Source of the DNA: Lentisphaeria bacterium | GTDB taxonomy: Bacteria > Verrucomicrobiota > Lentisphaeria > JABSQK01 > JAWLHB01 | Direction: 5' to 3' | Assembly: GCA_041690595.1 (NCBI GenBank) | Contig: JAWLHB010000001.1 | Location: 62,001-126,000 of the forward strand | DNA length: 64,000 nt | Shown: positions 1-64,000 of the stretch, piece after piece | How positions within the stretch are numbered: position 1 is the stretch's first letter | How the letters are laid out: each line of letters begins with the position of its first letter | The notes under the pieces: model-generated | Seen by the model: only the letters and a program-made list of their open reading frames with translations | Database searches by the model: none | Told to the model about the DNA's origin: nothing | Translations under genes and position numbers: made by a program

Positions 1-2
1 AG

Positions 3-1898
3 GAGGCAAATGCACGCAGTATCGAACTGAACGAAAGCTTGGGGACGATGCGTTCCAGGCAGCGGCTGGCGGATATCGACGAAGCCAAGGTGCTGGAGGA
101 TGAGATCGAGAAGCTGAACGCGGAGCTGCGCAAGGTGGAGCGGGCAAAGCGAGAGGCGACGCAGCGACGGGAGCAGGTGCAGATCCAGATCGGTTTGACG
201 GAAAAAGTGAGGGAGGTAATCGCGGCGCTGGAGGAGTTGCGGGGCGAACTGCAGGCCGGCACAGTCGAGGCGGAGCCGGCTCGCCGGCGGCTGCAGGCTC
301 TCATGCAGGAGTTCCGTTACTTCGATGCGTCGCTGGCGCGCTTCCTGGTGGGCGATGTGCCATGGAGCGTCTGGCTGCGGCCGCTGACCAACTGGGGATT
401 GCTCATCGCGCTGACGTATCTCCTGCTGATGACCTTCAACATCCTGATCTTCCGTCAGTGGGCGTACAATGAGCGGCTGATTTACCCGCTGGCAAAGTTG
501 CCCGAGATTCTGGCGGGAGCCGAGGACAAGGGGCCTGGCATGGATCACCTGCGCCTTCCGGCGGTCTTCAGGAGTGGCCTGTTCTGGATCGGCTTCTCGA
601 TCTCGGCGGGCTTTGTCGGCTTCAACCTGCTGGCGCACGCTGGGTGGATCGCCTTGCCACCGCTGCAGATGACGATCAAGTGGCAGCCGTACATCGACGG
701 GACGGCCTTCGCGCCGCTGCTCCCAGGAGCTAAGCTGGGGATCTTCTTCACCATGATCGGCCTGGCCTTTCTGATCCCGGCGGAGATCTCGTTTTCACTC
801 TGGTTCTTCTGGCTGCTCTATATGGCGCAGCTGCTGATCGTGGTCTGGACGGGGCATGGGGTGAACGAGAAGTCATTCCCGAGCGACTGGTGGTACACGC
901 TCAACTTCAGGAATGCGGAGGCGGGTGGGGCGTTGATGGTCTTCAGCGGGGTAGTGCTCTACAAGTGCCGGCACTTCATCTTCTGCGTCTTCGGGAGCCG
1001 CGAAGTGGCGGCGCTGGACGGGCCGGTGCGAAAAGAGCTGCGGATCTCTTCGGGCTTGTTTCTCGGCTCATCCGTCGCGCTGGTGCTGATGCTCTGGCTG
1101 GGGTTGGGGGCGAATCTCTTCTATTCGATCGTGCTTTACCTGTTTGTGCTTATCCTGACCATCGGCCTGGTGCGGGCGGTGACGGAGGGTGGGGTACTGG
1201 GCTTCCAGGCGTGGATCAGCCCGTTCCACTTTGTCCGCTCGCTCTTCGGCTTCGATACCGCGGCCACGGCCCCGGGGCTTTTTGCACCACTGATGGTCTT
1301 CTACTCCATCCTCTTCCTCGACATCAAAACTTTCATTGCGCCCGCCATGGCCAATTCACTGAAGATTCGCGACGATCTGAAGATGAAGCGGCTGCGATTC
1401 CACGTCGGCGTCATACTCGGCATCGGTATGACGGTTGTCATCTCCGTGCTGGTGCATGTGATGATGGGGTATGCCAAGGGGGCGGACGCCATGAGCAACT
1501 GGTTCTATCAGGGCTTCCCGCGCGACATGTACGACAACATCGCGACGATGGCCAAGTCACAACCGGTGGATCAGACCGCCAACAACCTGTGGATCGGCTT
1601 TGGCGCCCTGCTGATGGTGGCGTTACTCTACTTCCGGCAGATACTGTTCTGGCTGCCACACCCGATCGGGCTGATCATGCTGGTCAACCCGATCATGGGA
1701 TTCTACTGGTTCAGTATCTTTGTCGGCTGGCTGGGAAAATTCCTGGTAACTCGCTATGGCAACAAGGGGACCTACCAATCCGTGCGGAACATCTTCATCG
1801 GCCTGATCGTGGGCGAACTGATCATCGTCGCGCTTGCCCTGATTCTCTCGGTGACACTGGAAGTGCGTATCCCCATCGACCTCAATCGGAATCCATGA
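3..1898 (+). CDS. Multi-pass membrane protein, DUF6785/DUF6784-like putative transporter, with an upstream coiled-coil segment; 5'-truncated
   Basis: Frame is open from position 3 (EANARSIELNESLGTM...). Contains many hydrophobic helices plus the motifs 'RQWAYNERLIYPL' and 'FWLPHPIGL..' that I recall from this family. The first ~90 aa are heptad-rich and charged. Confidence 0.65.
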   Translation, partial: EANARSIELNESLGTMRSRQRLADIDEAKVLEDEIEKLNAELRKVERAKREATQRREQVQIQIGLTEKVREVIAALEELRGELQAGTVEAEPARRRLQALMQEFRYFDASLARFLVGDVPWSVWLRPLTNWGLLIALTYLLLMTFNILIFRQWAYNERLIYPLAKLPEILAGAEDKGPGMDHLRLPAVFRSGLFWIGFSISAGFVGFNLLAHAGWIALPPLQMTIKWQPYIDGTAFAPLLPGAKLGIFFTMIGLAFLIPAEISFSLWFFWLLYMAQLLIVVWTGHGVNEKSFPSDWWYTLNFRNAEAGGALMVFSGVVLYKCRHFIFCVFGSREVAALDGPVRKELRISSGLFLGSSVALVLMLWLGLGANLFYSIVLYLFVLILTIGLVRAVTEGGVLGFQAWISPFHFVRSLFGFDTAATAPGLFAPLMVFYSILFLDIKTFIAPAMANSLKIRDDLKMKRLRFHVGVILGIGMTVVISVLVHVMMGYAKGADAMSNWFYQGFPRDMYDNIATMAKSQPVDQTANNLWIGFGALLMVALLYFRQILFWLPHPIGLIMLVNPIMGFYWFSIFVGWLGKFLVTRYGNKGTYQSVRNIFIGLIVGELIIVALALILSVTLEVRIPIDLNRNP

Positions 1899-1899
1899 C

Positions 1900-2574
1900 A
1901 TGGCAGAGTTGATACCGAAGCATTTAGCGCAGATTCCGGAGCCGGAACCGATTCCGTGGCGGATTGCGCTGCAGGTGAGCTGGTCGTCTCTGCGGCGGCG
2001 CTTTCTGCGCGCGCTGATCACGATGGTGGGCGTCATTCTGGCGATAGCCTTTCTGACCTACATGCTGTTGACGGACCGGGCAATCAAGGCGCTGGTCGCG
2101 GTGGACAACGAACGGCTGAATGTCCTGCTGCAGAAGAATGGCGTCGACATTCTGGCCATCCATGGAACGGACAAGGTGATGATGCTGCTGATCGGGCTGT
2201 CGCTGCTGATCTGTCTGGTAGGCATCATCAACGCGATGCTGATGTCGGTGACGGAGCGGGTGAAGGAGATCGGCACGCTGAAATGCCTCGGGGCGACGGA
2301 TGGATTCATCGTGCGGATTTATTTCATCGAGGCGTCGCTGCAAGGGGTGCTGGGGACGGTAGCCGGCATTTTTCTCGGGACAATCGTGGCGGCGCTGGTC
2401 CTGCTTTCTGGCTACGGAGAGCATATTGTGCCGAACGTGCCGTGGTGGCCGTGGGGGCGCGCACTGATCGCAACGTTTTTCATCGGCTCTCTGATTTCCG
2501 TCGCGGCCTCGATTGGGCCGGCGTATGCGGCCGCGCGGAAGCAACCTGTGGAAGCGCTGAGGGTTGAAGAATGA
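1900..2574 (+). CDS. ABC transporter permease, FtsX/MacB-like (short form)
   Basis: 'GIINAMLMSVTERVKEIGTLKCLGA' and C-terminal 'PAYAAARKQPVEALR' are FtsX-domain signatures; 4 predicted TM helices. Confidence 0.9.
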   Translation: MAELIPKHLAQIPEPEPIPWRIALQVSWSSLRRRFLRALITMVGVILAIAFLTYMLLTDRAIKALVAVDNERLNVLLQKNGVDILAIHGTDKVMMLLIGLSLLICLVGIINAMLMSVTERVKEIGTLKCLGATDGFIVRIYFIEASLQGVLGTVAGIFLGTIVAALVLLSGYGEHIVPNVPWWPWGRALIATFFIGSLISVAASIGPAYAAARKQPVEALRVEE

Positions 2575-3317
2575 GTGTGGTAGACCAACCCATCGTGCGG
2601 ATCGAGAAGGTGACCAAAACGTTTCAGCGCGGCAGCGAGCAGGTGCATGCCGTGCGCGGCGTGAGCATGGCGATAGGGGCCGGCGAGTACGTGTCGATCA
2701 TGGGGCCGTCGGGGTCCGGAAAATCGACGTTGTTCAACATGATCGGCGGTCTGGATACGCCCAGCAGCGGCGAAGTCTGGGTGCATGGTTTCAAACTTGC
2801 CGACCTGAATTCGCGGCAGTTGGCGTGGGTACGATGCAACCGTATCGGCTTCATCTTTCAGTCCTTCAATCTGGTAATGACGATGACTGCGCTTGAAAAT
2901 GTGGCAATCGCCCGGATCTTTGCTGGTGTGAGCCCGGGAGAGGCGCGCGACGATGCGGCGGCAACGCTGACGCGTGTCGGTCTTGGCCATCGGCTCGATC
3001 ACCTGCCGGGCGAAGTCTCCGGCGGCCAGCAGCAGCGGATTGCGATTGCGAGGGCTCTGGTGAATCGACCGAGCATCATTCTGGCGGACGAGCCGACAGG
3101 TAATCTCGACCTGCACACCGGTGAAGAGATCATCGGCCTGCTGGCGGAAATGAAGCGCGAACTTGGAATCACGATCATTACGGCAACGCACGACATGAAG
3201 ATGCTGTCCGCCTCGGATGCGGTCATCTGGATCAAGGATGGAGCAGTGGAGCGGGTGGCGCGGCATGACGAATTGAACATCGAAATAGGCAGCATCGATG
3301 GCGAAACGACCCTCTGA
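2571..3317 (+). CDS. ABC transporter ATP-binding protein, LolD/MacB-type
   Basis: Walker A GPSGSGKST, signature VSGGQQQR, Walker B IILADEPTGNLD, H-loop ATHD; 4-bp ATGA overlap with the permease. Confidence 0.95.
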   Translation: MSVVDQPIVRIEKVTKTFQRGSEQVHAVRGVSMAIGAGEYVSIMGPSGSGKSTLFNMIGGLDTPSSGEVWVHGFKLADLNSRQLAWVRCNRIGFIFQSFNLVMTMTALENVAIARIFAGVSPGEARDDAAATLTRVGLGHRLDHLPGEVSGGQQQRIAIARALVNRPSIILADEPTGNLDLHTGEEIIGLLAEMKRELGITIITATHDMKMLSASDAVIWIKDGAVERVARHDELNIEIGSIDGETTL

Positions 3318-3355
3318 CTCGAGCGGATCGCAGCGCCACATCACCAGGAGCTTTC

Positions 3356-4210
3356 ATGATTGTACTCTCGGATAGACTGACACGCGTGCAGTTGGAGGAG
3401 GCAGCGGACTTCCTCAACTACAAATGCACCTTCATCAATACGGTGGAGCTGGTCCTGCAGTTGGGATCCGGCTGTTCGGTGGCCGGTTTGCTCGACGAGG
3501 AGTGGGCGAGATTTCCGTTGCATCACATGCCGCACATGCCGCAGGAACCTTCGACCGCAAAGCACGAGCTACAGGTTCACTGGGGAACGATCGGTGCGAC
3601 GAAGACGCTGGTCTTCTCGGGGCGCTATCATCTCTATGAAGGCTACGGACGGTTGCCATGCCTGTTGCCGATCTGGGCCGCGGCTTACGCGGGGGCGCGC
3701 AGCTTCGTGCTGACCAATGCGGCGGGAGCAGTCAATCCGCACATGAAGCCGGGCGACTTCATGTGCATGGCGGATCATGTCAACAACCTTGGGATCTCGG
3801 CGATAGCCGGGCATCAGCACTTGTTCGACGATCCCTTCGTCGATATGAGCAACGTCTACTTCAAGCCGTGGTGCCGGAGTTTTCGCGTGGCAGGTGAAGC
3901 GGAAGGGTTGACCATACACGACGGCATCTACATGGCCAATCATGGACCGGAGTTCGAGACACCAGCGGAGATCCGCATGGCCCAACACATGAGCATTGAC
4001 GCAGTGGGCATGAGTACGGTTCTCGAGGCGACGCTGGCCCATGCGGCGGGAGCGCGGGTGATGGGCATTTCGCTGATCACCAACATGGCCGCCGGCATGG
4101 AAGGCAAGACCATCAGCCATGAGGAGCATCTGCAGGTGGGGCGTCGCACGGGATCGCGACTGGTGAACGGGATTCGCCGGTGGGTCAACGATGGCGGCCT
4201 GGCCTCCTGA
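3356..4210 (+). CDS. punA: Purine nucleoside phosphorylase (trimeric PNP family), diverged
   Basis: Motifs GRYHLYEG, LTNAAG, DHVN, GPEFETPAE, AVGMST, SLITN; RBS AGGAG upstream. Confidence 0.8.
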   Translation: MIVLSDRLTRVQLEEAADFLNYKCTFINTVELVLQLGSGCSVAGLLDEEWARFPLHHMPHMPQEPSTAKHELQVHWGTIGATKTLVFSGRYHLYEGYGRLPCLLPIWAAAYAGARSFVLTNAAGAVNPHMKPGDFMCMADHVNNLGISAIAGHQHLFDDPFVDMSNVYFKPWCRSFRVAGEAEGLTIHDGIYMANHGPEFETPAEIRMAQHMSIDAVGMSTVLEATLAHAAGARVMGISLITNMAAGMEGKTISHEEHLQVGRRTGSRLVNGIRRWVNDGGLAS

Positions 4211-4211
4211 G

Positions 4212-4703
4212 CTACTGCCGCTCGTACGATTCCATGGCATCTTCCTGCACGTCGAGCTGAACACCGGCGCGCGCGAACATCTCGCGGGTTTCGCCCGCGG
4301 CATGATAACGCCGACGCGCGACGACGCGCTCGATACCGACGCTGATGATGAGCATGGCACAGACGCGGCAGGGCTCCATTCGGCAATAGAGGGTTGCTCC
4401 TTCCAGCGCCACTCCATTCTTGGCGGCCTGGCAAATGGCATTCTGTTCCGCATGAATGGTGCGCATGCAGTGCTCGCGCACGGTGCCGTCATCGTCCACG
4501 ACCTTCTTGAGCATGTGGCCGACATCGTCGCAGTGCGGAAGTCCGGAAGGCGAGCCCACGTATCCGGTGGCGATAATGCGCTTGGTGCGCACGATGACAC
4601 AACCGCTTCGACCACGGTCGCAGGTGGCGCGGCTGGCAACGGCGTCAGTCAGATCAAGGAAATAATCATCCCATGGGGGACGTCGGTGGAGGGGGTCGGC
4701 CAT
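4212..4703 (-). CDS. dCMP/cytidine deaminase family protein (ComEB-like)
   Basis: 'RPPWDDYF', 'RATCDR', zinc motifs 'TIHAEQNAI' and 'EPCRVCA'. Confidence 0.9.
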   Translation of the reverse strand: MADPLHRRPPWDDYFLDLTDAVASRATCDRGRSGCVIVRTKRIIATGYVGSPSGLPHCDDVGHMLKKVVDDDGTVREHCMRTIHAEQNAICQAAKNGVALEGATLYCRMEPCRVCAMLIISVGIERVVARRRYHAAGETREMFARAGVQLDVQEDAMESYERQ

Positions 4704-4767
4704 GGCAGCACCTCTATGGTTGGCCTAAAGATGACGCCGATGCGGCGGAATGCAACTGAACTTGCGC

Positions 4768-5481
4768 TCAAGCGTCGGGCGCTTCGAGCTGCCGTCGCTG
4801 TTGGAGCCACCAGGCGATCAGCCAGCAGATGGCGGCCCAGGTGGCGCCAAGAGCCCAGCCGGCCAGCACGTCGGTCGGCCAGTGCACGCCAAGATAAACG
4901 CGGCTGACGCCGACGAGCAGGGAGATGAGGATGGCGCAGCCGAGGAAGAAAATCTTGATCCTCTTCCCCTCGTGCATGCGGGCCAGCATGGCACCGAGGA
5001 TCAGGTAAGTGGCTATGGACATCATGGCATGGCCGCTGGGAAAGCTGGCCGTGGCGGTATGAGAAAGATGAGTCACGAGGTCTGGACGATCGCGCTCGAA
5101 GAAGAGCTTGAGGAGGTTGCTGAAGATGGCAGCGCCAAGTACCCCGGCGGCGACAAGCAGAGCGGCACGGGATTTCTGCATCATGCAGAGATAGGCGATG
5201 GTGGCAAGAGAGAGCAGGGCGAGGATGCCGGTGCCGCCAAGGGCGGTGAAATCGCGTCCCATCTCTTCGAGCCACAATGGGCCGATAGGGTCGGCGGTAT
5301 CCTGCGAGCTGCGCATGGAAAGAAGAATGGCGCGGTCGAAGTGGTGGGTGTCCTCATCGCCGATTTCATCGGCCAGTTCGATGAATCCCCAGATGCCGCC
5401 ACCGATGATGATGGTCAGAAGGAGAGCGGTGAGTTCGATCTTGGGGATGCGGCGGGCAAGGCCGCGGAATGTGTCCAGCAT
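4768..5481 (-). CDS. PAP2-family membrane phosphatase
   Basis: K..F.R.RP, 'SFPSGHA', 'SRVYLGVHWPTDVLAG'. I chose the ATG at 5481 because the longer track ORF overlaps the divergent gene. Confidence 0.9.
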   Translation of the reverse strand: MLDTFRGLARRIPKIELTALLLTIIIGGGIWGFIELADEIGDEDTHHFDRAILLSMRSSQDTADPIGPLWLEEMGRDFTALGGTGILALLSLATIAYLCMMQKSRAALLVAAGVLGAAIFSNLLKLFFERDRPDLVTHLSHTATASFPSGHAMMSIATYLILGAMLARMHEGKRIKIFFLGCAILISLLVGVSRVYLGVHWPTDVLAGWALGATWAAICWLIAWWLQQRRQLEAPDA

Positions 5482-5617
5482 GTGGGAGACAATTGGAGGG
5501 AGTGATGGTTCTTTTTTTAAGGTAGCCCATGCTCGATAACCAAATCCAGCGATTGTGGTTGATGATAGCCGTTGCATAGGTAAACTATGCTCAACGCCAA
5601 ACTGGAGGAGCGACCCC

Positions 5618-7891
5618 ATGAGTTCAATCGAGATGACAGCGGGCAGACCGGTGATAGTCCACCACGGCAAGGTTGTGAACCGGGCAGCCTACCTGGATCG
5701 GATCATGCGGGGAGACTGGAAGGAGCGCGTTCAGGAGTTTGTCGAGAGTGGGGTGACAACATTCGGCCTGAATGTGCCGCATGGCGGGAAGGACTTCTTC
5801 GACGCGGCTTTCTGGACGGACGAAGGCGTTTTTCCCGAGAGTGACGATCACTTTCCCCTGCCCCTGGCAAGGCAGGCGGAGCTGGTACTCGAGATGTGCC
5901 CGGAAGCGCGACTCTTTATCGTGTGCATGTCGTCGGTGCCGAAGATGTGGAGCGACAAGCACGCCGACCACATGCAGACGGATGAGGACGGGAAGACGTA
6001 TCGCGAGGCGAGCCTCTGTTCGCGGCTGTATCTGGATGGCCTGGCGCACTTTCTACGGACGGTGGTGGATTACTGCCAGACAAAGCCGTGGGCGGATCGG
6101 GTCTTCGGCTATTACATCTACCCGTACGGCGAGGGGGCCATGCCGCTCAATCATTCCGGCAAGATGTTCGATTGTTCGGCGGAAAATGAGCGGCAGTTCC
6201 GGAGCTGGCTGGCCCGGCGCTATGGTGATGACGCGGCGCTGCAATCGGCATGGGGCGATGAGCAGGCGACGCTTGCGGGCGCCACCGTGCCGCGCGATCA
6301 GGAATGGCTGGCCCGGCGAGCCTCGCTTTCCGCGACCCTCGGTGGCAAGCCGCTGGCGACGGAGGGGATGGCGAGCAATTGCGGCGAATCGTCACGAGGG
6401 CTCTTCCACTGGCTGGAAGCGGCAAACGTGGCTCGTGAGCACGACTATTGCTGGTTCATGCGGGATAACTTCCTGCGCTGGGTGCGTACCATGCACAGGG
6501 CCGTGAAGGAGGCGGCGAGCGAGCATGGCGTGGAGACGCTGGTCGGCTTTGACATCACGAAGTTGCCGCTGATGGGCTGGCAGATTCAGTCAGCTTTCGA
6601 TGGGGTGGGGGACGGACAGTCCTTTCCCAACAACTACTATCTGAGCGGCGCATTCGGCGTTTCGGAACTGCTGGACGAACTGGATATTATTGTCACGCCG
6701 GCCGACTATCACGCGCGCACACTCGGTTTTGCCTTCGAGGCGGAAGGGGTGAGCGACTCGATGGTGATGCGGGGCAAGGTGATGGTGATCGAGAACGACA
6801 CGCGCTGCTATGTGGGGCAGGGCGTTCAGGATCAGGGGGCCTTCCGGGATGATTCGGAGGTCGAGGCGGGGCTGGCTCGCAACGCGGCACTGGTGATCAG
6901 CCGTGGACTGCACGATTACTGGTGCAACGTGGGCAGTTCCTACTTTCATGCGCCGGGGATTCACGAGACAATCCGCCGCCTGGCGCCGGTACTGGATGGC
7001 GCGGACAGCTATCCGCATCGCGAAACACGAGATGCCATCGCGCTGGTGCTTGATGACGAGAGCCCGCTCCATGAGGATTTCACCAGTGGCTACCAGTCGC
7101 TCGCCGTCATCTGGCAGCGCATACGAGGTTTGGCTCATTGTGGCATCCCCTATCGCATCTACTTGCTGAGCGATCTGCGCCACACGGACTTTCCGGACTA
7201 CAAGGTCTATCTCTTTCCGAATCTCTTCAAGGTGGATGACGAGGTCTTGGGCCTGCTGAAGGAGAAGGTGCTGCGCAATGGGAATCTGGCGATATTCGGG
7301 CCATCTACGGGCATCACAGACGGGCGGTATTTGACCGCGGAGCCAGCCTCGCGCCTGCTGGGGGTGCCGATGGAAATGCATCCCCGCTTGACGGTGCGGC
7401 ATGTTATCGTGCAGGACATTCCGGGGCACCCGATTACCGCCGAACTGCCGGCGGGTACCATCTTCGGCGATTCCCTGCCCTATGGACCAACGCTGACGCC
7501 GCGGGAACGAGCGGTCGAGAAGACTCCGGGCGCCACCTGCCTGGGCCATGGTAATCTCTGCTGGTTCCTGCATCGTACTGGGATGTTCATCCGCGAGGCG
7601 GAGGATCACGCAATCCTGTGGAGTTGCGCCATGCCGCTGCCGTCGAACCTGTTGCGTGCCGCGGCCCGCCATGCCGGCTGCAATGTGTGGTGCGAGGAAG
7701 ACGATGTCGTCTATGCCAGCGATTCCTTTGTCGCGCTGCACTCGGTGAAAAATGGAAACCGCACGCTGCACCTGCCGCGCAAATGCCGGGTCCGCGATGC
7801 GATGACCGGCACCCGTATGGCGGAGGATCCCATTGACCGTCTGGAGCTGAAGATCAACGCGCCGCAGACACGGATGTTCTGGCTGGACTGA
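5618..7891 (+). CDS. Putative glycoside hydrolase, GH42/beta-galactosidase-like barrel plus trimerisation-like domain
   Basis: RBS GGAGGAG before ATG 5618. 'FRSWLARRYGDDAALQSAWG' is a GH42-like motif; the C-terminal 'YKVYLFPN..VDDEV..LL' resembles the trimerisation domain. Confidence 0.55.
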   Translation: MSSIEMTAGRPVIVHHGKVVNRAAYLDRIMRGDWKERVQEFVESGVTTFGLNVPHGGKDFFDAAFWTDEGVFPESDDHFPLPLARQAELVLEMCPEARLFIVCMSSVPKMWSDKHADHMQTDEDGKTYREASLCSRLYLDGLAHFLRTVVDYCQTKPWADRVFGYYIYPYGEGAMPLNHSGKMFDCSAENERQFRSWLARRYGDDAALQSAWGDEQATLAGATVPRDQEWLARRASLSATLGGKPLATEGMASNCGESSRGLFHWLEAANVAREHDYCWFMRDNFLRWVRTMHRAVKEAASEHGVETLVGFDITKLPLMGWQIQSAFDGVGDGQSFPNNYYLSGAFGVSELLDELDIIVTPADYHARTLGFAFEAEGVSDSMVMRGKVMVIENDTRCYVGQGVQDQGAFRDDSEVEAGLARNAALVISRGLHDYWCNVGSSYFHAPGIHETIRRLAPVLDGADSYPHRETRDAIALVLDDESPLHEDFTSGYQSLAVIWQRIRGLAHCGIPYRIYLLSDLRHTDFPDYKVYLFPNLFKVDDEVLGLLKEKVLRNGNLAIFGPSTGITDGRYLTAEPASRLLGVPMEMHPRLTVRHVIVQDIPGHPITAELPAGTIFGDSLPYGPTLTPRERAVEKTPGATCLGHGNLCWFLHRTGMFIREAEDHAILWSCAMPLPSNLLRAAARHAGCNVWCEEDDVVYASDSFVALHSVKNGNRTLHLPRKCRVRDAMTGTRMAEDPIDRLELKINAPQTRMFWLD

Positions 7892-7929
7892 CCGCGTGAA
7901 CAAGCGGTTGCTTTTTTTTAGAATGTCCC

Positions 7930-7972
7930 TTGCAGTGAGTTGTCTACTGTTGTACACTAATAATGTACAACA
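7930..7972 (+). promoter_or_regulatory. Sigma70-like promoter overlapped by a palindromic operator, upstream of GntR
   Basis: TTGCAG(7930-7935)-17 bp-TACACT(7953-7958); perfect inverted repeat TGTTGTACA(7948-7956)-N7-TGTACAACA(7964-7972). Confidence 0.65.
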
Positions 7973-7987
7973 CATCAGGAGTGCACG

Positions 7988-9067
7988 GTGAGCGGACGAA
8001 ACGGAGTGTTGAAAACCGAACAGGTGCGAAGCTACATCAGCGAACTGGTGCAGCAGCTTGGGAAATCCGGGCGGCTTCCCAGCGAGCATGAGCTGTGCCG
8101 AGTATGCCAGGTTAGCCGCGGAACGATCGGCAAGGTTATTGGCGAGCTGGTGGCAGAAGGCTTCCTGTTCCGCATTCAGGGAAAAGGCACCTTCGTGGCG
8201 GAACATGCGGCGCAGGCGCATGCGGCGCCGAGGCCACGGCAACAAGGGCGGGTGCTGATTGTCTACAGGCATGAGGCTTCCGGCTGGCACCCTTATTATT
8301 CCGAACGGCTACGTGGTATTGGCGAGCGGCTGGGCGAGGCGGGCTTGGCAATGGAGATGATTCGTGTGGGGGAAGATGTCGTTCAGCCGTTGGCCAGCCG
8401 CGGCGCGGCGCCGGATGTGCTTGGCGTTATCTCCTTTCATGTGGCTGACGCCTGGTTGCCGCGATTGCGCGAACGGTTCGCGAAGCCGATCGTGACGACG
8501 TATTCGCCTGGCGAATCGGTGGCGGCCGGCGCCGCGGTGGTACTGGAGTGCCGCGTTGCCATGCGCCAGCTGGCTCGGCGTCTGGCGGAAGATGGTCATC
8601 GGGATCTGCTGCTGATCACTGCCCACGACGATATTGCCGCCTTTTTCAGTACCGTCATGCCGTCGGGCACCAGAATCTGCCTGGCGCATGCGGGGCAGAC
8701 GGCTGAGCGTGGCTACCAGGCCATGGAGCGCTACTACGACCCCTCCATCACCGCCGTCTATGTAGATGACGATGTGGTGGCAAGGGGGGTGGTGCGCTAT
8801 ATCCTGGAGAACGGGATTTCGGTGCCGGGGGATCTCTCGCTGGCCGCGAAAATCAACAAGGGGGTTGAACTGATGGCGCCGGGACGTGTAAGCGCTATCG
8901 AGATCGATGCCTACAAACTAGGAACACTGGCAGCCGCGACGTTGCTGGAAATGCTGGCGGGCGACATGCGCGCTGGCAACTCCGTGACCGTGGAGTCGCC
9001 ATTTATCGACAACGGCTCACTCGGCCCGGCGAATCGGGCGCGAGTCACAATCGGAGGTGTAGCATGA
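7988..9067 (+). CDS. GntR-family regulator with LacI/periplasmic-binding-fold effector domain
   Basis: wHTH '[19 protein letters not shown]...RIQGKGTFV'; C-terminal '[10 protein letters not shown]'; RBS AGGAG, GTG start. Confidence 0.9.
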
Positions 9068-9690
9068 GTACGCGCAAGCATGGTTTCACGCTGATCGAGC
9101 TGCTGGTGGTTATTGCGATAATTGCTGTACTGGCATCGATGTTGTTGCCTGCATTGTCGCAGGCACGAGACCGCGCCAGGCTGACATCCTGTCTCAATAA
9201 CACAAAGCAGATGGGGCTCGGCTGGTTTGCCTATGCCGATGAGTATGACGACACCATGGTGCCGGACGACTGGACTGGCCCCGGTGGTGATTCCTGGATC
9301 GCCCAGATCGCCCCGTTCGTCAGCGTCGGCACCAGCCTTGGCCGGATCGGCAAATGCCCGCGCCATGATCCTTATCCCAGCATCTCGAAGAGCAGCTACA
9401 GCTACGGCTACAACCGCTACCTCACGCCAACCTACTCCAGCGAGAGGTGGAACCGCCTCGGCCATGTGCTCAATCCACTGACGACCATCGTCATTGCCGA
9501 CCACAACGACCGCGACAACAATCGCTACATCACCAACGGCAATCCGCTCGGCTCGAATTACGGTATCGGCAATCGCCATCGCGCCGGAGCCTCCATCGTC
9601 TTTGCTGACGGACATGCCGCCTGGCACCTCGCGGCGCAGGTGCAGGCCACGACCGCCTCCGGCGACAGCTGGTTCAAGATCGACGATTGA
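9064..9690 (+). CDS. Prepilin-type N-terminal cleavage/methylation protein, DUF1559 / H-X9-DG family
   Basis: [25 protein letters not shown], '[10 protein letters not shown]', '[14 protein letters not shown]' (H-X9-DG); 4-bp overlap with GntR. Confidence 0.92.
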
Positions 9691-9730
9691 TGGTGATCAG
9701 CCGAGCAGCCGCACGTGCGGGGACTTGATT

Positions 9731-12214
9731 ATGCAACACTTCTTTTCCACGATGCTGTGGCTGGTGCTTGGGACGTGGGTCATGCTGACCGGTCCTCGCG
9801 GTATCGCTGCCGAATGGATGTTCGACTCCGGGCGGGGCGGCTGGGGGTACAGTCGCGACCTCCTCAATCAACTGCCGAGTGAAGAGCTGACGATGCGGCC
9901 AGGTTCCAGATTGGTGCGCGGCGTTCGGCTGGCAGAGCTGCGGGAGATCCACCTGCGCTTTGCCTTCGGAGAGAATACCGGGCCAGGATGGCGCATTGGA
10001 TTGCGCCATGACGCGGACTATCTCGCCATCGCTGCTCGCGGTGACGGCATGCTGGCGATGACTGGCTTTGAGCCGCACTACGCTGGACCACGGTGGCGGG
10101 CGGGGCAGGAGATGGAGCTGCGTCTCAGCTTCGTCAACGAGATGCTGTCGGTAGCCTGGGCGCCGCTCAACGGGCTGCCCCGCCCCATCAAGGCCTACAC
10201 GCGTACTCTCCCGAGGGAGTGGCTGACGGGGGAGGTGGAGCTTTTCGTCGAGTACATGGAGGATGATGAGGCCGCGGGTGGAGCCATCAACTTGTCCACT
10301 ATTGTCTATTACGCTATCGGCGAGAGTATGCCGGACGAGGTGACGGTGAGTGCGACCATCGCGGAATCGCTGCTCCGTTTTGCCGCCATCCGCAATGGTG
10401 AGCTGACGCCGGCCATGACGGCTTTTGTCCGGGAGGCAAGAAAGACGGTCGCCACTGCCCACATGTTGCTCGAGCGTTTCGAGGTGCAAGCGTGGGACGG
10501 AGCCAAGTTGCTCAGAGGCGGTAAGGAATCGGAACGGCTTGACCTCGCGGCTGAATATTACACGATGCTGCAGTTCCGCGATGAGTTGCCGCCCACGCAA
10601 GTGATTGCCGCCATGCAGGAACGCAATCTGCGGCTGAGCCTCTACCTGAGCACGCGCGAAGAGCGCTTTCGGATGGCGGTGGCACGTTCGCCGCATGTCG
10701 CCACCTCGATTCTCGTTAAAGGTCAGCGACGCCCGGAGGTCGACAACCTGTTCAGCGGCGATTTCACCGAGGTGGCGGCTATCGGTACGGTACGCGCGAC
10801 GCTGGATGCCATGCGGACAGGCATTTTTACGCGCCTGATGCTCGACTCCGAGGCGATCATTCGGCCCGGCAACGATGCGTTGACACAGGCGGCAGCGGTA
10901 ATGGACGGAGTGCCGATCTACCATGAGGCGCCGGAGCTTCCTGGGGACGGGATCATGGCCGATGACGATCCAGCCTTCCAGTCCTTGCGCTGGATCTCCG
11001 CCAACAGCAGCTTTCATGTGCGCCACATGGCCATCGCGCGCCTGGCGCACCAGCTGTCGCCGCGGCTCGCGGTGACGAGCGATCCGATAGATGACTCCGG
11101 GCGGTTGGAGCAGTTCAGTGGTCTGGATAGCGTGCAGCACTGGGTGCGTATTCATTCCGCGCCACGTCATCCCCGTTCGCTTGCCTACTGGCTGGAGCGG
11201 GGCCGCGTGCACGTGCGCAATGGTTCGCCGAACAGCATCATGATCGGGCCACAGCTTGGCCGCAACGAGGTGCCCGCTCCACCGGACATGGTAAGTGAAG
11301 CCTGCTGGCTGGCGGCCGGTTTCGGCGCGCGGGGCATCACCCATTGGGGGCAGCAGGCCATTTTTCAGACGGACGGTTCCTTCCAGCCAGGTGGCGAAGC
11401 TCTCTGGCAGCGACTGATCCGGCTGCGCAATGAGCTGTATGAGCCGCACGAGGCGCTCCTGCTTCGTTGGCAGCCGACGCCGCGCCGGCTCGCCATGCTT
11501 GTCTCCAATGCCAATCTGATCACCCGAAGCGGTGGTCGCCACTCTGCCGAAAGCGCGATGGAGAATGCGTACCGAGCTATCCTTGCCACTGGTGAGCCAT
11601 GCGACATCATCTACGACCAGGAGATCCTCGACCACCATGCCTTGTCGCGCTATCGGGCAGTGATCGTTCCGGCCCTTCATGTGGCCAATCGGTCGTTGGT
11701 TGAGCGCTTGCGAGCATACGGCGAGTCTGGAGGTACCCTGATTACGCATCGCGGATCCGTACTGGATGAGGCACCGGGCGTGAAGCTGTTGGAGCAGGAA
11801 CTGGTGCCGCGTTACCGTGATTATTGGATCACGAATGGCGAACCGTCGCTCGAGCCGCACCAGTATGCCGATTTCCTCAGTCAACTGACCCGCAACCTGC
11901 GCGAGATGCTGCCGTTCACACCGGCGGTCCAGCTGGATCGCGACGACGTCGTGGCGAACCTCATGGCGGACGGCGAAAGGAGATTTCTGGTGCTGATCAA
12001 TGGCGCCCGCGACTATGGCGACTTCACGCGTGGAGCGGGGCACAGGTGGATGCTGGATGCAGGCAAGGCGACAATCGTGCGAGTGCATATGGATGGCGTA
12101 ACGCACTATAGCGACCTATCTTCCGGGAACTCGGTGGAGGCCGATATCGATGGAGTCGCCACCCTTTCGCTCCAGCCCGGCTGGGGCGCGATTCTTCAAC
12201 TCTCGCAAAAGTGA
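9731..12214 (+). CDS. Secreted hypothetical protein; putative glycoside hydrolase with beta-galactosidase-trimerisation-like C-terminal domain
   Basis: Signal-peptide-like N-terminus from ATG 9731; 'ALSRYRAVIVPALH...LRAYGESGGTLI' is a class-I GATase-like trimerisation pattern. Confidence 0.5.
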   Translation: MQHFFSTMLWLVLGTWVMLTGPRGIAAEWMFDSGRGGWGYSRDLLNQLPSEELTMRPGSRLVRGVRLAELREIHLRFAFGENTGPGWRIGLRHDADYLAIAARGDGMLAMTGFEPHYAGPRWRAGQEMELRLSFVNEMLSVAWAPLNGLPRPIKAYTRTLPREWLTGEVELFVEYMEDDEAAGGAINLSTIVYYAIGESMPDEVTVSATIAESLLRFAAIRNGELTPAMTAFVREARKTVATAHMLLERFEVQAWDGAKLLRGGKESERLDLAAEYYTMLQFRDELPPTQVIAAMQERNLRLSLYLSTREERFRMAVARSPHVATSILVKGQRRPEVDNLFSGDFTEVAAIGTVRATLDAMRTGIFTRLMLDSEAIIRPGNDALTQAAAVMDGVPIYHEAPELPGDGIMADDDPAFQSLRWISANSSFHVRHMAIARLAHQLSPRLAVTSDPIDDSGRLEQFSGLDSVQHWVRIHSAPRHPRSLAYWLERGRVHVRNGSPNSIMIGPQLGRNEVPAPPDMVSEACWLAAGFGARGITHWGQQAIFQTDGSFQPGGEALWQRLIRLRNELYEPHEALLLRWQPTPRRLAMLVSNANLITRSGGRHSAESAMENAYRAILATGEPCDIIYDQEILDHHALSRYRAVIVPALHVANRSLVERLRAYGESGGTLITHRGSVLDEAPGVKLLEQELVPRYRDYWITNGEPSLEPHQYADFLSQLTRNLREMLPFTPAVQLDRDDVVANLMADGERRFLVLINGARDYGDFTRGAGHRWMLDAGKATIVRVHMDGVTHYSDLSSGNSVEADIDGVATLSLQPGWGAILQLSQK

Positions 12215-12230
12215 TGCAGCGGAGCCTTCC

Positions 12231-13214
12231 ATGATCGTCAGCAGCCAGCCTTGTCTACCCGCTATTCATACTGAATGGATCGAATCGACCGCCGTCTATC
12301 AGGATGAGAGGGTACGCATTTTCCGCTTTGTGGCGCGCGGTGCCGAGGCGGGGCCGACGCTTACGGTTACGGCGGGTCAGCACGGGCGCGAACTCAATGG
12401 CATTGAGGCGGCGCGACGATTGATGCGCCATATCGTGGACCAACCGCTGAGTGGAACCTTGCAGATTTTCCCGATGGTCAATCCTCCTGGCATCGCGGCG
12501 GTCAGCCAGGAGGTGCCGGGCGAGAGCCAAAACCTCAACCGCATCTGGCCGGGTGATGCCGCCGGCACGGTCACGGAGCGAATCGCTGCTGCCGTCGCGC
12601 CATATGTGGCCGGGTCGGATTACCTGATCGACATGCACGGATGGAGCGACTGGTCGGTTTGCGCCATGCTGCTCAGCGCCACCGACGGCAAAGCTGCACT
12701 GGAACTGGCGCAGTCGTTCGGATTGAGCTGCCACTACATCAATCTCAACGGCTTTCAGCCGGGGAACCTCAAGACTTTTGCCAGCCGCAACGGTGTGGTG
12801 CCGGTGGGGGTGGAGCTGACGCCGCAATGGCGGCTCAATCCGCGGCATGTGGATCGCGGTTTTGACGGCCTGCTCGGTTCCTTACGTCATCTGGGCATGT
12901 TGCCGGGCATATCATCTCCGGCGGAGGTGCGCTACTTTTATGACGGCGAGACGGAGCACGTCGATATGATCGCCGAAGCGCCCGGCCTTTATGTGCAGGA
13001 GTCGTCGGCCGGAAAGTGGGTAGATACGGGCGAATTGTTAGGTTATCTTTACGGCCTCGACTCACTTGACCTGCTACGCGAGGTGAGGGCGCCATGCGCG
13101 GGACTGCTGGTCAACAATGGGCCCTGTCTCGCGAGCGGGATTGAATCCAACATTGTCCCCACCGGCGCCATGCTTGCGCAAGTGTGGCAGGCAAGGAGAA
13201 TCACCAATGATTAA
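12231..13214 (+). CDS. Succinylglutamate desuccinylase/aspartoacylase family (M14 zinc hydrolase)
   Basis: 'AGQHGRELNG' (HxxE), 'NLNRIWPG', 'IDMHG', and a C-terminal barrel-sandwich 'VRAPCAGLL'. Confidence 0.85.
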   Translation: MIVSSQPCLPAIHTEWIESTAVYQDERVRIFRFVARGAEAGPTLTVTAGQHGRELNGIEAARRLMRHIVDQPLSGTLQIFPMVNPPGIAAVSQEVPGESQNLNRIWPGDAAGTVTERIAAAVAPYVAGSDYLIDMHGWSDWSVCAMLLSATDGKAALELAQSFGLSCHYINLNGFQPGNLKTFASRNGVVPVGVELTPQWRLNPRHVDRGFDGLLGSLRHLGMLPGISSPAEVRYFYDGETEHVDMIAEAPGLYVQESSAGKWVDTGELLGYLYGLDSLDLLREVRAPCAGLLVNNGPCLASGIESNIVPTGAMLAQVWQARRITND

Positions 13215-15909
13215 GGCCATCATACTCCTCATGACCCTCTTCTCCGCCCTGAGTCTATTTGGCAACGAGTGGCAGACCATCGTCCTCGACGGCAGCTCGC
13301 TCGATCCGTGTACGGAAGCTGACCATGTGAACGTGGTGCAGGGGGCGGGCCCTGACGGCGGGGCAGCCATCGTCTTTGATAACGATGCGGGCTCCACCGG
13401 TTATCTCGAAGTGGATCTCGCCAAGCTCGGCATCGACCCAGCCGGCTATGACCAGCTTCGCTTCGACCTCTATCTGGAGAACGCACTGGTCAATATCCAT
13501 ACGGTGCTCTGGGGATGGTCAGACGATGAGACGGTTCGCAGCTGGTACTTCAAGCGGGAGCCGCGCATCAACGCGTGGGACCATGTTGTCTACAGTCTGG
13601 AGCTCGATGACGATGGGAGCGACAACCACCACACGGGACCGCGACGACTGCTCGCCTTCCGCTTTCAGGCGGACAAGAACTACCCGCTGCCTGCAGGCGA
13701 ACGCGCCATTGCCCGCATTGCCAATGTGCGGCTGGTGACGGCGCCGGTGACGCTCACGCTCGACCCGAGTCAGGTGCGCCTGGCGGAACGGGATGGCGCT
13801 TGGGCGATGCATCACCCCTTGGTGCTCCGCAATCAGACGGACAAACCGCTGACTGCCCGGCTGGAGGTGCTGCCTGAAACCCTGGCAGCGTTCACGCCGG
13901 ATCCGGCGGTGAAGAGCGTGTCGCTGAGCCCCGCCGGCAGCGTAACGGTGACCATGACGCTGCGCTGTACCGCCGAGGCCGCGGAGAAGTTGCCCCCTGG
14001 CATCGTCGAGCGCGCCGGCATCGTCGCCATCGTGCCCGAGCTTTCCGGCTTTCGCGCCGTCACGGTGCGCGGGTATCGGCCGCAAGATCTCTTCGGCATG
14101 ACGCCCCCCAGGCTCAGCCGCGACTGGCGGAATCTGGTTTCCGAAATCGAGCCAAGCCGAATGGAGAAACTGCGTACGCGTCTCGACTGGCGCTATGCTG
14201 CTCAGGATGTGAGTGTGCTGCCACGCTACTCTGATCACTTTCGCTGCAAGACGTGCAAGTTCCGCCTGGACGCTCGCAATCTCACCACCTACTACTGCCA
14301 TAACAAAGAGTGCACGGCGTTCCAGCAGGAGTTCACCGTGACCCAAGAGGAGCCGCTCTTCGCCTCGTACCTGGGCATCTACCACACGCAGAATGCGGAG
14401 CTGGCGCGCGATCTGGCTGCCGCCCACGTACAGAGCGGCGACCCAGCCTTTGCGGAGACGGCAATCCGTATCCTCACCACCTACGCCAACGTCCTGCCCG
14501 ACCTGCCGATGGTCTCCGCGCTGAGTACCGGCTACCATTCGCGTTTGACCAGTGCCGTGCTCTTTGAGAAGGAGATCCTCGAACCTTTCGCCGAAGCTGT
14601 GCTCTTGCTGCAGCATCTGGATGATTTGCCCCAGGAGTTGGTGCGGCGAGATTTGCTCACACCGCTCCTGCACGAGGTCAACCTGCATTACTATGGTACC
14701 TCCGCCGGACAGGTGGGCATCCTCAAGGCTCAGTTCAAGGCGGCCATCGCGGCGGATCAGCCGTGGTATCTGGCTGACGCCCTTGGCGGCGATGCCGGGG
14801 TACAGACCATTCTCGCGCGTACCTTTACCCGCGATGGCATCGGCGTGGAAGGAGGCGCCTATGCGCTGGTTGCCGCGGACAGGATCGGGGACCTGGCCGA
14901 CTTCCTTGCCAGTGTCGGCGTGCAGCTCGACCGCGAGCGGCTGGCGAAAATCAAGCGCCACACCAGCGCCATGTTCGACCGGCGAGAACCGGAAGACTCG
15001 CTTGTCCTGCCCGACACCGGTTTGACGATTCTGGTTACCGGCGATGGCGAGGGGCGCCGCAAGCTGACCGTCAATTGGGGCAGCAGTCGCGGCCGAGCAG
15101 AGTATGACCAGCTCAGCTACGAGGTCGATGACCTTCACGGCCCGTTGATCGACCAGGTGGGCCGTATCGCCTACGGCAACGAGATGAGCTTTCTGATGTA
15201 TACGACACTTGCTCACAACGTGCCCGTGGTCGACGAACAGAACATCACCGTCGAGCCCCTCCGGCAGCTGGCGTTCCTGAGCAAGGATAGTTTCGCCGCA
15301 TGCCTGTTGAGCGACAGCGAAGCGACTCCCGCTTATCCGGGTGTCCGCCTCCAGCGCGCATTCGTGCAGAGCGGCCCCTACCTGCTCGTGCTGGACCGCA
15401 TCCAGTCGGTTCGTCCGGTGACGGTCGACTTGCCCTTCTACGTATCCGGCGCGCTCGAGTTGAAAGAGCCTGCCTCGCCGCGCCCGGAAGCACTGGGCGA
15501 AAGCGATGCCTATCGTCTCGTCCACGACATGCGGCAGACGGGCAGCCTCGAGCGTGTGCAGGCAACATGGAGTGGTGCCGGTAAGTTGCCCAGCACCGCG
15601 GAGGTGACGGTGGTGAGCAGCATGCCCTTCGCCGCCATTGCCGGTCGCATCCCGGCTGGATGGACCGGCAAGATTCGCGACCTGCTGGTGGTTCGCCAGC
15701 AGCTCCACGGCGTGGTCACCACGGCCACGCTCTACACGATCTGGCGCGGCGCCGATGCTCCCGGCACGGCACGCGTCGCCGCCGATGCTCCCGGCACGGC
15801 ACGCGTCGCCGCCGATGGCGACGGCTGGTTGCTGGAGCTACCGGAAACAACCTACCACATCGCCATCGCGCCCGATTCGCCGACGCCCCTGCTCATCATG
15901 CCACGATAA
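13207..15909 (+). CDS. Secreted heparinase II/III-like (polysaccharide lyase-like) multidomain protein
   Basis: Signal peptide; N-terminal beta-sandwich region; helical region 'GDPAFAETAIRILTTYA', 'DGIGVEGGAY'; Hep II/III-type 'TTLAHNVPVVDEQN'. Confidence 0.6.
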   Translation: MIKAIILLMTLFSALSLFGNEWQTIVLDGSSLDPCTEADHVNVVQGAGPDGGAAIVFDNDAGSTGYLEVDLAKLGIDPAGYDQLRFDLYLENALVNIHTVLWGWSDDETVRSWYFKREPRINAWDHVVYSLELDDDGSDNHHTGPRRLLAFRFQADKNYPLPAGERAIARIANVRLVTAPVTLTLDPSQVRLAERDGAWAMHHPLVLRNQTDKPLTARLEVLPETLAAFTPDPAVKSVSLSPAGSVTVTMTLRCTAEAAEKLPPGIVERAGIVAIVPELSGFRAVTVRGYRPQDLFGMTPPRLSRDWRNLVSEIEPSRMEKLRTRLDWRYAAQDVSVLPRYSDHFRCKTCKFRLDARNLTTYYCHNKECTAFQQEFTVTQEEPLFASYLGIYHTQNAELARDLAAAHVQSGDPAFAETAIRILTTYANVLPDLPMVSALSTGYHSRLTSAVLFEKEILEPFAEAVLLLQHLDDLPQELVRRDLLTPLLHEVNLHYYGTSAGQVGILKAQFKAAIAADQPWYLADALGGDAGVQTILARTFTRDGIGVEGGAYALVAADRIGDLADFLASVGVQLDRERLAKIKRHTSAMFDRREPEDSLVLPDTGLTILVTGDGEGRRKLTVNWGSSRGRAEYDQLSYEVDDLHGPLIDQVGRIAYGNEMSFLMYTTLAHNVPVVDEQNITVEPLRQLAFLSKDSFAACLLSDSEATPAYPGVRLQRAFVQSGPYLLVLDRIQSVRPVTVDLPFYVSGALELKEPASPRPEALGESDAYRLVHDMRQTGSLERVQATWSGAGKLPSTAEVTVVSSMPFAAIAGRIPAGWTGKIRDLLVVRQQLHGVVTTATLYTIWRGADAPGTARVAADAPGTARVAADGDGWLLELPETTYHIAIAPDSPTPLLIMPR
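15751..15817 (+). repeat. Perfect 30-bp tandem duplication inside a CDS
   Basis: GCCGATGCTCCCGGCACGGCACGCGTCGCC x2 plus GCCGATG, encoding ADAPGTARVA twice. Confidence 0.95.
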
Positions 15910-15928
15910 GCATGAGCCGTGGCGCGCG

Positions 15929-17842
15929 TCAAGCGCCGGCGTTGGAGTCGAAGATGGGCAGGTTGCCGCGCGGTTGCGGCTCGAAATCATGGACCTTGGT
16001 GGCGGGATAGAGGCGTTCGTAATCCTGCCAGTGATCGAGCATGATATCGAGCTTGTGCCGCAGGGCGCCGACGACATCCGGTCCCAGAAGGAAGACGCTT
16101 TCCTCGTCGGCGTTCGCGGCATGTTCGATGACGGGCAGCGGCTGGCTCTCGATGAGGCGTATAAGCTCGGCGGTATTGTCGAGTTCTTCGCGGGCGATCT
16201 TACGGAAGGTCAGGGCGCGCTGATCGTAAACGATGTTGTCGTCGTAGTCCGTCTGGTTAGGCCCGTAGAGTGGCTGGCTGGCGGTATCGAGGGCATACTT
16301 GTACATGATGCAGTTGCGGGCATTCGCGGCCAGGCAGGCGAGGGTACCAACGCGGGCGGCAAGGAGCGAGACGCGGGCGGCCGCTTCAGCGTCCAGCTCT
16401 TTCGCGAGGCGATCGAGCCTGGACTGGACCCCCTGGAGGGTGGAGATGGCCTCATGCAGGCACCAACGGGACATCCAGGTGACGGATTCGCCATTGAAGA
16501 CGGACTTGCCCAGGACCATGCCGAAGTCGGCGTCGTCCTTCTGGTCCCCTGGCGAGAAGACGAAGTCGCGGTAATGACGGCTCTCCTCACGGGTGAGCTT
16601 GTGGGGCTCGGGGACGAGGGGGCGCAGGAGCCAGCGCATGCTGACGGTACAGAAGTTGAAAATGTGGCCAAAGCCTTTCTGGCGGATCTGCTGGGTGGCA
16701 TGTATGGCGGTCTGGATCTGTGTCCATGCGGAGATGATGGTCTCGGCATGGGCGGGATTGCCACAGAAGGTGGCGGCCGCATCGAGGATCGCTTCGGTGT
16801 GTTCGCGCAGGCCCGCTTCCGGATGGCGGAAATAGCAGTCGAGGAGCTCGCGAGCGGTGTCGAGGGTGCAGGAATGGATGCCGATGGAGGCGCGGGTGCT
16901 GTCGTTGGCGGGATTGTTGTAGACCTGCTGGAGACCCTTGAGGAAGTCGGCTGGACTGGCAAGGCCGATGGCGGGGTAGGGAAACGACCAGAGCCCTCCG
17001 CCGAAGCTGGCGGAGGCGCCGCCCATCTGTTCGCCGACGCTGTTGGCGCCGCTGATGAAGAGGCCGCTTGGCAGCTTTTCGCGTACGGATGCGCGCAGTT
17101 CGGGCGGGAAACCGGAGCTGTAGATGTTGAAACGAACCTCCGCACCAGCTTCGCGCGCGCCTTGTTGGAGCGTCTTCATCCAGTTCGCGAGCCGCTCGCC
17201 GCCGTCACGCGTGCGGTATTTGACGGGGCCATTCATGCCGGGATAGATGCAGGGCGTCCAGGCGATGCCCCCTCCGGAATCGTTGCTGAGAAACTGGAAC
17301 GAGTCGACTTCGGGGAAGAGGGTGGAGAACTCCTTCATGCCGCGGCGATAGAGATCGAGAACCTCGGGCTCGTCAATGGAGGGCGCAAAATAGGGGCGCA
17401 GGGCGATACGCGCAAGCTCGCACTGGGCGCCGCGCCAATGTGGATGCGCGCGGTACACTTCCTCCGGCAGCCAGAGCGGCTCCACAGCATGGCAGATGCC
17501 TTTCAGCCCAAGGGGCCGCATGATTTCGAGCTGCTTGTGGAGATGCTCCTGGCACCACTTGGCATGGTCACCGGCGACCCAGGGTTGCAGTTCTGGAGGG
17601 GGACAGACGCGGAGAATGGCCGTGGTCGTGTTGCACCACGCGGCGTAAGGATCTTCATTGTCGGGCAGAATCCAGGAACCATGGCGATAGGGGAAGTTTC
17701 CGATCACCAGGTGAGTGCCGCCATAGTCGGCCGCCAGCTCGGCCAGGCGGCGGAAATCGTCCCACGAGCTGTGGGAGGCCTGCCCCTCGTTGAAGCCGAA
17801 TACCAGTTGTCGATTCCCAAGTCGTTCGCGTGCCTGATGCAT
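15929..17842 (-). CDS. Hypothetical cytoplasmic protein, possible TIM-barrel glycoside-hydrolase-like
   Basis: 637-aa ORF with AGGAG RBS, directly downstream of GntR; no family motif recognised with certainty. Confidence 0.6.
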   Translation of the reverse strand: MHQARERLGNRQLVFGFNEGQASHSSWDDFRRLAELAADYGGTHLVIGNFPYRHGSWILPDNEDPYAAWCNTTTAILRVCPPPELQPWVAGDHAKWCQEHLHKQLEIMRPLGLKGICHAVEPLWLPEEVYRAHPHWRGAQCELARIALRPYFAPSIDEPEVLDLYRRGMKEFSTLFPEVDSFQFLSNDSGGGIAWTPCIYPGMNGPVKYRTRDGGERLANWMKTLQQGAREAGAEVRFNIYSSGFPPELRASVREKLPSGLFISGANSVGEQMGGASASFGGGLWSFPYPAIGLASPADFLKGLQQVYNNPANDSTRASIGIHSCTLDTARELLDCYFRHPEAGLREHTEAILDAAATFCGNPAHAETIISAWTQIQTAIHATQQIRQKGFGHIFNFCTVSMRWLLRPLVPEPHKLTREESRHYRDFVFSPGDQKDDADFGMVLGKSVFNGESVTWMSRWCLHEAISTLQGVQSRLDRLAKELDAEAAARVSLLAARVGTLACLAANARNCIMYKYALDTASQPLYGPNQTDYDDNIVYDQRALTFRKIAREELDNTAELIRLIESQPLPVIEHAANADEESVFLLGPDVVGALRHKLDIMLDHWQDYERLYPATKVHDFEPQPRGNLPIFDSNAGA

Positions 17843-17865
17843 GACTGCCCTTCTCCTGTTGTGAG

Positions 17866-18993
17866 TCAACTGCCTACTTCAAGTTGTCCAAATAGCGTTA
17901 TTTGCCGGCGCGTGAGGCCGGGTCTGGCGATCTGCTGGTGCATGAGCGATGCGAGTGCCTGCCCTTGGGCAAAGCCGTCCGCGACCAGGCAATCGATGGG
18001 CCAGGGCGCCTGAAGGCGGCTTTCGCGGTTGGTCAAAGTGAGGAGCAGATAGTCCTCGGGGACGCTCTTGCCAAGCTCCTGCAGTGCATCGATCACGCCC
18101 TGTGCCTCGAAGTCGCTGCCAACGAGTATGGCGTTATAGCCTTCGCCCTTGCTGCCCAGAGCGGCCATGCTCGCATCATAGGCGTGACGGACAACCGAGG
18201 AGAGAGTGCGGACATTGTTGGTGTTGCGCTGGATGCGCAGGAAGGGAAGGGGCAGTTCGGCCGCGCGCGCCGCTGCTGCCGCGGACTGCTGAATCCACTC
18301 GTCGGAAAAGACGCTCACGGTCCAGATTCGGGAGGCGCCGCGTCGCAGTAGGTGCAGGAATCCACGCATGAGTTCCTCCCGCCAGTTGTAGGCGACGAAG
18401 GGGAAGCGATCGCTCACTTCCATACTGACGATGGGGCACTGGGTGGCCCAGTCGCTGTCAGGTGGCACCATCCAGTCGCGGAGAATCATGCCGGCAAACT
18501 CGGGATGCTGGCCCACAAGTTGAGCAATGCTTTCGACGTTGAAGCCATAGGAGGGCGTGCCGAGATCGGCACCGTTGGTGGTCTGCATCGTATTCGGTTC
18601 CCAGGTTGCCCAACCTAGTTGGCCCAGTCCGGTACGGATGCCGCTCAGGCGTTCGGAAAAGAAGGGATGATAGGTATAGCTTTGCACCTGGGGGAGAATG
18701 GCAACCGTGTCGCGCCGCTGCTGCGGACGGGGTGGCACCGAGGGTGATTCGGCCGGCTTTCCGCTGACGTAGGTGCCGCTCCCCTGACGGCGGGTCAACA
18801 GTCCTTCCTCCACCAGGATCTCGATGCCGCGACGTACGGACGTGACGCTGATGCCATAGTCCTTGCTCAAGGCAACTTCGCCGGCGACCCGATCGCCCAT
18901 GGCCAGCTTGTTGCCCGCAATCGCCTCGCGCAGTTCCTGCACCATGGTGCTGTAGGCAAAGCGGGAGCGGAGTCGGCGGGTGGAGCTATCCAT
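17866..18993 (-). CDS. GntR-family regulator with LacI-like effector domain
   Basis: 'GDRVAGEVALSKDYGISVTSVRRGI..LVEEGLLTRRQGSGTYV'; C-terminal 'GKSVPEDY'. Confidence 0.9.
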   Translation of the reverse strand: MDSSTRRLRSRFAYSTMVQELREAIAGNKLAMGDRVAGEVALSKDYGISVTSVRRGIEILVEEGLLTRRQGSGTYVSGKPAESPSVPPRPQQRRDTVAILPQVQSYTYHPFFSERLSGIRTGLGQLGWATWEPNTMQTTNGADLGTPSYGFNVESIAQLVGQHPEFAGMILRDWMVPPDSDWATQCPIVSMEVSDRFPFVAYNWREELMRGFLHLLRRGASRIWTVSVFSDEWIQQSAAAAARAAELPLPFLRIQRNTNNVRTLSSVVRHAYDASMAALGSKGEGYNAILVGSDFEAQGVIDALQELGKSVPEDYLLLTLTNRESRLQAPWPIDCLVADGFAQGQALASLMHQQIARPGLTRRQITLFGQLEVGS

Positions 18994-19046
18994 GGGGGAT
19001 ACCTGCTGTTGTCAATTGCGATTGAGCCACGATGATACTTTTGTCT

Positions 19047-19074
19047 ACGGTACCCAAAAGCACAGCGGTGTCAA
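19047..19074 (-). promoter_or_regulatory. Putative sigma70 promoter of the leftward GntR
   Basis: Minus strand TTGACA(19074-19069)-16 bp-TACCGT(19052-19047), with an AT-rich tract upstream. Confidence 0.4.
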
Positions 19075-19138
19075 TCTACAATATATAGAAATTTAAACGT
19101 TCTCCCCAACGTGCCGGGGGATGGCTTTCACTTTTGGC

Positions 19139-19171
19139 TTGCATGGTGGATTCGGAAATTGTATAATACAA
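19139..19171 (+). promoter_or_regulatory. Near-consensus sigma70 promoter with overlapping GntR-type palindrome
   Basis: TTGCAT(19139-19144)-17 bp-TATAAT(19162-19167); palindrome TTGTAT-A-ATACAA (19159-19171) covers the -10. Confidence 0.75.
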
Positions 19172-19186
19172 AGGAACAGGAGCTTT

Positions 19187-20254
19187 ATGAGCAAGACATC
19201 TCGATCCATGCCGAAGTATGAGCAGCTTGCGACAACGCTGAGGGCTGATCTGCTTGCGGGGCGCTGGCAGAGCGGCGAGCAATTGCCGGCGGAGCGCCAG
19301 TTGGCGGAGGAGTACGGGATGTCGCACATGACCGTCAACAAGGCAGTGGCAAGCCTGGTGGCCAAGGGCATGTTGAGGCGCCGTGGTCGGGCGACCTACA
19401 TCGCGCCGCCGGAAGACGATCGTTTCTCGCGAGGAGTCGGTGCGGTCTTCGATCTCGACCCTATGAGATCGCCGCAGCTGTTACGTCCCCTGCTGACAGC
19501 GCTGTCGCGGGAGCGACGCCTGCCGCTGCTGATCGACATACTCGATCCGCGTCGCGTTGGGCAACAGCTTCGCGAGCTTTGCCTGGAAGGTGTGACGACA
19601 TTCCTGGTGGACGCATTCAGCTATTTCCCCTTCGAGATGCTGGGGGAGCTGTCGCCGTATCCGCGCATGATATTCCTTCATCGCTACGAGTCGCACCAGC
19701 GTTACCCTGGGACGCGGATTTTGCTGGACTATCGGGAGGTGGGGCGCATGGCGGCACGTTGCGTGCTGGAGGCGGGAAGGCTTCGTCCGGCCATCATAGG
19801 ATTCGAGCGTCAGCCCCTGTGGACGTCGCAGCTATTTTACGAAGGAGCCATGGAAGTATTGGATGCGGCCGGAGTTGCTCTGCATGCCGAGTGGCTGACG
19901 GTCCAACTGGAGGACGACAGTTGCGTGCGGTTCCTTCGCCAACGCCCGCGCGTGGACAGTATCATCACGGTGAACGATTTTCGGCTGGTTCCCTTTGTGC
20001 AGGCAGCCGCGAAGACAGGCGTTCGTATACCGGAGGATCTGGTGCTGGTTGGGGCCGGCAATACCTCCCATGCCGAGGCGTGGGACCTTACCTCGATCTG
20101 TCTTCAGCCGGAGACCATGGTCGAACGCGCCATGGACGCACTCGACAGTGGAATGGAAGTGGATGAGCTTCTTCCACCGATACTCATTGCCCGGGCAAGC
20201 TGTCCGTGGACCAATCACAAGAAAGAACGGAGTGACCACAATGAAAGCACATAG
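19187..20254 (+). CDS. GntR-family regulator with LacI-like effector domain
   Basis: 'PKYEQLA...[25 protein letters not shown]'; '[12 protein letters not shown]', 'LTSI'; RBS AGGAG before ATG 19187. Confidence 0.92.
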
Positions 20255-21085
20255 ACATTTCACGTTGATCGAGCTGCTGGTCGTCGTGGCGATAATCGCC
20301 ATTCTGGCTTCGATGCTGCTCCCGGCATTGAGCCGCGCACGTGAGAAGGGCCGCCAGGGCAGTTGCATGGGGAACATGCGCCAAGTGGGGTTCTCGTTCA
20401 CCATGTATCTTGAAGAGCAGGACGATTTTCTGCCCTATGCACGCATGCCCGCGGCTTGGCCGGAAGCGACCTTCTGGTATCAGCAGCTCGAAGCACAGAA
20501 GAGCGAAGCCTGGCTGCCTAAATGGGATTCTCATTACTACTGCCCGACGTACATGGGCACACTGCGTTCCCGGTGGCCCGGCGACAAGGTAAGACCGACG
20601 TGGACAGCGCGTTATTACTTGGGCTATGCCTACCCGATGCATGACTGGTCCGTTGGCGGGGGGGCCAATCTCTCGATGCCGCCCTGGAAAATCAATCAAT
20701 CGCTCAAACCCAGCGACACTACGCTGCTGGCGGAACAGGATCTGACGAGTCACCTGCCCGCGGTTCCCAATGGCATCTACGGCGTGACGCTCGTGCGGCA
20801 CATCGAGGGGCTAAACATTCTTTTTATCGATGGCCATGTTCAACCCTTCAACGATGGTCCTATGCTGGCGGAGCAGTGGAAGAATACAAATGGCCGGCGG
20901 CATGAGTTTCCGTTCAACCAATACGCTCACAGTAATCGCTGAAGTTGCCCTGTCCGTGGACAATCACAAGAAATAACATGGGAGTGGCCACAATGAAAGC
21001 GCATAGACATTTCACCTTGATCGAGCTGCTGGTCGTCGTGGCGATAATCGCCATTTTGGCTTCGATGCTGCTGCCGGCATTGAGC
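20200..21085 (+). repeat. Direct repeat of ~135 bp (20200-20333 and 20950-21085): leader/RBS plus pilin N-terminus; a more diverged third copy lies at ~21694-21815
   Basis: CTGTCCGTGGAC(C)AATCACAAGAAA.AAC..GGAGTG.CCACA-ATG precedes both genes; the first 93 coding nt differ at 4 positions. Confidence 0.9.
20241..20942 (+). CDS. DUF1559 / H-X9-DG prepilin-like protein (array gene 1)
   Basis: [25 protein letters not shown]; '[14 protein letters not shown]'. Confidence 0.92.
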
Positions 21086-21685
21086 AAGGCGCGCGAGAAA
21101 GCTCGCACAACTGCCTGTACCAGTCAAATCAAGCAGATGGGCATGGGGTTGATCCAGTACTGCGAGGCCAATGAAGATAGTTTTCCACCCTTGCGTCCGA
21201 TATCTTCGCTGGTGAGCTACAATGAACACGCGTGGTGGTTCACGCTCATGGCCGAATATGTCGGCGTTACCCCGTCGAGTGTCAATGCCTACTGGTATCC
21301 GGCGATTGACACCGTCATGACCTGCCCCGCCTTTGCCCAGCGCGGAAAACCCATCAGCCGCTGGTACAGCATGGGTTACGGTCTGCCACACTACGCAAAT
21401 GGTCTGGGAGGCAATCCTGGCCAGAACGGCCCCCCCAGGCTTCTGCGCGATGTCATCGACGCGGAGGCTGTGACCATGCTTGCCGATGTTGACGGGAACG
21501 GCCTGAAAATGGTCGGCAGTTGGCCGATCGACATGATGGGCAACCATGGCGATCAGCTTGGCACCAACATCGTCTTCGTCGATGGTCACGTCGAGTACTT
21601 TCCCGATGGTCGCTACCTCTACGAGAACTTCGTGAAGGTAAACAACACCAAGTATCCGATCAACCGCGATCTCAAAGCCGATTAA
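20993..21685 (+). CDS. DUF1559 / H-X9-DG prepilin-like protein (array gene 2)
   Basis: Same N-terminus as gene 1; '[16 protein letters not shown]' (H-X11-DG variant). Confidence 0.92.
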
Positions 21686-21722
21686 CCGAATGAAAGAAAG
21701 CAACCCTATGGGAGTGAACATA

Positions 21723-22424
21723 ATGAAAGCGCACAGACATTTCACCTTGATCGAATTGCTGGTCGTCGTGGCGATAATAGCCGTTCTGGCGTCGATGCTG
21801 CTGCCGGCATTGAGCCGGGCGCGCGAGAAGGGCCGCCAGGGCAGCTGCATGGGGAACATGCGGCAGGTGGGGATGTCGTTCGTCATGTATCTGGAAGAGC
21901 AAAACGATTTTCTGCCGCATGCACGCATGCCGGCGGCCTGGCCCGAAGCGACCTTCTGGTTTCAGCAGCTCGAATCACAGCCGAGTGAAGCTTGGTTACC
22001 TGAATGGAATTCTCATTACTACTGCCCGACCTACATGGGAACGCTGCGTTCCCGGTACCCGGGGGACAAGGTGCGGCCGACGTGGACGGCGCGCTGGGCA
22101 CTTGGTTATGCCTACCCGATGTACGACTGGGCCGTTGGTGGTGGAGGTACTCTCACGATGCCGCCTTGGAAAATCAACCAGGCGCTCAAGCCCAGCGATA
22201 CCACGCTGCTGGCGGAACAGGATCTGGCGAGTCACCTGGCCTCGGTTCCCAGCGGCATCAACGGCGTGACGCTCGTGCGGCACATCGAGGGGCTCAACAT
22301 TCTCTTTATCGACGGCCGTGTTCAGGCCTTTAACGATGGTCCGAGGTTGGCGGCCCAGTGGAAAAATACAAATGGTCGGCGGCATGAGTTTCCGTTCAAC
22401 CAATATGCTAACAGTAATCGCTGA
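21723..22424 (+). CDS. DUF1559 / H-X9-DG prepilin-like protein (array gene 3; paralog of gene 1)
   Basis: Same length as gene 1 (233 aa); 29 substitutions by my manual count (~88% identity). Confidence 0.92.
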   Translation: MKAHRHFTLIELLVVVAIIAVLASMLLPALSRAREKGRQGSCMGNMRQVGMSFVMYLEEQNDFLPHARMPAAWPEATFWFQQLESQPSEAWLPEWNSHYYCPTYMGTLRSRYPGDKVRPTWTARWALGYAYPMYDWAVGGGGTLTMPPWKINQALKPSDTTLLAEQDLASHLASVPSGINGVTLVRHIEGLNILFIDGRVQAFNDGPRLAAQWKNTNGRRHEFPFNQYANSNR

Positions 22425-22470
22425 GGTTGCCTGACTTTGGGGGGATGCTCAGCCGTGGGAGGAGAGTCCA

Positions 22471-25400
22471 ATGAGGATGCGCAGGGTTTGTTTGTTGCTG
22501 GCAGCTATGCTTGGCCTGTTGACCGTGCGGATGGAGACGGGCGCGGCCGAAGCGATCGGCGAGCCCCCTCTGCCGCCAGGAGAGCATCCGCGCCTGCTCT
22601 TCCATGGCCGAGAGATCGGCGCTCTGCGTAGCCGGGCCGCCACGCCAGTTGGCCAGGGATTGGCGGGAACCTTACGGCGGGAAGCACACGGCCATCGCGA
22701 AGCATGGGTAAAGAAGCTTGCCGCCCGCGACACGGAATGGCTGGAGCAGATGCGCAACGAGACCGGCGTACTCGGCAAGTTCAACAAACAATGCTGGCAT
22801 GCGGCGCTCTTGTACGTGGCCAGTGGCGAGGAGCGTGACGGGCTGGTGGCGGTGGAGATGTTCCGCATCTGGATGTCTGCCTGGCCGGCTACGGAAGAGA
22901 TCGAGGCGACCGAATCCTGGGGTAACCCATGGGCGGCGATGACGTATGACTGGCTCCATGAGCTGTTGACGGAGGCAGATCGGGCGAAGGCACGGCGCAT
23001 ACTTGCTTCGATGGTGGGAGCGCCGACGCTGGACGCGGTGGGCAAGCGCTGGTGGAATGGCGGGCCAACCCCCAGCGGGCGCTGTACTACGAACTGGACG
23101 CCGATCTATGCGGCATCGCTGGGCATGACGCTGTTGGCGATCGAGGGACAGGATGGATACAACGAAGAGTTGCTGGCGCTCTGCATCAGTCTGGTACGCG
23201 AGTATCTGGATGGGGGGATTTCGCCGGACGGGGCCATGTATGAAGGGCTTGGCTATGCCTCGGGCTACGGGACGAAGGATATACCCTATTTCCTCCATGC
23301 ACTGGAGCGGCGCGGCGTCACCTTCTGGCGGGATACGCATCTTCCGAAGCTGTCGACGTGGCTGAGCTATGAGCTGCTGCCGTGGGGCTATGAAGGTTTT
23401 CCACTGAACCAGTCGAATGGCAATCTCGGCAGCGGTGAGCTGCTGACTTTCCTCACGCAGGAGCAGGGGGGGCTGAACCGGTGGATATTCAAGAACGTCA
23501 CGGGTCGGCGTGAGAACGACCTTCGCATCGATGCGGGGGTGGGGTTGATCAACGGCTGGGCATCCTGGCGAGGTGAACGGCCGGACGAACTGCCGCTGAG
23601 TCATTGGTTTTCGAATCGCGGGCTGGTCTTCAGCCGTAGCGGTTGGGGGGAGCGGGATGCCAGTTTCGTCTTCAATTCGAATCCCATGGGGGCGGGGCAT
23701 ACACATGCCGATCAGGGACACTTCTGCCTGGCCAGCCATGGAGCGGCCTTCTTTCTCGAAGGTGGCGTCAGCAAGTTCGACAGTGAATACCACAACGTGG
23801 TCCTGATCGACGGCCGGGGACAGGCCTCCTCGCAGAGCCGGGTGGATGCCTTTCTGCGCAGCGCCGATCTCTCGGCCTATGCCGACGTGATGGATATCGA
23901 TCAGAAGCTGGCGTACGATCGGGTGCTGCAGGGCGAAAACGATTTCGAGTGGGTCGAGTACAATCCGGTGGAGCGAGCAGAGCGGCAGGCGCTATTTGTA
24001 CGTGGCGCGACGGGACCGTTCGTGGTGATTGCCGATGCGTTGCGCAAGGATGCCGAGCCGCACAGGTTCGATTGGCTGGGGCATGTGCCTTGGCACAATC
24101 CCGTACGAGTGGATGGGCGAACCTTTCGCATCGAGGAGCGTTTCGGCGGGAAATTCCTGCAGGCTATCGATGCCGGGAAGATGAGCGCGATGGAGGCGAC
24201 CGGGCTGCGTAACGGCACCGTGCGCGGCTGGGTTCTGGTGCGGAGTCTCCCGCACATTGCGGCCTGGTCGTCAAACACGTTGCGGGTAAATGGCCGTGCG
24301 GCACCGTACAATACCTCCTATTTCGGTCTTGGCTTCCATTATCGGGGGTGGTACTGGAACAGCATCCTTCCCGAGAAAGTGGCGGAGATACCGATAACCG
24401 ACGGGAAATTGCGGTTTGAGGTCGAGTCTGGTTCCGGAGGCCGGGTGGCCCTGGCGGTCTTCACCTACGATCCGACGTGGGAACCCGGCGATACGATCCC
24501 CGCGAATGGCGGTGACTTTGTGGTGCTGACCGTCGACGATCTGGTAGAGACGGAGGCGCCCTGGGAGATTCTCGAGGCGCCGAAGGGCGTATTGGATGGC
24601 GCTTTCCTGGGCGCCGCGGCACCCGAGGTGACGGTGGCTCAACACCCACGGGCGGAGACGCGAGTCATCACGGCGCGCAAAGAGACGGTCGATGCCGACT
24701 TTCTGGCGGTGATGGCGCCGCATGACGACGGAGACGGACGCACGCTCGAGCTGAAGGAGTGGGGCGCCGCGACGGCCGCCGTGCTGACTGGGGCCGGTGG
24801 CGTCGACTTGATCAGCGGCCCAGCCGATGGTCGGCTGGCTACCGACGGCGCGGCGGCGAGCCTCTCGCTGAACCCGGATGAAACGATCGTGGGCTATGCG
24901 CTGGTGCGGGGGACGCGACTTGCTTTCGAGGGACGCGAGCTGCTCTCATCCACCGTGCCGCTGCACGCGGTCTACGACGGGAAGCAGCTGATTCTGCGGG
25001 CTGCACGGCATGGTACGGTGAAAATCTGGCGTGGATCGGCCGGCGAGGTGGTGGTGAATGGCGCACGGAGTCGACTGCCAGCGGGAGAGATGGTGACGAT
25101 TGAGATTCCCGCTCTGGCGACGGAGTGGACAACGGCAATCAGCGCCGACGGGCGCACGGCAACGGCAAGTGGGGATGGTCCCCAGCCCCTCTGGATCGAG
25201 GCGCCGGCGACTGTCCGTGAGGTGATCGTGAATGGCATTTCCCGCTGGTTCATCCGCGATGCCGACGGCCAGCGAGTCAGCCCGGCACTGGAAACGGGGA
25301 GCCCCTTTCCCTATGCCGGGGAGTTGACGGCGGCTGAACTCTTCGAGAGCCTGGTGGAGGGCAGTGCGGCACAGCTTGGGGATCAGCGGGAGCTGAATCC

Positions 25401-26247
25401 CACGGGCGTTTCCGGTGAGGCGGTCATTGCCCCCGCGGGCAAGCTGACGATGGATCTTCCCATCGTCGGACCTGGCGCCTATCGACTGGTGGTGCTCTAC
25501 ATGGCCGGTGCGCCAGTGGAGCTACGGATCGTGGAGCCGGGCGGGGAACGTTCCGTCGTGGCGACGCCGGAGAGTGCGGGCGTTCAGCGGTTGGCGGTGA
25601 AGGATGTCATGTTGCGTGAGAGTCCCGCCCGGCTGACCTTTACGGGCAGCGGGAAGTTGGCTCTGGTGGCCATTCGGCTACAGCCCCAGTATCGTGATCT
25701 CGCCGCCAATGTCTGGTCGACAATCGGGCCTTTTCCGAGTCCGTATACGCGTCAGAATGCTACGGATGCGGCGGTCAAGGCAGCGCTGGAGGCGGTGTAT
25801 CCTCCGGAGCGAGAGATCGATCTGGACGCCAAGTATGAAGGCAGCGACGGCCGTCAGGTGCGTTGGCAGCAGGACGAGAGTCTGGCCGGCGCGGGGATGC
25901 GCGACGGGGTCAACTTCAAGGTGCGCAACGGGGTGCTGATGTCGGAAATCAGCTATGCGGTGACTTGGGTAAACGTGCCGACCGAGCGCCAGGCCGAGGT
26001 GAGCATGAACTGCGACTACTGGGCCAACCTGTACGTCAACGGGGTGCTGATCGAGAGCAACCGCGATCCCAACGAGGTTGCCCAGGATGGCGCATGGTTC
26101 AAGGGACTCAAGCGCTTCACGGCCCGTTTTTCGCTCCAGAAGGGGCAGAATACGATCATGGTGGAGACCCACGGGGGGATGGGCGGGAGCAGCTTTGCCG
26201 CAGCCATCACCGATCCCGGTGACCTCCAGTTTACGCCGACGCCGTAG
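22471..26247 (+). CDS. Large secreted heparinase II/III-like protein (DUF4962-like N-terminal helical domain, C-terminal beta-sandwich modules)
   Basis: Signal peptide; 'EHPRLLF', 'YDWL', 'TNW', 'DGAMYEGLGY', 'RSGW', 'GHTHADQGHF', 'HNVVLIDG'. Confidence 0.75.
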   Translation: MRMRRVCLLLAAMLGLLTVRMETGAAEAIGEPPLPPGEHPRLLFHGREIGALRSRAATPVGQGLAGTLRREAHGHREAWVKKLAARDTEWLEQMRNETGVLGKFNKQCWHAALLYVASGEERDGLVAVEMFRIWMSAWPATEEIEATESWGNPWAAMTYDWLHELLTEADRAKARRILASMVGAPTLDAVGKRWWNGGPTPSGRCTTNWTPIYAASLGMTLLAIEGQDGYNEELLALCISLVREYLDGGISPDGAMYEGLGYASGYGTKDIPYFLHALERRGVTFWRDTHLPKLSTWLSYELLPWGYEGFPLNQSNGNLGSGELLTFLTQEQGGLNRWIFKNVTGRRENDLRIDAGVGLINGWASWRGERPDELPLSHWFSNRGLVFSRSGWGERDASFVFNSNPMGAGHTHADQGHFCLASHGAAFFLEGGVSKFDSEYHNVVLIDGRGQASSQSRVDAFLRSADLSAYADVMDIDQKLAYDRVLQGENDFEWVEYNPVERAERQALFVRGATGPFVVIADALRKDAEPHRFDWLGHVPWHNPVRVDGRTFRIEERFGGKFLQAIDAGKMSAMEATGLRNGTVRGWVLVRSLPHIAAWSSNTLRVNGRAAPYNTSYFGLGFHYRGWYWNSILPEKVAEIPITDGKLRFEVESGSGGRVALAVFTYDPTWEPGDTIPANGGDFVVLTVDDLVETEAPWEILEAPKGVLDGAFLGAAAPEVTVAQHPRAETRVITARKETVDADFLAVMAPHDDGDGRTLELKEWGAATAAVLTGAGGVDLISGPADGRLATDGAAASLSLNPDETIVGYALVRGTRLAFEGRELLSSTVPLHAVYDGKQLILRAARHGTVKIWRGSAGEVVVNGARSRLPAGEMVTIEIPALATEWTTAISADGRTATASGDGPQPLWIEAPATVREVIVNGISRWFIRDADGQRVSPALETGSPFPYAGELTAAELFESLVEGSAAQLGDQRELNPTGVSGEAVIAPAGKLTMDLPIVGPGAYRLVVLYMAGAPVELRIVEPGGERSVVATPESAGVQRLAVKDVMLRESPARLTFTGSGKLALVAIRLQPQYRDLAANVWSTIGPFPSPYTRQNATDAAVKAALEAVYPPEREIDLDAKYEGSDGRQVRWQQDESLAGAGMRDGVNFKVRNGVLMSEISYAVTWVNVPTERQAEVSMNCDYWANLYVNGVLIESNRDPNEVAQDGAWFKGLKRFTARFSLQKGQNTIMVETHGGMGGSSFAAAITDPGDLQFTPTP

Positions 26248-26439
26248 CCATCTCCGGAAAACCGCGTGGTTGATGACGATGGTGAGGAGTGCTCGGGAAA
26301 ATGAGCGGTGAGAGAGGCTGACAAATCGCCGATCTGGGCAAGAGGGTTATTGCGTTTGCGTGAATCGCCGTTACTGTATCCAAGCGGGGGCAAGCAAAGC
26401 CCCAATCAACTAAAATCCCAGCTGCAGGATGGCCACCAC

Positions 26440-26712
26440 ATGGTAAATGCATTTGTCCTTATCAATATTGAAAACAAAGGTGTACGCGAACTGGCGAAAG
26501 AGTTGATGGAGGTGCAGGGCGTCACGGAAGTCTACTCGATCGCTGGGGAATATGACTTTCTGGTGGTCATTCGCGTCGATGACAATGCCACGCTCTCCAA
26601 TGTTGTGACGGAGCAGATCTACCACAAGGCGGGTGTTCGACACACCAAGACCCTCTTCGCCCTCGATTCGTATGCCACCGTCGATCTCGAAAAGGTTTTC
26701 GGCCGGAAATGA
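26440..26712 (+). CDS. Stand-alone Lrp/AsnC ligand-binding-domain protein
   Basis: 'AFVLIN...GVTEVYSIAGEYDFLVVI...GVRHTKTL'; 90 aa, no HTH. Confidence 0.85.
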   Translation: MVNAFVLINIENKGVRELAKELMEVQGVTEVYSIAGEYDFLVVIRVDDNATLSNVVTEQIYHKAGVRHTKTLFALDSYATVDLEKVFGRK

Positions 26713-27632
26713 ACCTGCCTGATCCGACTGCATGGCCTGTCGGCAACGTCGGTTATGTGGCAGTTGTCGGCCGGCCAAATGTCGGAAAGTCGACCTTTCT
26801 GAACCAGGCGCTTGGGGCGCATCTGCTGGCCGTGTCGGCGATGCCTCAGACAACCCGCAAGCACTGGCGCGGTATCCTCAGCGACGAGCGAAGCCAGATT
26901 GTCTTCATCGATACCCCCGGCGCCCACCGGGGTAAGACACGGTTAAATGACCACATGCTCGATGCGGTGGACTTGTCGCTGCAGGATGCCGATATCGTGC
27001 TCTGCATGGCCGATCCGACCCGTGAAGGCGGGGAGGAGGACCAGTTGGTGGCGGAGCGGGTTGCCGCCTGCTCCAAGCCGGTGCTGCTGCTGATCAACAA
27101 GTGCGATGAGGCGCCCGCGGAAGCGCAGGATGCAGCGATCGCCTTCTTTGAAGAACGCCTTGTGAAGCCGGCGAAGATCTTTCGGCTGTCGGCGCTCAAG
27201 GGGGAAGGGGTGGCTGCCGTCATCACCTATCTGCGTAAGACACTGCCGAAGGGCCCCTTCTTCTTTCCACCGGATCAGACGATGGATGCCTTCGAGCGTG
27301 ACATCGGCAGCGAGATCATTCGCGAGGCGGCTTTGGGGCTGCTTCACGATGAGGTGCCGCATGCGCTGGCCGTCGAGATTCTGCAGTGGCAGGAAGCCGG
27401 TAAGCGACTGAAGATCGACGCCAATCTCCATGTAGAGCGGGAGACGCAAAAAGGGATTGTGGTCGGCAAGGGTGGGGCGATGATCAATGAGATCCGGCGT
27501 CAGGCGGAGCGTTCTCTCAAGCTCTGGCTCGAGCGTCACATTGCCTTGCGGCTGCACGTGAAGGTGGCGAAAGACTGGCGAAATCGCGATGGTTTCATGC
27601 GCGAGCATGGCCTGGTCGATCGCGCGGAATAG
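26709..27632 (+). CDS. era: GTPase Era
   Basis: GRPNVGKST, PQTTR, DTPG, NKCD, SA; KH domain 'QKGIVVGKGG', 'LHVKVAKDWR'. Confidence 0.95.
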   Translation: MNLPDPTAWPVGNVGYVAVVGRPNVGKSTFLNQALGAHLLAVSAMPQTTRKHWRGILSDERSQIVFIDTPGAHRGKTRLNDHMLDAVDLSLQDADIVLCMADPTREGGEEDQLVAERVAACSKPVLLLINKCDEAPAEAQDAAIAFFEERLVKPAKIFRLSALKGEGVAAVITYLRKTLPKGPFFFPPDQTMDAFERDIGSEIIREAALGLLHDEVPHALAVEILQWQEAGKRLKIDANLHVERETQKGIVVGKGGAMINEIRRQAERSLKLWLERHIALRLHVKVAKDWRNRDGFMREHGLVDRAE

Positions 27633-27635
27633 TTT

Positions 27636-28727
27636 TCACTCGACGTGCATGGGGAGATCGATGTAGAAGGTGGAGCCTTCGCCGGGCACCGTCTCAAAAC
27701 TCATCGCCCCCTTCATGCCCTCGATGACTTCCCGGGCGCTGTGCAGCCCGATGCCCGACCCCGTTGGTTTGGTGGTGAAGTGGCGGCGGAAAATGCGATT
27801 CTGTGCATGGACATCGATGCCGGTGCCATCGTCCTTCACGGCAATGCGGCAGACGTCCGCGGCGGGACAATCGAGGGAAATGTTGAGGTGGCCGCCTATA
27901 GGCATTGCTTCGAGGGCGTTCATCATCAAGTTGAGGATGGCGTACTTGAGGCGGTGCTTGTTGCCATGGACGACGACATCCTGATGCGGCAGTTGCAGGT
28001 CGGTAGCCACTTCCTGCTTCTTGGCCTGCGGGTCGATCAGTTGCATGGCCTGCATGAGAATCTCGCGAACATTGACGGGGGCTTCGGTCAACTGTGACGC
28101 GGTCAATTCATCCAGGACCATATAGAGCGATCCGTTGAGCATGTCGATCGATTCACGCAGCAGCTCAAAAGCCTTCTTGACCTTGTCGACAGTCTCGGCG
28201 TTGACGTCTCCAAGGCGGTCGATCAGACGCTGCAAGAGATCGAGTGAATAGCCGGCCGCGGCAGTCGGAGTCTTCAGGTCATGGGCCAGATTCTTGTAGA
28301 GTCTGCACATGGCCTCATGACGCGATGCCATCTCCAATTCGCGCGCGAGCATCTCCTGATCCGTCTGATCCTGGATGATACAGAGAAAGCCGGTGCAGCT
28401 GTGAACATTGATAGGGTGGAGTTCCACCAGAACTTTGCGTTGAATGTCGAGATCCGGGTCTGGAACAAAGCTCTCCATGCCATACGATTCATCCCGTTTA
28501 TCCGCATCGACGTTGGCGCGGGCGTGCTTGAGCAGGCTTGCAAGTTGATTGCCAATAGTTGAGATACAGTCTGTTACAGATGCACCTGGCTGGCAGCGCA
28601 GCAGTTCACGGGCGCGGGTGCTGGCGAACTGCACTTCATTGTCGGGGCTGATCATCAGCACGCCCGTGTTGTTGAGGTTGGCGAGTGCCTCGAACCAGCA
28701 GTTGCTGTCTGTTGTCGAATCGACCAT
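27636..28727 (-). CDS. Cytoplasmic sensor histidine kinase with PAS-like N-terminus
   Basis: H-box AHDLKTP, N-box NLMMNALEA, G1 DDGTGI, F-box FTTK, G2 GSGIGL; no TM helices. Confidence 0.9.
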   Translation of the reverse strand: MVDSTTDSNCWFEALANLNNTGVLMISPDNEVQFASTRARELLRCQPGASVTDCISTIGNQLASLLKHARANVDADKRDESYGMESFVPDPDLDIQRKVLVELHPINVHSCTGFLCIIQDQTDQEMLARELEMASRHEAMCRLYKNLAHDLKTPTAAAGYSLDLLQRLIDRLGDVNAETVDKVKKAFELLRESIDMLNGSLYMVLDELTASQLTEAPVNVREILMQAMQLIDPQAKKQEVATDLQLPHQDVVVHGNKHRLKYAILNLMMNALEAMPIGGHLNISLDCPAADVCRIAVKDDGTGIDVHAQNRIFRRHFTTKPTGSGIGLHSAREVIEGMKGAMSFETVPGEGSTFYIDLPMHVE

Positions 28728-28915
28728 GATCAATCGGGGGGAGGGCGGTGACGGTGTGGGTGGCTATCCTTTTACCATACCGGAGATTCAGTATCCGGCG
28801 CAAACTGAGCTGATCCTCCCCCAATAGCTCGGTGATTTAACGGGAATGGGTTGACAGGGCGACTGGCCACGACATCGTAAAGCAAAGGGACTTTCTTCCA
28901 ATCGCAGGAACCTTC

Positions 28916-29896
28916 ATGAGAGAGACCAGCATGACCAGCCGTGAACGCGTCATACGCACCATACGTTTCGAGCAGCCGGATCACTTTCCGTGGGCTTTGC
29001 CCGAGCCATTCGGCGACGATTTTGCCGGTGTCGGCATGACGCCGTCACCAGACGCACGGCCGAATGGCAAGGAGGCCGTCGATGAATGGGGCGGCGTCTG
29101 GCACAACATCGGGCTCTGCGGCCTGGGCGAAGTCAAGGAGTTTCCGCTCAAGGAATGGGCGGATTTCGATCGGCTCTCTATTCCCGACATCACCGAGGAA
29201 CGCCGCTGGTCGCAGTTGGCCGATGCGCGCGCCAAGGCCGGAGACAAGTTCCTGATCGCCTACGGCGTCTCGCTGTACGAACGGGCGCACTTCGTCCGCG
29301 GGCTCGAGAATCTATGGGTGGATATCCACGCGGAACGTCAGAATCTGGAGAAGCTGCTCGACATCCTGATGGAGATGAACCTCTACGCGATCGAGCACTA
29401 CGCCAAAGCCGGGGCGGATGGCTACATGTGGTGCGACGACTGGGGACTGCAGGATCGGCTGATGATCAATCCGCAAGCCTGGCGGGAGCTGTGGAAGCCG
29501 CGCTACGCCCGCGTCTATAAGGCGGCGCACGAGGCGGGATTGCTTACCCTGCTGCACAGTTGCGGTCATATTGTATCGATTCTCGACGATCTGATCGAGG
29601 CTGGTCTCGATGTGATCCAGATGGACCAGCAGCAGAACATGGGGCTCGACCTTCTGGGTGAACGTTTCGGCGGGCGCATCACCTTCTGGTGTCCGGTGGA
29701 CATTCAGAATACGATGGCGCACGGCACGATCGAGGAGATTCGCGACTACTGCGGCCAGCTGGTGAGGAGCCTCGGGCGTCCGACGGGCGGCTTCATCGCC
29801 AAATGGTATCCGGATCCAGTGGGAGCAGGCCATCGCCAGGAGTGCATCGAGGCCATGGCAAGCGAGTTCTGCTCGCTGGCTGGCGTCACGGTCTGA
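28916..29896 (+). CDS. Uroporphyrinogen decarboxylase-like (URO-D/MtaA-CmuA fold) protein
   Basis: 'MTSRERV', 'DEWG', 'DDWGLQ', 'LHSCG', 'LIEAGLDVI', 'FGGRITFW'; alternative start at 28931. Confidence 0.85.
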   Translation: MRETSMTSRERVIRTIRFEQPDHFPWALPEPFGDDFAGVGMTPSPDARPNGKEAVDEWGGVWHNIGLCGLGEVKEFPLKEWADFDRLSIPDITEERRWSQLADARAKAGDKFLIAYGVSLYERAHFVRGLENLWVDIHAERQNLEKLLDILMEMNLYAIEHYAKAGADGYMWCDDWGLQDRLMINPQAWRELWKPRYARVYKAAHEAGLLTLLHSCGHIVSILDDLIEAGLDVIQMDQQQNMGLDLLGERFGGRITFWCPVDIQNTMAHGTIEEIRDYCGQLVRSLGRPTGGFIAKWYPDPVGAGHRQECIEAMASEFCSLAGVTV

Positions 29897-29904
29897 ACGC
29901 TCAC

Positions 29905-31293
29905 TCAGGGTGGCGGGCAAACCTGGGCGGCGGCGCCGCGCACGGCTTCGACGAAGGTGGGGTAGGGGTAAATGGCTTCTGCCACGCACTCCACCCGCAG
30001 ATTCTCCCGCATGGCCAGAACGATGGGCGCGATCAGGTCGCCTGCATGCTCGGCCAGGATGTGCCCGCCCAGAATATGCCCCTCGCGATCAGCCAGGATC
30101 TTCACGCACCCCTCTCGCTTGCCGCTGGTCTTGCCGCGTGCCAAGTCCCGGAACAGGCTGACTCCCTTGCAGTAGTCGACTCCCTCTTCGCGCAACGCCT
30201 CCTCCGTCTTGCCGACCGCCGCCAGCGTAGGATCGGTATAGGTTGCATGCGGAATGGCGTGGCGATTGAAGCTCCCGGGGGTGTCGCTGAAGGCGTTCTG
30301 CATGGCGAGCTTTCCCTGGGGGCCGGCTACGTGCGTGAAGGGTAGCTCCGGTGAGGCGACGTCTCCCGCCGAAAAGATCCCTTCGACGCTGGTGCGCAGA
30401 CAGTCATCGACGATGATCCAGCCATTTGGATCGACCGCCACGCCGGCGGTCTCGAGATCAAGTGTGTCGGTGCAAGGAATCCGCCCCGTGGCCAGCAGAA
30501 TCTCGTCGACCTCGATGCTCCGGCTCTTGCCATCCACGAACTCGAGATGCAGCGTTTTGGCGGCAGTGCGCGTCACGGCAGTCACCTTCGCCTCGAGGAT
30601 GAAGTCGATTCCTTCACAGGCAAGAAGTTCCCGAAGCCGGTTTGCAAGCTCATGATCGTCCGCCCCGAGGATGTGCGGCAACTGCTCGATGACGACGACC
30701 TTGCTGCCAAAGCGGGTGAGCATCTGACAGAACTCGATGCTGACGGGACCGGCACCGATGATGGCAATGCGCTCAGGCAGTTCCTCTACCTCGGTCAGCA
30801 GGGTCCGGCTGGTGAGGTAACCGCAGTTTTCAAGCCCGTCGATCGGCGGTATCCGTGGCTTCGCGCCGGTGGCAATGATGATGCGCGGCGCCGACAATCG
30901 TTCGCCGTCGACCGTGAGCCGGTGCCCGGAGTCGAAGCGGGCGTCGCCAGTGAAAACGTCGATGCCCCGTTTCTCCTGCCGGCGTATGGCCGCCTCTTCG
31001 TCTCCAGCACGAATCTCGTCGACGATATCCCTGGCGCGGGCAAGTGCCTTTGGCCAACTCAGCCGCGGAATGGCAAGGTCAAGCCCCGCCAGGTCAATAG
31101 CGCGTGCCGCATGGGAGGCGTGGGTGGCGTCCAACAGCGCCTTGGTGGGATCGCAGCCATAGTTGAGGCAGGTTCCGCCGAGCCTGTCACGCTCGATCAG
31201 TGCAATCTTGCGTTGATCCCGGGCGGCGACACGCGCGGCGGTGCTGCCGGCGGGACCAGCGCCGATAACGATGACCTCGTATTCTTTGTCCAT
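29905..31293 (-). CDS. Class I pyridine nucleotide-disulfide oxidoreductase (MerA/LpdA-like)
   Basis: GAGPAG, redox motif GGTCLNYGCDPTK, IIATGA, GDV, C-terminal YPYPT. Confidence 0.9.
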   Translation of the reverse strand: MDKEYEVIVIGAGPAGSTAARVAARDQRKIALIERDRLGGTCLNYGCDPTKALLDATHASHAARAIDLAGLDLAIPRLSWPKALARARDIVDEIRAGDEEAAIRRQEKRGIDVFTGDARFDSGHRLTVDGERLSAPRIIIATGAKPRIPPIDGLENCGYLTSRTLLTEVEELPERIAIIGAGPVSIEFCQMLTRFGSKVVVIEQLPHILGADDHELANRLRELLACEGIDFILEAKVTAVTRTAAKTLHLEFVDGKSRSIEVDEILLATGRIPCTDTLDLETAGVAVDPNGWIIVDDCLRTSVEGIFSAGDVASPELPFTHVAGPQGKLAMQNAFSDTPGSFNRHAIPHATYTDPTLAAVGKTEEALREEGVDYCKGVSLFRDLARGKTSGKREGCVKILADREGHILGGHILAEHAGDLIAPIVLAMRENLRVECVAEAIYPYPTFVEAVRGAAAQVCPPP

Positions 31294-31371
31294 TTCCGCT
31301 TCTCCACGTCATGATGTGTCTTCATGGTTACACTATCACGATTCCGGGGTACAGCGGAAATGGGGCTTGGT

Positions 31372-34300
31372 TCAGAAATGGCCGCGCTCGCGGCGTTCCT
31401 CAGCGGTTTCGTAATCTTCGCTTTCCAGGTACATGAATTCGTTCATCAGCTCCACCTGCAGATTGGTCAGCAGCGTCGTCAGGTAGCGTTGCGACCGCTC
31501 CGGCTCGTCAAAATCCAAGTGCCAGAGGAGATTGTCGATAACCAGCAATCCGTCGCCGACCCGGTAAGCAGTCAGGGCGCCGCGCCGCGTCAACGACCAG
31601 GCCCGCCTGGTCTTTTTCGGCAGCTTGATCAAGGCAGAAGCGGGTTTCGGGTGGAGAGGCGCGGCGGTCCACATCGCCACCTTGGCCTTGTCGACGATCC
31701 AATAGAGGTAGTTGTTGCTCATGCCGTTCGTCAGCGCATGAACGTGGCGGAAGACATCGTGCTCGCCGGGAGCAGCCTCGCCGCTCAGGACCTGACCCGG
31801 CAGCTTCAGGGAGGTCAAAACCTGCCGTGTCTGCTCTTCACTCAACGCATGCAGGTAAACGGTGGCGCCTTCGCTGAGGTACTCATGCATTCGCGTCCAC
31901 AAATTCAGCGGGAAGTTGTCGCCGTCGATGATGGCAATATCTTCCCCGATTGCATCCTCGGCATCGACGACTTCCGTCCGAACCCCCACTTGTCGCAGCT
32001 TTTTGTACACGCTGTCACTGACGGCGACGGAAACGGGCCTGATGAATGCCGCAGTACGATGCTCGAGCAACCTCGCCAGGACTTGTCCTGCGTTGGGTTC
32101 CTCCTTCAGCTTGCTCACCAACTCCAGCGTCGAAAGCAGCATGGCGCCTTCCTCTATCGGCAGTTCGAGCAGAGGCGATGAGGTCAGTCCCTCACGGTCG
32201 ACACCGGCCAGGAGCAGGGGAATGGCGTTACCTGACTGGGGCACGCGGAAGCAGCTTCCGGCGACGAGGTGATCGTCTCCCCATAGCTGAAAGTCCGCAT
32301 CGGAAAGATCCTTCATGATCGGGTGGCAAGGCGCGGCATTGAAGGCGTAGGTGATCTGCAGCTGTCCGTTCTCCGCATAGCCGTTCGTTCTCTCAAGTGG
32401 CAGGGGCAGCAGCTCGTCGAGCCACTCCGGCGCCGCATCGACGATCAGGGTGCCGCCATGGCGGATGAAGGGGCGGATCTGCTCCAGCATCGCCATCCAT
32501 TCTGCAATGGAGATGCCGCCGTCGGCGAAGCTGATCAGCAAGGCCGAATAGTTCTCCATTGGCAACTCGTCGATCGCATCGAAAAAGCAAGGTCCTGCCA
32601 GACCGCATTCCTTGAAGAGGTCGGTCAGTTGGTGTTGCGGATCGTAGACCGCGATATCGTCTTTCAGCCGGATGCGCGCACTCCGGGGGCTGATCTCGAA
32701 CGCCTTTTCCCAGGCATCGACAACCGTCGTGCCACTGGTGAGTTCGACCCGTACCGTCACCGTGCTCGTCTTCAGCACGGCTGGAGCCCGGAAACGGCTG
32801 GTGAAGGCAACGCTTTCGGCTGGGCCGTAGGTAGCGGGCGGCCAGTAGTCGCGGTTGATCTCTCCGCCATCGTGGAGGGCGACCACGTGGAGAGCCAGCT
32901 CTATGGGATGGCGCAGATCATTGTGCATGGAAAGCTCCATGGCCACGGCATCTTCGGCAAAATAGCGAGTGCGATAGGAATGATCCAGAACTGCGAGCGG
33001 GCGCAAGGCATGGGCATGGGCGATCACCTCCGGCGCCTGCAGCTTCGCCTTTGTGGCTGCCAGGCCGCTGAACTCCATGCAGGCCCACGCGGTGAAGCCG
33101 GAGACGTCCTGACGGCGGTAGGCTTTCATCTCCATCGGCCAGAGCTTCTCCTGCACCAGCGGCGTGCCGAAGTCGGGCCGCTCGAAGGCAACGTCACCGA
33201 CGATGGCGGCCTGGTTGTCGGGCGTCGGGCCATAGACGCAGGTGAACTCTCCAAAGATGAGCGGTTTGTCCCGCCGCCAGCTCCATGGCGGCAGCTCGTG
33301 GCGGCGCGGCCCGTACCATGGAAAGAGGAAGCCCTCCTCCAACCAGTAGGCGGTGTTTGGATAGTCGGGAAAAGCCTGCCAGTTCTTCGGATAGTGCAGG
33401 TTGTACACGTCCAGTCGACCCAGAAAGTCGACGGCGCTGGACATTTGGATAACGCGGCTGCCGGGAACCTCGCGTGCTTCGTTGACGATACGTTCGAGGA
33501 TGCGGGTCATGGCCGCCATCTTCGGGTTCTCCAGGTCGAAGCGCGTGATCGGTGACATTTCATTGGTCAGCGACCAGATGATGACGCTGGGATTGTTGCG
33601 GTCGCGTTCCACCAGAGCGCTGAAGAAGTGGTGGCGGATGTTGGCGTAGCAGGCTTCTTCACTGCCGACAAAGTCGAAGCTGTGGAAGTTGGTGGTCCAC
33701 ATGGCGGTTTCGGTGGTAATGAGCATGCCGACGCGATCCGCTGCCTCCACCCATCCCTTGTCCTGTGGTTTGGCGTGAAGGCGGATGTGATTGACGTTGC
33801 CTTCCTCCTTCCACGCCCGCAGGATGGCGATCTTTTCCTCCAGCGGAATCCTGCAGTCCTGCTCCGGCTGTGTATGACCCGATTGGCCGAAGAGATGAAT
33901 CTTCTTGCCGTTCAGGTAGAAGCTGGAGCCATTGATGGTGAACTCCCGGAAGCCGAAGGTATCATGATGCTGATCGACAAGTCTGCCGTCCCGTCGCAGG
34001 ATAGTGACGAGCTTGTAGAGATGCGGATTGTCCGTGTCCCAGAGAATGGCATCATTCCAGTAAATGGTACGCTTGATGGTGCGTGACGAACGCGGCGGCA
34101 GGTCGACGATCTCCGCCACCAGTTCACGGGTTTCAGCCACGGCGCTGTCCACCTCGATCGACACGGCTTCATCCAGATCATTCGTCAGAGCGATGGTGTA
34201 GTGCAGTTCACCCAGTGAGACCTTTGGATCCGCGACCACATAGTCGACGCGCACACGCGGCAGGGCGTGCAGGGTGGCGCTGCCCACCAGTCGCTCGCCG

Positions 34301-34866
34301 CCTCCGTAGACAACCGGATGGGTGAGATTGTCGGTAATCTCTTCGCAGGTGGGCAGGCGGGTGCCGGTGAAATGATAAACGTCGAATGGCCGCTTGCCGC
34401 TGGTGCCGGAGTTGCCGACGGTGATCGTGAGGATGACGTCGCTGCCCGGCGTGAGATGGTTGGTCACGTCGATGCGATGGGGTTCGAGGCCGCCGACGTA
34501 GCGCGTCACCTCATGTCCATTGATGGCGACCTGAACATTGTAGCGGGTCTGGTCGAGGAGCAGAAAGAGGGTATGATTCCTCCAATCGGCGGGAACGGCG
34601 ATGCGTCGCGCATAGGTGACGGTGGGATTGGGGAGCCGCATTTCACCTTTGCGCGGGGGGAGCGTGCCATTCAGCGGCCGCAGACCCACCGCGCGATCAC
34701 CCGGCAGGTCGAGCCTGCGTGGATGGTTCTCGGGATCGTCCGCCAGCTCGAGATCCGCTGGTGAACAGGCGCCACCGGTGGAGGCTGCCAGCACGGCATC
34801 GGCGAGGGAGATGCTTGCAAACCAGTCCGTGGTCAGATCGAGGATGGAACGAGAATTTTCGGACAT
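31372..34866 (-). CDS. Glycoside hydrolase family 2 with long C-terminal extension
   Basis: 'LWDTDNPHLY', 'FGFREF...FYLNGKKI', 'RDRNNPSVIIWSLTNE', 'PLIFGEF'. Confidence 0.85.
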   Translation of the reverse strand: MSENSRSILDLTTDWFASISLADAVLAASTGGACSPADLELADDPENHPRRLDLPGDRAVGLRPLNGTLPPRKGEMRLPNPTVTYARRIAVPADWRNHTLFLLLDQTRYNVQVAINGHEVTRYVGGLEPHRIDVTNHLTPGSDVILTITVGNSGTSGKRPFDVYHFTGTRLPTCEEITDNLTHPVVYGGGERLVGSATLHALPRVRVDYVVADPKVSLGELHYTIALTNDLDEAVSIEVDSAVAETRELVAEIVDLPPRSSRTIKRTIYWNDAILWDTDNPHLYKLVTILRRDGRLVDQHHDTFGFREFTINGSSFYLNGKKIHLFGQSGHTQPEQDCRIPLEEKIAILRAWKEEGNVNHIRLHAKPQDKGWVEAADRVGMLITTETAMWTTNFHSFDFVGSEEACYANIRHHFFSALVERDRNNPSVIIWSLTNEMSPITRFDLENPKMAAMTRILERIVNEAREVPGSRVIQMSSAVDFLGRLDVYNLHYPKNWQAFPDYPNTAYWLEEGFLFPWYGPRRHELPPWSWRRDKPLIFGEFTCVYGPTPDNQAAIVGDVAFERPDFGTPLVQEKLWPMEMKAYRRQDVSGFTAWACMEFSGLAATKAKLQAPEVIAHAHALRPLAVLDHSYRTRYFAEDAVAMELSMHNDLRHPIELALHVVALHDGGEINRDYWPPATYGPAESVAFTSRFRAPAVLKTSTVTVRVELTSGTTVVDAWEKAFEISPRSARIRLKDDIAVYDPQHQLTDLFKECGLAGPCFFDAIDELPMENYSALLISFADGGISIAEWMAMLEQIRPFIRHGGTLIVDAAPEWLDELLPLPLERTNGYAENGQLQITYAFNAAPCHPIMKDLSDADFQLWGDDHLVAGSCFRVPQSGNAIPLLLAGVDREGLTSSPLLELPIEEGAMLLSTLELVSKLKEEPNAGQVLARLLEHRTAAFIRPVSVAVSDSVYKKLRQVGVRTEVVDAEDAIGEDIAIIDGDNFPLNLWTRMHEYLSEGATVYLHALSEEQTRQVLTSLKLPGQVLSGEAAPGEHDVFRHVHALTNGMSNNYLYWIVDKAKVAMWTAAPLHPKPASALIKLPKKTRRAWSLTRRGALTAYRVGDGLLVIDNLLWHLDFDEPERSQRYLTTLLTNLQVELMNEFMYLESEDYETAEERRERGHF

Positions 34867-34882
34867 GATGAAGCATGCTCCT

Positions 34883-36070
34883 TCAGATGGAAAGCTCGAT
34901 TACTGTATTGGCACGATCCGGCGGCAATGGCGGCAATTCGTCGACGATCAGCACTTTGCCGTCCCACCGGGTTGCGGCCTTCTGGCCATTCGTCAGCACG
35001 CGGGCTTTGACTGCTGCTTTGCCTGGCTGAGCGCCAAGGAGGTCGGCAGTCAGATCCGGCAGGCGCAGGGAGCTACCCGGCCAGTAGAAGGTGTGCAGGT
35101 AGAGTTTGCCTTCCCGCCGGGTGATCCTTCCCCCGCCGAAGAAGGGTCGCTGGAGCCGCTCGACGCCATGGATGGCGTCACCATGTACGCTGAGCCAGTT
35201 GCCCATGGCGGTAAGCAGCTCGCGTTGCATCGGCGGCACGGCGCCATTCGCCATCGGGCTCACGTTGAGCAACAGGTTGCCGCCCTGTACCGCGCAGTTG
35301 GTGAGGAGAAAGATGAGCTGGTTGATGGTCTTGTAGTTGTAGTCGTGCTCGGCGTAGCCCCACAGGTCGTTCATGCAGGTGCACATTTCCCAATCGGTGC
35401 CGAATGGCGCCGGCTTGCACTCGTTTTCGCAGGTGACGAAGTCTTCGGTGGTTCCGGCGCGCTCGTTGATCAGGATATCCGGTTGAAGCTCGCGTGCCAT
35501 GGCGTTGAGCCCGGCCGAGTCGAGGATGCCAGCGGAAAGGTACTCCCCGTCGAACCAGGCGCCGTCGTACCAGAGCAGGTCGATCTTGCCGTAGTTGGTC
35601 ATGAGTTCCCGCACCTGAGTATGCATGAAGGTGCGCAGCTCGTCGGTGCGCTCGCGGGCGCCCTCGGCCACGGCCTTGTAGGCAGGGAAATGCCAATCCC
35701 CAAGAGAGAAGTAGAGCCCGACCTTGAGCCCTGCCTGACGGAATGCTTGCACATATTCCGCCACCAGGTCGCGCCGGGGTCCGCCGACAGTGGCATTGTA
35801 ATCGGTAGTGTCGGTCTTGAAGAGGCAGTAGCCGTCGTGGTGCTTTGTCGTCAGGACGGCATAGCGCATGCCGGCACGTACGGCGAGTTGTGCCCATTCA
35901 TCGGCGAATCCCGGCTCGGGCAGGAAATGCTCCGCCAGTTTCTCGTAGTCCGAGGTCGGAATCCCATCCAGCTTCATCACCCACTCGCCGCGCTTCAGCA
36001 CCGAATAGAGTCCCCAGTGGACGAACATGCCGAACTTGGCGCCGCGAAACCATTCTTTCTTGTCATGCAT
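34883..36070 (-). CDS. Alpha-L-fucosidase, GH29
   Basis: 'KFGMFVHWGLYS', 'LTTKHHDGYCLF', 'LLWYDGAW', 'WEMC', 'GGNLLLNVSP'. Confidence 0.92.
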   Translation of the reverse strand: MHDKKEWFRGAKFGMFVHWGLYSVLKRGEWVMKLDGIPTSDYEKLAEHFLPEPGFADEWAQLAVRAGMRYAVLTTKHHDGYCLFKTDTTDYNATVGGPRRDLVAEYVQAFRQAGLKVGLYFSLGDWHFPAYKAVAEGARERTDELRTFMHTQVRELMTNYGKIDLLWYDGAWFDGEYLSAGILDSAGLNAMARELQPDILINERAGTTEDFVTCENECKPAPFGTDWEMCTCMNDLWGYAEHDYNYKTINQLIFLLTNCAVQGGNLLLNVSPMANGAVPPMQRELLTAMGNWLSVHGDAIHGVERLQRPFFGGGRITRREGKLYLHTFYWPGSSLRLPDLTADLLGAQPGKAAVKARVLTNGQKAATRWDGKVLIVDELPPLPPDRANTVIELSI

Positions 36071-36223
36071 TGGCCGCCCTCCTTGTGGCGTGTTGTCACC
36101 TTGGCCCTGTTTGCCCTTTCGTCAAGTGAACTCGATGGTTGAAACTTGCGAAAAGCAAGCAGAAAATGTGTCGGTGGTGTGATTCTGGTGTTGCCGATTC
36201 GGTGAAGGCCTCTATAGTTTGGG

Positions 36224-39200
36224 ATGTCATTAATAGGCTTTTATAGAAGTATTTTCTCCATCCAGACGCGAGAGCAGGGAGGAGACTATTATCGCTCCGG
36301 CGCGGTGCTTAGCGTCGTTGGGCAAGATACCTATGTCCAGGCGCGGGTGAATGGTGGCTTGGTCTACCTTGTGGACATAACCGCGACCAAGCGCCAGGTG
36401 AAGTTCAGCTGTGGGTGCCCGTACTTCGAGAGCGGCAGGTACTGCAAGCATCTGTGGGCGACACTCCTGATGGCCGAAGACAGGGGACATCTGAAAGACG
36501 CTGCCATGCGACCTTTGACCCCCGTTCACAAATATGCGGGAAAATTCGCGATAGTGGAAGAGCCTGACGATCCTGACGATTTTGTCGATGAGGACGATGA
36601 GGACGATGAGCTGCTCCTGTTTCACGATGACTATGATGAGGATGAGATTGAGTTTGAGTTTGACTATGGCGTCGATGATGAGTTTGACGAGTTTGACGAC
36701 GGGTTGGACGCGCATGGCATTGAAGGAGCGATTGCCAAGACGCTTGGAATGGTGCTTACCAAATCAATGGACCATACCCAGGTCGAGGCGGAGATCGAGC
36801 GCCTCACCAGATCGCTGACCAAGCTGCGCGCGGATGTGGGTGGTAAAGCTCCCGCGCCGGTGCTCAATTTTCCTCAACGCGCGAAGCCCCAGCCTCAGCC
36901 CCTGTGGCAGGTGCACCTGAAGCAGTTGGGGCACTCGCTTAACAGTGCTCAACAGCTGGAGGCGGATGACATTGAACTCGCCTTCGTACTGATGAAGCAG
37001 TACTGCGATCAGCAGTGCCTTTCCCTCATGATTCGTCACCGTGAACGACGCAAGGACGGTAGCTGGGGCAAGGTTCGGGCGACATCGGGCAGGTATACAA
37101 ATCCCCGCCTCAGCAAAGCCGACGACCGGCTCATGACGGAGCTGCTCGGAGCGGCAAGCTGGATCGACAGGGGATATAGGCACGGCTATATAAGCAGCTC
37201 CAGTGGCTTGGTGGGACGAGAGCTGAGACTGCGCTATGCCGATGCCCGGCGCCTGCTGCCGGCCATCTGCGATTCGGGACGCTGCTGGCAGGATATGGAG
37301 TACGGCAACTCCGTCAGCGATGCGCAGTTGAACTTTGACCACGGTCCCCCATGGCGTTTCAAGCTGGTCATCACACGCGTCGACAAGTACTATGTGGTAG
37401 AAGGGGTGCTGCATCGCCCCGATCAGGAACTTCCCCTTCAAACGGTGACGTGGCTTCAGCCCGGGCTGGTCATCTTTCAGGATTTCCTGGCGTATCTGGA
37501 TGATGACGGAGCCTTCCCCTTCATCCATCTCCTGAAGCAGGTGCCTGAAGCTCTGTGTGTCAGAGAGACGGAAGTGGATGACTTCATCGAGCATCTGCTC
37601 AAGTTGCCGGTGCTGCCCGAAGCCGTATTCCCGGAAGAATGGGGGATCTCGCAGGAGGTGGCGCGCCCGCAACCGCAATTGATCATCGATGAACCGGATT
37701 TCAGGCAAGAGAGGATTACCCTGCGGCCAACCTTTCTTTACGATACCCTTCAGGTTAGCGCTGTCGATCCCCGACGGCGCCTCTCGCCCCCAGGCGGGCG
37801 GCGCCTGCTCATGCGAGATACGACCGCCGAAGCAACCTGGCTGCAGCAGCTCGTCAGCTCGCCTTGTCTGGCCGACCTGGCGCTGCCCCCGGATGGGGCC
37901 GAATTCTGTGTGGAACTGGAGCAGTTCATCGTGATGGTGGATGAGCTGAACATGCGCGGCTGGGAGATTCTGGCCGAGCAGAAGCAGATCCGGCCGCCCA
38001 AAGATTTCGAAATCAAGGTGAGCAGCGGGATCGACTGGTTCGATCTCGAAGCGAGTGTCGACTTCGGTTCGATGCGCCTCGAGTTGCCGGAGCTGTTGCA
38101 GGCGCTGCGCGAACGGAGGCGCCTGGTACGTCTGGGCGATGGTTCTCAGGGGGTCTTGCCCGAGGAATGGCTGAAGCGCTTCGAGCTGCTGGGCGCAATG
38201 GGGGCCGAGCGCAAGGATGGCAGCCTGCGCTTCAGCTCCGCCCAAGCCCTGCTGCTGGATGCTGCCCTGCCGCGCGACATCACCCTGCAGGCGGATGCCC
38301 GCTTTGCCGAGGCGCGCCGCAAGCTGCTCAATTTCGATGGCATCGCGCCCGCTCAGCCCAGTGCCGATTTCCACGGGGTCCTGCGCTCGTATCAGAAGGA
38401 TGGGCTGGCCTGGTTGCGCTTCCTCTGCGAATTCGGCCTCGGCGGATGCCTTGCGGACGATATGGGGCTCGGCAAGACGGTGCAGGTTCTTGCCCTGTTG
38501 GCGGAGCTTCACCTGGGCAAGAATGCGGCCACCGCCCCTTCGCTTATCGTCGTTCCCAATTCCCTCCTCTTCAACTGGCAGGCTGAGGCCTCGCGATTTG
38601 TTCCCGATCTGCGCGTCCTCGTCCATGCCGGCGGTAACCGCCTGCCGGTCGGCGAGCACTTCCATGATCACCACATCATCCTTACCACCTACGGTCTGGT
38701 CCTGCGGGATATCGAAGCACTGAGCGCCATGACCTTCACGGCCTGCATTCTCGATGAAGCGCAAGCCATCAAGAACAGCAGCACCAAGACGGCCCGGGCC
38801 GTGCGGCTGCTGCGCAGCCGGCATCGCCTTGCCCTCAGCGGCACGCCGGTCGAAAACCACCTTGGTGAGCTGTGGAGCCTTATCGAATTCATCAACCCGG
38901 GACTTCTCGGCAAAGCCAGTGCCTTCAGCCGCTTCAGCGAGCAGAAGAACGACGGCTCCATCGGGAGCGACAGCCGCGCCGCCCTGGCCAAGGCGATGCG
39001 CCCGATCCTCCTGCGCCGCACCAAGGAACAGGTCGCTAAGGATCTGCCGCCCAAGGTCGAACAGACGCTCTACTGCGAACTCGATACCCGCCAGCAGAAG
39101 CTGTATGATGAGCTCCGCGACCATTACCGTACGGTGCTGCTGGATCAAGTGGACGACGAAGGGCTGGAGAGCTCCAAGATTCAGGTGCTGGAAGCGCTGC

Positions 39201-39775
39201 TGCGCCTGCGGCAGGCCGCTTGCCATCCAGGCCTCATCGATGTCGGTCGGCGAGAGGAGAATAGCGCCAAGCTGGATCTGCTCATGCCGTCACTCGAAGA
39301 TATCATTGCCGAAGGGCACAAGGCGCTGGTCTTTTCGCAGTTCGTGCAGTTCCTGGGTATCGTGCGCGAGCGGCTCGACAAGTCAGGGGTTCCCTACGCC
39401 TATCTCGATGGCCAGTGCTCGCCCACCGCTCGCCAAGACGCCGTCAGCCATTTTCAGAATGATCCGGCTTGCCCGCTCTTTCTGATCAGCCTCAAAGCCG
39501 GCGGGCTCGGCCTGAATCTGACCGCCGCGGACTATGTCTACCTTCTCGATCCCTGGTGGAATCCCGCCGTCGAACGTCAGGCGATCGACCGGACTCACCG
39601 CATCGGGCAGGATAAGCGTGTCTTTGCCTGCCGCATCATCGCCCGCAACACCGTTGAAGAGAAGGTTCTGGATCTGCAGTCGAGAAAGCGGGAACTGGCT
39701 GACGCCATATTCGACGGGAACGATTCGCTCCTCCGCACGCTCAAACGGGAAGATCTGCAGCTGCTTCTCTCCTGA
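36224..39775 (+). CDS. SWIM zinc finger - SNF2 family helicase/ATPase
   Basis: SWIM 'CGCPYFESGRYCKH'; LADDMGLGKT, DEAQ, SGTPVEN, SLKAGGLGLNL, QAIDRTHRIGQ. Confidence 0.93.
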   Translation: MSLIGFYRSIFSIQTREQGGDYYRSGAVLSVVGQDTYVQARVNGGLVYLVDITATKRQVKFSCGCPYFESGRYCKHLWATLLMAEDRGHLKDAAMRPLTPVHKYAGKFAIVEEPDDPDDFVDEDDEDDELLLFHDDYDEDEIEFEFDYGVDDEFDEFDDGLDAHGIEGAIAKTLGMVLTKSMDHTQVEAEIERLTRSLTKLRADVGGKAPAPVLNFPQRAKPQPQPLWQVHLKQLGHSLNSAQQLEADDIELAFVLMKQYCDQQCLSLMIRHRERRKDGSWGKVRATSGRYTNPRLSKADDRLMTELLGAASWIDRGYRHGYISSSSGLVGRELRLRYADARRLLPAICDSGRCWQDMEYGNSVSDAQLNFDHGPPWRFKLVITRVDKYYVVEGVLHRPDQELPLQTVTWLQPGLVIFQDFLAYLDDDGAFPFIHLLKQVPEALCVRETEVDDFIEHLLKLPVLPEAVFPEEWGISQEVARPQPQLIIDEPDFRQERITLRPTFLYDTLQVSAVDPRRRLSPPGGRRLLMRDTTAEATWLQQLVSSPCLADLALPPDGAEFCVELEQFIVMVDELNMRGWEILAEQKQIRPPKDFEIKVSSGIDWFDLEASVDFGSMRLELPELLQALRERRRLVRLGDGSQGVLPEEWLKRFELLGAMGAERKDGSLRFSSAQALLLDAALPRDITLQADARFAEARRKLLNFDGIAPAQPSADFHGVLRSYQKDGLAWLRFLCEFGLGGCLADDMGLGKTVQVLALLAELHLGKNAATAPSLIVVPNSLLFNWQAEASRFVPDLRVLVHAGGNRLPVGEHFHDHHIILTTYGLVLRDIEALSAMTFTACILDEAQAIKNSSTKTARAVRLLRSRHRLALSGTPVENHLGELWSLIEFINPGLLGKASAFSRFSEQKNDGSIGSDSRAALAKAMRPILLRRTKEQVAKDLPPKVEQTLYCELDTRQQKLYDELRDHYRTVLLDQVDDEGLESSKIQVLEALLRLRQAACHPGLIDVGRREENSAKLDLLMPSLEDIIAEGHKALVFSQFVQFLGIVRERLDKSGVPYAYLDGQCSPTARQDAVSHFQNDPACPLFLISLKAGGLGLNLTAADYVYLLDPWWNPAVERQAIDRTHRIGQDKRVFACRIIARNTVEEKVLDLQSRKRELADAIFDGNDSLLRTLKREDLQLLLS

Positions 39776-39788
39776 TTCCGCGCCTTCC

Positions 39789-40793
39789 TCAGAGCTGGAT
39801 GATGCGCTTGGTGTCGAAGGAGTCGCGCGCGGCGATTGCTACCCGGAGGTTGTCCCTGCCTTCAGGGATTGTAGCGAGGCAATCGGCTTTGCCCTCGACG
39901 GCGTCCAGGAATGCTTCGGCTTGCATTTTGAAGAGGAGATCGCCTGGCTGTACGCCGCCGGCATCATGGGTGAAGGGAATCTGTTTCCAGGAGCCGCTGT
40001 CGTTGGTACCGAGCTTCAGCGTGCGGTTCACTCCGTCGAAGAGGAGATTGCCGCGGGTACCGATGACTTCGACAGTGGCGGTGTTGGGCTTCTGGAATTG
40101 GTTGATGTTGATCTGCGCCATGCACCCGCGCGTTGTTCGCAAGGTTAGCAGGATGGTATCTTCCACCTCCACTCCCTCCAGAGCCATGTGATCGTACATG
40201 GCCGCCACTTCGCAAATGGGGCCGAGGAACCACATCGCCAGGTCGATCGGATGGCTGGCGCAATCCAGGATGGCGCCACCGCCCATGTCGCGGCGGGCGT
40301 AATAGATCTCACGATAGTCCGGACGGTAATGCGGATAATCCTGCGAGATGTTGATGTAGCTGAGCTTCACCTCGCCGATTTCTCCCCGCTCGATCGCCTG
40401 ACGAATGTATTGCGTCTCCGGCGCGGCTCGTCGAACATAGCCGATGCGCGCCACAAGGCCGGCGGCAGCCACCTTTGCGCAAAGCTCGTCCACGCCATCC
40501 ATGGCGATCGCCAGCGGCTTCTCGACCAGGAAGGGGAGCTTCGCCGCGGTACAGGCGAGGGCCAAGGGGATGTGCGCACTGGCTGGAGCCGCGATGACCG
40601 CCGCGTCCAGTTCGGCCAGTGGCGCGTCCTCGAGCCGCCGGTATCCCGTCTGGATACCATATTCCTCCTGAGCCTGATGACGCCGGTCATCATCCGGCTC
40701 CACAATGCTCAATTGGGCACGCTTCGTGGCCTGGAAGCCACGAATGTGCCGTTTGCCGATGCCGCCGCTGCCGACGATGAGGATGCGGTGCAT
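39789..40793 (-). CDS. Gfo/Idh/MocA family oxidoreductase
   Basis: 'ILIVGSGGIGKRH', 'EKPLA', 'GGGAILDCASHPID'; start at MHRIL (40793), directly after the upstream stop. Confidence 0.9.
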   Translation of the reverse strand: MHRILIVGSGGIGKRHIRGFQATKRAQLSIVEPDDDRRHQAQEEYGIQTGYRRLEDAPLAELDAAVIAAPASAHIPLALACTAAKLPFLVEKPLAIAMDGVDELCAKVAAAGLVARIGYVRRAAPETQYIRQAIERGEIGEVKLSYINISQDYPHYRPDYREIYYARRDMGGGAILDCASHPIDLAMWFLGPICEVAAMYDHMALEGVEVEDTILLTLRTTRGCMAQININQFQKPNTATVEVIGTRGNLLFDGVNRTLKLGTNDSGSWKQIPFTHDAGGVQPGDLLFKMQAEAFLDAVEGKADCLATIPEGRDNLRVAIAARDSFDTKRIIQL

Positions 40794-40794
40794 C

Positions 40795-42039
40795 TCAGCC
40801 TCCGTAGATTTCGGACATGTCGATGGTACGGCGCTCGCGGCGCGCCAGTTCGGCGGCAAAAACGATACTGTGCGTCCGCAGCGACTCATGAACATCGGAG
40901 ACAACCAGCGACGGATCGTTGCTGTGCATGGCCCGCAGCCAACTGAGGATGACGCGCGAATCTCCCCCGCCGTGCCCGCCGGACTCCTCGCCCAGTTCGA
41001 TGGTCTCGACATTGTTGGTGGCGAATTCGCGGATCTCGATCCGCCCCTCGTCGAAGGACGCTTCGGCCTTGGTGCCATGGAGGCGGACCTTACGTCCCCC
41101 GCGTTGCGTAAAGGCGGTCATGGTAAAGGTGGCGGTGATCTCCTGCTCGAACTCCATGATGACCACCTGATGATCGACCACGTCGTTGTCCGTTTTCCAG
41201 ACGCACTTGCCGTAGGGGCCATCAACGATGGCGGCGTAGTGAGCCTCCTGGCTGTGATCGGGTGAGACGACCGCGGCGGGCCAGCCTTCGCGATTGGCAT
41301 GCACGTAATGCCGAATGGCGGAGTAGGGGCACTCCGGCTCGATGGCGCAGGCAACGCAACGCTCGCCGCTGCCTTCCGGCGCATTATCGCGGCGGAAAAA
41401 GGTCAGGGCACCGAAGGAGCTGACGCTGCGGCACGGCTGCCCAAGAAGATAGGCAATGTAGTCGATGTCGTGACAGCTCTTGGCCAGCAGCATGAAGGTG
41501 GAGCGCGATTCGTTGCCCCAGTTGCCGCGCACAAAGCTGTGTGCCTGATGCCACCATGCCACCTGCTCGAGCTGATCGAGGCTGATCAGACGACCCAGCC
41601 TGCCGCTCGCGGCTATCTCCTTGAGCTTGGCAAATCCTTTGTGATAGCGCAGCGAATGGCAGACGCAGGTGATGGTGCCGTTTCGCTCCTGAGCCTGTGC
41701 AATGGCGCGGCAATCCTCGAGCGTCACCGCCATCGGTTTCTCCAGCAACATGTGATAGCCGAGGTCGCTGCACCGAACCGCCGGCTCCACATGGTCACGA
41801 TCCATGGTGGCCACGACCACCGCGTCGCAGATCTTGCCGCGCGCAACGAACGCCTGCCAGTTCTCGAAAACCATCTCTGGGGCGAGGTTGAACTCCCGGG
41901 CCATGCGCTCACGATAGGCGGGGCGGGGTTCCGCCACCGCCACCACTTTTGCCATGTGCGGAAGATTATTAAGGTTGGTGGCAAAGCCGGCGCCGCGGCC
42001 GCCTGCGCCCAGAATGGCGATTTCAAGTGGTCTGTTCAT
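40795..42039 (-). CDS. Gfo/Idh/MocA family oxidoreductase
   Basis: 'ILGAGGRG', 'LLEKPMA', 'HSFVRGNW', 'LLAKSCHDID', 'GHGGGD'. Confidence 0.9.
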   Translation of the reverse strand: MNRPLEIAILGAGGRGAGFATNLNNLPHMAKVVAVAEPRPAYRERMAREFNLAPEMVFENWQAFVARGKICDAVVVATMDRDHVEPAVRCSDLGYHMLLEKPMAVTLEDCRAIAQAQERNGTITCVCHSLRYHKGFAKLKEIAASGRLGRLISLDQLEQVAWWHQAHSFVRGNWGNESRSTFMLLAKSCHDIDYIAYLLGQPCRSVSSFGALTFFRRDNAPEGSGERCVACAIEPECPYSAIRHYVHANREGWPAAVVSPDHSQEAHYAAIVDGPYGKCVWKTDNDVVDHQVVIMEFEQEITATFTMTAFTQRGGRKVRLHGTKAEASFDEGRIEIREFATNNVETIELGEESGGHGGGDSRVILSWLRAMHSNDPSLVVSDVHESLRTHSIVFAAELARRERRTIDMSEIYGG

Positions 42040-42072
42040 GATGATCGTCTTTCCTCGATGGGCCAACCTGTG

Positions 42073-43368
42073 TCAGCCGATTCCGCATTGTTTGAGATGT
42101 TGCAGCCCGGCGTCGCGTGCTGCTTCGAGCCCCGGCGCCAGGGGGCCGGGCTGTCCGTACTCTGGAAAACTGGTTGGCTCATAGCCGCCTTCCGCCAGCA
42201 TGTCGCTGGTGACGAGGTACATGCCTTCGCCATTTGCGTAGCCTGCCGGAAAGGTGATGCCGTCATCGAAAGCGGCCTCGACCGCATGGGCATGCGGAGA
42301 GAGCGGTTCCCCTTCCATGGCAACGATGCGCAGCCCTTCGCCCAGTTGAATGCCCTGCATCAGGATGCCGATGCGGTCGGGCAATGCCCCCCATTTCAGG
42401 CGATCGAGTTGCCGCCGTGCCCACGCCTGACGGCCGTCCCCAAGGGCCTCGATGGCCAGCAACTCCTCCTGTCCAAGTGGCGCCAGAGGCCAGTGACTTT
42501 CTATGAGGGCCGTGCGCAATCTTGGGGTGATCTCCTTCAACTCCCGCAACAGCGGCTTCACTTCACTTGCCAGGATCTCGGCGATCTGCCGGGCGTGCGT
42601 CTCGTTGGAGGCCCATAGCCATTCGTCGCGACCTTCACCAAGTGTCCGGGGACGGGAATCGCCCGCCGCGCCCTGCAGGAAGATGGCGCAGGGTGTCCCG
42701 AGATATTCATCGAGCAGGGTGCAGGCAAGGCCGGGATAGTCGGCGGAAACACCGGTGCCGCGAACCGCAACGGGATGCGTGCTGATCAGGAAGAGCAGGC
42801 AGACTGGAGTGCCGTTGGCATCTTCCAGCAGGCAGAGCGGCAGCTTGTCGTGGGTCGATCCGGAAGGGTGGGGCGCATTGACGAAGGTACCGTCCCGGGG
42901 CCGGCGTCGGTTCATCGGCAGGCTGGTGGTGCCGCAGGCAGCTCTTACCTTGACCGGACGGCGTTGCGACCAGGCGGCCTCCGCGGCGGTCGTGACCCGC
43001 TCTTCCACCAGGCGCAGCCAATCCCGCGGCGCGGGACGCGTCTCGAGATCGAGGTAAGCATCGTAGGCGGGGCCGGCATGGGAATGGGTCGAGGCGCAGA
43101 GAATTTGCGCCGGCCGCAAGCCGAGGCGTCGCCCGAGTGAGGCCTTGAGCGCCTCGCTCTCCTGCCGACCGACGAAGCAGGTGTCGAAGGTGAGCAGCAG
43201 TGCGGCTTCGTCTCCTTGCGAAAGGGCGAGAATGCGGACGTGGACAGGATCGATCACGTTCTCGCTGAGCCGTTCCCAAGCGGGGCCGCAGCCCACCAGT
43301 GGTATGCCCACCGGCGGCGTGAGGTCGGCCCGGGCGAAGCCGGCTGACAATTCTGGGGGCGTGGACAT
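42073..43368 (-). CDS. Neutral/alkaline ceramidase N-terminal-domain-like hydrolase
   Basis: 'AGFARADLTP', 'STHSHAGP', 'STHPV', 'SADYPG', 'LQGAAGD', 'GYANG', 'EGGYE'; RBS AGGAG. Confidence 0.75.
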   Translation of the reverse strand: MSTPPELSAGFARADLTPPVGIPLVGCGPAWERLSENVIDPVHVRILALSQGDEAALLLTFDTCFVGRQESEALKASLGRRLGLRPAQILCASTHSHAGPAYDAYLDLETRPAPRDWLRLVEERVTTAAEAAWSQRRPVKVRAACGTTSLPMNRRRPRDGTFVNAPHPSGSTHDKLPLCLLEDANGTPVCLLFLISTHPVAVRGTGVSADYPGLACTLLDEYLGTPCAIFLQGAAGDSRPRTLGEGRDEWLWASNETHARQIAEILASEVKPLLRELKEITPRLRTALIESHWPLAPLGQEELLAIEALGDGRQAWARRQLDRLKWGALPDRIGILMQGIQLGEGLRIVAMEGEPLSPHAHAVEAAFDDGITFPAGYANGEGMYLVTSDMLAEGGYEPTSFPEYGQPGPLAPGLEAARDAGLQHLKQCGIG

Positions 43369-43434
43369 GGGGGGACTCCTCTGCCTGGTCCGTGCGAATA
43401 GGGTGCTCCGCCGCGGGCACATCTCAATGTGGGG

Positions 43435-43465
43435 TTGACTTCTGCACGCGAAGGTCAAATATAAT
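43435..43465 (+). promoter_or_regulatory. Possible sigma70 promoter for the oppD/oppF-like genes
   Basis: TTGACT-19 bp-TATAAT; the spacer is longer than optimal. Confidence 0.35.
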
Positions 43466-43498
43466 GCTCGCGCCCTACCGCACAAGAAGAGGAACGAG

Positions 43499-44488
43499 AT
43501 GCTTTCGAAAAAGCTGCTAGACATCGACAACCTGCATGTTCGCTTCGGCGGTCGCCGTCGCCGGGTTCATGCCGTCAACGGCGTATCGCTACAGGTGAAT
43601 GCAGGGGAAGCGATCGGGGTGGTGGGGGAGAGCGGCTGCGGCAAGAGCACCCTGGCGCTCGCCGTCCTGGGGCTGCTGGACAAACGGCTGACGACGATCG
43701 AAGGGAGCGTTCGTTTCGGCGATCAGGAGCTGATTGGACAGCCGAATCGCATTCTGCGCACCATTCGCGGGCGTCGAATCGCCATGATCTTTCAGGACCC
43801 GATGACCAGCCTCAATCCTTACCTGCGCATCGGCACCCAACTCACCGAACAGATCCGCGAGCACCTGCATCTTTCCGCGGATGAGGCTACGGACCGGGCC
43901 GTGGCGGCGCTTCGTGAGGTGGGCATTCCCGATCCGGCCGATCGGCTGAGCGCCTATCCTCATGAATTCAGTGGTGGCATGCGGCAGCGGGTGATGATCG
44001 CCATGGCCATGTCCTGTGAACCTGAATTGCTGATTGCCGATGAGCCGACGACGGCGCTGGATGTGACCATCCAGGCCCAGATTCTTGCGGTGATCGAGCG
44101 CCAGTTGGCGCAACGCCGCATGGGCATGCTGCTGATCACGCACGATCTGGGGATAGTCGCCGGGGCCTGTCAACGGGTGGCGGTGATGTATGCCGGCCAG
44201 GTCGTGGAGGAAGCCCTGGCGGAGGATCTTTTCGCCCGTCCCTCGCATCCCTATACCCGGGCTCTGCTTCGGGCAGTGCCGCGTGTGGATCGGCAACAGG
44301 AAAGCCTGAGCACCATCGGCGGCAGTCCGCCAGCGCTTGTCGCGCCGCCAACCCGCTGCGCCTTTGCACCCCGCTGCCCGCACTGCACGATCGCGTGCCT
44401 CGAATCGCCGACGCCGCTGCGTGCCGATTCGCGCGGTCGCCGGCACCGTTGCCTGGAAGAGCTGCCCTTCAGCGGTGAGGTCGAATAG
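43499..44488 (+). CDS. oppD: Oligopeptide/dipeptide ABC transporter ATP-binding subunit (OppD/DppD-like)
   Basis: [36 protein letters not shown]-terminal Cys cluster CAFAPRC. Confidence 0.88.
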
Positions 44489-45484
44489 ATGACGGAGCCC
44501 ATTCTTTCGATCCGGGAGCTTCAGGTGCACTTTCCGCGAATCAGCGGCATCGTCATCCGTCGGGAGCGTGGCCGCATCCGGGCGGTCAACGGCGTCTCAC
44601 TCGACCTGCGCGAAGGCGAGATCATCGGGTTGGTGGGCGAAAGTGGTTGCGGCAAAAGCACTCTCGCCCGGGGAATCCTTCAGTTGGTGCGGCCCACCGG
44701 CGGCGAGGTCTGGTACAAGGAGCAGAACTTGCTGCAATTGCGAGGTGAAGCACTGCGGCGCGTCCGGCAGGATCTGCAGATCGTCTTTCAGGATCCCTAC
44801 GCCAGTCTGAACCCCCGCATGCGTGCCGGCGACATCGTGGCCGAGCCGCTGCGCAACTACGGGCTTGCGAAGGGGCGTGCCGCGCAGGATATTGCCGCCG
44901 GGCTCCTGGAGCGGGTTGGCCTCAGCGCCGAATGGCTCACGGGCTATCCGCATGAGTTTTCGGGCGGGCAGCGTCAGCGCATCGCCATTGCCCGCGCGCT
45001 TGCTCTCGAACCTCGTATTCTCTTCTGTGACGAGCCGGTCAGTGCGCTTGACGTCTCCATACAGGCGCAGGTGATCAATCTCATCCGCCAGCTTCAGCGC
45101 GAGCTTCACCTGACGGTCGTCTTCATCTCGCATGATCTGAGTGTGGTGCGCCATATCTCGGATCGGGTGGCGGTGATGTATCTCGGGCGGATTGTGGAGA
45201 TTGCTCCGGCCGCGGAGCTTTACGCCTCGCCCGGCCACCCTTACACCCTTGCCCTCCTGCAGGCAGTGCCCATTCCCGATCCGCTGCGGGAACGCGCGCG
45301 CAGCAAGGTTCTGCTTCAGGGGGATCCGCCATCTCCCTCCGAAGAGCGTCAGGGATGCGACTTTGCCCCACGCTGTCCTCTCGTCCGCGACCGCTGCCGG
45401 CAAGAGCGTCCTCCGCTGCTGGAGATTGGCGTCGGGCGACACTCCGCCTGTTTCTATCATGATGAAGTGCCGCCGCCAGACTAA
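44489..45484 (+). CDS. oppF: Oligopeptide/dipeptide ABC transporter ATP-binding subunit (OppF/DppF-like)
   Basis: [46 protein letters not shown]. Confidence 0.88.
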   Translation: MTEPILSIRELQVHFPRISGIVIRRERGRIRAVNGVSLDLREGEIIGLVGESGCGKSTLARGILQLVRPTGGEVWYKEQNLLQLRGEALRRVRQDLQIVFQDPYASLNPRMRAGDIVAEPLRNYGLAKGRAAQDIAAGLLERVGLSAEWLTGYPHEFSGGQRQRIAIARALALEPRILFCDEPVSALDVSIQAQVINLIRQLQRELHLTVVFISHDLSVVRHISDRVAVMYLGRIVEIAPAAELYASPGHPYTLALLQAVPIPDPLRERARSKVLLQGDPPSPSEERQGCDFAPRCPLVRDRCRQERPPLLEIGVGRHSACFYHDEVPPPD

Positions 45485-45521
45485 TGGATGGTTGGCATTT
45501 TTCCTGCTAGTCATAGTGGTT

Positions 45522-45857
45522 ATGATTCTCCCATTCAAAACGAAGATACGCTGGTTGAACCTGCAGGTGAGCCAGATACGCCGGAGCAGGTGCGGATGGC
45601 GATTTCGCGATTACTTCAATCGCGAGCTGAAGCGTAACGGGGTGATGAGTCCGTTCCGCGTCTGCACCCGTGTCGCGGTGGCGTTACTCTTTCTCGTCCT
45701 CGCCATCCTGGGCGGTCTGCTGCCTGTCATGCCGGGATTCGCCTTTCTGCTGATTGCGCTGGTCATCATCGCGCCACTCTGGTGTCCGCTGGCCACATTT
45801 CTTGACCGGTGCGAACTCCGCATGCTTCACGTCTGGCGCCGCCTGAGGGGGCATTAG
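45522..45857 (+). CDS. Small membrane protein (PGPGW/DUF454-like helical hairpin); start uncertain
   Basis: Basic N-terminus followed by the TM hairpin 'LAILGGLLPVMPGFAFLLIAL'; fills the gap between convergent genes. Confidence 0.5.
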   Translation: MILPFKTKIRWLNLQVSQIRRSRCGWRFRDYFNRELKRNGVMSPFRVCTRVAVALLFLVLAILGGLLPVMPGFAFLLIALVIIAPLWCPLATFLDRCELRMLHVWRRLRGH

Positions 45858-45862
45858 TCACG

Positions 45863-46732
45863 TCACTTGCGCCGGATCGCTTTGCCCTGGAGACCCTCTC
45901 TGGCATGGTGCAGCTCGAGTTTGCCTTTCGGTTGCCGGCGCAATTCCTCGGGAACCTGGCGGCCGATGGGGCCCCGCCCGATGGACATGCCCCCGTCGAC
46001 GAAGTAGAGCGCACCAGTCACGAAGCTTGCTTCGTCCGAAGCCAGGAAAGCGTAGACGTTGGCTGCTTCTTCGGTAGTCCCATGTCTGCCCATGGGGGTG
46101 CCGTCGATGATATCCTGCTCCATGTCGTCGGTCATCGGACTGACGTCGGTATCGTGCCACTGAGTTGCGATGGGGCCGGGGCAGACGCAATTGGCGCGGA
46201 CGCCATGGCGCGCCTGTTCCAGCGCCACGCTGCGCATGAAGCCATGAATCCAAGCCTTGGCTCCGCCATAGGGGGCACAGCTTGGCTGGCCGAGTTCACC
46301 CGCCTCACTGCCGGTGGAGATCACGCATCCGCCTGTCTGCTGGAGATGCGGCATGGCGAATCTGGTCATCAGAAAGACGGTATGGATGTTGCTCGCGGTC
46401 ATGTAGAGGAAGTCTTCGACGGGGAAATCCGCCACGTCGGCCACCGTCTGAAAGCTCCCGGCACAGTTTACCAGGATGTCGAGCTTGCCGAAGCGATCGA
46501 CGGCCCGCTGCACACACGCTTCGGCGGTGTCGGGCTGCGAGACATCTCCGGGAAAGACTTCGACCTTGGCCCCATGCTGACGCATCTCATCGGATACCGC
46601 GTCAAGGGGATCGTCCGGCAAGCCGTTGAGAAGCACCGCCGCTCCCTCCTTAGCCAGGCGATGCGCCACCGCTTCACCAATTCCAGTTCCTGCCCCAGTC
46701 ACGATTGCTACTTTGCCGGCCAGTTTATTCAT
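45863..46732 (-). CDS. Short-chain dehydrogenase/reductase
   Basis: TGAGTGIG, LDILVNCAG, YGGAK (YxxxK), VRANCVCPG, ASFVTG...VDGG. Confidence 0.93.
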   Translation of the reverse strand: MNKLAGKVAIVTGAGTGIGEAVAHRLAKEGAAVLLNGLPDDPLDAVSDEMRQHGAKVEVFPGDVSQPDTAEACVQRAVDRFGKLDILVNCAGSFQTVADVADFPVEDFLYMTASNIHTVFLMTRFAMPHLQQTGGCVISTGSEAGELGQPSCAPYGGAKAWIHGFMRSVALEQARHGVRANCVCPGPIATQWHDTDVSPMTDDMEQDIIDGTPMGRHGTTEEAANVYAFLASDEASFVTGALYFVDGGMSIGRGPIGRQVPEELRRQPKGKLELHHAREGLQGKAIRRK

Positions 46733-46819
46733 GATGCCAGTTCCTGAGAGGGTTGACGTCCCTCCACTATCATAGCATCAAGGTGAAAGCCGGCCCAAAC
46801 CGTGGGCGTCTGCTCGTCT

Positions 46820-48676
46820 TCATGGTTCGCTTCTGCCGCTGGCCAGGTAGCGCAGGAGCCCCGCAAGCAACGCCGGCCAGCCTTCCGATTCCCAGCAGGG
46901 GGCCGGCTGATCTCCCAGCGGGGCGCCGAGGATCGTCACTACGCGACCTTCGCCGGCCGTTCCAGCCACGGCAACGGGGCGCTCGCCGGCGGTCATCCAG
47001 ATGGTTGATCCGGGGCGCGCGGTGACCTCATGCACCCATGGAACCGTTCCCAGTGCCTGGTGAGTGCCGAGTGCCGACGCGCCCTCTTCGGTCAGGTGAA
47101 GGGGCGGATCCTTAGTAAGCTTGCGAAGGTCGAACAGTCCGCCGATCTGCACCGGCAGGAGGGGCTCGATGGGCGATTCTGCCCACGCGCCGGCGCCGTA
47201 GGCATAGGTTCCGCCCAGCACCAGCAGTCCACCCCCTTTTTGCACAAACTCCGCCAACATCCGCCGCATGTCCGGTGTCAGCGGATCCTGGGGGAAATCG
47301 CTCATGACCACGACGTCGAATCCCAGCAGTTCGTCCATGGTGGCGGGGAACCAACTGACCCGATGGCCGATCCAGTATTTCCATGAATGATCACCCTTTC
47401 GCACGGCCTCGCCTCCCCATGCCTGGCGAACGATTGGCGCTACGCGCCAGGCGTAGCCGAAGAGCCCTTCGAGGAGCAGGACGCGTGGAGCATGGCGCGT
47501 CGGTCGTGCGGCCTGCCAGACTCCCAGGCGATAGTCGGCCAACTCGTCCATGATCTGTTGTTCCCCGGCAAAGGAGGGCAAATCCTGGCGCAAAGCTTCC
47601 AATCGCGGTGCCAGATCCGTGAGGCGGGTTCGCAGATTGGTCACTGCCGGCTCACCCGCGTCGCCCAGTGCAGCAGCGAGATTGTCGAGTTCGCGCACCT
47701 GTTCCTCTGCGTTGAAACTGGTGATGGCGGTCGGCAGCCAGGAGGCATGACGCAGGTGTTCGAGCAGAGCTGGTGCCTGTTGCGTAACGATGGCCTCCGC
47801 ATCCGTGGTTGTCTTGCCGGTGAAATCCCACAGCGCGAAACGGGCACGTCCGGAAGTTACCGCCAGATTCACCTTCACCATGACTGGATAGTCGGTAATC
47901 TTCACCATGGTCTGATCCTCGGGCTCGATGGCGAGTTCGACATCGTCCGGCAGGATGGCCAGAGCACACGGACCGCTGGGGTTGTAGAAGGGTGCTCGTT
48001 CGAGGAGGGTATCCTGGTAGATCTGCCACCACTCTTCGGGAAGGTCCAGCGCAACGTCATTCACCTGCCGGATATCCCTTACGGCCGTGATCATGCGTCG
48101 GTTGAGCACTTCCTGCTTCGCTACAGAGGCGGGGTTGGGTCGATAGCCCTGCGGATAGCAGACAAACTCGATCGCCAGCGCCTTCAGCTCCGGTCTTCCT
48201 TCCCAACGCACCTCCATCAGCAGCTTGTCACTCTCCGCTTCCAGCAGAAAGCGTACCCGGGCATCGACCAGCGGATGCTGCCATGAGAAGGTGATGAGCC
48301 CCTGCTCTCCCGTCTCGTCGATGCTGACCACGACATCCCGATCCTGGATAGTCCGGCCATTGGCGGTGATGCCGAAGAAGGCACTGTGGAACCAGTTGGC
48401 TTCGGTGGGGAGTGGCATGCCGACATGGGAGTTGATCGTTCTCCATGCACCATCCTCGCCGCGCTGCTGCTGGATGCTGGTCTTGAGACCGTACTGCTGC
48501 GTCATGCCCGAAATGCGAAAGAGCCGGCTGCCTGAGCGCCGTTCCGGTTTGTCGGCAGGATGAAAGGTCGAGCCATCGTCGGTGATGGTCACCGGTGCGG
48601 CAAGACCAAGTGCGGCCGTGAGCAGCAGCAGGATGACGATGCGGCAATGCACGGCGGTCTTCCCCTTTGGTTTCAC
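46820..48676 (-). CDS. Secreted hypothetical protein with C-terminal class-I glutamine-amidotransferase-like domain
   Basis: Signal peptide; 'FDVVVMSD...LAEFVQKGGGLLVLGG..AYGAG..SPIEPLLPV'. Confidence 0.65.
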   Translation of the reverse strand: MKPKGKTAVHCRIVILLLLTAALGLAAPVTITDDGSTFHPADKPERRSGSRLFRISGMTQQYGLKTSIQQQRGEDGAWRTINSHVGMPLPTEANWFHSAFFGITANGRTIQDRDVVVSIDETGEQGLITFSWQHPLVDARVRFLLEAESDKLLMEVRWEGRPELKALAIEFVCYPQGYRPNPASVAKQEVLNRRMITAVRDIRQVNDVALDLPEEWWQIYQDTLLERAPFYNPSGPCALAILPDDVELAIEPEDQTMVKITDYPVMVKVNLAVTSGRARFALWDFTGKTTTDAEAIVTQQAPALLEHLRHASWLPTAITSFNAEEQVRELDNLAAALGDAGEPAVTNLRTRLTDLAPRLEALRQDLPSFAGEQQIMDELADYRLGVWQAARPTRHAPRVLLLEGLFGYAWRVAPIVRQAWGGEAVRKGDHSWKYWIGHRVSWFPATMDELLGFDVVVMSDFPQDPLTPDMRRMLAEFVQKGGGLLVLGGTYAYGAGAWAESPIEPLLPVQIGGLFDLRKLTKDPPLHLTEEGASALGTHQALGTVPWVHEVTARPGSTIWMTAGERPVAVAGTAGEGRVVTILGAPLGDQPAPCWESEGWPALLAGLLRYLASGRSEP

Positions 48677-50415
48677 TTGGTGTACTCGGCGACAAGCATG
48701 GTCCAGCGCACGACAGTCGGTATGGTGACGGTCCCATCGTCGGCAATGGAGACGGTCACCACATCACCTTCCATATCCGGAGACAAGACGAGAAGGCGGT
48801 TCTGCTTGAGCCCGGGTGGCATCAGCAGCTTCACGGTGACGTTGGTCGCTTCCGGCCCCGGCTGGTCGGTCCAGGCGTCATTGTCGTTGTCTGGGAGGTT
48901 GACCATGTGCACGATCATGCGCCTGCCGCCATTCGGCAGATCCCGCGCCTGGACAAACTCCTGCCACCAGATAGATGCCGGCGCCTCGACGGTCACGGCG
49001 TCTGTCGCTGGACGGAGATGTCGCAGCTTGTTGTCCCAGAGGAACTCGCTCCAGCGGAATTCGAAGCGCCGATAATTGGCGAAGGATGGCGGCTCCACTG
49101 TCCATGTGTCGATCTGCACGCCCGAGGCGGAGGCGACAGCTTCGAGGTTGTGGAGGCTTGCCATCCAGCCGGCATGCGGAAAACCGCCGCCTTCACGCAC
49201 GGCATCCCCTTCCTGCTGGAGGTGCGCGACCATCTTCTTCCAGGTGTGATAGTCGCTCTTCGGGTCCGGCGCCGAGCGGAAGTGCTCATAGAGGCTGTAG
49301 GCATCCTTCAGCATCACGGCCTCTTCGGCAGCGCTGTTGTGCATCCGGGGATAGCCGCCGGCCACGTTGTTCCATCCGTAGAGGAAGTTGGGAAAGCGCT
49401 CGGTGATGCGCTGGCGGACTTTGGTCAGATATTCCGCGTTGTGGTCACGATCTTTCGCCTCGACCAGGTTGCCCGCGATATCGTACCCGGAGTCGATGCC
49501 GGGCATGCCATCGCTCCGGAAGCCATCCCAGCCGAACATGTCCACAGAGGCAATGACCTGATCGATCCAGAAGTCGCCCACTTCCGGGCGGGTCAGCAGG
49601 AAGCGGCCGGTGGTGATGCCGCCCGGTGTGTCAAAGCCTTGGTCTTCCGGCGCATCCCGGTAGGCCGATAACTTATCCACGTCGAACCAGGCTCCGGCTG
49701 GTCGACCATCAGCGCCAAAGGTGAGCCACTCTGGATGGCGGCGCGCGAAGTCCATGCCATAGGGGCCATAGGAGAAGCACTGAATATAGGTGATCGCCGC
49801 AATTCCCTGCTTGTGCCCCTGATCGATCAGGTACTTCCAGTCTTCCTTCGATTCCTTGTAGCCGCCCTGACCGGATCGCCAGATCTCCAGTTCCGGCGGC
49901 GCCATGCCGTCAAAGACCGACGGCTGCCAGGAAAAGCCCTCGAAGGCCGTGACGTACGAGTCGCGCCACCGCTCGATGGTGCGGTCGATATCGCCACTTT
50001 CCTTGCGTCCACGCAACATGAAGATGGTAATGTAATGACCCAGTTCCCATGGATTGGTGCCTACGGTGAAGAATTCGCGAGCCTCGGAACCGTTGGCCAG
50101 GGTTGCGATGACCTCATGCCCCCATTTGCGATCGGGAGGAATGGCAAAGGCAACGGTTGTCGTGGTGCTCCTTCCGGCCGGTATGGCGATCGGTGAAGGT
50201 GGGAGCACATCCTCCGCATCGATGCCGTAACGCAGGCGGACGACCAGCTCGATAACGACGTCCACGGCGCCGGGGTTAGCGACCTCGACGGCAACTCGTG
50301 CTTCATGTCCCGGCGCGACCACGATGCGCTCGGGCCAGACCCGCTGGACGACCTGTCCGTGCGTGCACACTGCCACCAACCAGCAGAGGATCGCCAGTCG
50401 GCCGTAACTGCTCAT
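48673..50415 (-). CDS. Secreted putative glycoside hydrolase (Ig-like + TIM barrel; loosely GH66-like)
   Basis: Signal peptide from ATG 50415; 'FGWDGFRSDG'; C-terminal 'IVHMVNL...SPD'. Confidence 0.45.
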   Translation of the reverse strand: MSSYGRLAILCWLVAVCTHGQVVQRVWPERIVVAPGHEARVAVEVANPGAVDVVIELVVRLRYGIDAEDVLPPSPIAIPAGRSTTTTVAFAIPPDRKWGHEVIATLANGSEAREFFTVGTNPWELGHYITIFMLRGRKESGDIDRTIERWRDSYVTAFEGFSWQPSVFDGMAPPELEIWRSGQGGYKESKEDWKYLIDQGHKQGIAAITYIQCFSYGPYGMDFARRHPEWLTFGADGRPAGAWFDVDKLSAYRDAPEDQGFDTPGGITTGRFLLTRPEVGDFWIDQVIASVDMFGWDGFRSDGMPGIDSGYDIAGNLVEAKDRDHNAEYLTKVRQRITERFPNFLYGWNNVAGGYPRMHNSAAEEAVMLKDAYSLYEHFRSAPDPKSDYHTWKKMVAHLQQEGDAVREGGGFPHAGWMASLHNLEAVASASGVQIDTWTVEPPSFANYRRFEFRWSEFLWDNKLRHLRPATDAVTVEAPASIWWQEFVQARDLPNGGRRMIVHMVNLPDNDNDAWTDQPGPEATNVTVKLLMPPGLKQNRLLVLSPDMEGDVVTVSIADDGTVTIPTVVRWTMLVAEYTK

Positions 50416-50425
50416 GTGCCATGCC

Positions 50426-51274
50426 TCACTGATACAACGACGCCATGGTGGGGCTGGTACCGAACGGATAACCGCCCCCCGAGGTGGCGGAGGTGGCAGC
50501 GCCATTCAGATTGGGCGCCGGAGCGGTCTGCCGATCCGGCAGCAGATGATAGCGCGGAAACCAGGCTCCGCCATAGTTCGCCCAGACACCCCAGCTCACA
50601 TAGACCATGCTGACGCGGTTAACCCAGACGCCATGACCGTCGCCATAGAGGAAATTCGCCCCTTGCGTGTGGTTGACATAGACCTGTTCGGGGTCCACGA
50701 AATAGGTGGCGTCGGCGATCATCGGCTTGCTGTAGCCGCGGAAATCTTCCGCGACCTTGGTAAGCTTGTTGCCGCCGAAATATTGGGGACCGCTGTTGAA
50801 GTTGGGGAAGCCAAACCCTGGCCAGATGTAGGGGGTAAGCGCCCGCTGATTCTCGGGATAGCCCCCCCAGCCCCATCCTGAGGCGATAGCCCATTTTCCC
50901 ACCTTGTCGGGACAGGTAAGGATGCTGCCGGGATCCTTGACGGCGTGTTTCCCCCACGGCGCAACGATGGTTGTCTCCAGTGAGCAGTAGTCCCAGATGT
51001 AGGTCATCATCCGGAAGTCGTTGCCGCCACTCATCTCTCGTGCACCCACGATCCCCTGGTAGGGTTGGCCGGGAAGGTAATCGCCAAAATCGTCCGCATA
51101 CATGGCCGCAGCAAGGCCGAGTTGCTTGAGATTGTTCAGGCAACTGATTTGCCGCGCCTTTGCTCGCGCCTGTGACAATGCCGGCAGAAGCATCGAAGCC
51201 AGAATGGCAATAATTGCCACCACGACCAGTAACTCGATCAAGGTGAAAGATCGACAAAGGCGAGATTTAACCAT
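50426..51274 (-). CDS. DUF1559 / H-X9-DG prepilin-like protein
   Basis: [25 protein letters not shown], '[10 protein letters not shown]', '[14 protein letters not shown]'. Confidence 0.92.
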
Positions 51275-51419
51275 GGAGACCCCCGTGATTTTCGTTGGGT
51301 GAAAAATCGAAGACCATCAGTCATATCGTCAGCATCCAATAGTAACATAGTCTGCTATTACGCGCCTGCAAACAAATGTCTAATATCGTGAATATCGCGG
51401 CAGGGGCCCGTGATCGCGG

Positions 51420-53687
51420 TCATGCATCGGAGTAGCGAAGGTGTGCTTCGCGCTGAAAAACAGGCCGCGGGGTGATCTCCGCCGAATGGGTCTGGGTGCA
51501 GCGGATGCGCAGTCGCGATGGCTGGACGAGCCGATCGCGCAGGTGGATTTCCCAAGGAAGGAAGCGGCCATAGGCATGGTCGCTGATCAGGTAATCATCG
51601 AGCCACGCATAGCCGAGCATGCCGTCAAAGCGGACCTGCAGGGTGAAGTCCGTGTCGGTATCCGCGATAAGGCTGGGCTCCAGATCGGCCTCGATAATCA
51701 GGTCCTCACCCTCATGTCGCCGCCGCCAGGCGATTTCCGGTTTAGGGCATTCGAGTCGTCCGCTGGCTTTGTACAGGCAGGCGGCTGGATCGTAGCTTTC
51801 AGTCAGTTCGGCAAATGGGCCAGTCAGCTCGGGTCGAGTTGGGGAGAGGAGGTAAAGATGGAAGAGAAAGGTATCCGACTGAAGGAGAAGGTGACCGTCC
51901 GGGCGGCTTTCGAGGATGCGCAGATTGGAGCTGGCGACCAGCTTGCCATGTGGAGATGCCACCTCCCAGACCTCTTCAGCGCGTTCGCCATTCATCAGGA
52001 CATAGCGCATGGGGATGGGCGATGCGAAGGTGACGATCTCCATGCCGTGTCCGGGGATCCCCGCCACGAGAACCGTATTGGGGCTCTCCCAGTGTATCAG
52101 GCTGCCGTGGAGCGTGGTGGTGGGGCAGCTCTCCGGCAGGACAAATCGGCTTTCGACAGTGGCATCGCTGCGCGCCCAGGCGATCAGTTGAATACCATTG
52201 CCGAAAGGGCGTCGGTCGAGGAGGGTGGCGGTGCTGTACTCGAGGAAGTGGTGCGGCGCCAGCTTCACAAAGAAGGGCATAATCTTGTTCTCGCCGGGGG
52301 CCAACTCCATCTGGGTGCGCTTTGGGTACTCCTGGCTCACTTCGCAGGGAATGCCGCGCGGGCAGCTCTCCACGCGAATGTCCCTCTGCCAGGCCGCGCC
52401 GGTGGCGCGAACGTTGCTCATGATCAGGAAGTTGGACTCGCTGAGGTTGAGTCCCTTGTTGATAATGCCGCCGGCTTTGACTTTGCGAACGTGCGGCAGA
52501 GGCGCATCGCTTTGGCGAGCTTCGCTGTGGTAGGCTTCGAAGAGGTCGTCGCCGGAGCTTTCGGCGCCAGGGTGGGGGATGCCATAGCTTGTGGCCTTGG
52601 CCCATGTCTCATGCGGAACGGCAGTGAGGAGCTCTGCTTCGAAGGCGCGCAGAAACCAGCCAAAGCGCTTGATGCGCCCGTAGCTGGAGCGCAGGTTTCC
52701 CGCGACGGTGAACGGGGCCTGAAAGCCATAAATGCGCTGTGGCAGCATGCGCTCGGCGCCGCCATCGGGGTATTCGGCATCATTAAGGACAAACCAGTTG
52801 ATGCCCTTGCACCCTTCGGCGAGATGCTGATAGCCTTGCGCCTCGATCAACTCCGGCGGATAAATTGGTCCCTGAAAGGTATTGGTGTGCCGATAGGGAG
52901 GCCAATCGTAGTAGCGGACGAACATGCCGCTGCCACTCTCGATCGTGATGCGGGGCCGCTGGTGACTCTTCCACCAATCCAGGTTGATCGGTCCCAGGTC
53001 GCCATCGCAGCCGAAGCAGTTGACTGGATACCCGCCGCCGGTGTCCACCAGCGGTAACTCTTCCTTGCCGGGATATGGCTTGTTGATGTCGATGATCGGA
53101 ATATCAATCTCGAAGCGCTGCAGAAAGCGGTTGTAGAAGTGGATGTGTTTGCCGCGTTCTTCCGGATCTTCCGAGCCGCGATGGACATCGTCTCCCTTGC
53201 TGCCGGCGGAACCCAGCTCGTTCTCCATCTGCAGCATGACGATCGGCCCGCCGCGGGTGATCAGCCGGGGGGCGAGGATGGGCAGGATCTTCTCGTACCA
53301 GCGCTCCGACTCCGCCAGATACTCGGGGTCATTCGTGCGCACCTTGTTGCCCAGCTTGTCGAAGAGCCACTGCGGCAGGCCGCCGTTGCGCATTTCGCCA
53401 TGCACGAATGGGCCGATGCGGATGATGACCCACAGCCCTTCCTCTTGCGCGGTATCCAGGTAGGCGCCGACATCCAGATCACCCTGGAAGTTCCACTGGT
53501 CCTCGACGGGTTCATGATACGCCCACGTGCAGTAGAAGGTGATGGTGTTCATGCCGGCGGCCTTCACCTTGCGCATGCGGTCCTGCCACCACCGGCGGCG
53601 CAATTTGGCGTAGTTGAGATCGCCACCGTAGATGAATCTGGGGGTACCATCGATGAGAAGATAGTCTTTGGCAATCTGGATCTGCAT
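51420..53687 (-). CDS. Beta-galactosidase-like glycoside hydrolase, GH35
   Basis: 'KAAGMNTITFYCTWAYHEP', 'RIGPFVHGEMRNGGLPQWL', 'GGPIVMLQMENE'. Confidence 0.88.
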   Translation of the reverse strand: MQIQIAKDYLLIDGTPRFIYGGDLNYAKLRRRWWQDRMRKVKAAGMNTITFYCTWAYHEPVEDQWNFQGDLDVGAYLDTAQEEGLWVIIRIGPFVHGEMRNGGLPQWLFDKLGNKVRTNDPEYLAESERWYEKILPILAPRLITRGGPIVMLQMENELGSAGSKGDDVHRGSEDPEERGKHIHFYNRFLQRFEIDIPIIDINKPYPGKEELPLVDTGGGYPVNCFGCDGDLGPINLDWWKSHQRPRITIESGSGMFVRYYDWPPYRHTNTFQGPIYPPELIEAQGYQHLAEGCKGINWFVLNDAEYPDGGAERMLPQRIYGFQAPFTVAGNLRSSYGRIKRFGWFLRAFEAELLTAVPHETWAKATSYGIPHPGAESSGDDLFEAYHSEARQSDAPLPHVRKVKAGGIINKGLNLSESNFLIMSNVRATGAAWQRDIRVESCPRGIPCEVSQEYPKRTQMELAPGENKIMPFFVKLAPHHFLEYSTATLLDRRPFGNGIQLIAWARSDATVESRFVLPESCPTTTLHGSLIHWESPNTVLVAGIPGHGMEIVTFASPIPMRYVLMNGERAEEVWEVASPHGKLVASSNLRILESRPDGHLLLQSDTFLFHLYLLSPTRPELTGPFAELTESYDPAACLYKASGRLECPKPEIAWRRRHEGEDLIIEADLEPSLIADTDTDFTLQVRFDGMLGYAWLDDYLISDHAYGRFLPWEIHLRDRLVQPSRLRIRCTQTHSAEITPRPVFQREAHLRYSDA

Positions 53688-53698
53688 GCGTGTGCTTG

Positions 53699-56600
53699 TT
53701 AGTGAGGAGTGGGAGGGCTGATGTGGAGATCACCGGGATCGCTGATATAGGCGACAAAGCTGTTGCTGCCGCCGCCGCCGCGGCACTTGACCAGAAGAAG
53801 ATTGGCACCGGCCTTCAGGCGGATTCGCGCCGTCATCGGCGAATCGCCGTGGAAGCGCGCCCCGTCGAGGTGCGATAGTTGTTTCGCTCGTTCGGAGGTG
53901 ACCTCCTCGCCATTGACGAAGGCGGTGGCCCAGAAATCGCAGCCGATCTGGAGCAGCGCCTCGCGTTCGCCGGGGCTGGTGACGATCGTTGCCGCGTAGC
54001 AGAGTTCACCACGTCGCACGCCGCAGGCGGGCAGGAAATTCACGCCGGCTTCCCTGGCGCGATCGGCGAAGCTCCACTGCGCCACCGGCACGATCTTTCC
54101 ATCGACGCGCCACCCTTCCTCGCTGTCACCGGGAACCCAGCGCAGCGATCTGCCACCGCTTTCGATGATGGCAGATGGATCGATGGCGATTTCAGGCGGC
54201 AGCGGGTGGGTCAGGCTTGCCCGCACGGTGTCGCCACCCATATCCTGACCGTCTGTTCCGGGAATGGCAAAGGGGCCGATGGCCAGCCAGTTGGCCGCCG
54301 GAATGGGGCGTGTCATGGGGATGATCTCCATGGTGGCAGGATGAGTCTCCGCCTGCACGACCACCGGCAGCGTGTCGGTCGCGGTCACCAACTCCTGAAC
54401 CTTGTCGCCGACGGTGACGCGGTAGCGGCCGGGTACCGCAGGGAGGGTGTAGTGGATCGCACCGTCCCGGCGTTGGCTCTCGTACTGGCGCAGATCCGCC
54501 GCCGTTATCCTGTTGCGGAAGTGGATGGTCGTGACGCCGTCCTGAAGCACGGGATGGATCAGGCCCTCCCCATCGCGGGTGAAGTACCGTTTGATGCCGT
54601 TCACCCGCAGCTCAATCGCGGCGGGCGCCTCGATACGTGGCAACGGAGCGTTGCCTCCCGTCAGCTGGACGATGGTGCCCTCGTTTTCGACTGCAACCCG
54701 CCAACCGCTTTCAGGTGTCGGCACGTCGATGACGACTGGATCGCCGGCCGGCAGCGATGCCGTAAGGCCGTTCAGTTGCAGGGTAGTCGCCTGCAGTCGC
54801 CGACAGGTGATGCGGCTGCCGGCCGGTGCACGAATGACCAGAGTGGTTCCATCATGCAGCAGGTGCGTGCCTGCCTGAGCCGTGATCAGCTCGCCACTGG
54901 CATCTGCCAGGCGGCTGCCAGCAGCCATGGCGTAGCTGACCAGGTGTCCATCGGCATGACGCGAAATCACGGCGACCTGGGCATCGGTGGTGGCGGTGCC
55001 GGCCGGCACCGCGTCCCAGCCGCTGACAATGGTGTCGACGCCAAGGAGAGACTTCCGTACCAGGCCACCTTCGGCGCGGGTGAGGGTTCGGCCATCGCCA
55101 TCGTCATGCGGGGCCATGACGCAGACAAAGCGGCCATCGATGTCGTGACGTTCGGCCCGCAGCTCGACGCGCGCGGTTTTCGGTGTGCGAGTTCGGTCGA
55201 TGCTGAGGTTAAGCGGCGCACCAAGAAAGTGAGCATCGAGAATGCCCTTGGGTGCATGGCCGATCTGCCAGGGCAAGGCTCCCTGCTCCAGACTCTCCAC
55301 GCCAATGACGACGAAGTCGCCACCGTGCTCGGGGATGAGATCCGCCGGCTCCCACTCCGGGTCCCGGGTGAAGACAGCCAGGGCGATCCGGCCACCGCTG
55401 TGGGACTCGAGGCCGACCCGAAGGTTGCCGCCGGGATGGACGATTTCGGCGACGCGATCCGGCTTCAGCGGTAGCCAGTCCCAGCCTTCGCGGTGAAAGC
55501 CGCGTCCAAAGTATGCTTCGTTGTAGGGGATCTTTCGACCATTGACCGAGAGGTTGTTGGATGCCCAGCCAGCGGGTGACGGTACGCTTCGCACCAGCAG
55601 CCAGCCGCGGTAGATGCCTTCGGGCACATCCCTGGCGACGAGTGTGGCGTTGCATCCCTTGGCCAGCGTTTCCAGATAGGAGCCGCCAAAACGTTCAGCA
55701 ATCGTGAAGCCGTTCTCGCTGACGCTGACAACGTGCCGTTGCGGCGTATGGGCCAGCCAGCTGTAGCGGTGCGGCTGATCGTCCTTGCGGATTTCATCGA
55801 CGACGATCAGCAGGGGACCGGCAATGCCTCGTACGAAGAGGAAACGACGATCGGCGCGTTGGACCGGGTTGTATTCCTTCCACCACCAGGGGCCATTGAG
55901 ACCTCCCTGCAGTAGCCTGCCGTAGCTCAGGCTGAGGTCGGCGTCGGCCAGGAGGGCGTACTCGTTCCTGTCGACGTGGCGGATAAAACCATCGAGGCCG
56001 GCTTCGCGTTGTCCCTGACCGATATCGTCGATATGGACCACATTGTGATCGCGGCTTTCGTAGTTGCCGGCGCTGGAGTCGGCGATGAAGTAGGCGCCAT
56101 TGGCGGCGAGAAGGAAGTTGCCCTGGTCGGCGTGAGTATGCCCGGCGCCCACGGGATTGACCCCGAACATGGCCATGGCATCCCGTTCTCCCCAGCCGTC
56201 GCGAGCAAAAACCAGGCCCCGCGCCGCGAACCATCGATCGGGCGGCAGATCGTCAGGCGACCCGGCCGCGCCTTCGGGCAGGCCGTTGAGCAAGCCGATC
56301 ATCTCGTTGGGCAGGATTCCATGCTCTTCGATGGCGCCGTTCTGATAACACCAGAGAAAGAGGCCGCCGTATTCCCGGGCGTTGAAGGTCAGCAGCGGGC
56401 CGGCGCCGAAGCGTCCGATCGATTTGTTATGGTCGAAGGATTCGAAGCCCCACGGCAGGGTCTCATACGTCTGCCAGTTGCCGACCTGCGAGAGATGACT
56501 ATCGGAGTATATATCGACGCCGCGCCGGCGCAGGGCCATGAGCAGAGGCGGGAGATGATGCGTGCCGAAGCCGCTCGCATATTCCATCCCTTCATAGAGA

Positions 56601-57358
56601 GCGCCGTCGGCGTCAATGCACTCCATCAGGAAGGCTCGCACGAGGCCAATGGCGTCCGGGAGGAGGCTCTCGTCTACGTCGATTTCACCCTCGACGGCAA
56701 GAGCGGTGATGGCGAGGTTGCTGCCGAAGAGGGCCATCCAGTTGGCGCCGCTAATTCTTCTGCCGGTAACGGACTGGCCCAGGCCGAACCATTCGCGGTC
56801 CATGAGGTCGCGCGTCGGCTGCTGGAGCATGGATGCGAAGATGCGCCGGGCGCTGTTGCGCTGAGGTTCGGTCAGCAGCTCGTGGATCCAGTCATAGGCC
56901 AGAGCATACTCCTGTACCCCCCAGGATTCCTTTGGCTGGAGTTGGTCGTCGGGGGGATTGGCGTCGAGCCAGATGATGAAGGCGTCCACAGCTGTTCTTC
57001 CGGCGGCCGGTTCCCCGGAGAGCTGATAATAAAGAGCAGCCGCGCGAGTGTTCGTGGCGTGATAGCCCCATTGCCCCAAACTATCCTTGGCCAGTTTGTC
57101 ACGCGCCACCTGATCCTGCGCCACCTGGTCGAGTTGCTTGCGCAGAGCCTCTGCTCCACCCCGCAGGTTGGCCAAGAGGGGACGGTATCGTTCTTCTGCT
57201 GCCCGTTCGCGAAGTGCAGGCAATTCCTGTGCGGTGAAGATGAGGCGCGGATGCTCGCCGGGCGGCAGGGGTGGCGTCATATGGTTCATCTGGGCGGTGG
57301 ACAGGCCGGTTGTCAGCAGAATAGCCATTCGTGCCATCCTCCATCCTGATAGCATCAT
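53699..57358 (-). CDS. Large secreted heparinase II/III-like protein, full-length paralog of 22471-26247
   Basis: 'PPLPPGEHPRL', 'AYDWIHELLT', 'DGALYEG', 'GAGHTHADQGNF', 'HNVVHIDD', 'VMAPHDDGDGRTL'. Confidence 0.75.
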   Translation of the reverse strand: MMLSGWRMARMAILLTTGLSTAQMNHMTPPLPPGEHPRLIFTAQELPALRERAAEERYRPLLANLRGGAEALRKQLDQVAQDQVARDKLAKDSLGQWGYHATNTRAAALYYQLSGEPAAGRTAVDAFIIWLDANPPDDQLQPKESWGVQEYALAYDWIHELLTEPQRNSARRIFASMLQQPTRDLMDREWFGLGQSVTGRRISGANWMALFGSNLAITALAVEGEIDVDESLLPDAIGLVRAFLMECIDADGALYEGMEYASGFGTHHLPPLLMALRRRGVDIYSDSHLSQVGNWQTYETLPWGFESFDHNKSIGRFGAGPLLTFNAREYGGLFLWCYQNGAIEEHGILPNEMIGLLNGLPEGAAGSPDDLPPDRWFAARGLVFARDGWGERDAMAMFGVNPVGAGHTHADQGNFLLAANGAYFIADSSAGNYESRDHNVVHIDDIGQGQREAGLDGFIRHVDRNEYALLADADLSLSYGRLLQGGLNGPWWWKEYNPVQRADRRFLFVRGIAGPLLIVVDEIRKDDQPHRYSWLAHTPQRHVVSVSENGFTIAERFGGSYLETLAKGCNATLVARDVPEGIYRGWLLVRSVPSPAGWASNNLSVNGRKIPYNEAYFGRGFHREGWDWLPLKPDRVAEIVHPGGNLRVGLESHSGGRIALAVFTRDPEWEPADLIPEHGGDFVVIGVESLEQGALPWQIGHAPKGILDAHFLGAPLNLSIDRTRTPKTARVELRAERHDIDGRFVCVMAPHDDGDGRTLTRAEGGLVRKSLLGVDTIVSGWDAVPAGTATTDAQVAVISRHADGHLVSYAMAAGSRLADASGELITAQAGTHLLHDGTTLVIRAPAGSRITCRRLQATTLQLNGLTASLPAGDPVVIDVPTPESGWRVAVENEGTIVQLTGGNAPLPRIEAPAAIELRVNGIKRYFTRDGEGLIHPVLQDGVTTIHFRNRITAADLRQYESQRRDGAIHYTLPAVPGRYRVTVGDKVQELVTATDTLPVVVQAETHPATMEIIPMTRPIPAANWLAIGPFAIPGTDGQDMGGDTVRASLTHPLPPEIAIDPSAIIESGGRSLRWVPGDSEEGWRVDGKIVPVAQWSFADRAREAGVNFLPACGVRRGELCYAATIVTSPGEREALLQIGCDFWATAFVNGEEVTSERAKQLSHLDGARFHGDSPMTARIRLKAGANLLLVKCRGGGGSNSFVAYISDPGDLHISPPTPH

Positions 57359-57364
57359 CTGCTT

Positions 57365-58117
57365 TCACTCCCAGTCGGTGTTGAAGGGATAGTCGCTTTG
57401 ATTTGGGGAAGCGCCGGTATCGCCGCGCATCCACTGCGCCAGGAGCGCGGGGCCGTCGTTCATGCTTACGGCATGTCCATCGGCAAAGAGGAAGTTGGTG
57501 CCGCGACCGCCATTGCCGTGGCGGCCCATGCGAACCGGCCAACCGGGGACGACCTGAATGAAGGAGGAGGCGCGCGTGGCGGATTGATACGCTTCGGTGA
57601 GAACCATGGTGGTGTCCGGTGTCTTGATGGCGCCAATACGCGCTGGCGGCTGCATACTGGCTGCCCGGTGGTCGCCACCGACCGCCTTCTTCTTGTTCTG
57701 CCAATAGGTCGGGTAGGAGTAGCCGATATCCCAGCGCCAATTGCCGTGGCCATCCGGCAGTGCGAGGCTGCCGCGGTCATAAGTCGGGCACCAGAATGGC
57801 GTCTTGAACAGCGGAATGAAGCTTGTGCTCATGGCTGCGCCGGCTTCGGGCGCCAGCTTCGCGTACCACCATGTGGATGTCGTATTGGAATCGGGGTCGG
57901 GCCCGCGTGTCCACGGGAAGTGGTCGTCGTTTACATCCTGATAAAGGGAGAAGGCCAGGCCAAGCTGTTTCAGGTTGTTCGTGCAGCTGGTCTGGCGCGC
58001 TTTTTCGCGGGCGCTGCTGAGCGCCGGCAGGAGCATGCTGGCCAGAATGGCGATTATCGCCACGACGACGAGCAGCTCGATCAGGGTGAAAGATGTGGAT
58101 GAAGGTCGACTGGTCAT
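57365..58117 (-). CDS. DUF1559 / H-X9-DG prepilin-like protein
   Basis: [25 protein letters not shown], '[17 protein letters not shown]'; RBS AGGAG. Confidence 0.92.
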
Positions 58118-58152
58118 GGTTGTCTACTCCTTGGTTATGTGTCGGGCAGGGC

Positions 58153-59544
58153 TCAGGAAGCAATGTTGACGGTGCGGGTGGTGAGACGGGCAGCCTCGAT
58201 TTCCTGCCGCAGTTGCAGGCGGACGATGGCTTCGGTGGCGGATTGTTTGCCGTTCAGTACGGCTTCCACTTCCGGAAAGAGCAGGCGGGACTCGGATTGA
58301 CCGGATTGCTCCCGGTTGGCGGGTTTGCTGTGACTGGCAAGGCTGGTGAAGATATCGAGAGGACCAAGTGGACAGTGCCGTTGCGCCATGAGGGCGCGGG
58401 ATTCGGGTCTTGCCGGCAGCAGGTGGTAGCTGTCCGCAAGCTCGTCCTGCCTTTTGTCCGCCGTCAACCACGCGATGGCTTCCCATGCTTCCAGAGGGCG
58501 GGGCGTGTGGGCGGACTGGAAGAGCTCCATGCCCATTTCCAGAACATGGCCATCCGGTTCGCATGGATAGGGCAGGACGCACAGATCCTGATGCCGATTG
58601 CGTTCCAGCAGACCCGGCAGGCCGGAGATGAGGGTAGGCCAGAAAGGGACCACGCCGGAGGCCACACGGTCCAAATTGAAGGGCTCCTGCGGAAAAGTAC
58701 GATCCAGGATACGTTGCAGCAAGGCAACCTGTGCCGAGGTGGGCGAGCGTTTGTTCAGCGGCAGTATTCCGCAACTGGAGAGCAGGTGCGTGGTGAACCA
58801 GTGCATGATGAGCGGCGACTCGCGATCTTGCGTCAGCAGTTGGGTAGCGTCGAGAAACTCGCGCCAACTCCAGCGGGTCGGAACCTGCTTGCCGAGGTAG
58901 AAAGCGACCGTTGGCCGATGTGCCAGCAGGCAAGGCAGGCTGCTGCCATAGGGGAGTCCGTCACCAGATAGCTGTCTCCCCGAGAAGGTCAACGGCTGGG
59001 CCCATCCCTGTTGAACCAACTCCGGGCCGAACCATGATGGAGCCTGCAGGAGATCGACCCCCTCAAGATTCTCCACAATCCGCGACATTGTCCAGTGAGC
59101 GTTCAGGTTCCATGGCACCAGTTCGAGTGAGGCGGAGGGATGTTCTGCGTGAAACGCTTCCGCCCAGCATTCCCAACGGGTCCGGATTCCGACGGCACTG
59201 CCGGGGCAGAGATCCATCAGCATGATGCGAAGGTGATGGTTTGCATCGTCTTGCGGTCGGCTGAAGGCTGCCCGCTCCAGCGGATCCCAAGGTGCATGGT
59301 CCTCGGCCTCACAGCTATCGCCCGGCGACGGGCGAATGTAGCGAATGCGGCCTCCGGGACGCTGGAAAACGCGTTCCGTCTCTTCCAGGTACGCCAAGAC
59401 TGGCCGCAGCGCCACTCGGCTGGTTTTCAGTTCACCCACGAGCTGGCGTTCGGAGGGCAAACGCTCTACCTGCGGACTGTTGAGATAGCGTTTTTCTATC
59501 TCCGCGAGGAGATTCCGTCCAAGGGAGGTAAGTGGGGTCACCAT
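58153..59544 (-). CDS. GntR-family wHTH fused to a solute-binding-protein-like effector domain
   Basis: 'RLPSERQLVGELKTSRVALR'; 'EAFHAEHPSASLELV', 'LPYG', 'WSWREFL', 'EAWEAIAWL' resemble the sugar SBP (type II fold) pattern. Confidence 0.75.
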   Translation of the reverse strand: MVTPLTSLGRNLLAEIEKRYLNSPQVERLPSERQLVGELKTSRVALRPVLAYLEETERVFQRPGGRIRYIRPSPGDSCEAEDHAPWDPLERAAFSRPQDDANHHLRIMLMDLCPGSAVGIRTRWECWAEAFHAEHPSASLELVPWNLNAHWTMSRIVENLEGVDLLQAPSWFGPELVQQGWAQPLTFSGRQLSGDGLPYGSSLPCLLAHRPTVAFYLGKQVPTRWSWREFLDATQLLTQDRESPLIMHWFTTHLLSSCGILPLNKRSPTSAQVALLQRILDRTFPQEPFNLDRVASGVVPFWPTLISGLPGLLERNRHQDLCVLPYPCEPDGHVLEMGMELFQSAHTPRPLEAWEAIAWLTADKRQDELADSYHLLPARPESRALMAQRHCPLGPLDIFTSLASHSKPANREQSGQSESRLLFPEVEAVLNGKQSATEAIVRLQLRQEIEAARLTTRTVNIAS

Positions 59545-59609
59545 GGTATTTGTTCCGTTGGATGATTCGTGCCGATCAAATACCATAAATACCAAGGTGA
59601 CTTTTTCAA
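59543..59609 (-). promoter_or_regulatory. Promoter and triple TGGTATTT operator-like sites upstream of the GntR-SBP gene
   Basis: Minus strand TTGAAA(59609-59604)-16 bp-TATGGT(59587-59582); tandem TGGTATTT x2 over the -10 and a third, inverted copy at the start codon. Confidence 0.6.
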
Positions 59610-59621
59610 GCTATTATGGTC

Positions 59622-60689
59622 TTAATATTTCGCATAATCTCGACAAGCTTGGGTGTATGCCATGATGTTCTCCCATGGCACTTCAGGTTCGAGAAGGTGA
59701 GTCGGCGTGGGCCACAGGCCGCCGGTTGGGCCGGCGATGTCGAGATGATGCCATACCAGCCGCCTGACCTCGTCGGGTGAGCTGTGTGGCATGGTGGTCT
59801 GGGTGCCGATCGTGCCCCAGAAGCTGAGCCGGTCGCCATACTCGGCGTGGATGGAGGTGAAGTCCATGCACTCGGGCTGTACGGGGTTGAGAACGTCGAT
59901 ACCAGCCTCTATGAAGTCCCCGATAAGGGGGGTGACGTGTCCGCACGAATGGTAGGAGACGATCACCTCTGGGTTCAGCCGGCGAGCTGTCTCGATGACC
60001 TTGGCCAATCGGGGCTTGAGCCACTCACGATACATGGAGGCGGAGATCATCAAACCCCGTTGTGTGCCGACATCGTCGCCGATATGCACGTGTTCGGCTC
60101 CGGCCTCGATATAGGCGGCGATGCGGCTGCAGGAGTGATTGGTGATGGTGTCAAGCAGAAAGGCAGCCTTGGGGTCATCGTTCATCATGTCCATCATGAG
60201 CGGTTCCATGCCACGGATGTACCATGCCGTCTCCCAGATGGTCATGGCCATGTGCGCCTCGGGCAGGAGGCCCGCTGCGTGGATCTCTCTGGCGCGGGCG
60301 GCCAGGGGAGCGGTATCCAGATGGTTGAAATCCGGCCACGGGTAGGCCTGCAGTTGTTCAAGGCTGTCACCGTGTTGCAGCGGGTGGCGCATACGCGTCA
60401 TGTGTCTGGCCGCGGCGCTGCCGGGCTCGTGGGCCACGCCATAGTTGGTGAAGGTCGTTCCCGGAGCCAGCTTCTCCGGGTAGTAGTCGCCCCAGTCCGG
60501 CGGCAATGCGTGGTGCCCACCCAGAAAGCCGATGACGCGGTTCGGAAAGCCGAAGTATTCTTCCACTGAGGTCGCCCCGGTCTTCTCGTGAAAGATCTTC
60601 TGGAGATCCGGGCAGAGCGAGAAGAAGGGGGGGACATACTGGTAACCCTGACGCCGAAGCAGCGCGCGCAGATTATCGCGTGGTGTCAT
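59622..60689 (-). CDS. Uroporphyrinogen decarboxylase-like (URO-D/MtaA-CmuA fold) protein
   Basis: 'MTPRDN', 'IWETAWYIRGME', 'GDDVGTQ', 'YHSCG', 'GIDVLNPVQPE', 'FWGTIGTQ', 'VPWENI'. Confidence 0.85.
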   Translation of the reverse strand: MTPRDNLRALLRRQGYQYVPPFFSLCPDLQKIFHEKTGATSVEEYFGFPNRVIGFLGGHHALPPDWGDYYPEKLAPGTTFTNYGVAHEPGSAAARHMTRMRHPLQHGDSLEQLQAYPWPDFNHLDTAPLAARAREIHAAGLLPEAHMAMTIWETAWYIRGMEPLMMDMMNDDPKAAFLLDTITNHSCSRIAAYIEAGAEHVHIGDDVGTQRGLMISASMYREWLKPRLAKVIETARRLNPEVIVSYHSCGHVTPLIGDFIEAGIDVLNPVQPECMDFTSIHAEYGDRLSFWGTIGTQTTMPHSSPDEVRRLVWHHLDIAGPTGGLWPTPTHLLEPEVPWENIMAYTQACRDYAKY

Positions 60690-60690
60690 G

Positions 60691-62154
60691 TCATTCCTGG
60701 GTTATTTCTTCGAGGAGGATGTTGCGGAACCATGCTTTTCCCGTGCCGCGCAGATGCAAGCCGATAAGCATGTAGTCGGTCTCCTGGCTGTTATGGATCA
60801 GCAGCTCGATGGTGGTCCATGCCGTTGTGCCGGAGAGTTGCGTGGAAGCGACGGAGCTTGTGGCATCTGGCGGGGAAAAGAGGAAGGCGGATCCCTGCAG
60901 CCAGGCGGCGCCGCTCAGCGATTCCGTCTTCACGTCGGCGCGAAAGCGATAGTTGCAGCCGTCATGCATCATCAGGCTGGGGCCGCAGGAGGTGCTTGTC
61001 AGTTCTGCTCTCGCGTCGCGTCCAGTCAGGAGGATGGCGCTTTCCGCCTTATCCCAGGTGACGGTACCATACGGCTGGGGATGGACGTACCAGTAGTTGC
61101 CGACCAGCACCTGAGTGGGGGCGATCGGCTTGCTGAAGTCGCTCACCTCACCGCCAATCAGAGCGAGTGACTGAAAAGGCTGCACCTGGCGTCCGGCGCC
61201 GCGGATGTTGTTCAGGTAGCGCCAGCTCTCGTACGCCTCGTCGGTGTCGCCCATGTCGATCATGCGGGACTCCTGGAGGAGGCTGGCGGCGAGTGGCTCG
61301 GGGATGGAGAAGATGCGATAGTGCGCCCGCCAGTGATACCTGCCATCGGCTTCCAGCGGCGTGGGGTTATTCATCCAGATATGCTCGTCGTACCAGCATG
61401 AGCAGGTACTGCTGGAGAGATTGCGGGTATGGCTGCCGAGGATCTCGATCACGGGGTTGCTTCGATGGCGCACACCCAGCCCCAGGAAGCCGCCGACCGC
61501 GATGCGTCGCTGGCCCTCCTGATCCATGTTGCCTGGAAGATTCGGCACCAGGGGGTTGTGCGGGAAGTTCCGCAATCCGTCGGGATGCTGCCAGATGACG
61601 TGATGCAGATCGACATCCGCCGGCCAGAACTCGCCCGCGCCGCGACTCCAGATGTTACTGAACTCGATACCATACGGTTTCAGCATTGCCAACTCGGCCG
61701 TGTACTCCAGCATGTAGCAGCCCCACGCGGGGTCGTAACTGACGACCAGTTCGTGGAAGCCGCTCTCGTCCGCGCCGAATTCCTCGTCGATGCGGATGGA
61801 GAGAGTCGAGCCTCCTTGCTCGCCAAAGGTGATCCGGTTGCTCGCGGAGCAGACCGCCTGTCGACCGTCGAGGCGCCAGTTGTTGACGATGGTGGTGCCG
61901 CGGATGGAGGGGTTGTGGTAGGGGCGGCGTATCTCGTCGCTTACTCCGTTGCGCCCATCGGGATACCACTCGCGCCAGTCGAAATAGAGGCTGTCGCGGC
62001 TGAGGGTGGCGAGGGTTCGGTCGCCATCGTAGATGACGATGAACTCATCCTGGTCGCGTGTATGAAAGGAGGGCGTATGGGCGGCGGTGGCGAAACGGAC
62101 GTCGCCACGGCGGGATTCGAGATAAGATGGTGCCTGAAACATGGTGAAATCCAC
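60691..62154 (-). CDS. Hypothetical protein with C-terminal carbohydrate-binding-like (CBM4/9-type) domain
   Basis: 'YRFRADVKTESLSG...SGTTAWT...LRGTGKAWFRNILLEE' is a beta-jelly-roll pattern; 1 bp from the downstream gene; alternative start at 62142. Confidence 0.55.
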   Translation of the reverse strand: MDFTMFQAPSYLESRRGDVRFATAAHTPSFHTRDQDEFIVIYDGDRTLATLSRDSLYFDWREWYPDGRNGVSDEIRRPYHNPSIRGTTIVNNWRLDGRQAVCSASNRITFGEQGGSTLSIRIDEEFGADESGFHELVVSYDPAWGCYMLEYTAELAMLKPYGIEFSNIWSRGAGEFWPADVDLHHVIWQHPDGLRNFPHNPLVPNLPGNMDQEGQRRIAVGGFLGLGVRHRSNPVIEILGSHTRNLSSSTCSCWYDEHIWMNNPTPLEADGRYHWRAHYRIFSIPEPLAASLLQESRMIDMGDTDEAYESWRYLNNIRGAGRQVQPFQSLALIGGEVSDFSKPIAPTQVLVGNYWYVHPQPYGTVTWDKAESAILLTGRDARAELTSTSCGPSLMMHDGCNYRFRADVKTESLSGAAWLQGSAFLFSPPDATSSVASTQLSGTTAWTTIELLIHNSQETDYMLIGLHLRGTGKAWFRNILLEEITQE

Positions 62155-62169
62155 GATGAAAGGTTGAGT

Positions 62170-63999
62170 TCAGTTGGGGAGCGTTGCCGTCAATTCCGTA
62201 CCTGTAGTCCGTGGCGGATTCGTTGCCCAACGTTTCTCGCAAATAAAGCCTTCTTCGGTTCGCGCGTATGCAAGGTATTCGGTCTGCAGGTCCCAGAGCA
62301 GCTCCACCTCCCGATCTTCCCACGAAAGGTGCAGGTGGCGCTGACTTTCGTAGGTGGAGTCGAGTATCGTGGCGGCCTGGCAACTGGAGCGGAACTGGGA
62401 AAAGCCGTTGCGGAAGCGGTCGAGGGAGCCCATGCAGATGACGGCGCCGCCGCCGGTCTGGCGCAGTTCTGCGGGCTCAAAGTCGCGAGCGGGGCCATTA
62501 TAGTTGGCAATGGTGAGGCAGAGGAATCTGCCGATGGGACGGACAGTCAGCAGTGGCTGGTCTCCATGAATTCGCGATACCAGGGGATGAATCCCCACGA
62601 AGCTTTCGCCGTCACGCAGAAATACCCATTGCGCCTTGGTGCTGCTGCCGCGGCGGTGGGGACAATGGCTTTCTCCGAGCCAGACTTCTTCCACCGGGCC
62701 GAACCACTCCGAGACCATGACGCAGGTGCGCAGACTGGAGATGCCGCGCAATATCTCCTCCCCCGCCGCATACCAGCAGACGGCGAGCGGTCCGCTCTGC
62801 AACGCGCCTCCGCGACCCTGTTCCGCCAGGTTGCCGCCGTATTCGGGTTGGTCAAAGCACTGCTCCAAGGCATCGTCAATTGTGTAGCGCAGGTAGAGAG
62901 TGCGCAGATCTTCGAGCCCGTTTCTGCCGCTGCCGCGTCGCCAGACGGCATGGCAGGTGTCGCTTTGTCCGGTCATCTGCTGCGTCGCTGTGCCAAGTCC
63001 GCAGCTCTTGTCCATGTAGCCGAAGAGATGGGTGCGGCCACGGGGAAAGAGAACGGCGGTTGGCAGGTGGGCGGTTCCGCCGCCAGCGGCGCCTCTCGCA
63101 TACCAGCCGCCCATCTGTTTGGCTTCGGCCTCCGTTACATCGCTTCGCTGCTCGTACCCGCGGTAGGCGGAGAGGGTGGTGGTGGTCTGGTAGGTGAACG
63201 GGAGCGCCTTGTTCAGGGCGAGTTCGAGGGCGTCTGGAGGCGGATTGTAGCGTATGCTCGCATAGATGCCCAGATGGGCCTGCATGAAGGGGAGCACCGC
63301 ATCTTGGGATGCACATGCCTCGGCACTGGTGAAGACTCCGAGTTTAGCTGGAGAGGGAGATGCCGCCTCGCCGAAACCGAGCCAGGCCAGGCAGTGGAGG
63401 CCCGAGTAACCGCCCATGCTGTTGACCGTGTAGCTGCGGCCGGAAGGAGCAGCCGGATGGTGCAGCACGGGATGCCAGCAGAGGGCCAACTCGTTCCAGA
63501 GATGGTGCTCGATCTGTTCTGCCAGAATCCGCACCTCGGCATCCCTGGCCAGCCAGCGCAGAGTGCCCGCGGCAAAGAGGGTGACCGGGAGGTAGTTCAG
63601 GCTGAAGTACTCCCTGCAAACACCATTCTCCCGCAGGAAATGGGCGAACATGCGCAGGTATTTCAGGGCGCGCTCCCTGTAATCCGGACGCTCCTGAATG
63701 GCCGCGGCCTCCAAGAGGCCGAAAGTGTTCAGCAGACCGCAGTTTTCCGTGTAGCGGAAAAGATGCTCGCATGCGTGTGGCAGAATGGCGGCGAAACTGG
63801 ATTCCAGGAGTTGCCTGGCGCCAGGGCTCAACTTGTCCCCATGGAGCCTCAGCAGCAGAGGGGCAAAGAAGGCCGAGAAGTCGTTGCCGTCGTCGATGCT
63901 CGTTTCAAGAATGCGATTGGCGAGGGAGATATGCCGGCAGCTGCCTTCATACAGGCTCAGGCAGTGCCACTCACGCTCGCGTATGCCGGGGATCTGGCC
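62170..63999 (-). CDS. Hypothetical protein (helical N-terminal part, beta-rich C-terminal part); 5'-truncated
   Basis: Frame stays open to the window edge; 'YTENCGL', 'REYFSLNY', 'APSGRSY' suggest an alpha/alpha-toroid (lyase-like) fold, low certainty. Confidence 0.55.
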   Translation of the reverse strand, partial: GQIPGIREREWHCLSLYEGSCRHISLANRILETSIDDGNDFSAFFAPLLLRLHGDKLSPGARQLLESSFAAILPHACEHLFRYTENCGLLNTFGLLEAAAIQERPDYRERALKYLRMFAHFLRENGVCREYFSLNYLPVTLFAAGTLRWLARDAEVRILAEQIEHHLWNELALCWHPVLHHPAAPSGRSYTVNSMGGYSGLHCLAWLGFGEAASPSPAKLGVFTSAEACASQDAVLPFMQAHLGIYASIRYNPPPDALELALNKALPFTYQTTTTLSAYRGYEQRSDVTEAEAKQMGGWYARGAAGGGTAHLPTAVLFPRGRTHLFGYMDKSCGLGTATQQMTGQSDTCHAVWRRGSGRNGLEDLRTLYLRYTIDDALEQCFDQPEYGGNLAEQGRGGALQSGPLAVCWYAAGEEILRGISSLRTCVMVSEWFGPVEEVWLGESHCPHRRGSSTKAQWVFLRDGESFVGIHPLVSRIHGDQPLLTVRPIGRFLCLTIANYNGPARDFEPAELRQTGGGAVICMGSLDRFRNGFSQFRSSCQAATILDSTYESQRHLHLSWEDREVELLWDLQTEYLAYARTEEGFICEKRWATNPPRTTGTELTATLPN

Positions 64000-64000
64000 C

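What the first reader, a model, noticed from the sequence alone, without database searches (positions are those of the whole stretch)
7930..59609. Recurring 'GntR -> H-X9-DG prepilin -> secreted glycan enzyme' cassette: candidate pilus-based polysaccharide-utilisation system
Seen in sequence: the same gene order occurs four times in 64 kb. (a) GntR 7988 / prepilin 9064 / putative GH / M14 hydrolase / lyase-like. (b) GntR 19187 / three prepilins / lyase-like. (c) GntR-SBP 59544 / prepilin 58117 / lyase-like / GH35. (d) Prepilin 51274 / putative GH / GATase-like, with no adjacent GntR. Genes overlap or are separated by at most ~50 bp. The prepilin always precedes a signal-peptide-bearing enzyme-like gene. 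No SusC/D, TonB receptor, sugar ABC permease or pilus assembly gene lies in these cassettes. Established knowledge: DUF1559/H-X9-DG proteins are greatly expanded in PVC bacteria and lack a demonstrated function. Inference: the pilin-like proteins are locus-specific glycan-capture or enzyme-adaptor subunits, loaded on a shared type IV/T2SS-like filament encoded elsewhere and playing the role SusD plays in Bacteroidota PULs. The family's proximity to CAZymes may already have been noted; I know of no established mechanism.
Basis: partly seen in the sequence, partly recalled or inferred. Interest (0 to 1): 0.85.

Follow-up and report, generated by a model that had tools for sequence, protein, structure and literature searches.

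The report
Sugar-regulated pilin plus enzyme cassettes
In this Lentisphaeria-type bacterium, dozens of clusters of sugar-polymer-degrading genes begin with a regulator gene and a pilus-subunit-like gene instead of the usual outer-membrane transporter genes, which gives a testable role in glycan capture to a very large protein family of unknown function.

Summary
Genome-wide (176 family pilins, 168 runs), a GntR/LacI-type regulator lies directly upstream in 65 of 167 runs (control 25 of 2421) and a large secreted protein directly downstream in 65 of 168 (control 112 of 2413). Downstream genes are enriched in glycosidase- and lyase-like domains. 'Always' is wrong genome-wide: 40 of 168 have an opposite-strand neighbour. 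Cassette (d) probably continues (c). The pilin model has a type IV pilin fold. Assembly and retraction machinery is encoded elsewhere; SusD was not found; only four TonB receptors occur. Added here: a short member conserved in 14 of 14 genomes of the order (candidate major pilin); another member heading a secretin-PilM-PilB operon; and loss of the glycine -1 cleavage rule across the class, GspG included, so the odd leaders do not exclude processing. Best reading (0.45): locus-specific accessory pilins that capture the locus's glycan on a shared retractile filament. Binding, assembly and co-expression are untested. The scan noted similar cassettes before in 10 other genomes; ten literature searches found no paper describing them.

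The parts
8006..9067 (+). Cassette a: GntR HTH + Peripla_BP_3 sensor regulator (ORF open from 7988)
   Evidence: PF00392 E 2e-9, PF13377 E 9e-17
9064..9690 (+). Cassette a: DUF1559 / H-X9-DG prepilin, 208 aa, Gly at -1
   Evidence: PF07963, PF07596; sequence
9731..12214 (+). Cassette a: secreted GH42-like protein, 827 aa
   Evidence: PF08532 E 6e-9; profile hits GH42 E 5e-4; low-confidence model (pLDDT 49) matches GH42/164/167 folds
12231..13214 (+). Cassette a: AstE/AspA-type deacylase-like, no signal peptide seen
   Evidence: PF24827 E 8e-23
13207..15909 (+). Cassette a: secreted 900-aa protein, weak heparinase II/III-like C-terminal match
   Evidence: PF07940 E 9e-4, below cut-off; no PDB sequence match
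19187..20254 (+). Cassette b: GntR + Peripla_BP_3 regulator (start 19187 or 19208), divergent from a second such regulator at 18993-17866
20241..20942 (+). Cassette b: prepilin 1 (His at -1), 88% identical to prepilin 3
20993..21685 (+). Cassette b: prepilin 2 (His at -1)
21723..22424 (+). Cassette b: prepilin 3 (His at -1)
22471..26247 (+). Cassette b: secreted heparinase II/III-superfamily lyase-like protein, 1258 aa
   Evidence: NF045571 E 3e-6; family profile hits heparinase II, PL35, oligo-alginate lyases to E 2e-16
58153..59544 (-). Cassette c: GntR HTH fused to SBP_bac_8-like sensor
   Evidence: weak PF00392 and PF13416; jackhmmer GntR set
57365..58117 (-). Cassette c: prepilin, 250 aa (Ser at -1); modelled, type IV pilin fold
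53699..57358 (-). Cassette c: heparinase II/III-superfamily lyase-like protein, 1219 aa
51420..53687 (-). Cassette c: GH35 beta-galactosidase-like, no signal peptide seen
   Evidence: PF01301 E 1e-55
51275..51419 (-). 145-bp gap between c and d; no terminator-like site found on the - strand; possible internal promoter not established
50426..51274 (-). Cassette d: prepilin, 282 aa (Ser at -1)
   Evidence: PF07596, TIGR04294 above cut-off
48673..50415 (-). Cassette d: secreted GH66-like protein, 580 aa
   Evidence: PF13199; 41-sequence profile hits GH66 dextranase/CITase E 3e-29
46820..48676 (-). Cassette d: secreted protein with C-terminal GATase1-like domain
   Evidence: PF07090 E 1e-8; PDB 3rht E 5e-8

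Best explanation
These are substrate-inducible glycan-degradation operons in which the pilin-like gene supplies the locus-specific capture subunit. Steps: (1) an inducer derived from the glycan switches the GntR/LacI-type regulator and the operon is expressed (inferred from domain content and gene order); (2) the prepilin is processed by the single A24 peptidase, which in this class must accept almost any residue at -1 (inferred from GspG leaders); (3) it is incorporated as an accessory subunit into a shared type IVa-like filament built by machinery encoded elsewhere, probably with the short conserved family member as major pilin in this order (fold and machinery shown by computation, incorporation inferred); (4) its variable, Trp/Tyr/Asn/Gly-rich loops bind the target glycan (inferred, weakest step); (5) PilT-driven retraction brings the polymer to the cell surface or through a secretin into the periplasm, where the co-encoded Sec-exported hydrolases and lyases cut it (inferred). 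Shown: the cassette, its enrichment, its conservation, the fold, the machinery. Probability that the cassette is a real glycan-linked unit: about 0.9; the number below is for the pilus-capture mechanism.
For: Regulator directly upstream, same strand: 65 of 167 runs vs 25 of 2421 size-matched genes (OR 61); regulator directly downstream only 7 of 168; large secreted gene next 65 of 168 vs 112 of 2413; full order 36 of 167 vs 8 of 2382; 47 of 91 GntR+sensor regulators are followed by a pilin. Glycan-type Pfam hits in 23 of 40 random downstream genes vs 6 of 40 large secreted controls, p 1.5e-4. Paralogues of CAZyme-type seeds picked far from pilins lie within 5 genes of a pilin in 26 of 40 cases vs 606 of 2164. 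AlphaFold model pLDDT 87.6; the 15 best structural matches are all type IV pilins or pseudopilins, best PilA4 Z 5.7, rmsd 3.4, 122 aligned. Machinery: 8 full-length PilB/GspE-type matches, 7 of 9 tested ATPases above the PilT/PilU cut-off, 6 secretin matches, one A24 peptidase. One family member heads a secretin-PilM-PilB operon, and its orthologue precedes the secretin in 8 of 24 other genomes. A 167-aa member is matched in 14 of 14 genomes of the order, is the only PF07596 match in the 2.0-Mb genome G004, keeps Gly -1 in 5 of 6 viewed, and has O-antigen-ligase-like genes downstream here and in 3 of 6 viewed. Multi-TM genes are under-represented in pilin runs (16 of 610 vs 260 of 5048), the four TonB receptors lie 10-24 genes from any pilin, no SusD match. 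Pilin and TonB-receptor densities are inversely related over 24 genomes, rho -0.72. Dextran binds pili-like fibres of planctomycetes (PMC5394234, passages).
Against: No binding, assembly or expression data. Explicit CAZy-type hits alone give 14 of 40 vs 6 of 40, p 0.07; the result leans on DUF4838, whose PDB matches are all glycosidases but mostly cover its N-terminal domain. 40 of 168 runs have an opposite-strand downstream gene and 102 of 167 lack an adjacent same-strand regulator. Only 30 of 175 pilins have Gly or Ala at -1. Structural Z scores are below 8 and Foldseek gave no match at E 0.001. The short member was found in 0 of 27 genomes of family f7, the richest in these pilins, and the secretin-linked member in 0 of 14 f6 genomes. 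The TonB anticorrelation is not significant over 10 family means (rho -0.42, p 0.23) and uses raw candidate counts. In 49 Verrucomicrobiota- and Planctomycetota-labelled loci no regulator lay directly upstream, against 6 of 18 Lentisphaeria-labelled loci (profiles built from this genome). In Tuwongella these proteins fractionate with membranes and differently from plain pilins (PMC8567305, passages). Paralogues of the window's GH2, GH29 and GH35 are not enriched near pilins (5 of 13).
Confidence: 0.45

Rival explanations
1. Cargo adaptor: each pilin is a private pseudopilin that recognises the co-encoded enzymes and helps a type II secretion system export or display them.
For: The pilin is usually first and tightly coupled to a large Sec-exported protein; two GspE/F/G-K clusters and several secretins exist; few partners are lipoproteins (5 of 65) and PEP-CTERM tails are rare (3 in the genome), so an anchoring route is otherwise unexplained; pilins before the same enzyme family are more alike than chance, 1 of 5000 permutations; the G222 orthologue keeps the same lyase.
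Against: The permutation signal comes from a few duplicated cassettes; the subfamily of pilin 58117 has the lyase nearby in only 3 of 14 loci and lyase homologues in two other genomes follow pilins of other subfamilies; no shared C-terminal module among 95 downstream proteins, largest group 15; 288 large secreted proteins lie near pilins but 199 do not.
Confidence: 0.2
2. Uncleaved, inner-membrane-anchored periplasmic binding or sensing proteins: the pilin helix is only an anchor, and the head holds oligosaccharides or relays the inducer for the adjacent regulator.
For: 145 of 175 leaders lack Gly/Ala at -1, 12 have Pro; membrane fractionation in Tuwongella (PMC8567305); Pfam and PMC2754498 call the family solute-binding; the link to the regulator (OR 61) is tighter than to the enzyme (OR 13).
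Against: GspG itself has Gly/Ala at -1 in only 6 of 29 genomes of the class and its neighbouring pseudopilins in 12 of 70, so the odd leaders are a class trait; the same family has Gly/Ala in 54 of 54 Verrucomicrobiota- and Planctomycetota-labelled loci; Phe+1, Glu+5 and the whole helix are near invariant across 176 paralogues, more than an anchor needs; the fold is pilin, not periplasmic binding protein.
Confidence: 0.2
3. Adhesion only, or passengers: the pilins vary the filament surface for attachment to particles or phage escape, or were copied along with successful regulator-enzyme blocks, and have no role in uptake.
For: Heads are extremely diverged (0.5% of 15400 pairs above 50 bits); tandem duplicates exist (88% identical pair in cassette b); type IV pili are cited as aiding adhesion to biopolymers in Fimbriiglobus (PMC11131199, passage); stress regulation in Rhodopirellula (PMC2754498).
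Against: Fixed position right behind the regulator (65 vs 7) in 10 of 14 loci from 11 other genomes; only 2 visibly truncated motif-bearing ORFs among 189; inverse relation to TonB receptors.
Confidence: 0.15

Closest known systems
DUF1559 / SBP_bac_10 (PF07596) prepilin family with H-X9-DG motif (TIGR04294)
   Same: N_methyl leader, conserved first helix, C-terminal H..DG motif, large paralogous expansion (176 here); PMC8567305 already says the genes are often flanked by genes with signal peptides (passage).
   Different: Here the family is tied to sugar-type regulators and glycan enzymes in a fixed order, heads are shorter (median length 243 aa over the 189 motif hits), and the -1 glycine is lost; none of these was found in the papers searched.
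Bacteroidota polysaccharide utilisation loci (SusC/SusD)
   Same: Regulator plus exported glycosidases and lyases in many substrate-specific loci.
   Different: No SusD match, four TonB receptors far from the loci, no transporter in most loci; a pilin occupies the lead position. Works like a PUL at most; not a member.
Akkermansia MUL2 pilus locus (amuc_1098-1102)
   Same: Type IV pilus-related machinery linked to glycan uptake in the same phylum (PMC13174399, passages); a similar locus is at G000:C2:283506-291119 (Amuc_1101-, 1102-, 1100-like hits, all below cut-off).
   Different: MUL2 is a single machinery locus; the cassettes are dozens of dispersed regulator-pilin-enzyme units without machinery.
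Type IVa pilins and T2SS pseudopilins (PilA4, EpsG, PilV, PilE, ComP)
   Same: Fold, Phe+1/Glu+5, machinery in the genome; ComP is a minor pilin acting as a substrate receptor for uptake (recalled).
   Different: About 100 extra residues of loops, conserved Cys pair and H..DG motif, copy number near 180, non-canonical -1 residue.
Sulfolobus bindosome and lectin-bearing minor pilins such as Streptococcus sanguinis PilC (both recalled, not read here)
   Same: Sugar-binding proteins delivered by a class III signal peptide to a pilus-type structure.
   Different: Those carry a recognisable ABC solute-binding or lectin domain and are few per genome; here the pilin head itself is the variable part.
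Dextran-binding fibres of Planctopirus and Gemmata (PMC5394234)
   Same: Surface fibres that bind polysaccharide, proposed uptake role; the mechanism and players are called unknown in a 2025 review (PMC12673574, passage).
   Different: Other phylum; subunits not identified in the passages read; no link to DUF1559 made there.

Membership tests
DUF1559 / H-X9-DG prepilin family | N-terminal prepilin methylation motif (PF07963, TIGR02532) | tested here: met
   6 of 6 above cut-off
DUF1559 / H-X9-DG prepilin family | PF07596 match | tested here: met
   5 of 6 at or above cut-off, N-terminal part of the profile only; homologues named DUF1559 / H-X9-DG
DUF1559 / H-X9-DG prepilin family | C-terminal H-X9-DG motif (TIGR04294) | tested here: met
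   exact spacing in 4 of 6, x11 and x12 in two; model cut-off reached in 1 of 6; His 95%, Asp 87%, Gly 86% over 176 paralogues
Type IV pilins (filament subunits) | Long N-terminal helix with Phe+1, Glu+5 and alpha/beta head | tested here: met
   helix 12-62; 15 best VIA rows all pilins, best Z 5.7, rmsd 3.4, 122 aligned
Type IV pilins (filament subunits) | Gly (or Ala) at -1 of the cleavage site | tested here: not met
   1 of 6 in the window, 30 of 175 in the genome; also unmet by 23 of 29 GspG of the class
Type IV pilins (filament subunits) | Peptidase, assembly ATPase, platform, secretin in the genome | tested here: met
Type IV pilins (filament subunits) | Processing and polymerisation into a filament | not testable with these tools
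   needs proteomics of sheared filaments
SusC/SusD PUL | Adjacent susC/susD pair | tested here: not met
   no PF07980 match in a 97% complete genome; 4 TonB receptors, 10-24 genes from the nearest pilin
SusC/SusD PUL | Clustered CAZymes with a dedicated regulator | tested here: met
SusC/SusD PUL | Co-induction by the target glycan | not testable with these tools
   needs RNA-seq on defined glycans
Heparinase II/III-superfamily lyases (genes 22471 and 57358) | Helical toroid plus beta-sandwich homology with the H-x-H-x-D region | tested here: met
   profile E 2e-16 to heparinase II, 2.7e-16 to PL35; motif region aligned; substrate not determined
GH66 (gene 50415) | Homology to dextranase/CITase catalytic domain | tested here: inconclusive
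   profile E 3e-29, matched in two stretches; Asp297, Asp302, Glu377 conserved but not mapped on the known catalytic residues
GH42 (gene 9731) | TIM barrel with two catalytic glutamates plus trimerisation domain | tested here: inconclusive
   trimerisation domain met; barrel region poorly modelled, catalytic residues not checked

The most novel reading that the evidence does not exclude
Lentisphaeria, and perhaps other PVC bacteria, use a modular retractile type IV filament as a general polysaccharide importer: one conserved short DUF1559 pilin forms the shaft, up to about 170 inducible paralogues act as interchangeable glycan receptors, a prepilin peptidase with relaxed -1 specificity processes them all, and retraction through a secretin replaces TonB-dependent SusC/D transport.
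Probability: 0.3. Interest if true: 0.92.

Novelty: new variant of a known kind. Interest (0 to 1): 0.72.

Why it matters
How PVC bacteria, major degraders of complex glycans in oceans, soils and guts, capture polysaccharides without SusC/D is an open question, and DUF1559 is one of their largest uncharacterised families. The cassette ties each pilin to a regulator and enzymes, so each can be tested against a predicted glycan class. It also gives a marker gene for finding PUL-like loci and new enzyme families: 11 of 40 sampled downstream genes had no Pfam match. The class-wide loss of the -1 glycine rule is a separate testable point about prepilin peptidases.

Tried and rejected
16S search found nothing in the assembly and a metagenome scan with Era gave only 33-40% matches without names; placement in Lentisphaeria rests on the nearest named peptidase homologues and the leader pattern, and is an inference. 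Complex prediction of pilin 58117 with its lyase was not available, so binding is untested. No RNA holder was listed for 8000-16000. The paralogue tree did not finish. Promoter/terminator scan of 46000-64000 was at chance level, 4 vs 4.2 and 11 vs 11.2; the 7000-27000 scan was not run. Foldseek on the pilin model gave no match at E 0.001; no lectin or binding-protein fold appeared among the listed rows, which does not exclude one. The model of 9731-12214 was poor; it had only 2 homologues. No PDB sequence match for 9731-12211 or 13207-15906 as single queries. A universal C-terminal sorting tail on the partners was looked for and not found. The idea that the peptidase's long insertion explains the relaxed -1 rule was dropped: Verrucomicrobia-named homologues are also long, 360-390 aa, yet that group keeps Gly/Ala. 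The idea that missing Gly -1 means no cleavage was weakened by the GspG control. Literature searches: DUF1559+polysaccharide 3 papers, H-X9-DG 1 (unrelated), SBP_bac_10 2, prepilin+Lentisphaer+glycoside hydrolase 3, Planctomycet+prepilin+PUL 0, DUF1559 4, Lentisphaer+type IV pil+polysaccharide+TonB 2, a five-term fibre query 13, an Akkermansia query 31, Victivall+pilin+CAZyme 0. Passages were read in 9 papers; none described the cassette. Subscription journals and supplements were not seen and may bear on novelty.

Full report
Setting. The window is G000:C1:62001-126000 of an 8.12-Mb, 99-contig genome, 97% complete, 61.5% G+C. Genes were called with my own dicodon model (5834 genes) and signal peptides with a hydrophobicity heuristic (21% of genes positive, with visible errors in both directions); all counts carry that noise, applied equally to tests and controls.

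Observation. The four arrangements are present as described. Gaps are -14 to 50 bp; (d) follows (c) after 145 bp on the same strand. (b) and (c) descend from one cassette. Partner identities: 22471-26247 and 57358-53699 are heparinase II/III-superfamily lyase-like (profile E 2e-16); 50415-48673 is GH66-like (E 3e-29); 9731-12214 is GH42-like on weaker grounds; 13207-15909 has only a sub-threshold lyase hit; GH35 and the deacylase look cytoplasmic.

Genome-wide test. A motif scan gave 189 prepilin-like ORFs; 176 passed a family profile at 80 bits or more with length 150-399 aa, in 168 runs. Against 2452 size-matched genes: same-strand GntR/LacI-sensor regulator directly upstream 65 of 167 vs 25 of 2421; large secreted gene directly downstream 65 of 168 vs 112 of 2413 (40 of 471 for secreted controls); both regulator and secreted gene 36 of 167 vs 8 of 2382. 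Regulators lie directly downstream in only 7 of 168. Of 91 GntR+sensor regulators 47 are followed by a pilin. But 40 of 168 runs face an opposite-strand gene. I drew 40 of 91 large downstream genes outside the window and 40 of 190 large secreted genes more than 10 genes from any pilin. Glycan-type Pfam hits: 14 explicit plus 9 DUF4838-only of 40, against 6 of 40; 11 of 40 had no hit in each set; p 1.5e-4 with DUF4838, 0.07 without. All 31 PDB matches of a DUF4838 profile are glycosidases, the best on the GH67 N-terminal domain. A non-circular check agrees: paralogues of the six control CAZyme-type seeds lie within 5 genes of a pilin in 26 of 40 cases vs 606 of 2164; paralogues of the window's GH2, GH29 and GH35 do not (5 of 13). 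Pilin runs are poor in multi-TM genes (16 of 610 vs 260 of 5048; 11 of 161 runs have any). No SusD match; four TonB receptors, 10-24 genes from a pilin.

Relatives. PF07596 matches 29 of 30 relatives. The head of pilin 58117 matched 11 of 350 other genomes of the class; in the 14 loci fetched, a regulator lies directly upstream in 10, the lyase is near in 3, and G222 has the same regulator-pilin-lyase order with 46% and 48% identity. Lyase homologues occur in 3 of 200 genomes; of three loci with the catalytic part, two have a pilin of another subfamily two genes upstream and one has none on its 11-kb contig. In 79 loci from named genomes, a regulator lay directly upstream in 6 of 18 Lentisphaeria-labelled, 0 of 35 Verrucomicrobiota-labelled and 0 of 14 Planctomycetota-labelled loci with room to look (my labels from titles, profiles from this genome). 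The tight cassette is therefore shown for this class, not for the family at large. Over 24 genomes, pilin-candidate density falls as TonB-receptor density rises (rho -0.72); over 10 family means rho is -0.42, p 0.23: a lead only.

Are they pilins? The model of 58117-57365 (104 sequences, pLDDT 87.6) has a 50-residue helix and a small beta-sheet with long loops. The 15 best structural matches are all type IV pilins or pseudopilins, with modest Z (5.7 at best); Foldseek had none at E 0.001. The helix, two cysteines and the H..N..DG motif are conserved over 176 paralogues; the rest is rich in Trp (3.8% vs 2.1% in secreted proteins), Tyr (6.5 vs 3.2), Asn and Gly and barely alignable (0.5% of 15400 pairs above 50 bits). 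The genome has 8 full-length PilB/GspE-type matches among 20, 15 PilC/GspF domain matches, 6 secretin matches and one A24 peptidase; 7 of 9 ATPases tested pass the PilT/PilU cut-off, and a MUL2-like locus is present. Three further results bear on assembly. First, one family member heads a secretin-PilM-two unknown genes-PilB operon on C7; its orthologue precedes the secretin in 8 of 24 other genomes, 2 are cut by contig ends, and 14 of family f6 lack it. Second, a 167-aa member (C28:84339) is matched in 14 of 14 genomes of the order (13 at E 2e-22 or better) and weakly in 7 of 106 others. It is the only PF07596 match in the 2.0-Mb genome G004, is 58-67% identical in the six viewed, keeps Gly -1 in 5 of 6, and has O-antigen-ligase+TPR genes downstream here and in 3 of 6, a layout I recall from major-pilin loci with pilin glycosylation. 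Third, only 30 of 175 paralogues have Gly/Ala at -1, but so do only 6 of 29 GspG and 12 of 70 neighbouring pseudopilins of the class, against 54 of 54 family members in the other two groups and 2 of 19 in Lentisphaeria-labelled loci. Since T2SS pseudopilins need processing (established knowledge, recalled), the peptidase of this class probably accepts most residues there.

Mechanism. The simplest joint reading is an inducible operon whose first product is an accessory pilin carrying a variable binding surface on a shared retractile filament, followed by the enzymes that cut the captured glycan (0.45). A cargo-adaptor role (0.2) fits the coupling and the co-inheritance signal (1 of 5000 permutations, driven by a few duplications) but not the changing partners or the lack of a shared tail. 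An uncleaved periplasmic sensor or binder (0.2) fits the leaders and the Tuwongella fractionation but not the GspG control. Adhesion only or hitchhiking (0.15) does not explain the fixed slot behind the regulator.

Literature. Passages only were read. PMC8567305: N_methyl+SBP_bac_10 genes are spread round the genome, often flanked by signal-peptide genes, and found in membrane fractions. PMC2754498: 74 copies, stress-regulated, called solute-binding. PMC10632474: 68 paralogues of unknown function, two essential. PMC4807772: among the largest families. PMC5394234: dextran binds pili-like fibres. PMC11131199: CAZyme clusters in Planctomycetota not functionally characterised. PMC13174399: MUL2 pilus locus and glycan uptake in Akkermansiaceae. 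PMC12673574: uptake players unknown. PMC6461901: nothing relevant. Ten searches found no description of the cassette. Unchecked notes of this scan report similar cassettes in 10 other genomes; they shaped none of the tests' outcomes and are not counted as support.

Verdict. A real, strongly enriched, conserved cassette; members of the DUF1559 family; works like a PUL without being one; mechanism inferred. New variant of a known kind, interest 0.72.

Noticed in passing
G000:C28:84339-85547 (L247, L310), paralogues C32:599-2264 and C66:12568-13086: Short 163-172-aa DUF1559 pilin conserved across the order, canonical leader, followed by O-antigen-ligase+TPR genes: candidate major pilin with a glycosylation locus.
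   Followed up: partly
G000:C7:125517-133481 (L240): A DUF1559 pilin heads a secretin-PilM-PilB operon; synteny kept in 8 of 24 other genomes.
   Followed up: partly
L265-L294: GspG and neighbouring pseudopilins across the class mostly lack Gly/Ala at -1 (6 of 29 and 12 of 70 have it), implying a prepilin peptidase with relaxed specificity.
   Followed up: partly
G000:C11:11189-12445 (L243): The single prepilin peptidase is 418 aa, with a long insertion between the two halves of the A24 domain; Verrucomicrobia-named homologues are 360-390 aa.
   Followed up: partly
G000:C2:283506-291119 (L246): Locus resembling Akkermansia MUL2 (Amuc_1102-, 1101-, 1100-like genes and a secretin), hits below NCBIfam cut-offs.
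   Followed up: partly
G000:C3:40421-42622 (L378): Protein with two tandem PilT domains; PilT pairs also at C4:75894-78481 and C10:77459-80343, one of each with an N-terminal extension.
   Followed up: no
G016, G020, G024, G027 (family f7): No TonB receptor match in these 99% complete genomes, which hold 139-272 DUF1559 candidates; family f5 shows the reverse (up to 25 receptors, 3-19 candidates).
   Followed up: partly
G000:C46:45981-49490: Two tandem 580-aa secreted proteins with a normal signal peptide whose C-terminal part resembles the short pilin head; similar fusions appear in relatives.
   Followed up: no
window 15929-18993 (-): A second GntR+sensor regulator, divergent from cassette b, followed by a 637-aa gene with no Pfam or NCBIfam match that has homologues near other pilins.
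   Followed up: no
window 59622-64000 (-): URO-D-like gene and two unannotated genes (487 aa, over 550 aa) run into cassette c on the same strand; a second URO-D-like gene is at 28916-29896, and such genes recur beside pilin loci in relatives.
   Followed up: no
window 31372-36070 (-): GH29 fucosidase and GH2 pair without signal peptides and without an adjacent pilin or regulator.
   Followed up: no
L339 (G202:C1): The same pilin subfamily is followed by a homologue of the cassette-a deacylase, suggesting shuffling of parts between cassettes.
   Followed up: no
G000:C11:176354-181922, C17:80409-88841, C33:5341-9071: Clusters of other pseudopilin-like genes with a large PilX-like gene, resembling the Verru_Chthon cassette (resemblance recalled, not tested).
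   Followed up: no
genome-wide: DUF4838 (at least 44 paralogues) and GH123_N-like proteins are the two commonest downstream partners (14 and 11 runs): untested enzyme families.
   Followed up: partly
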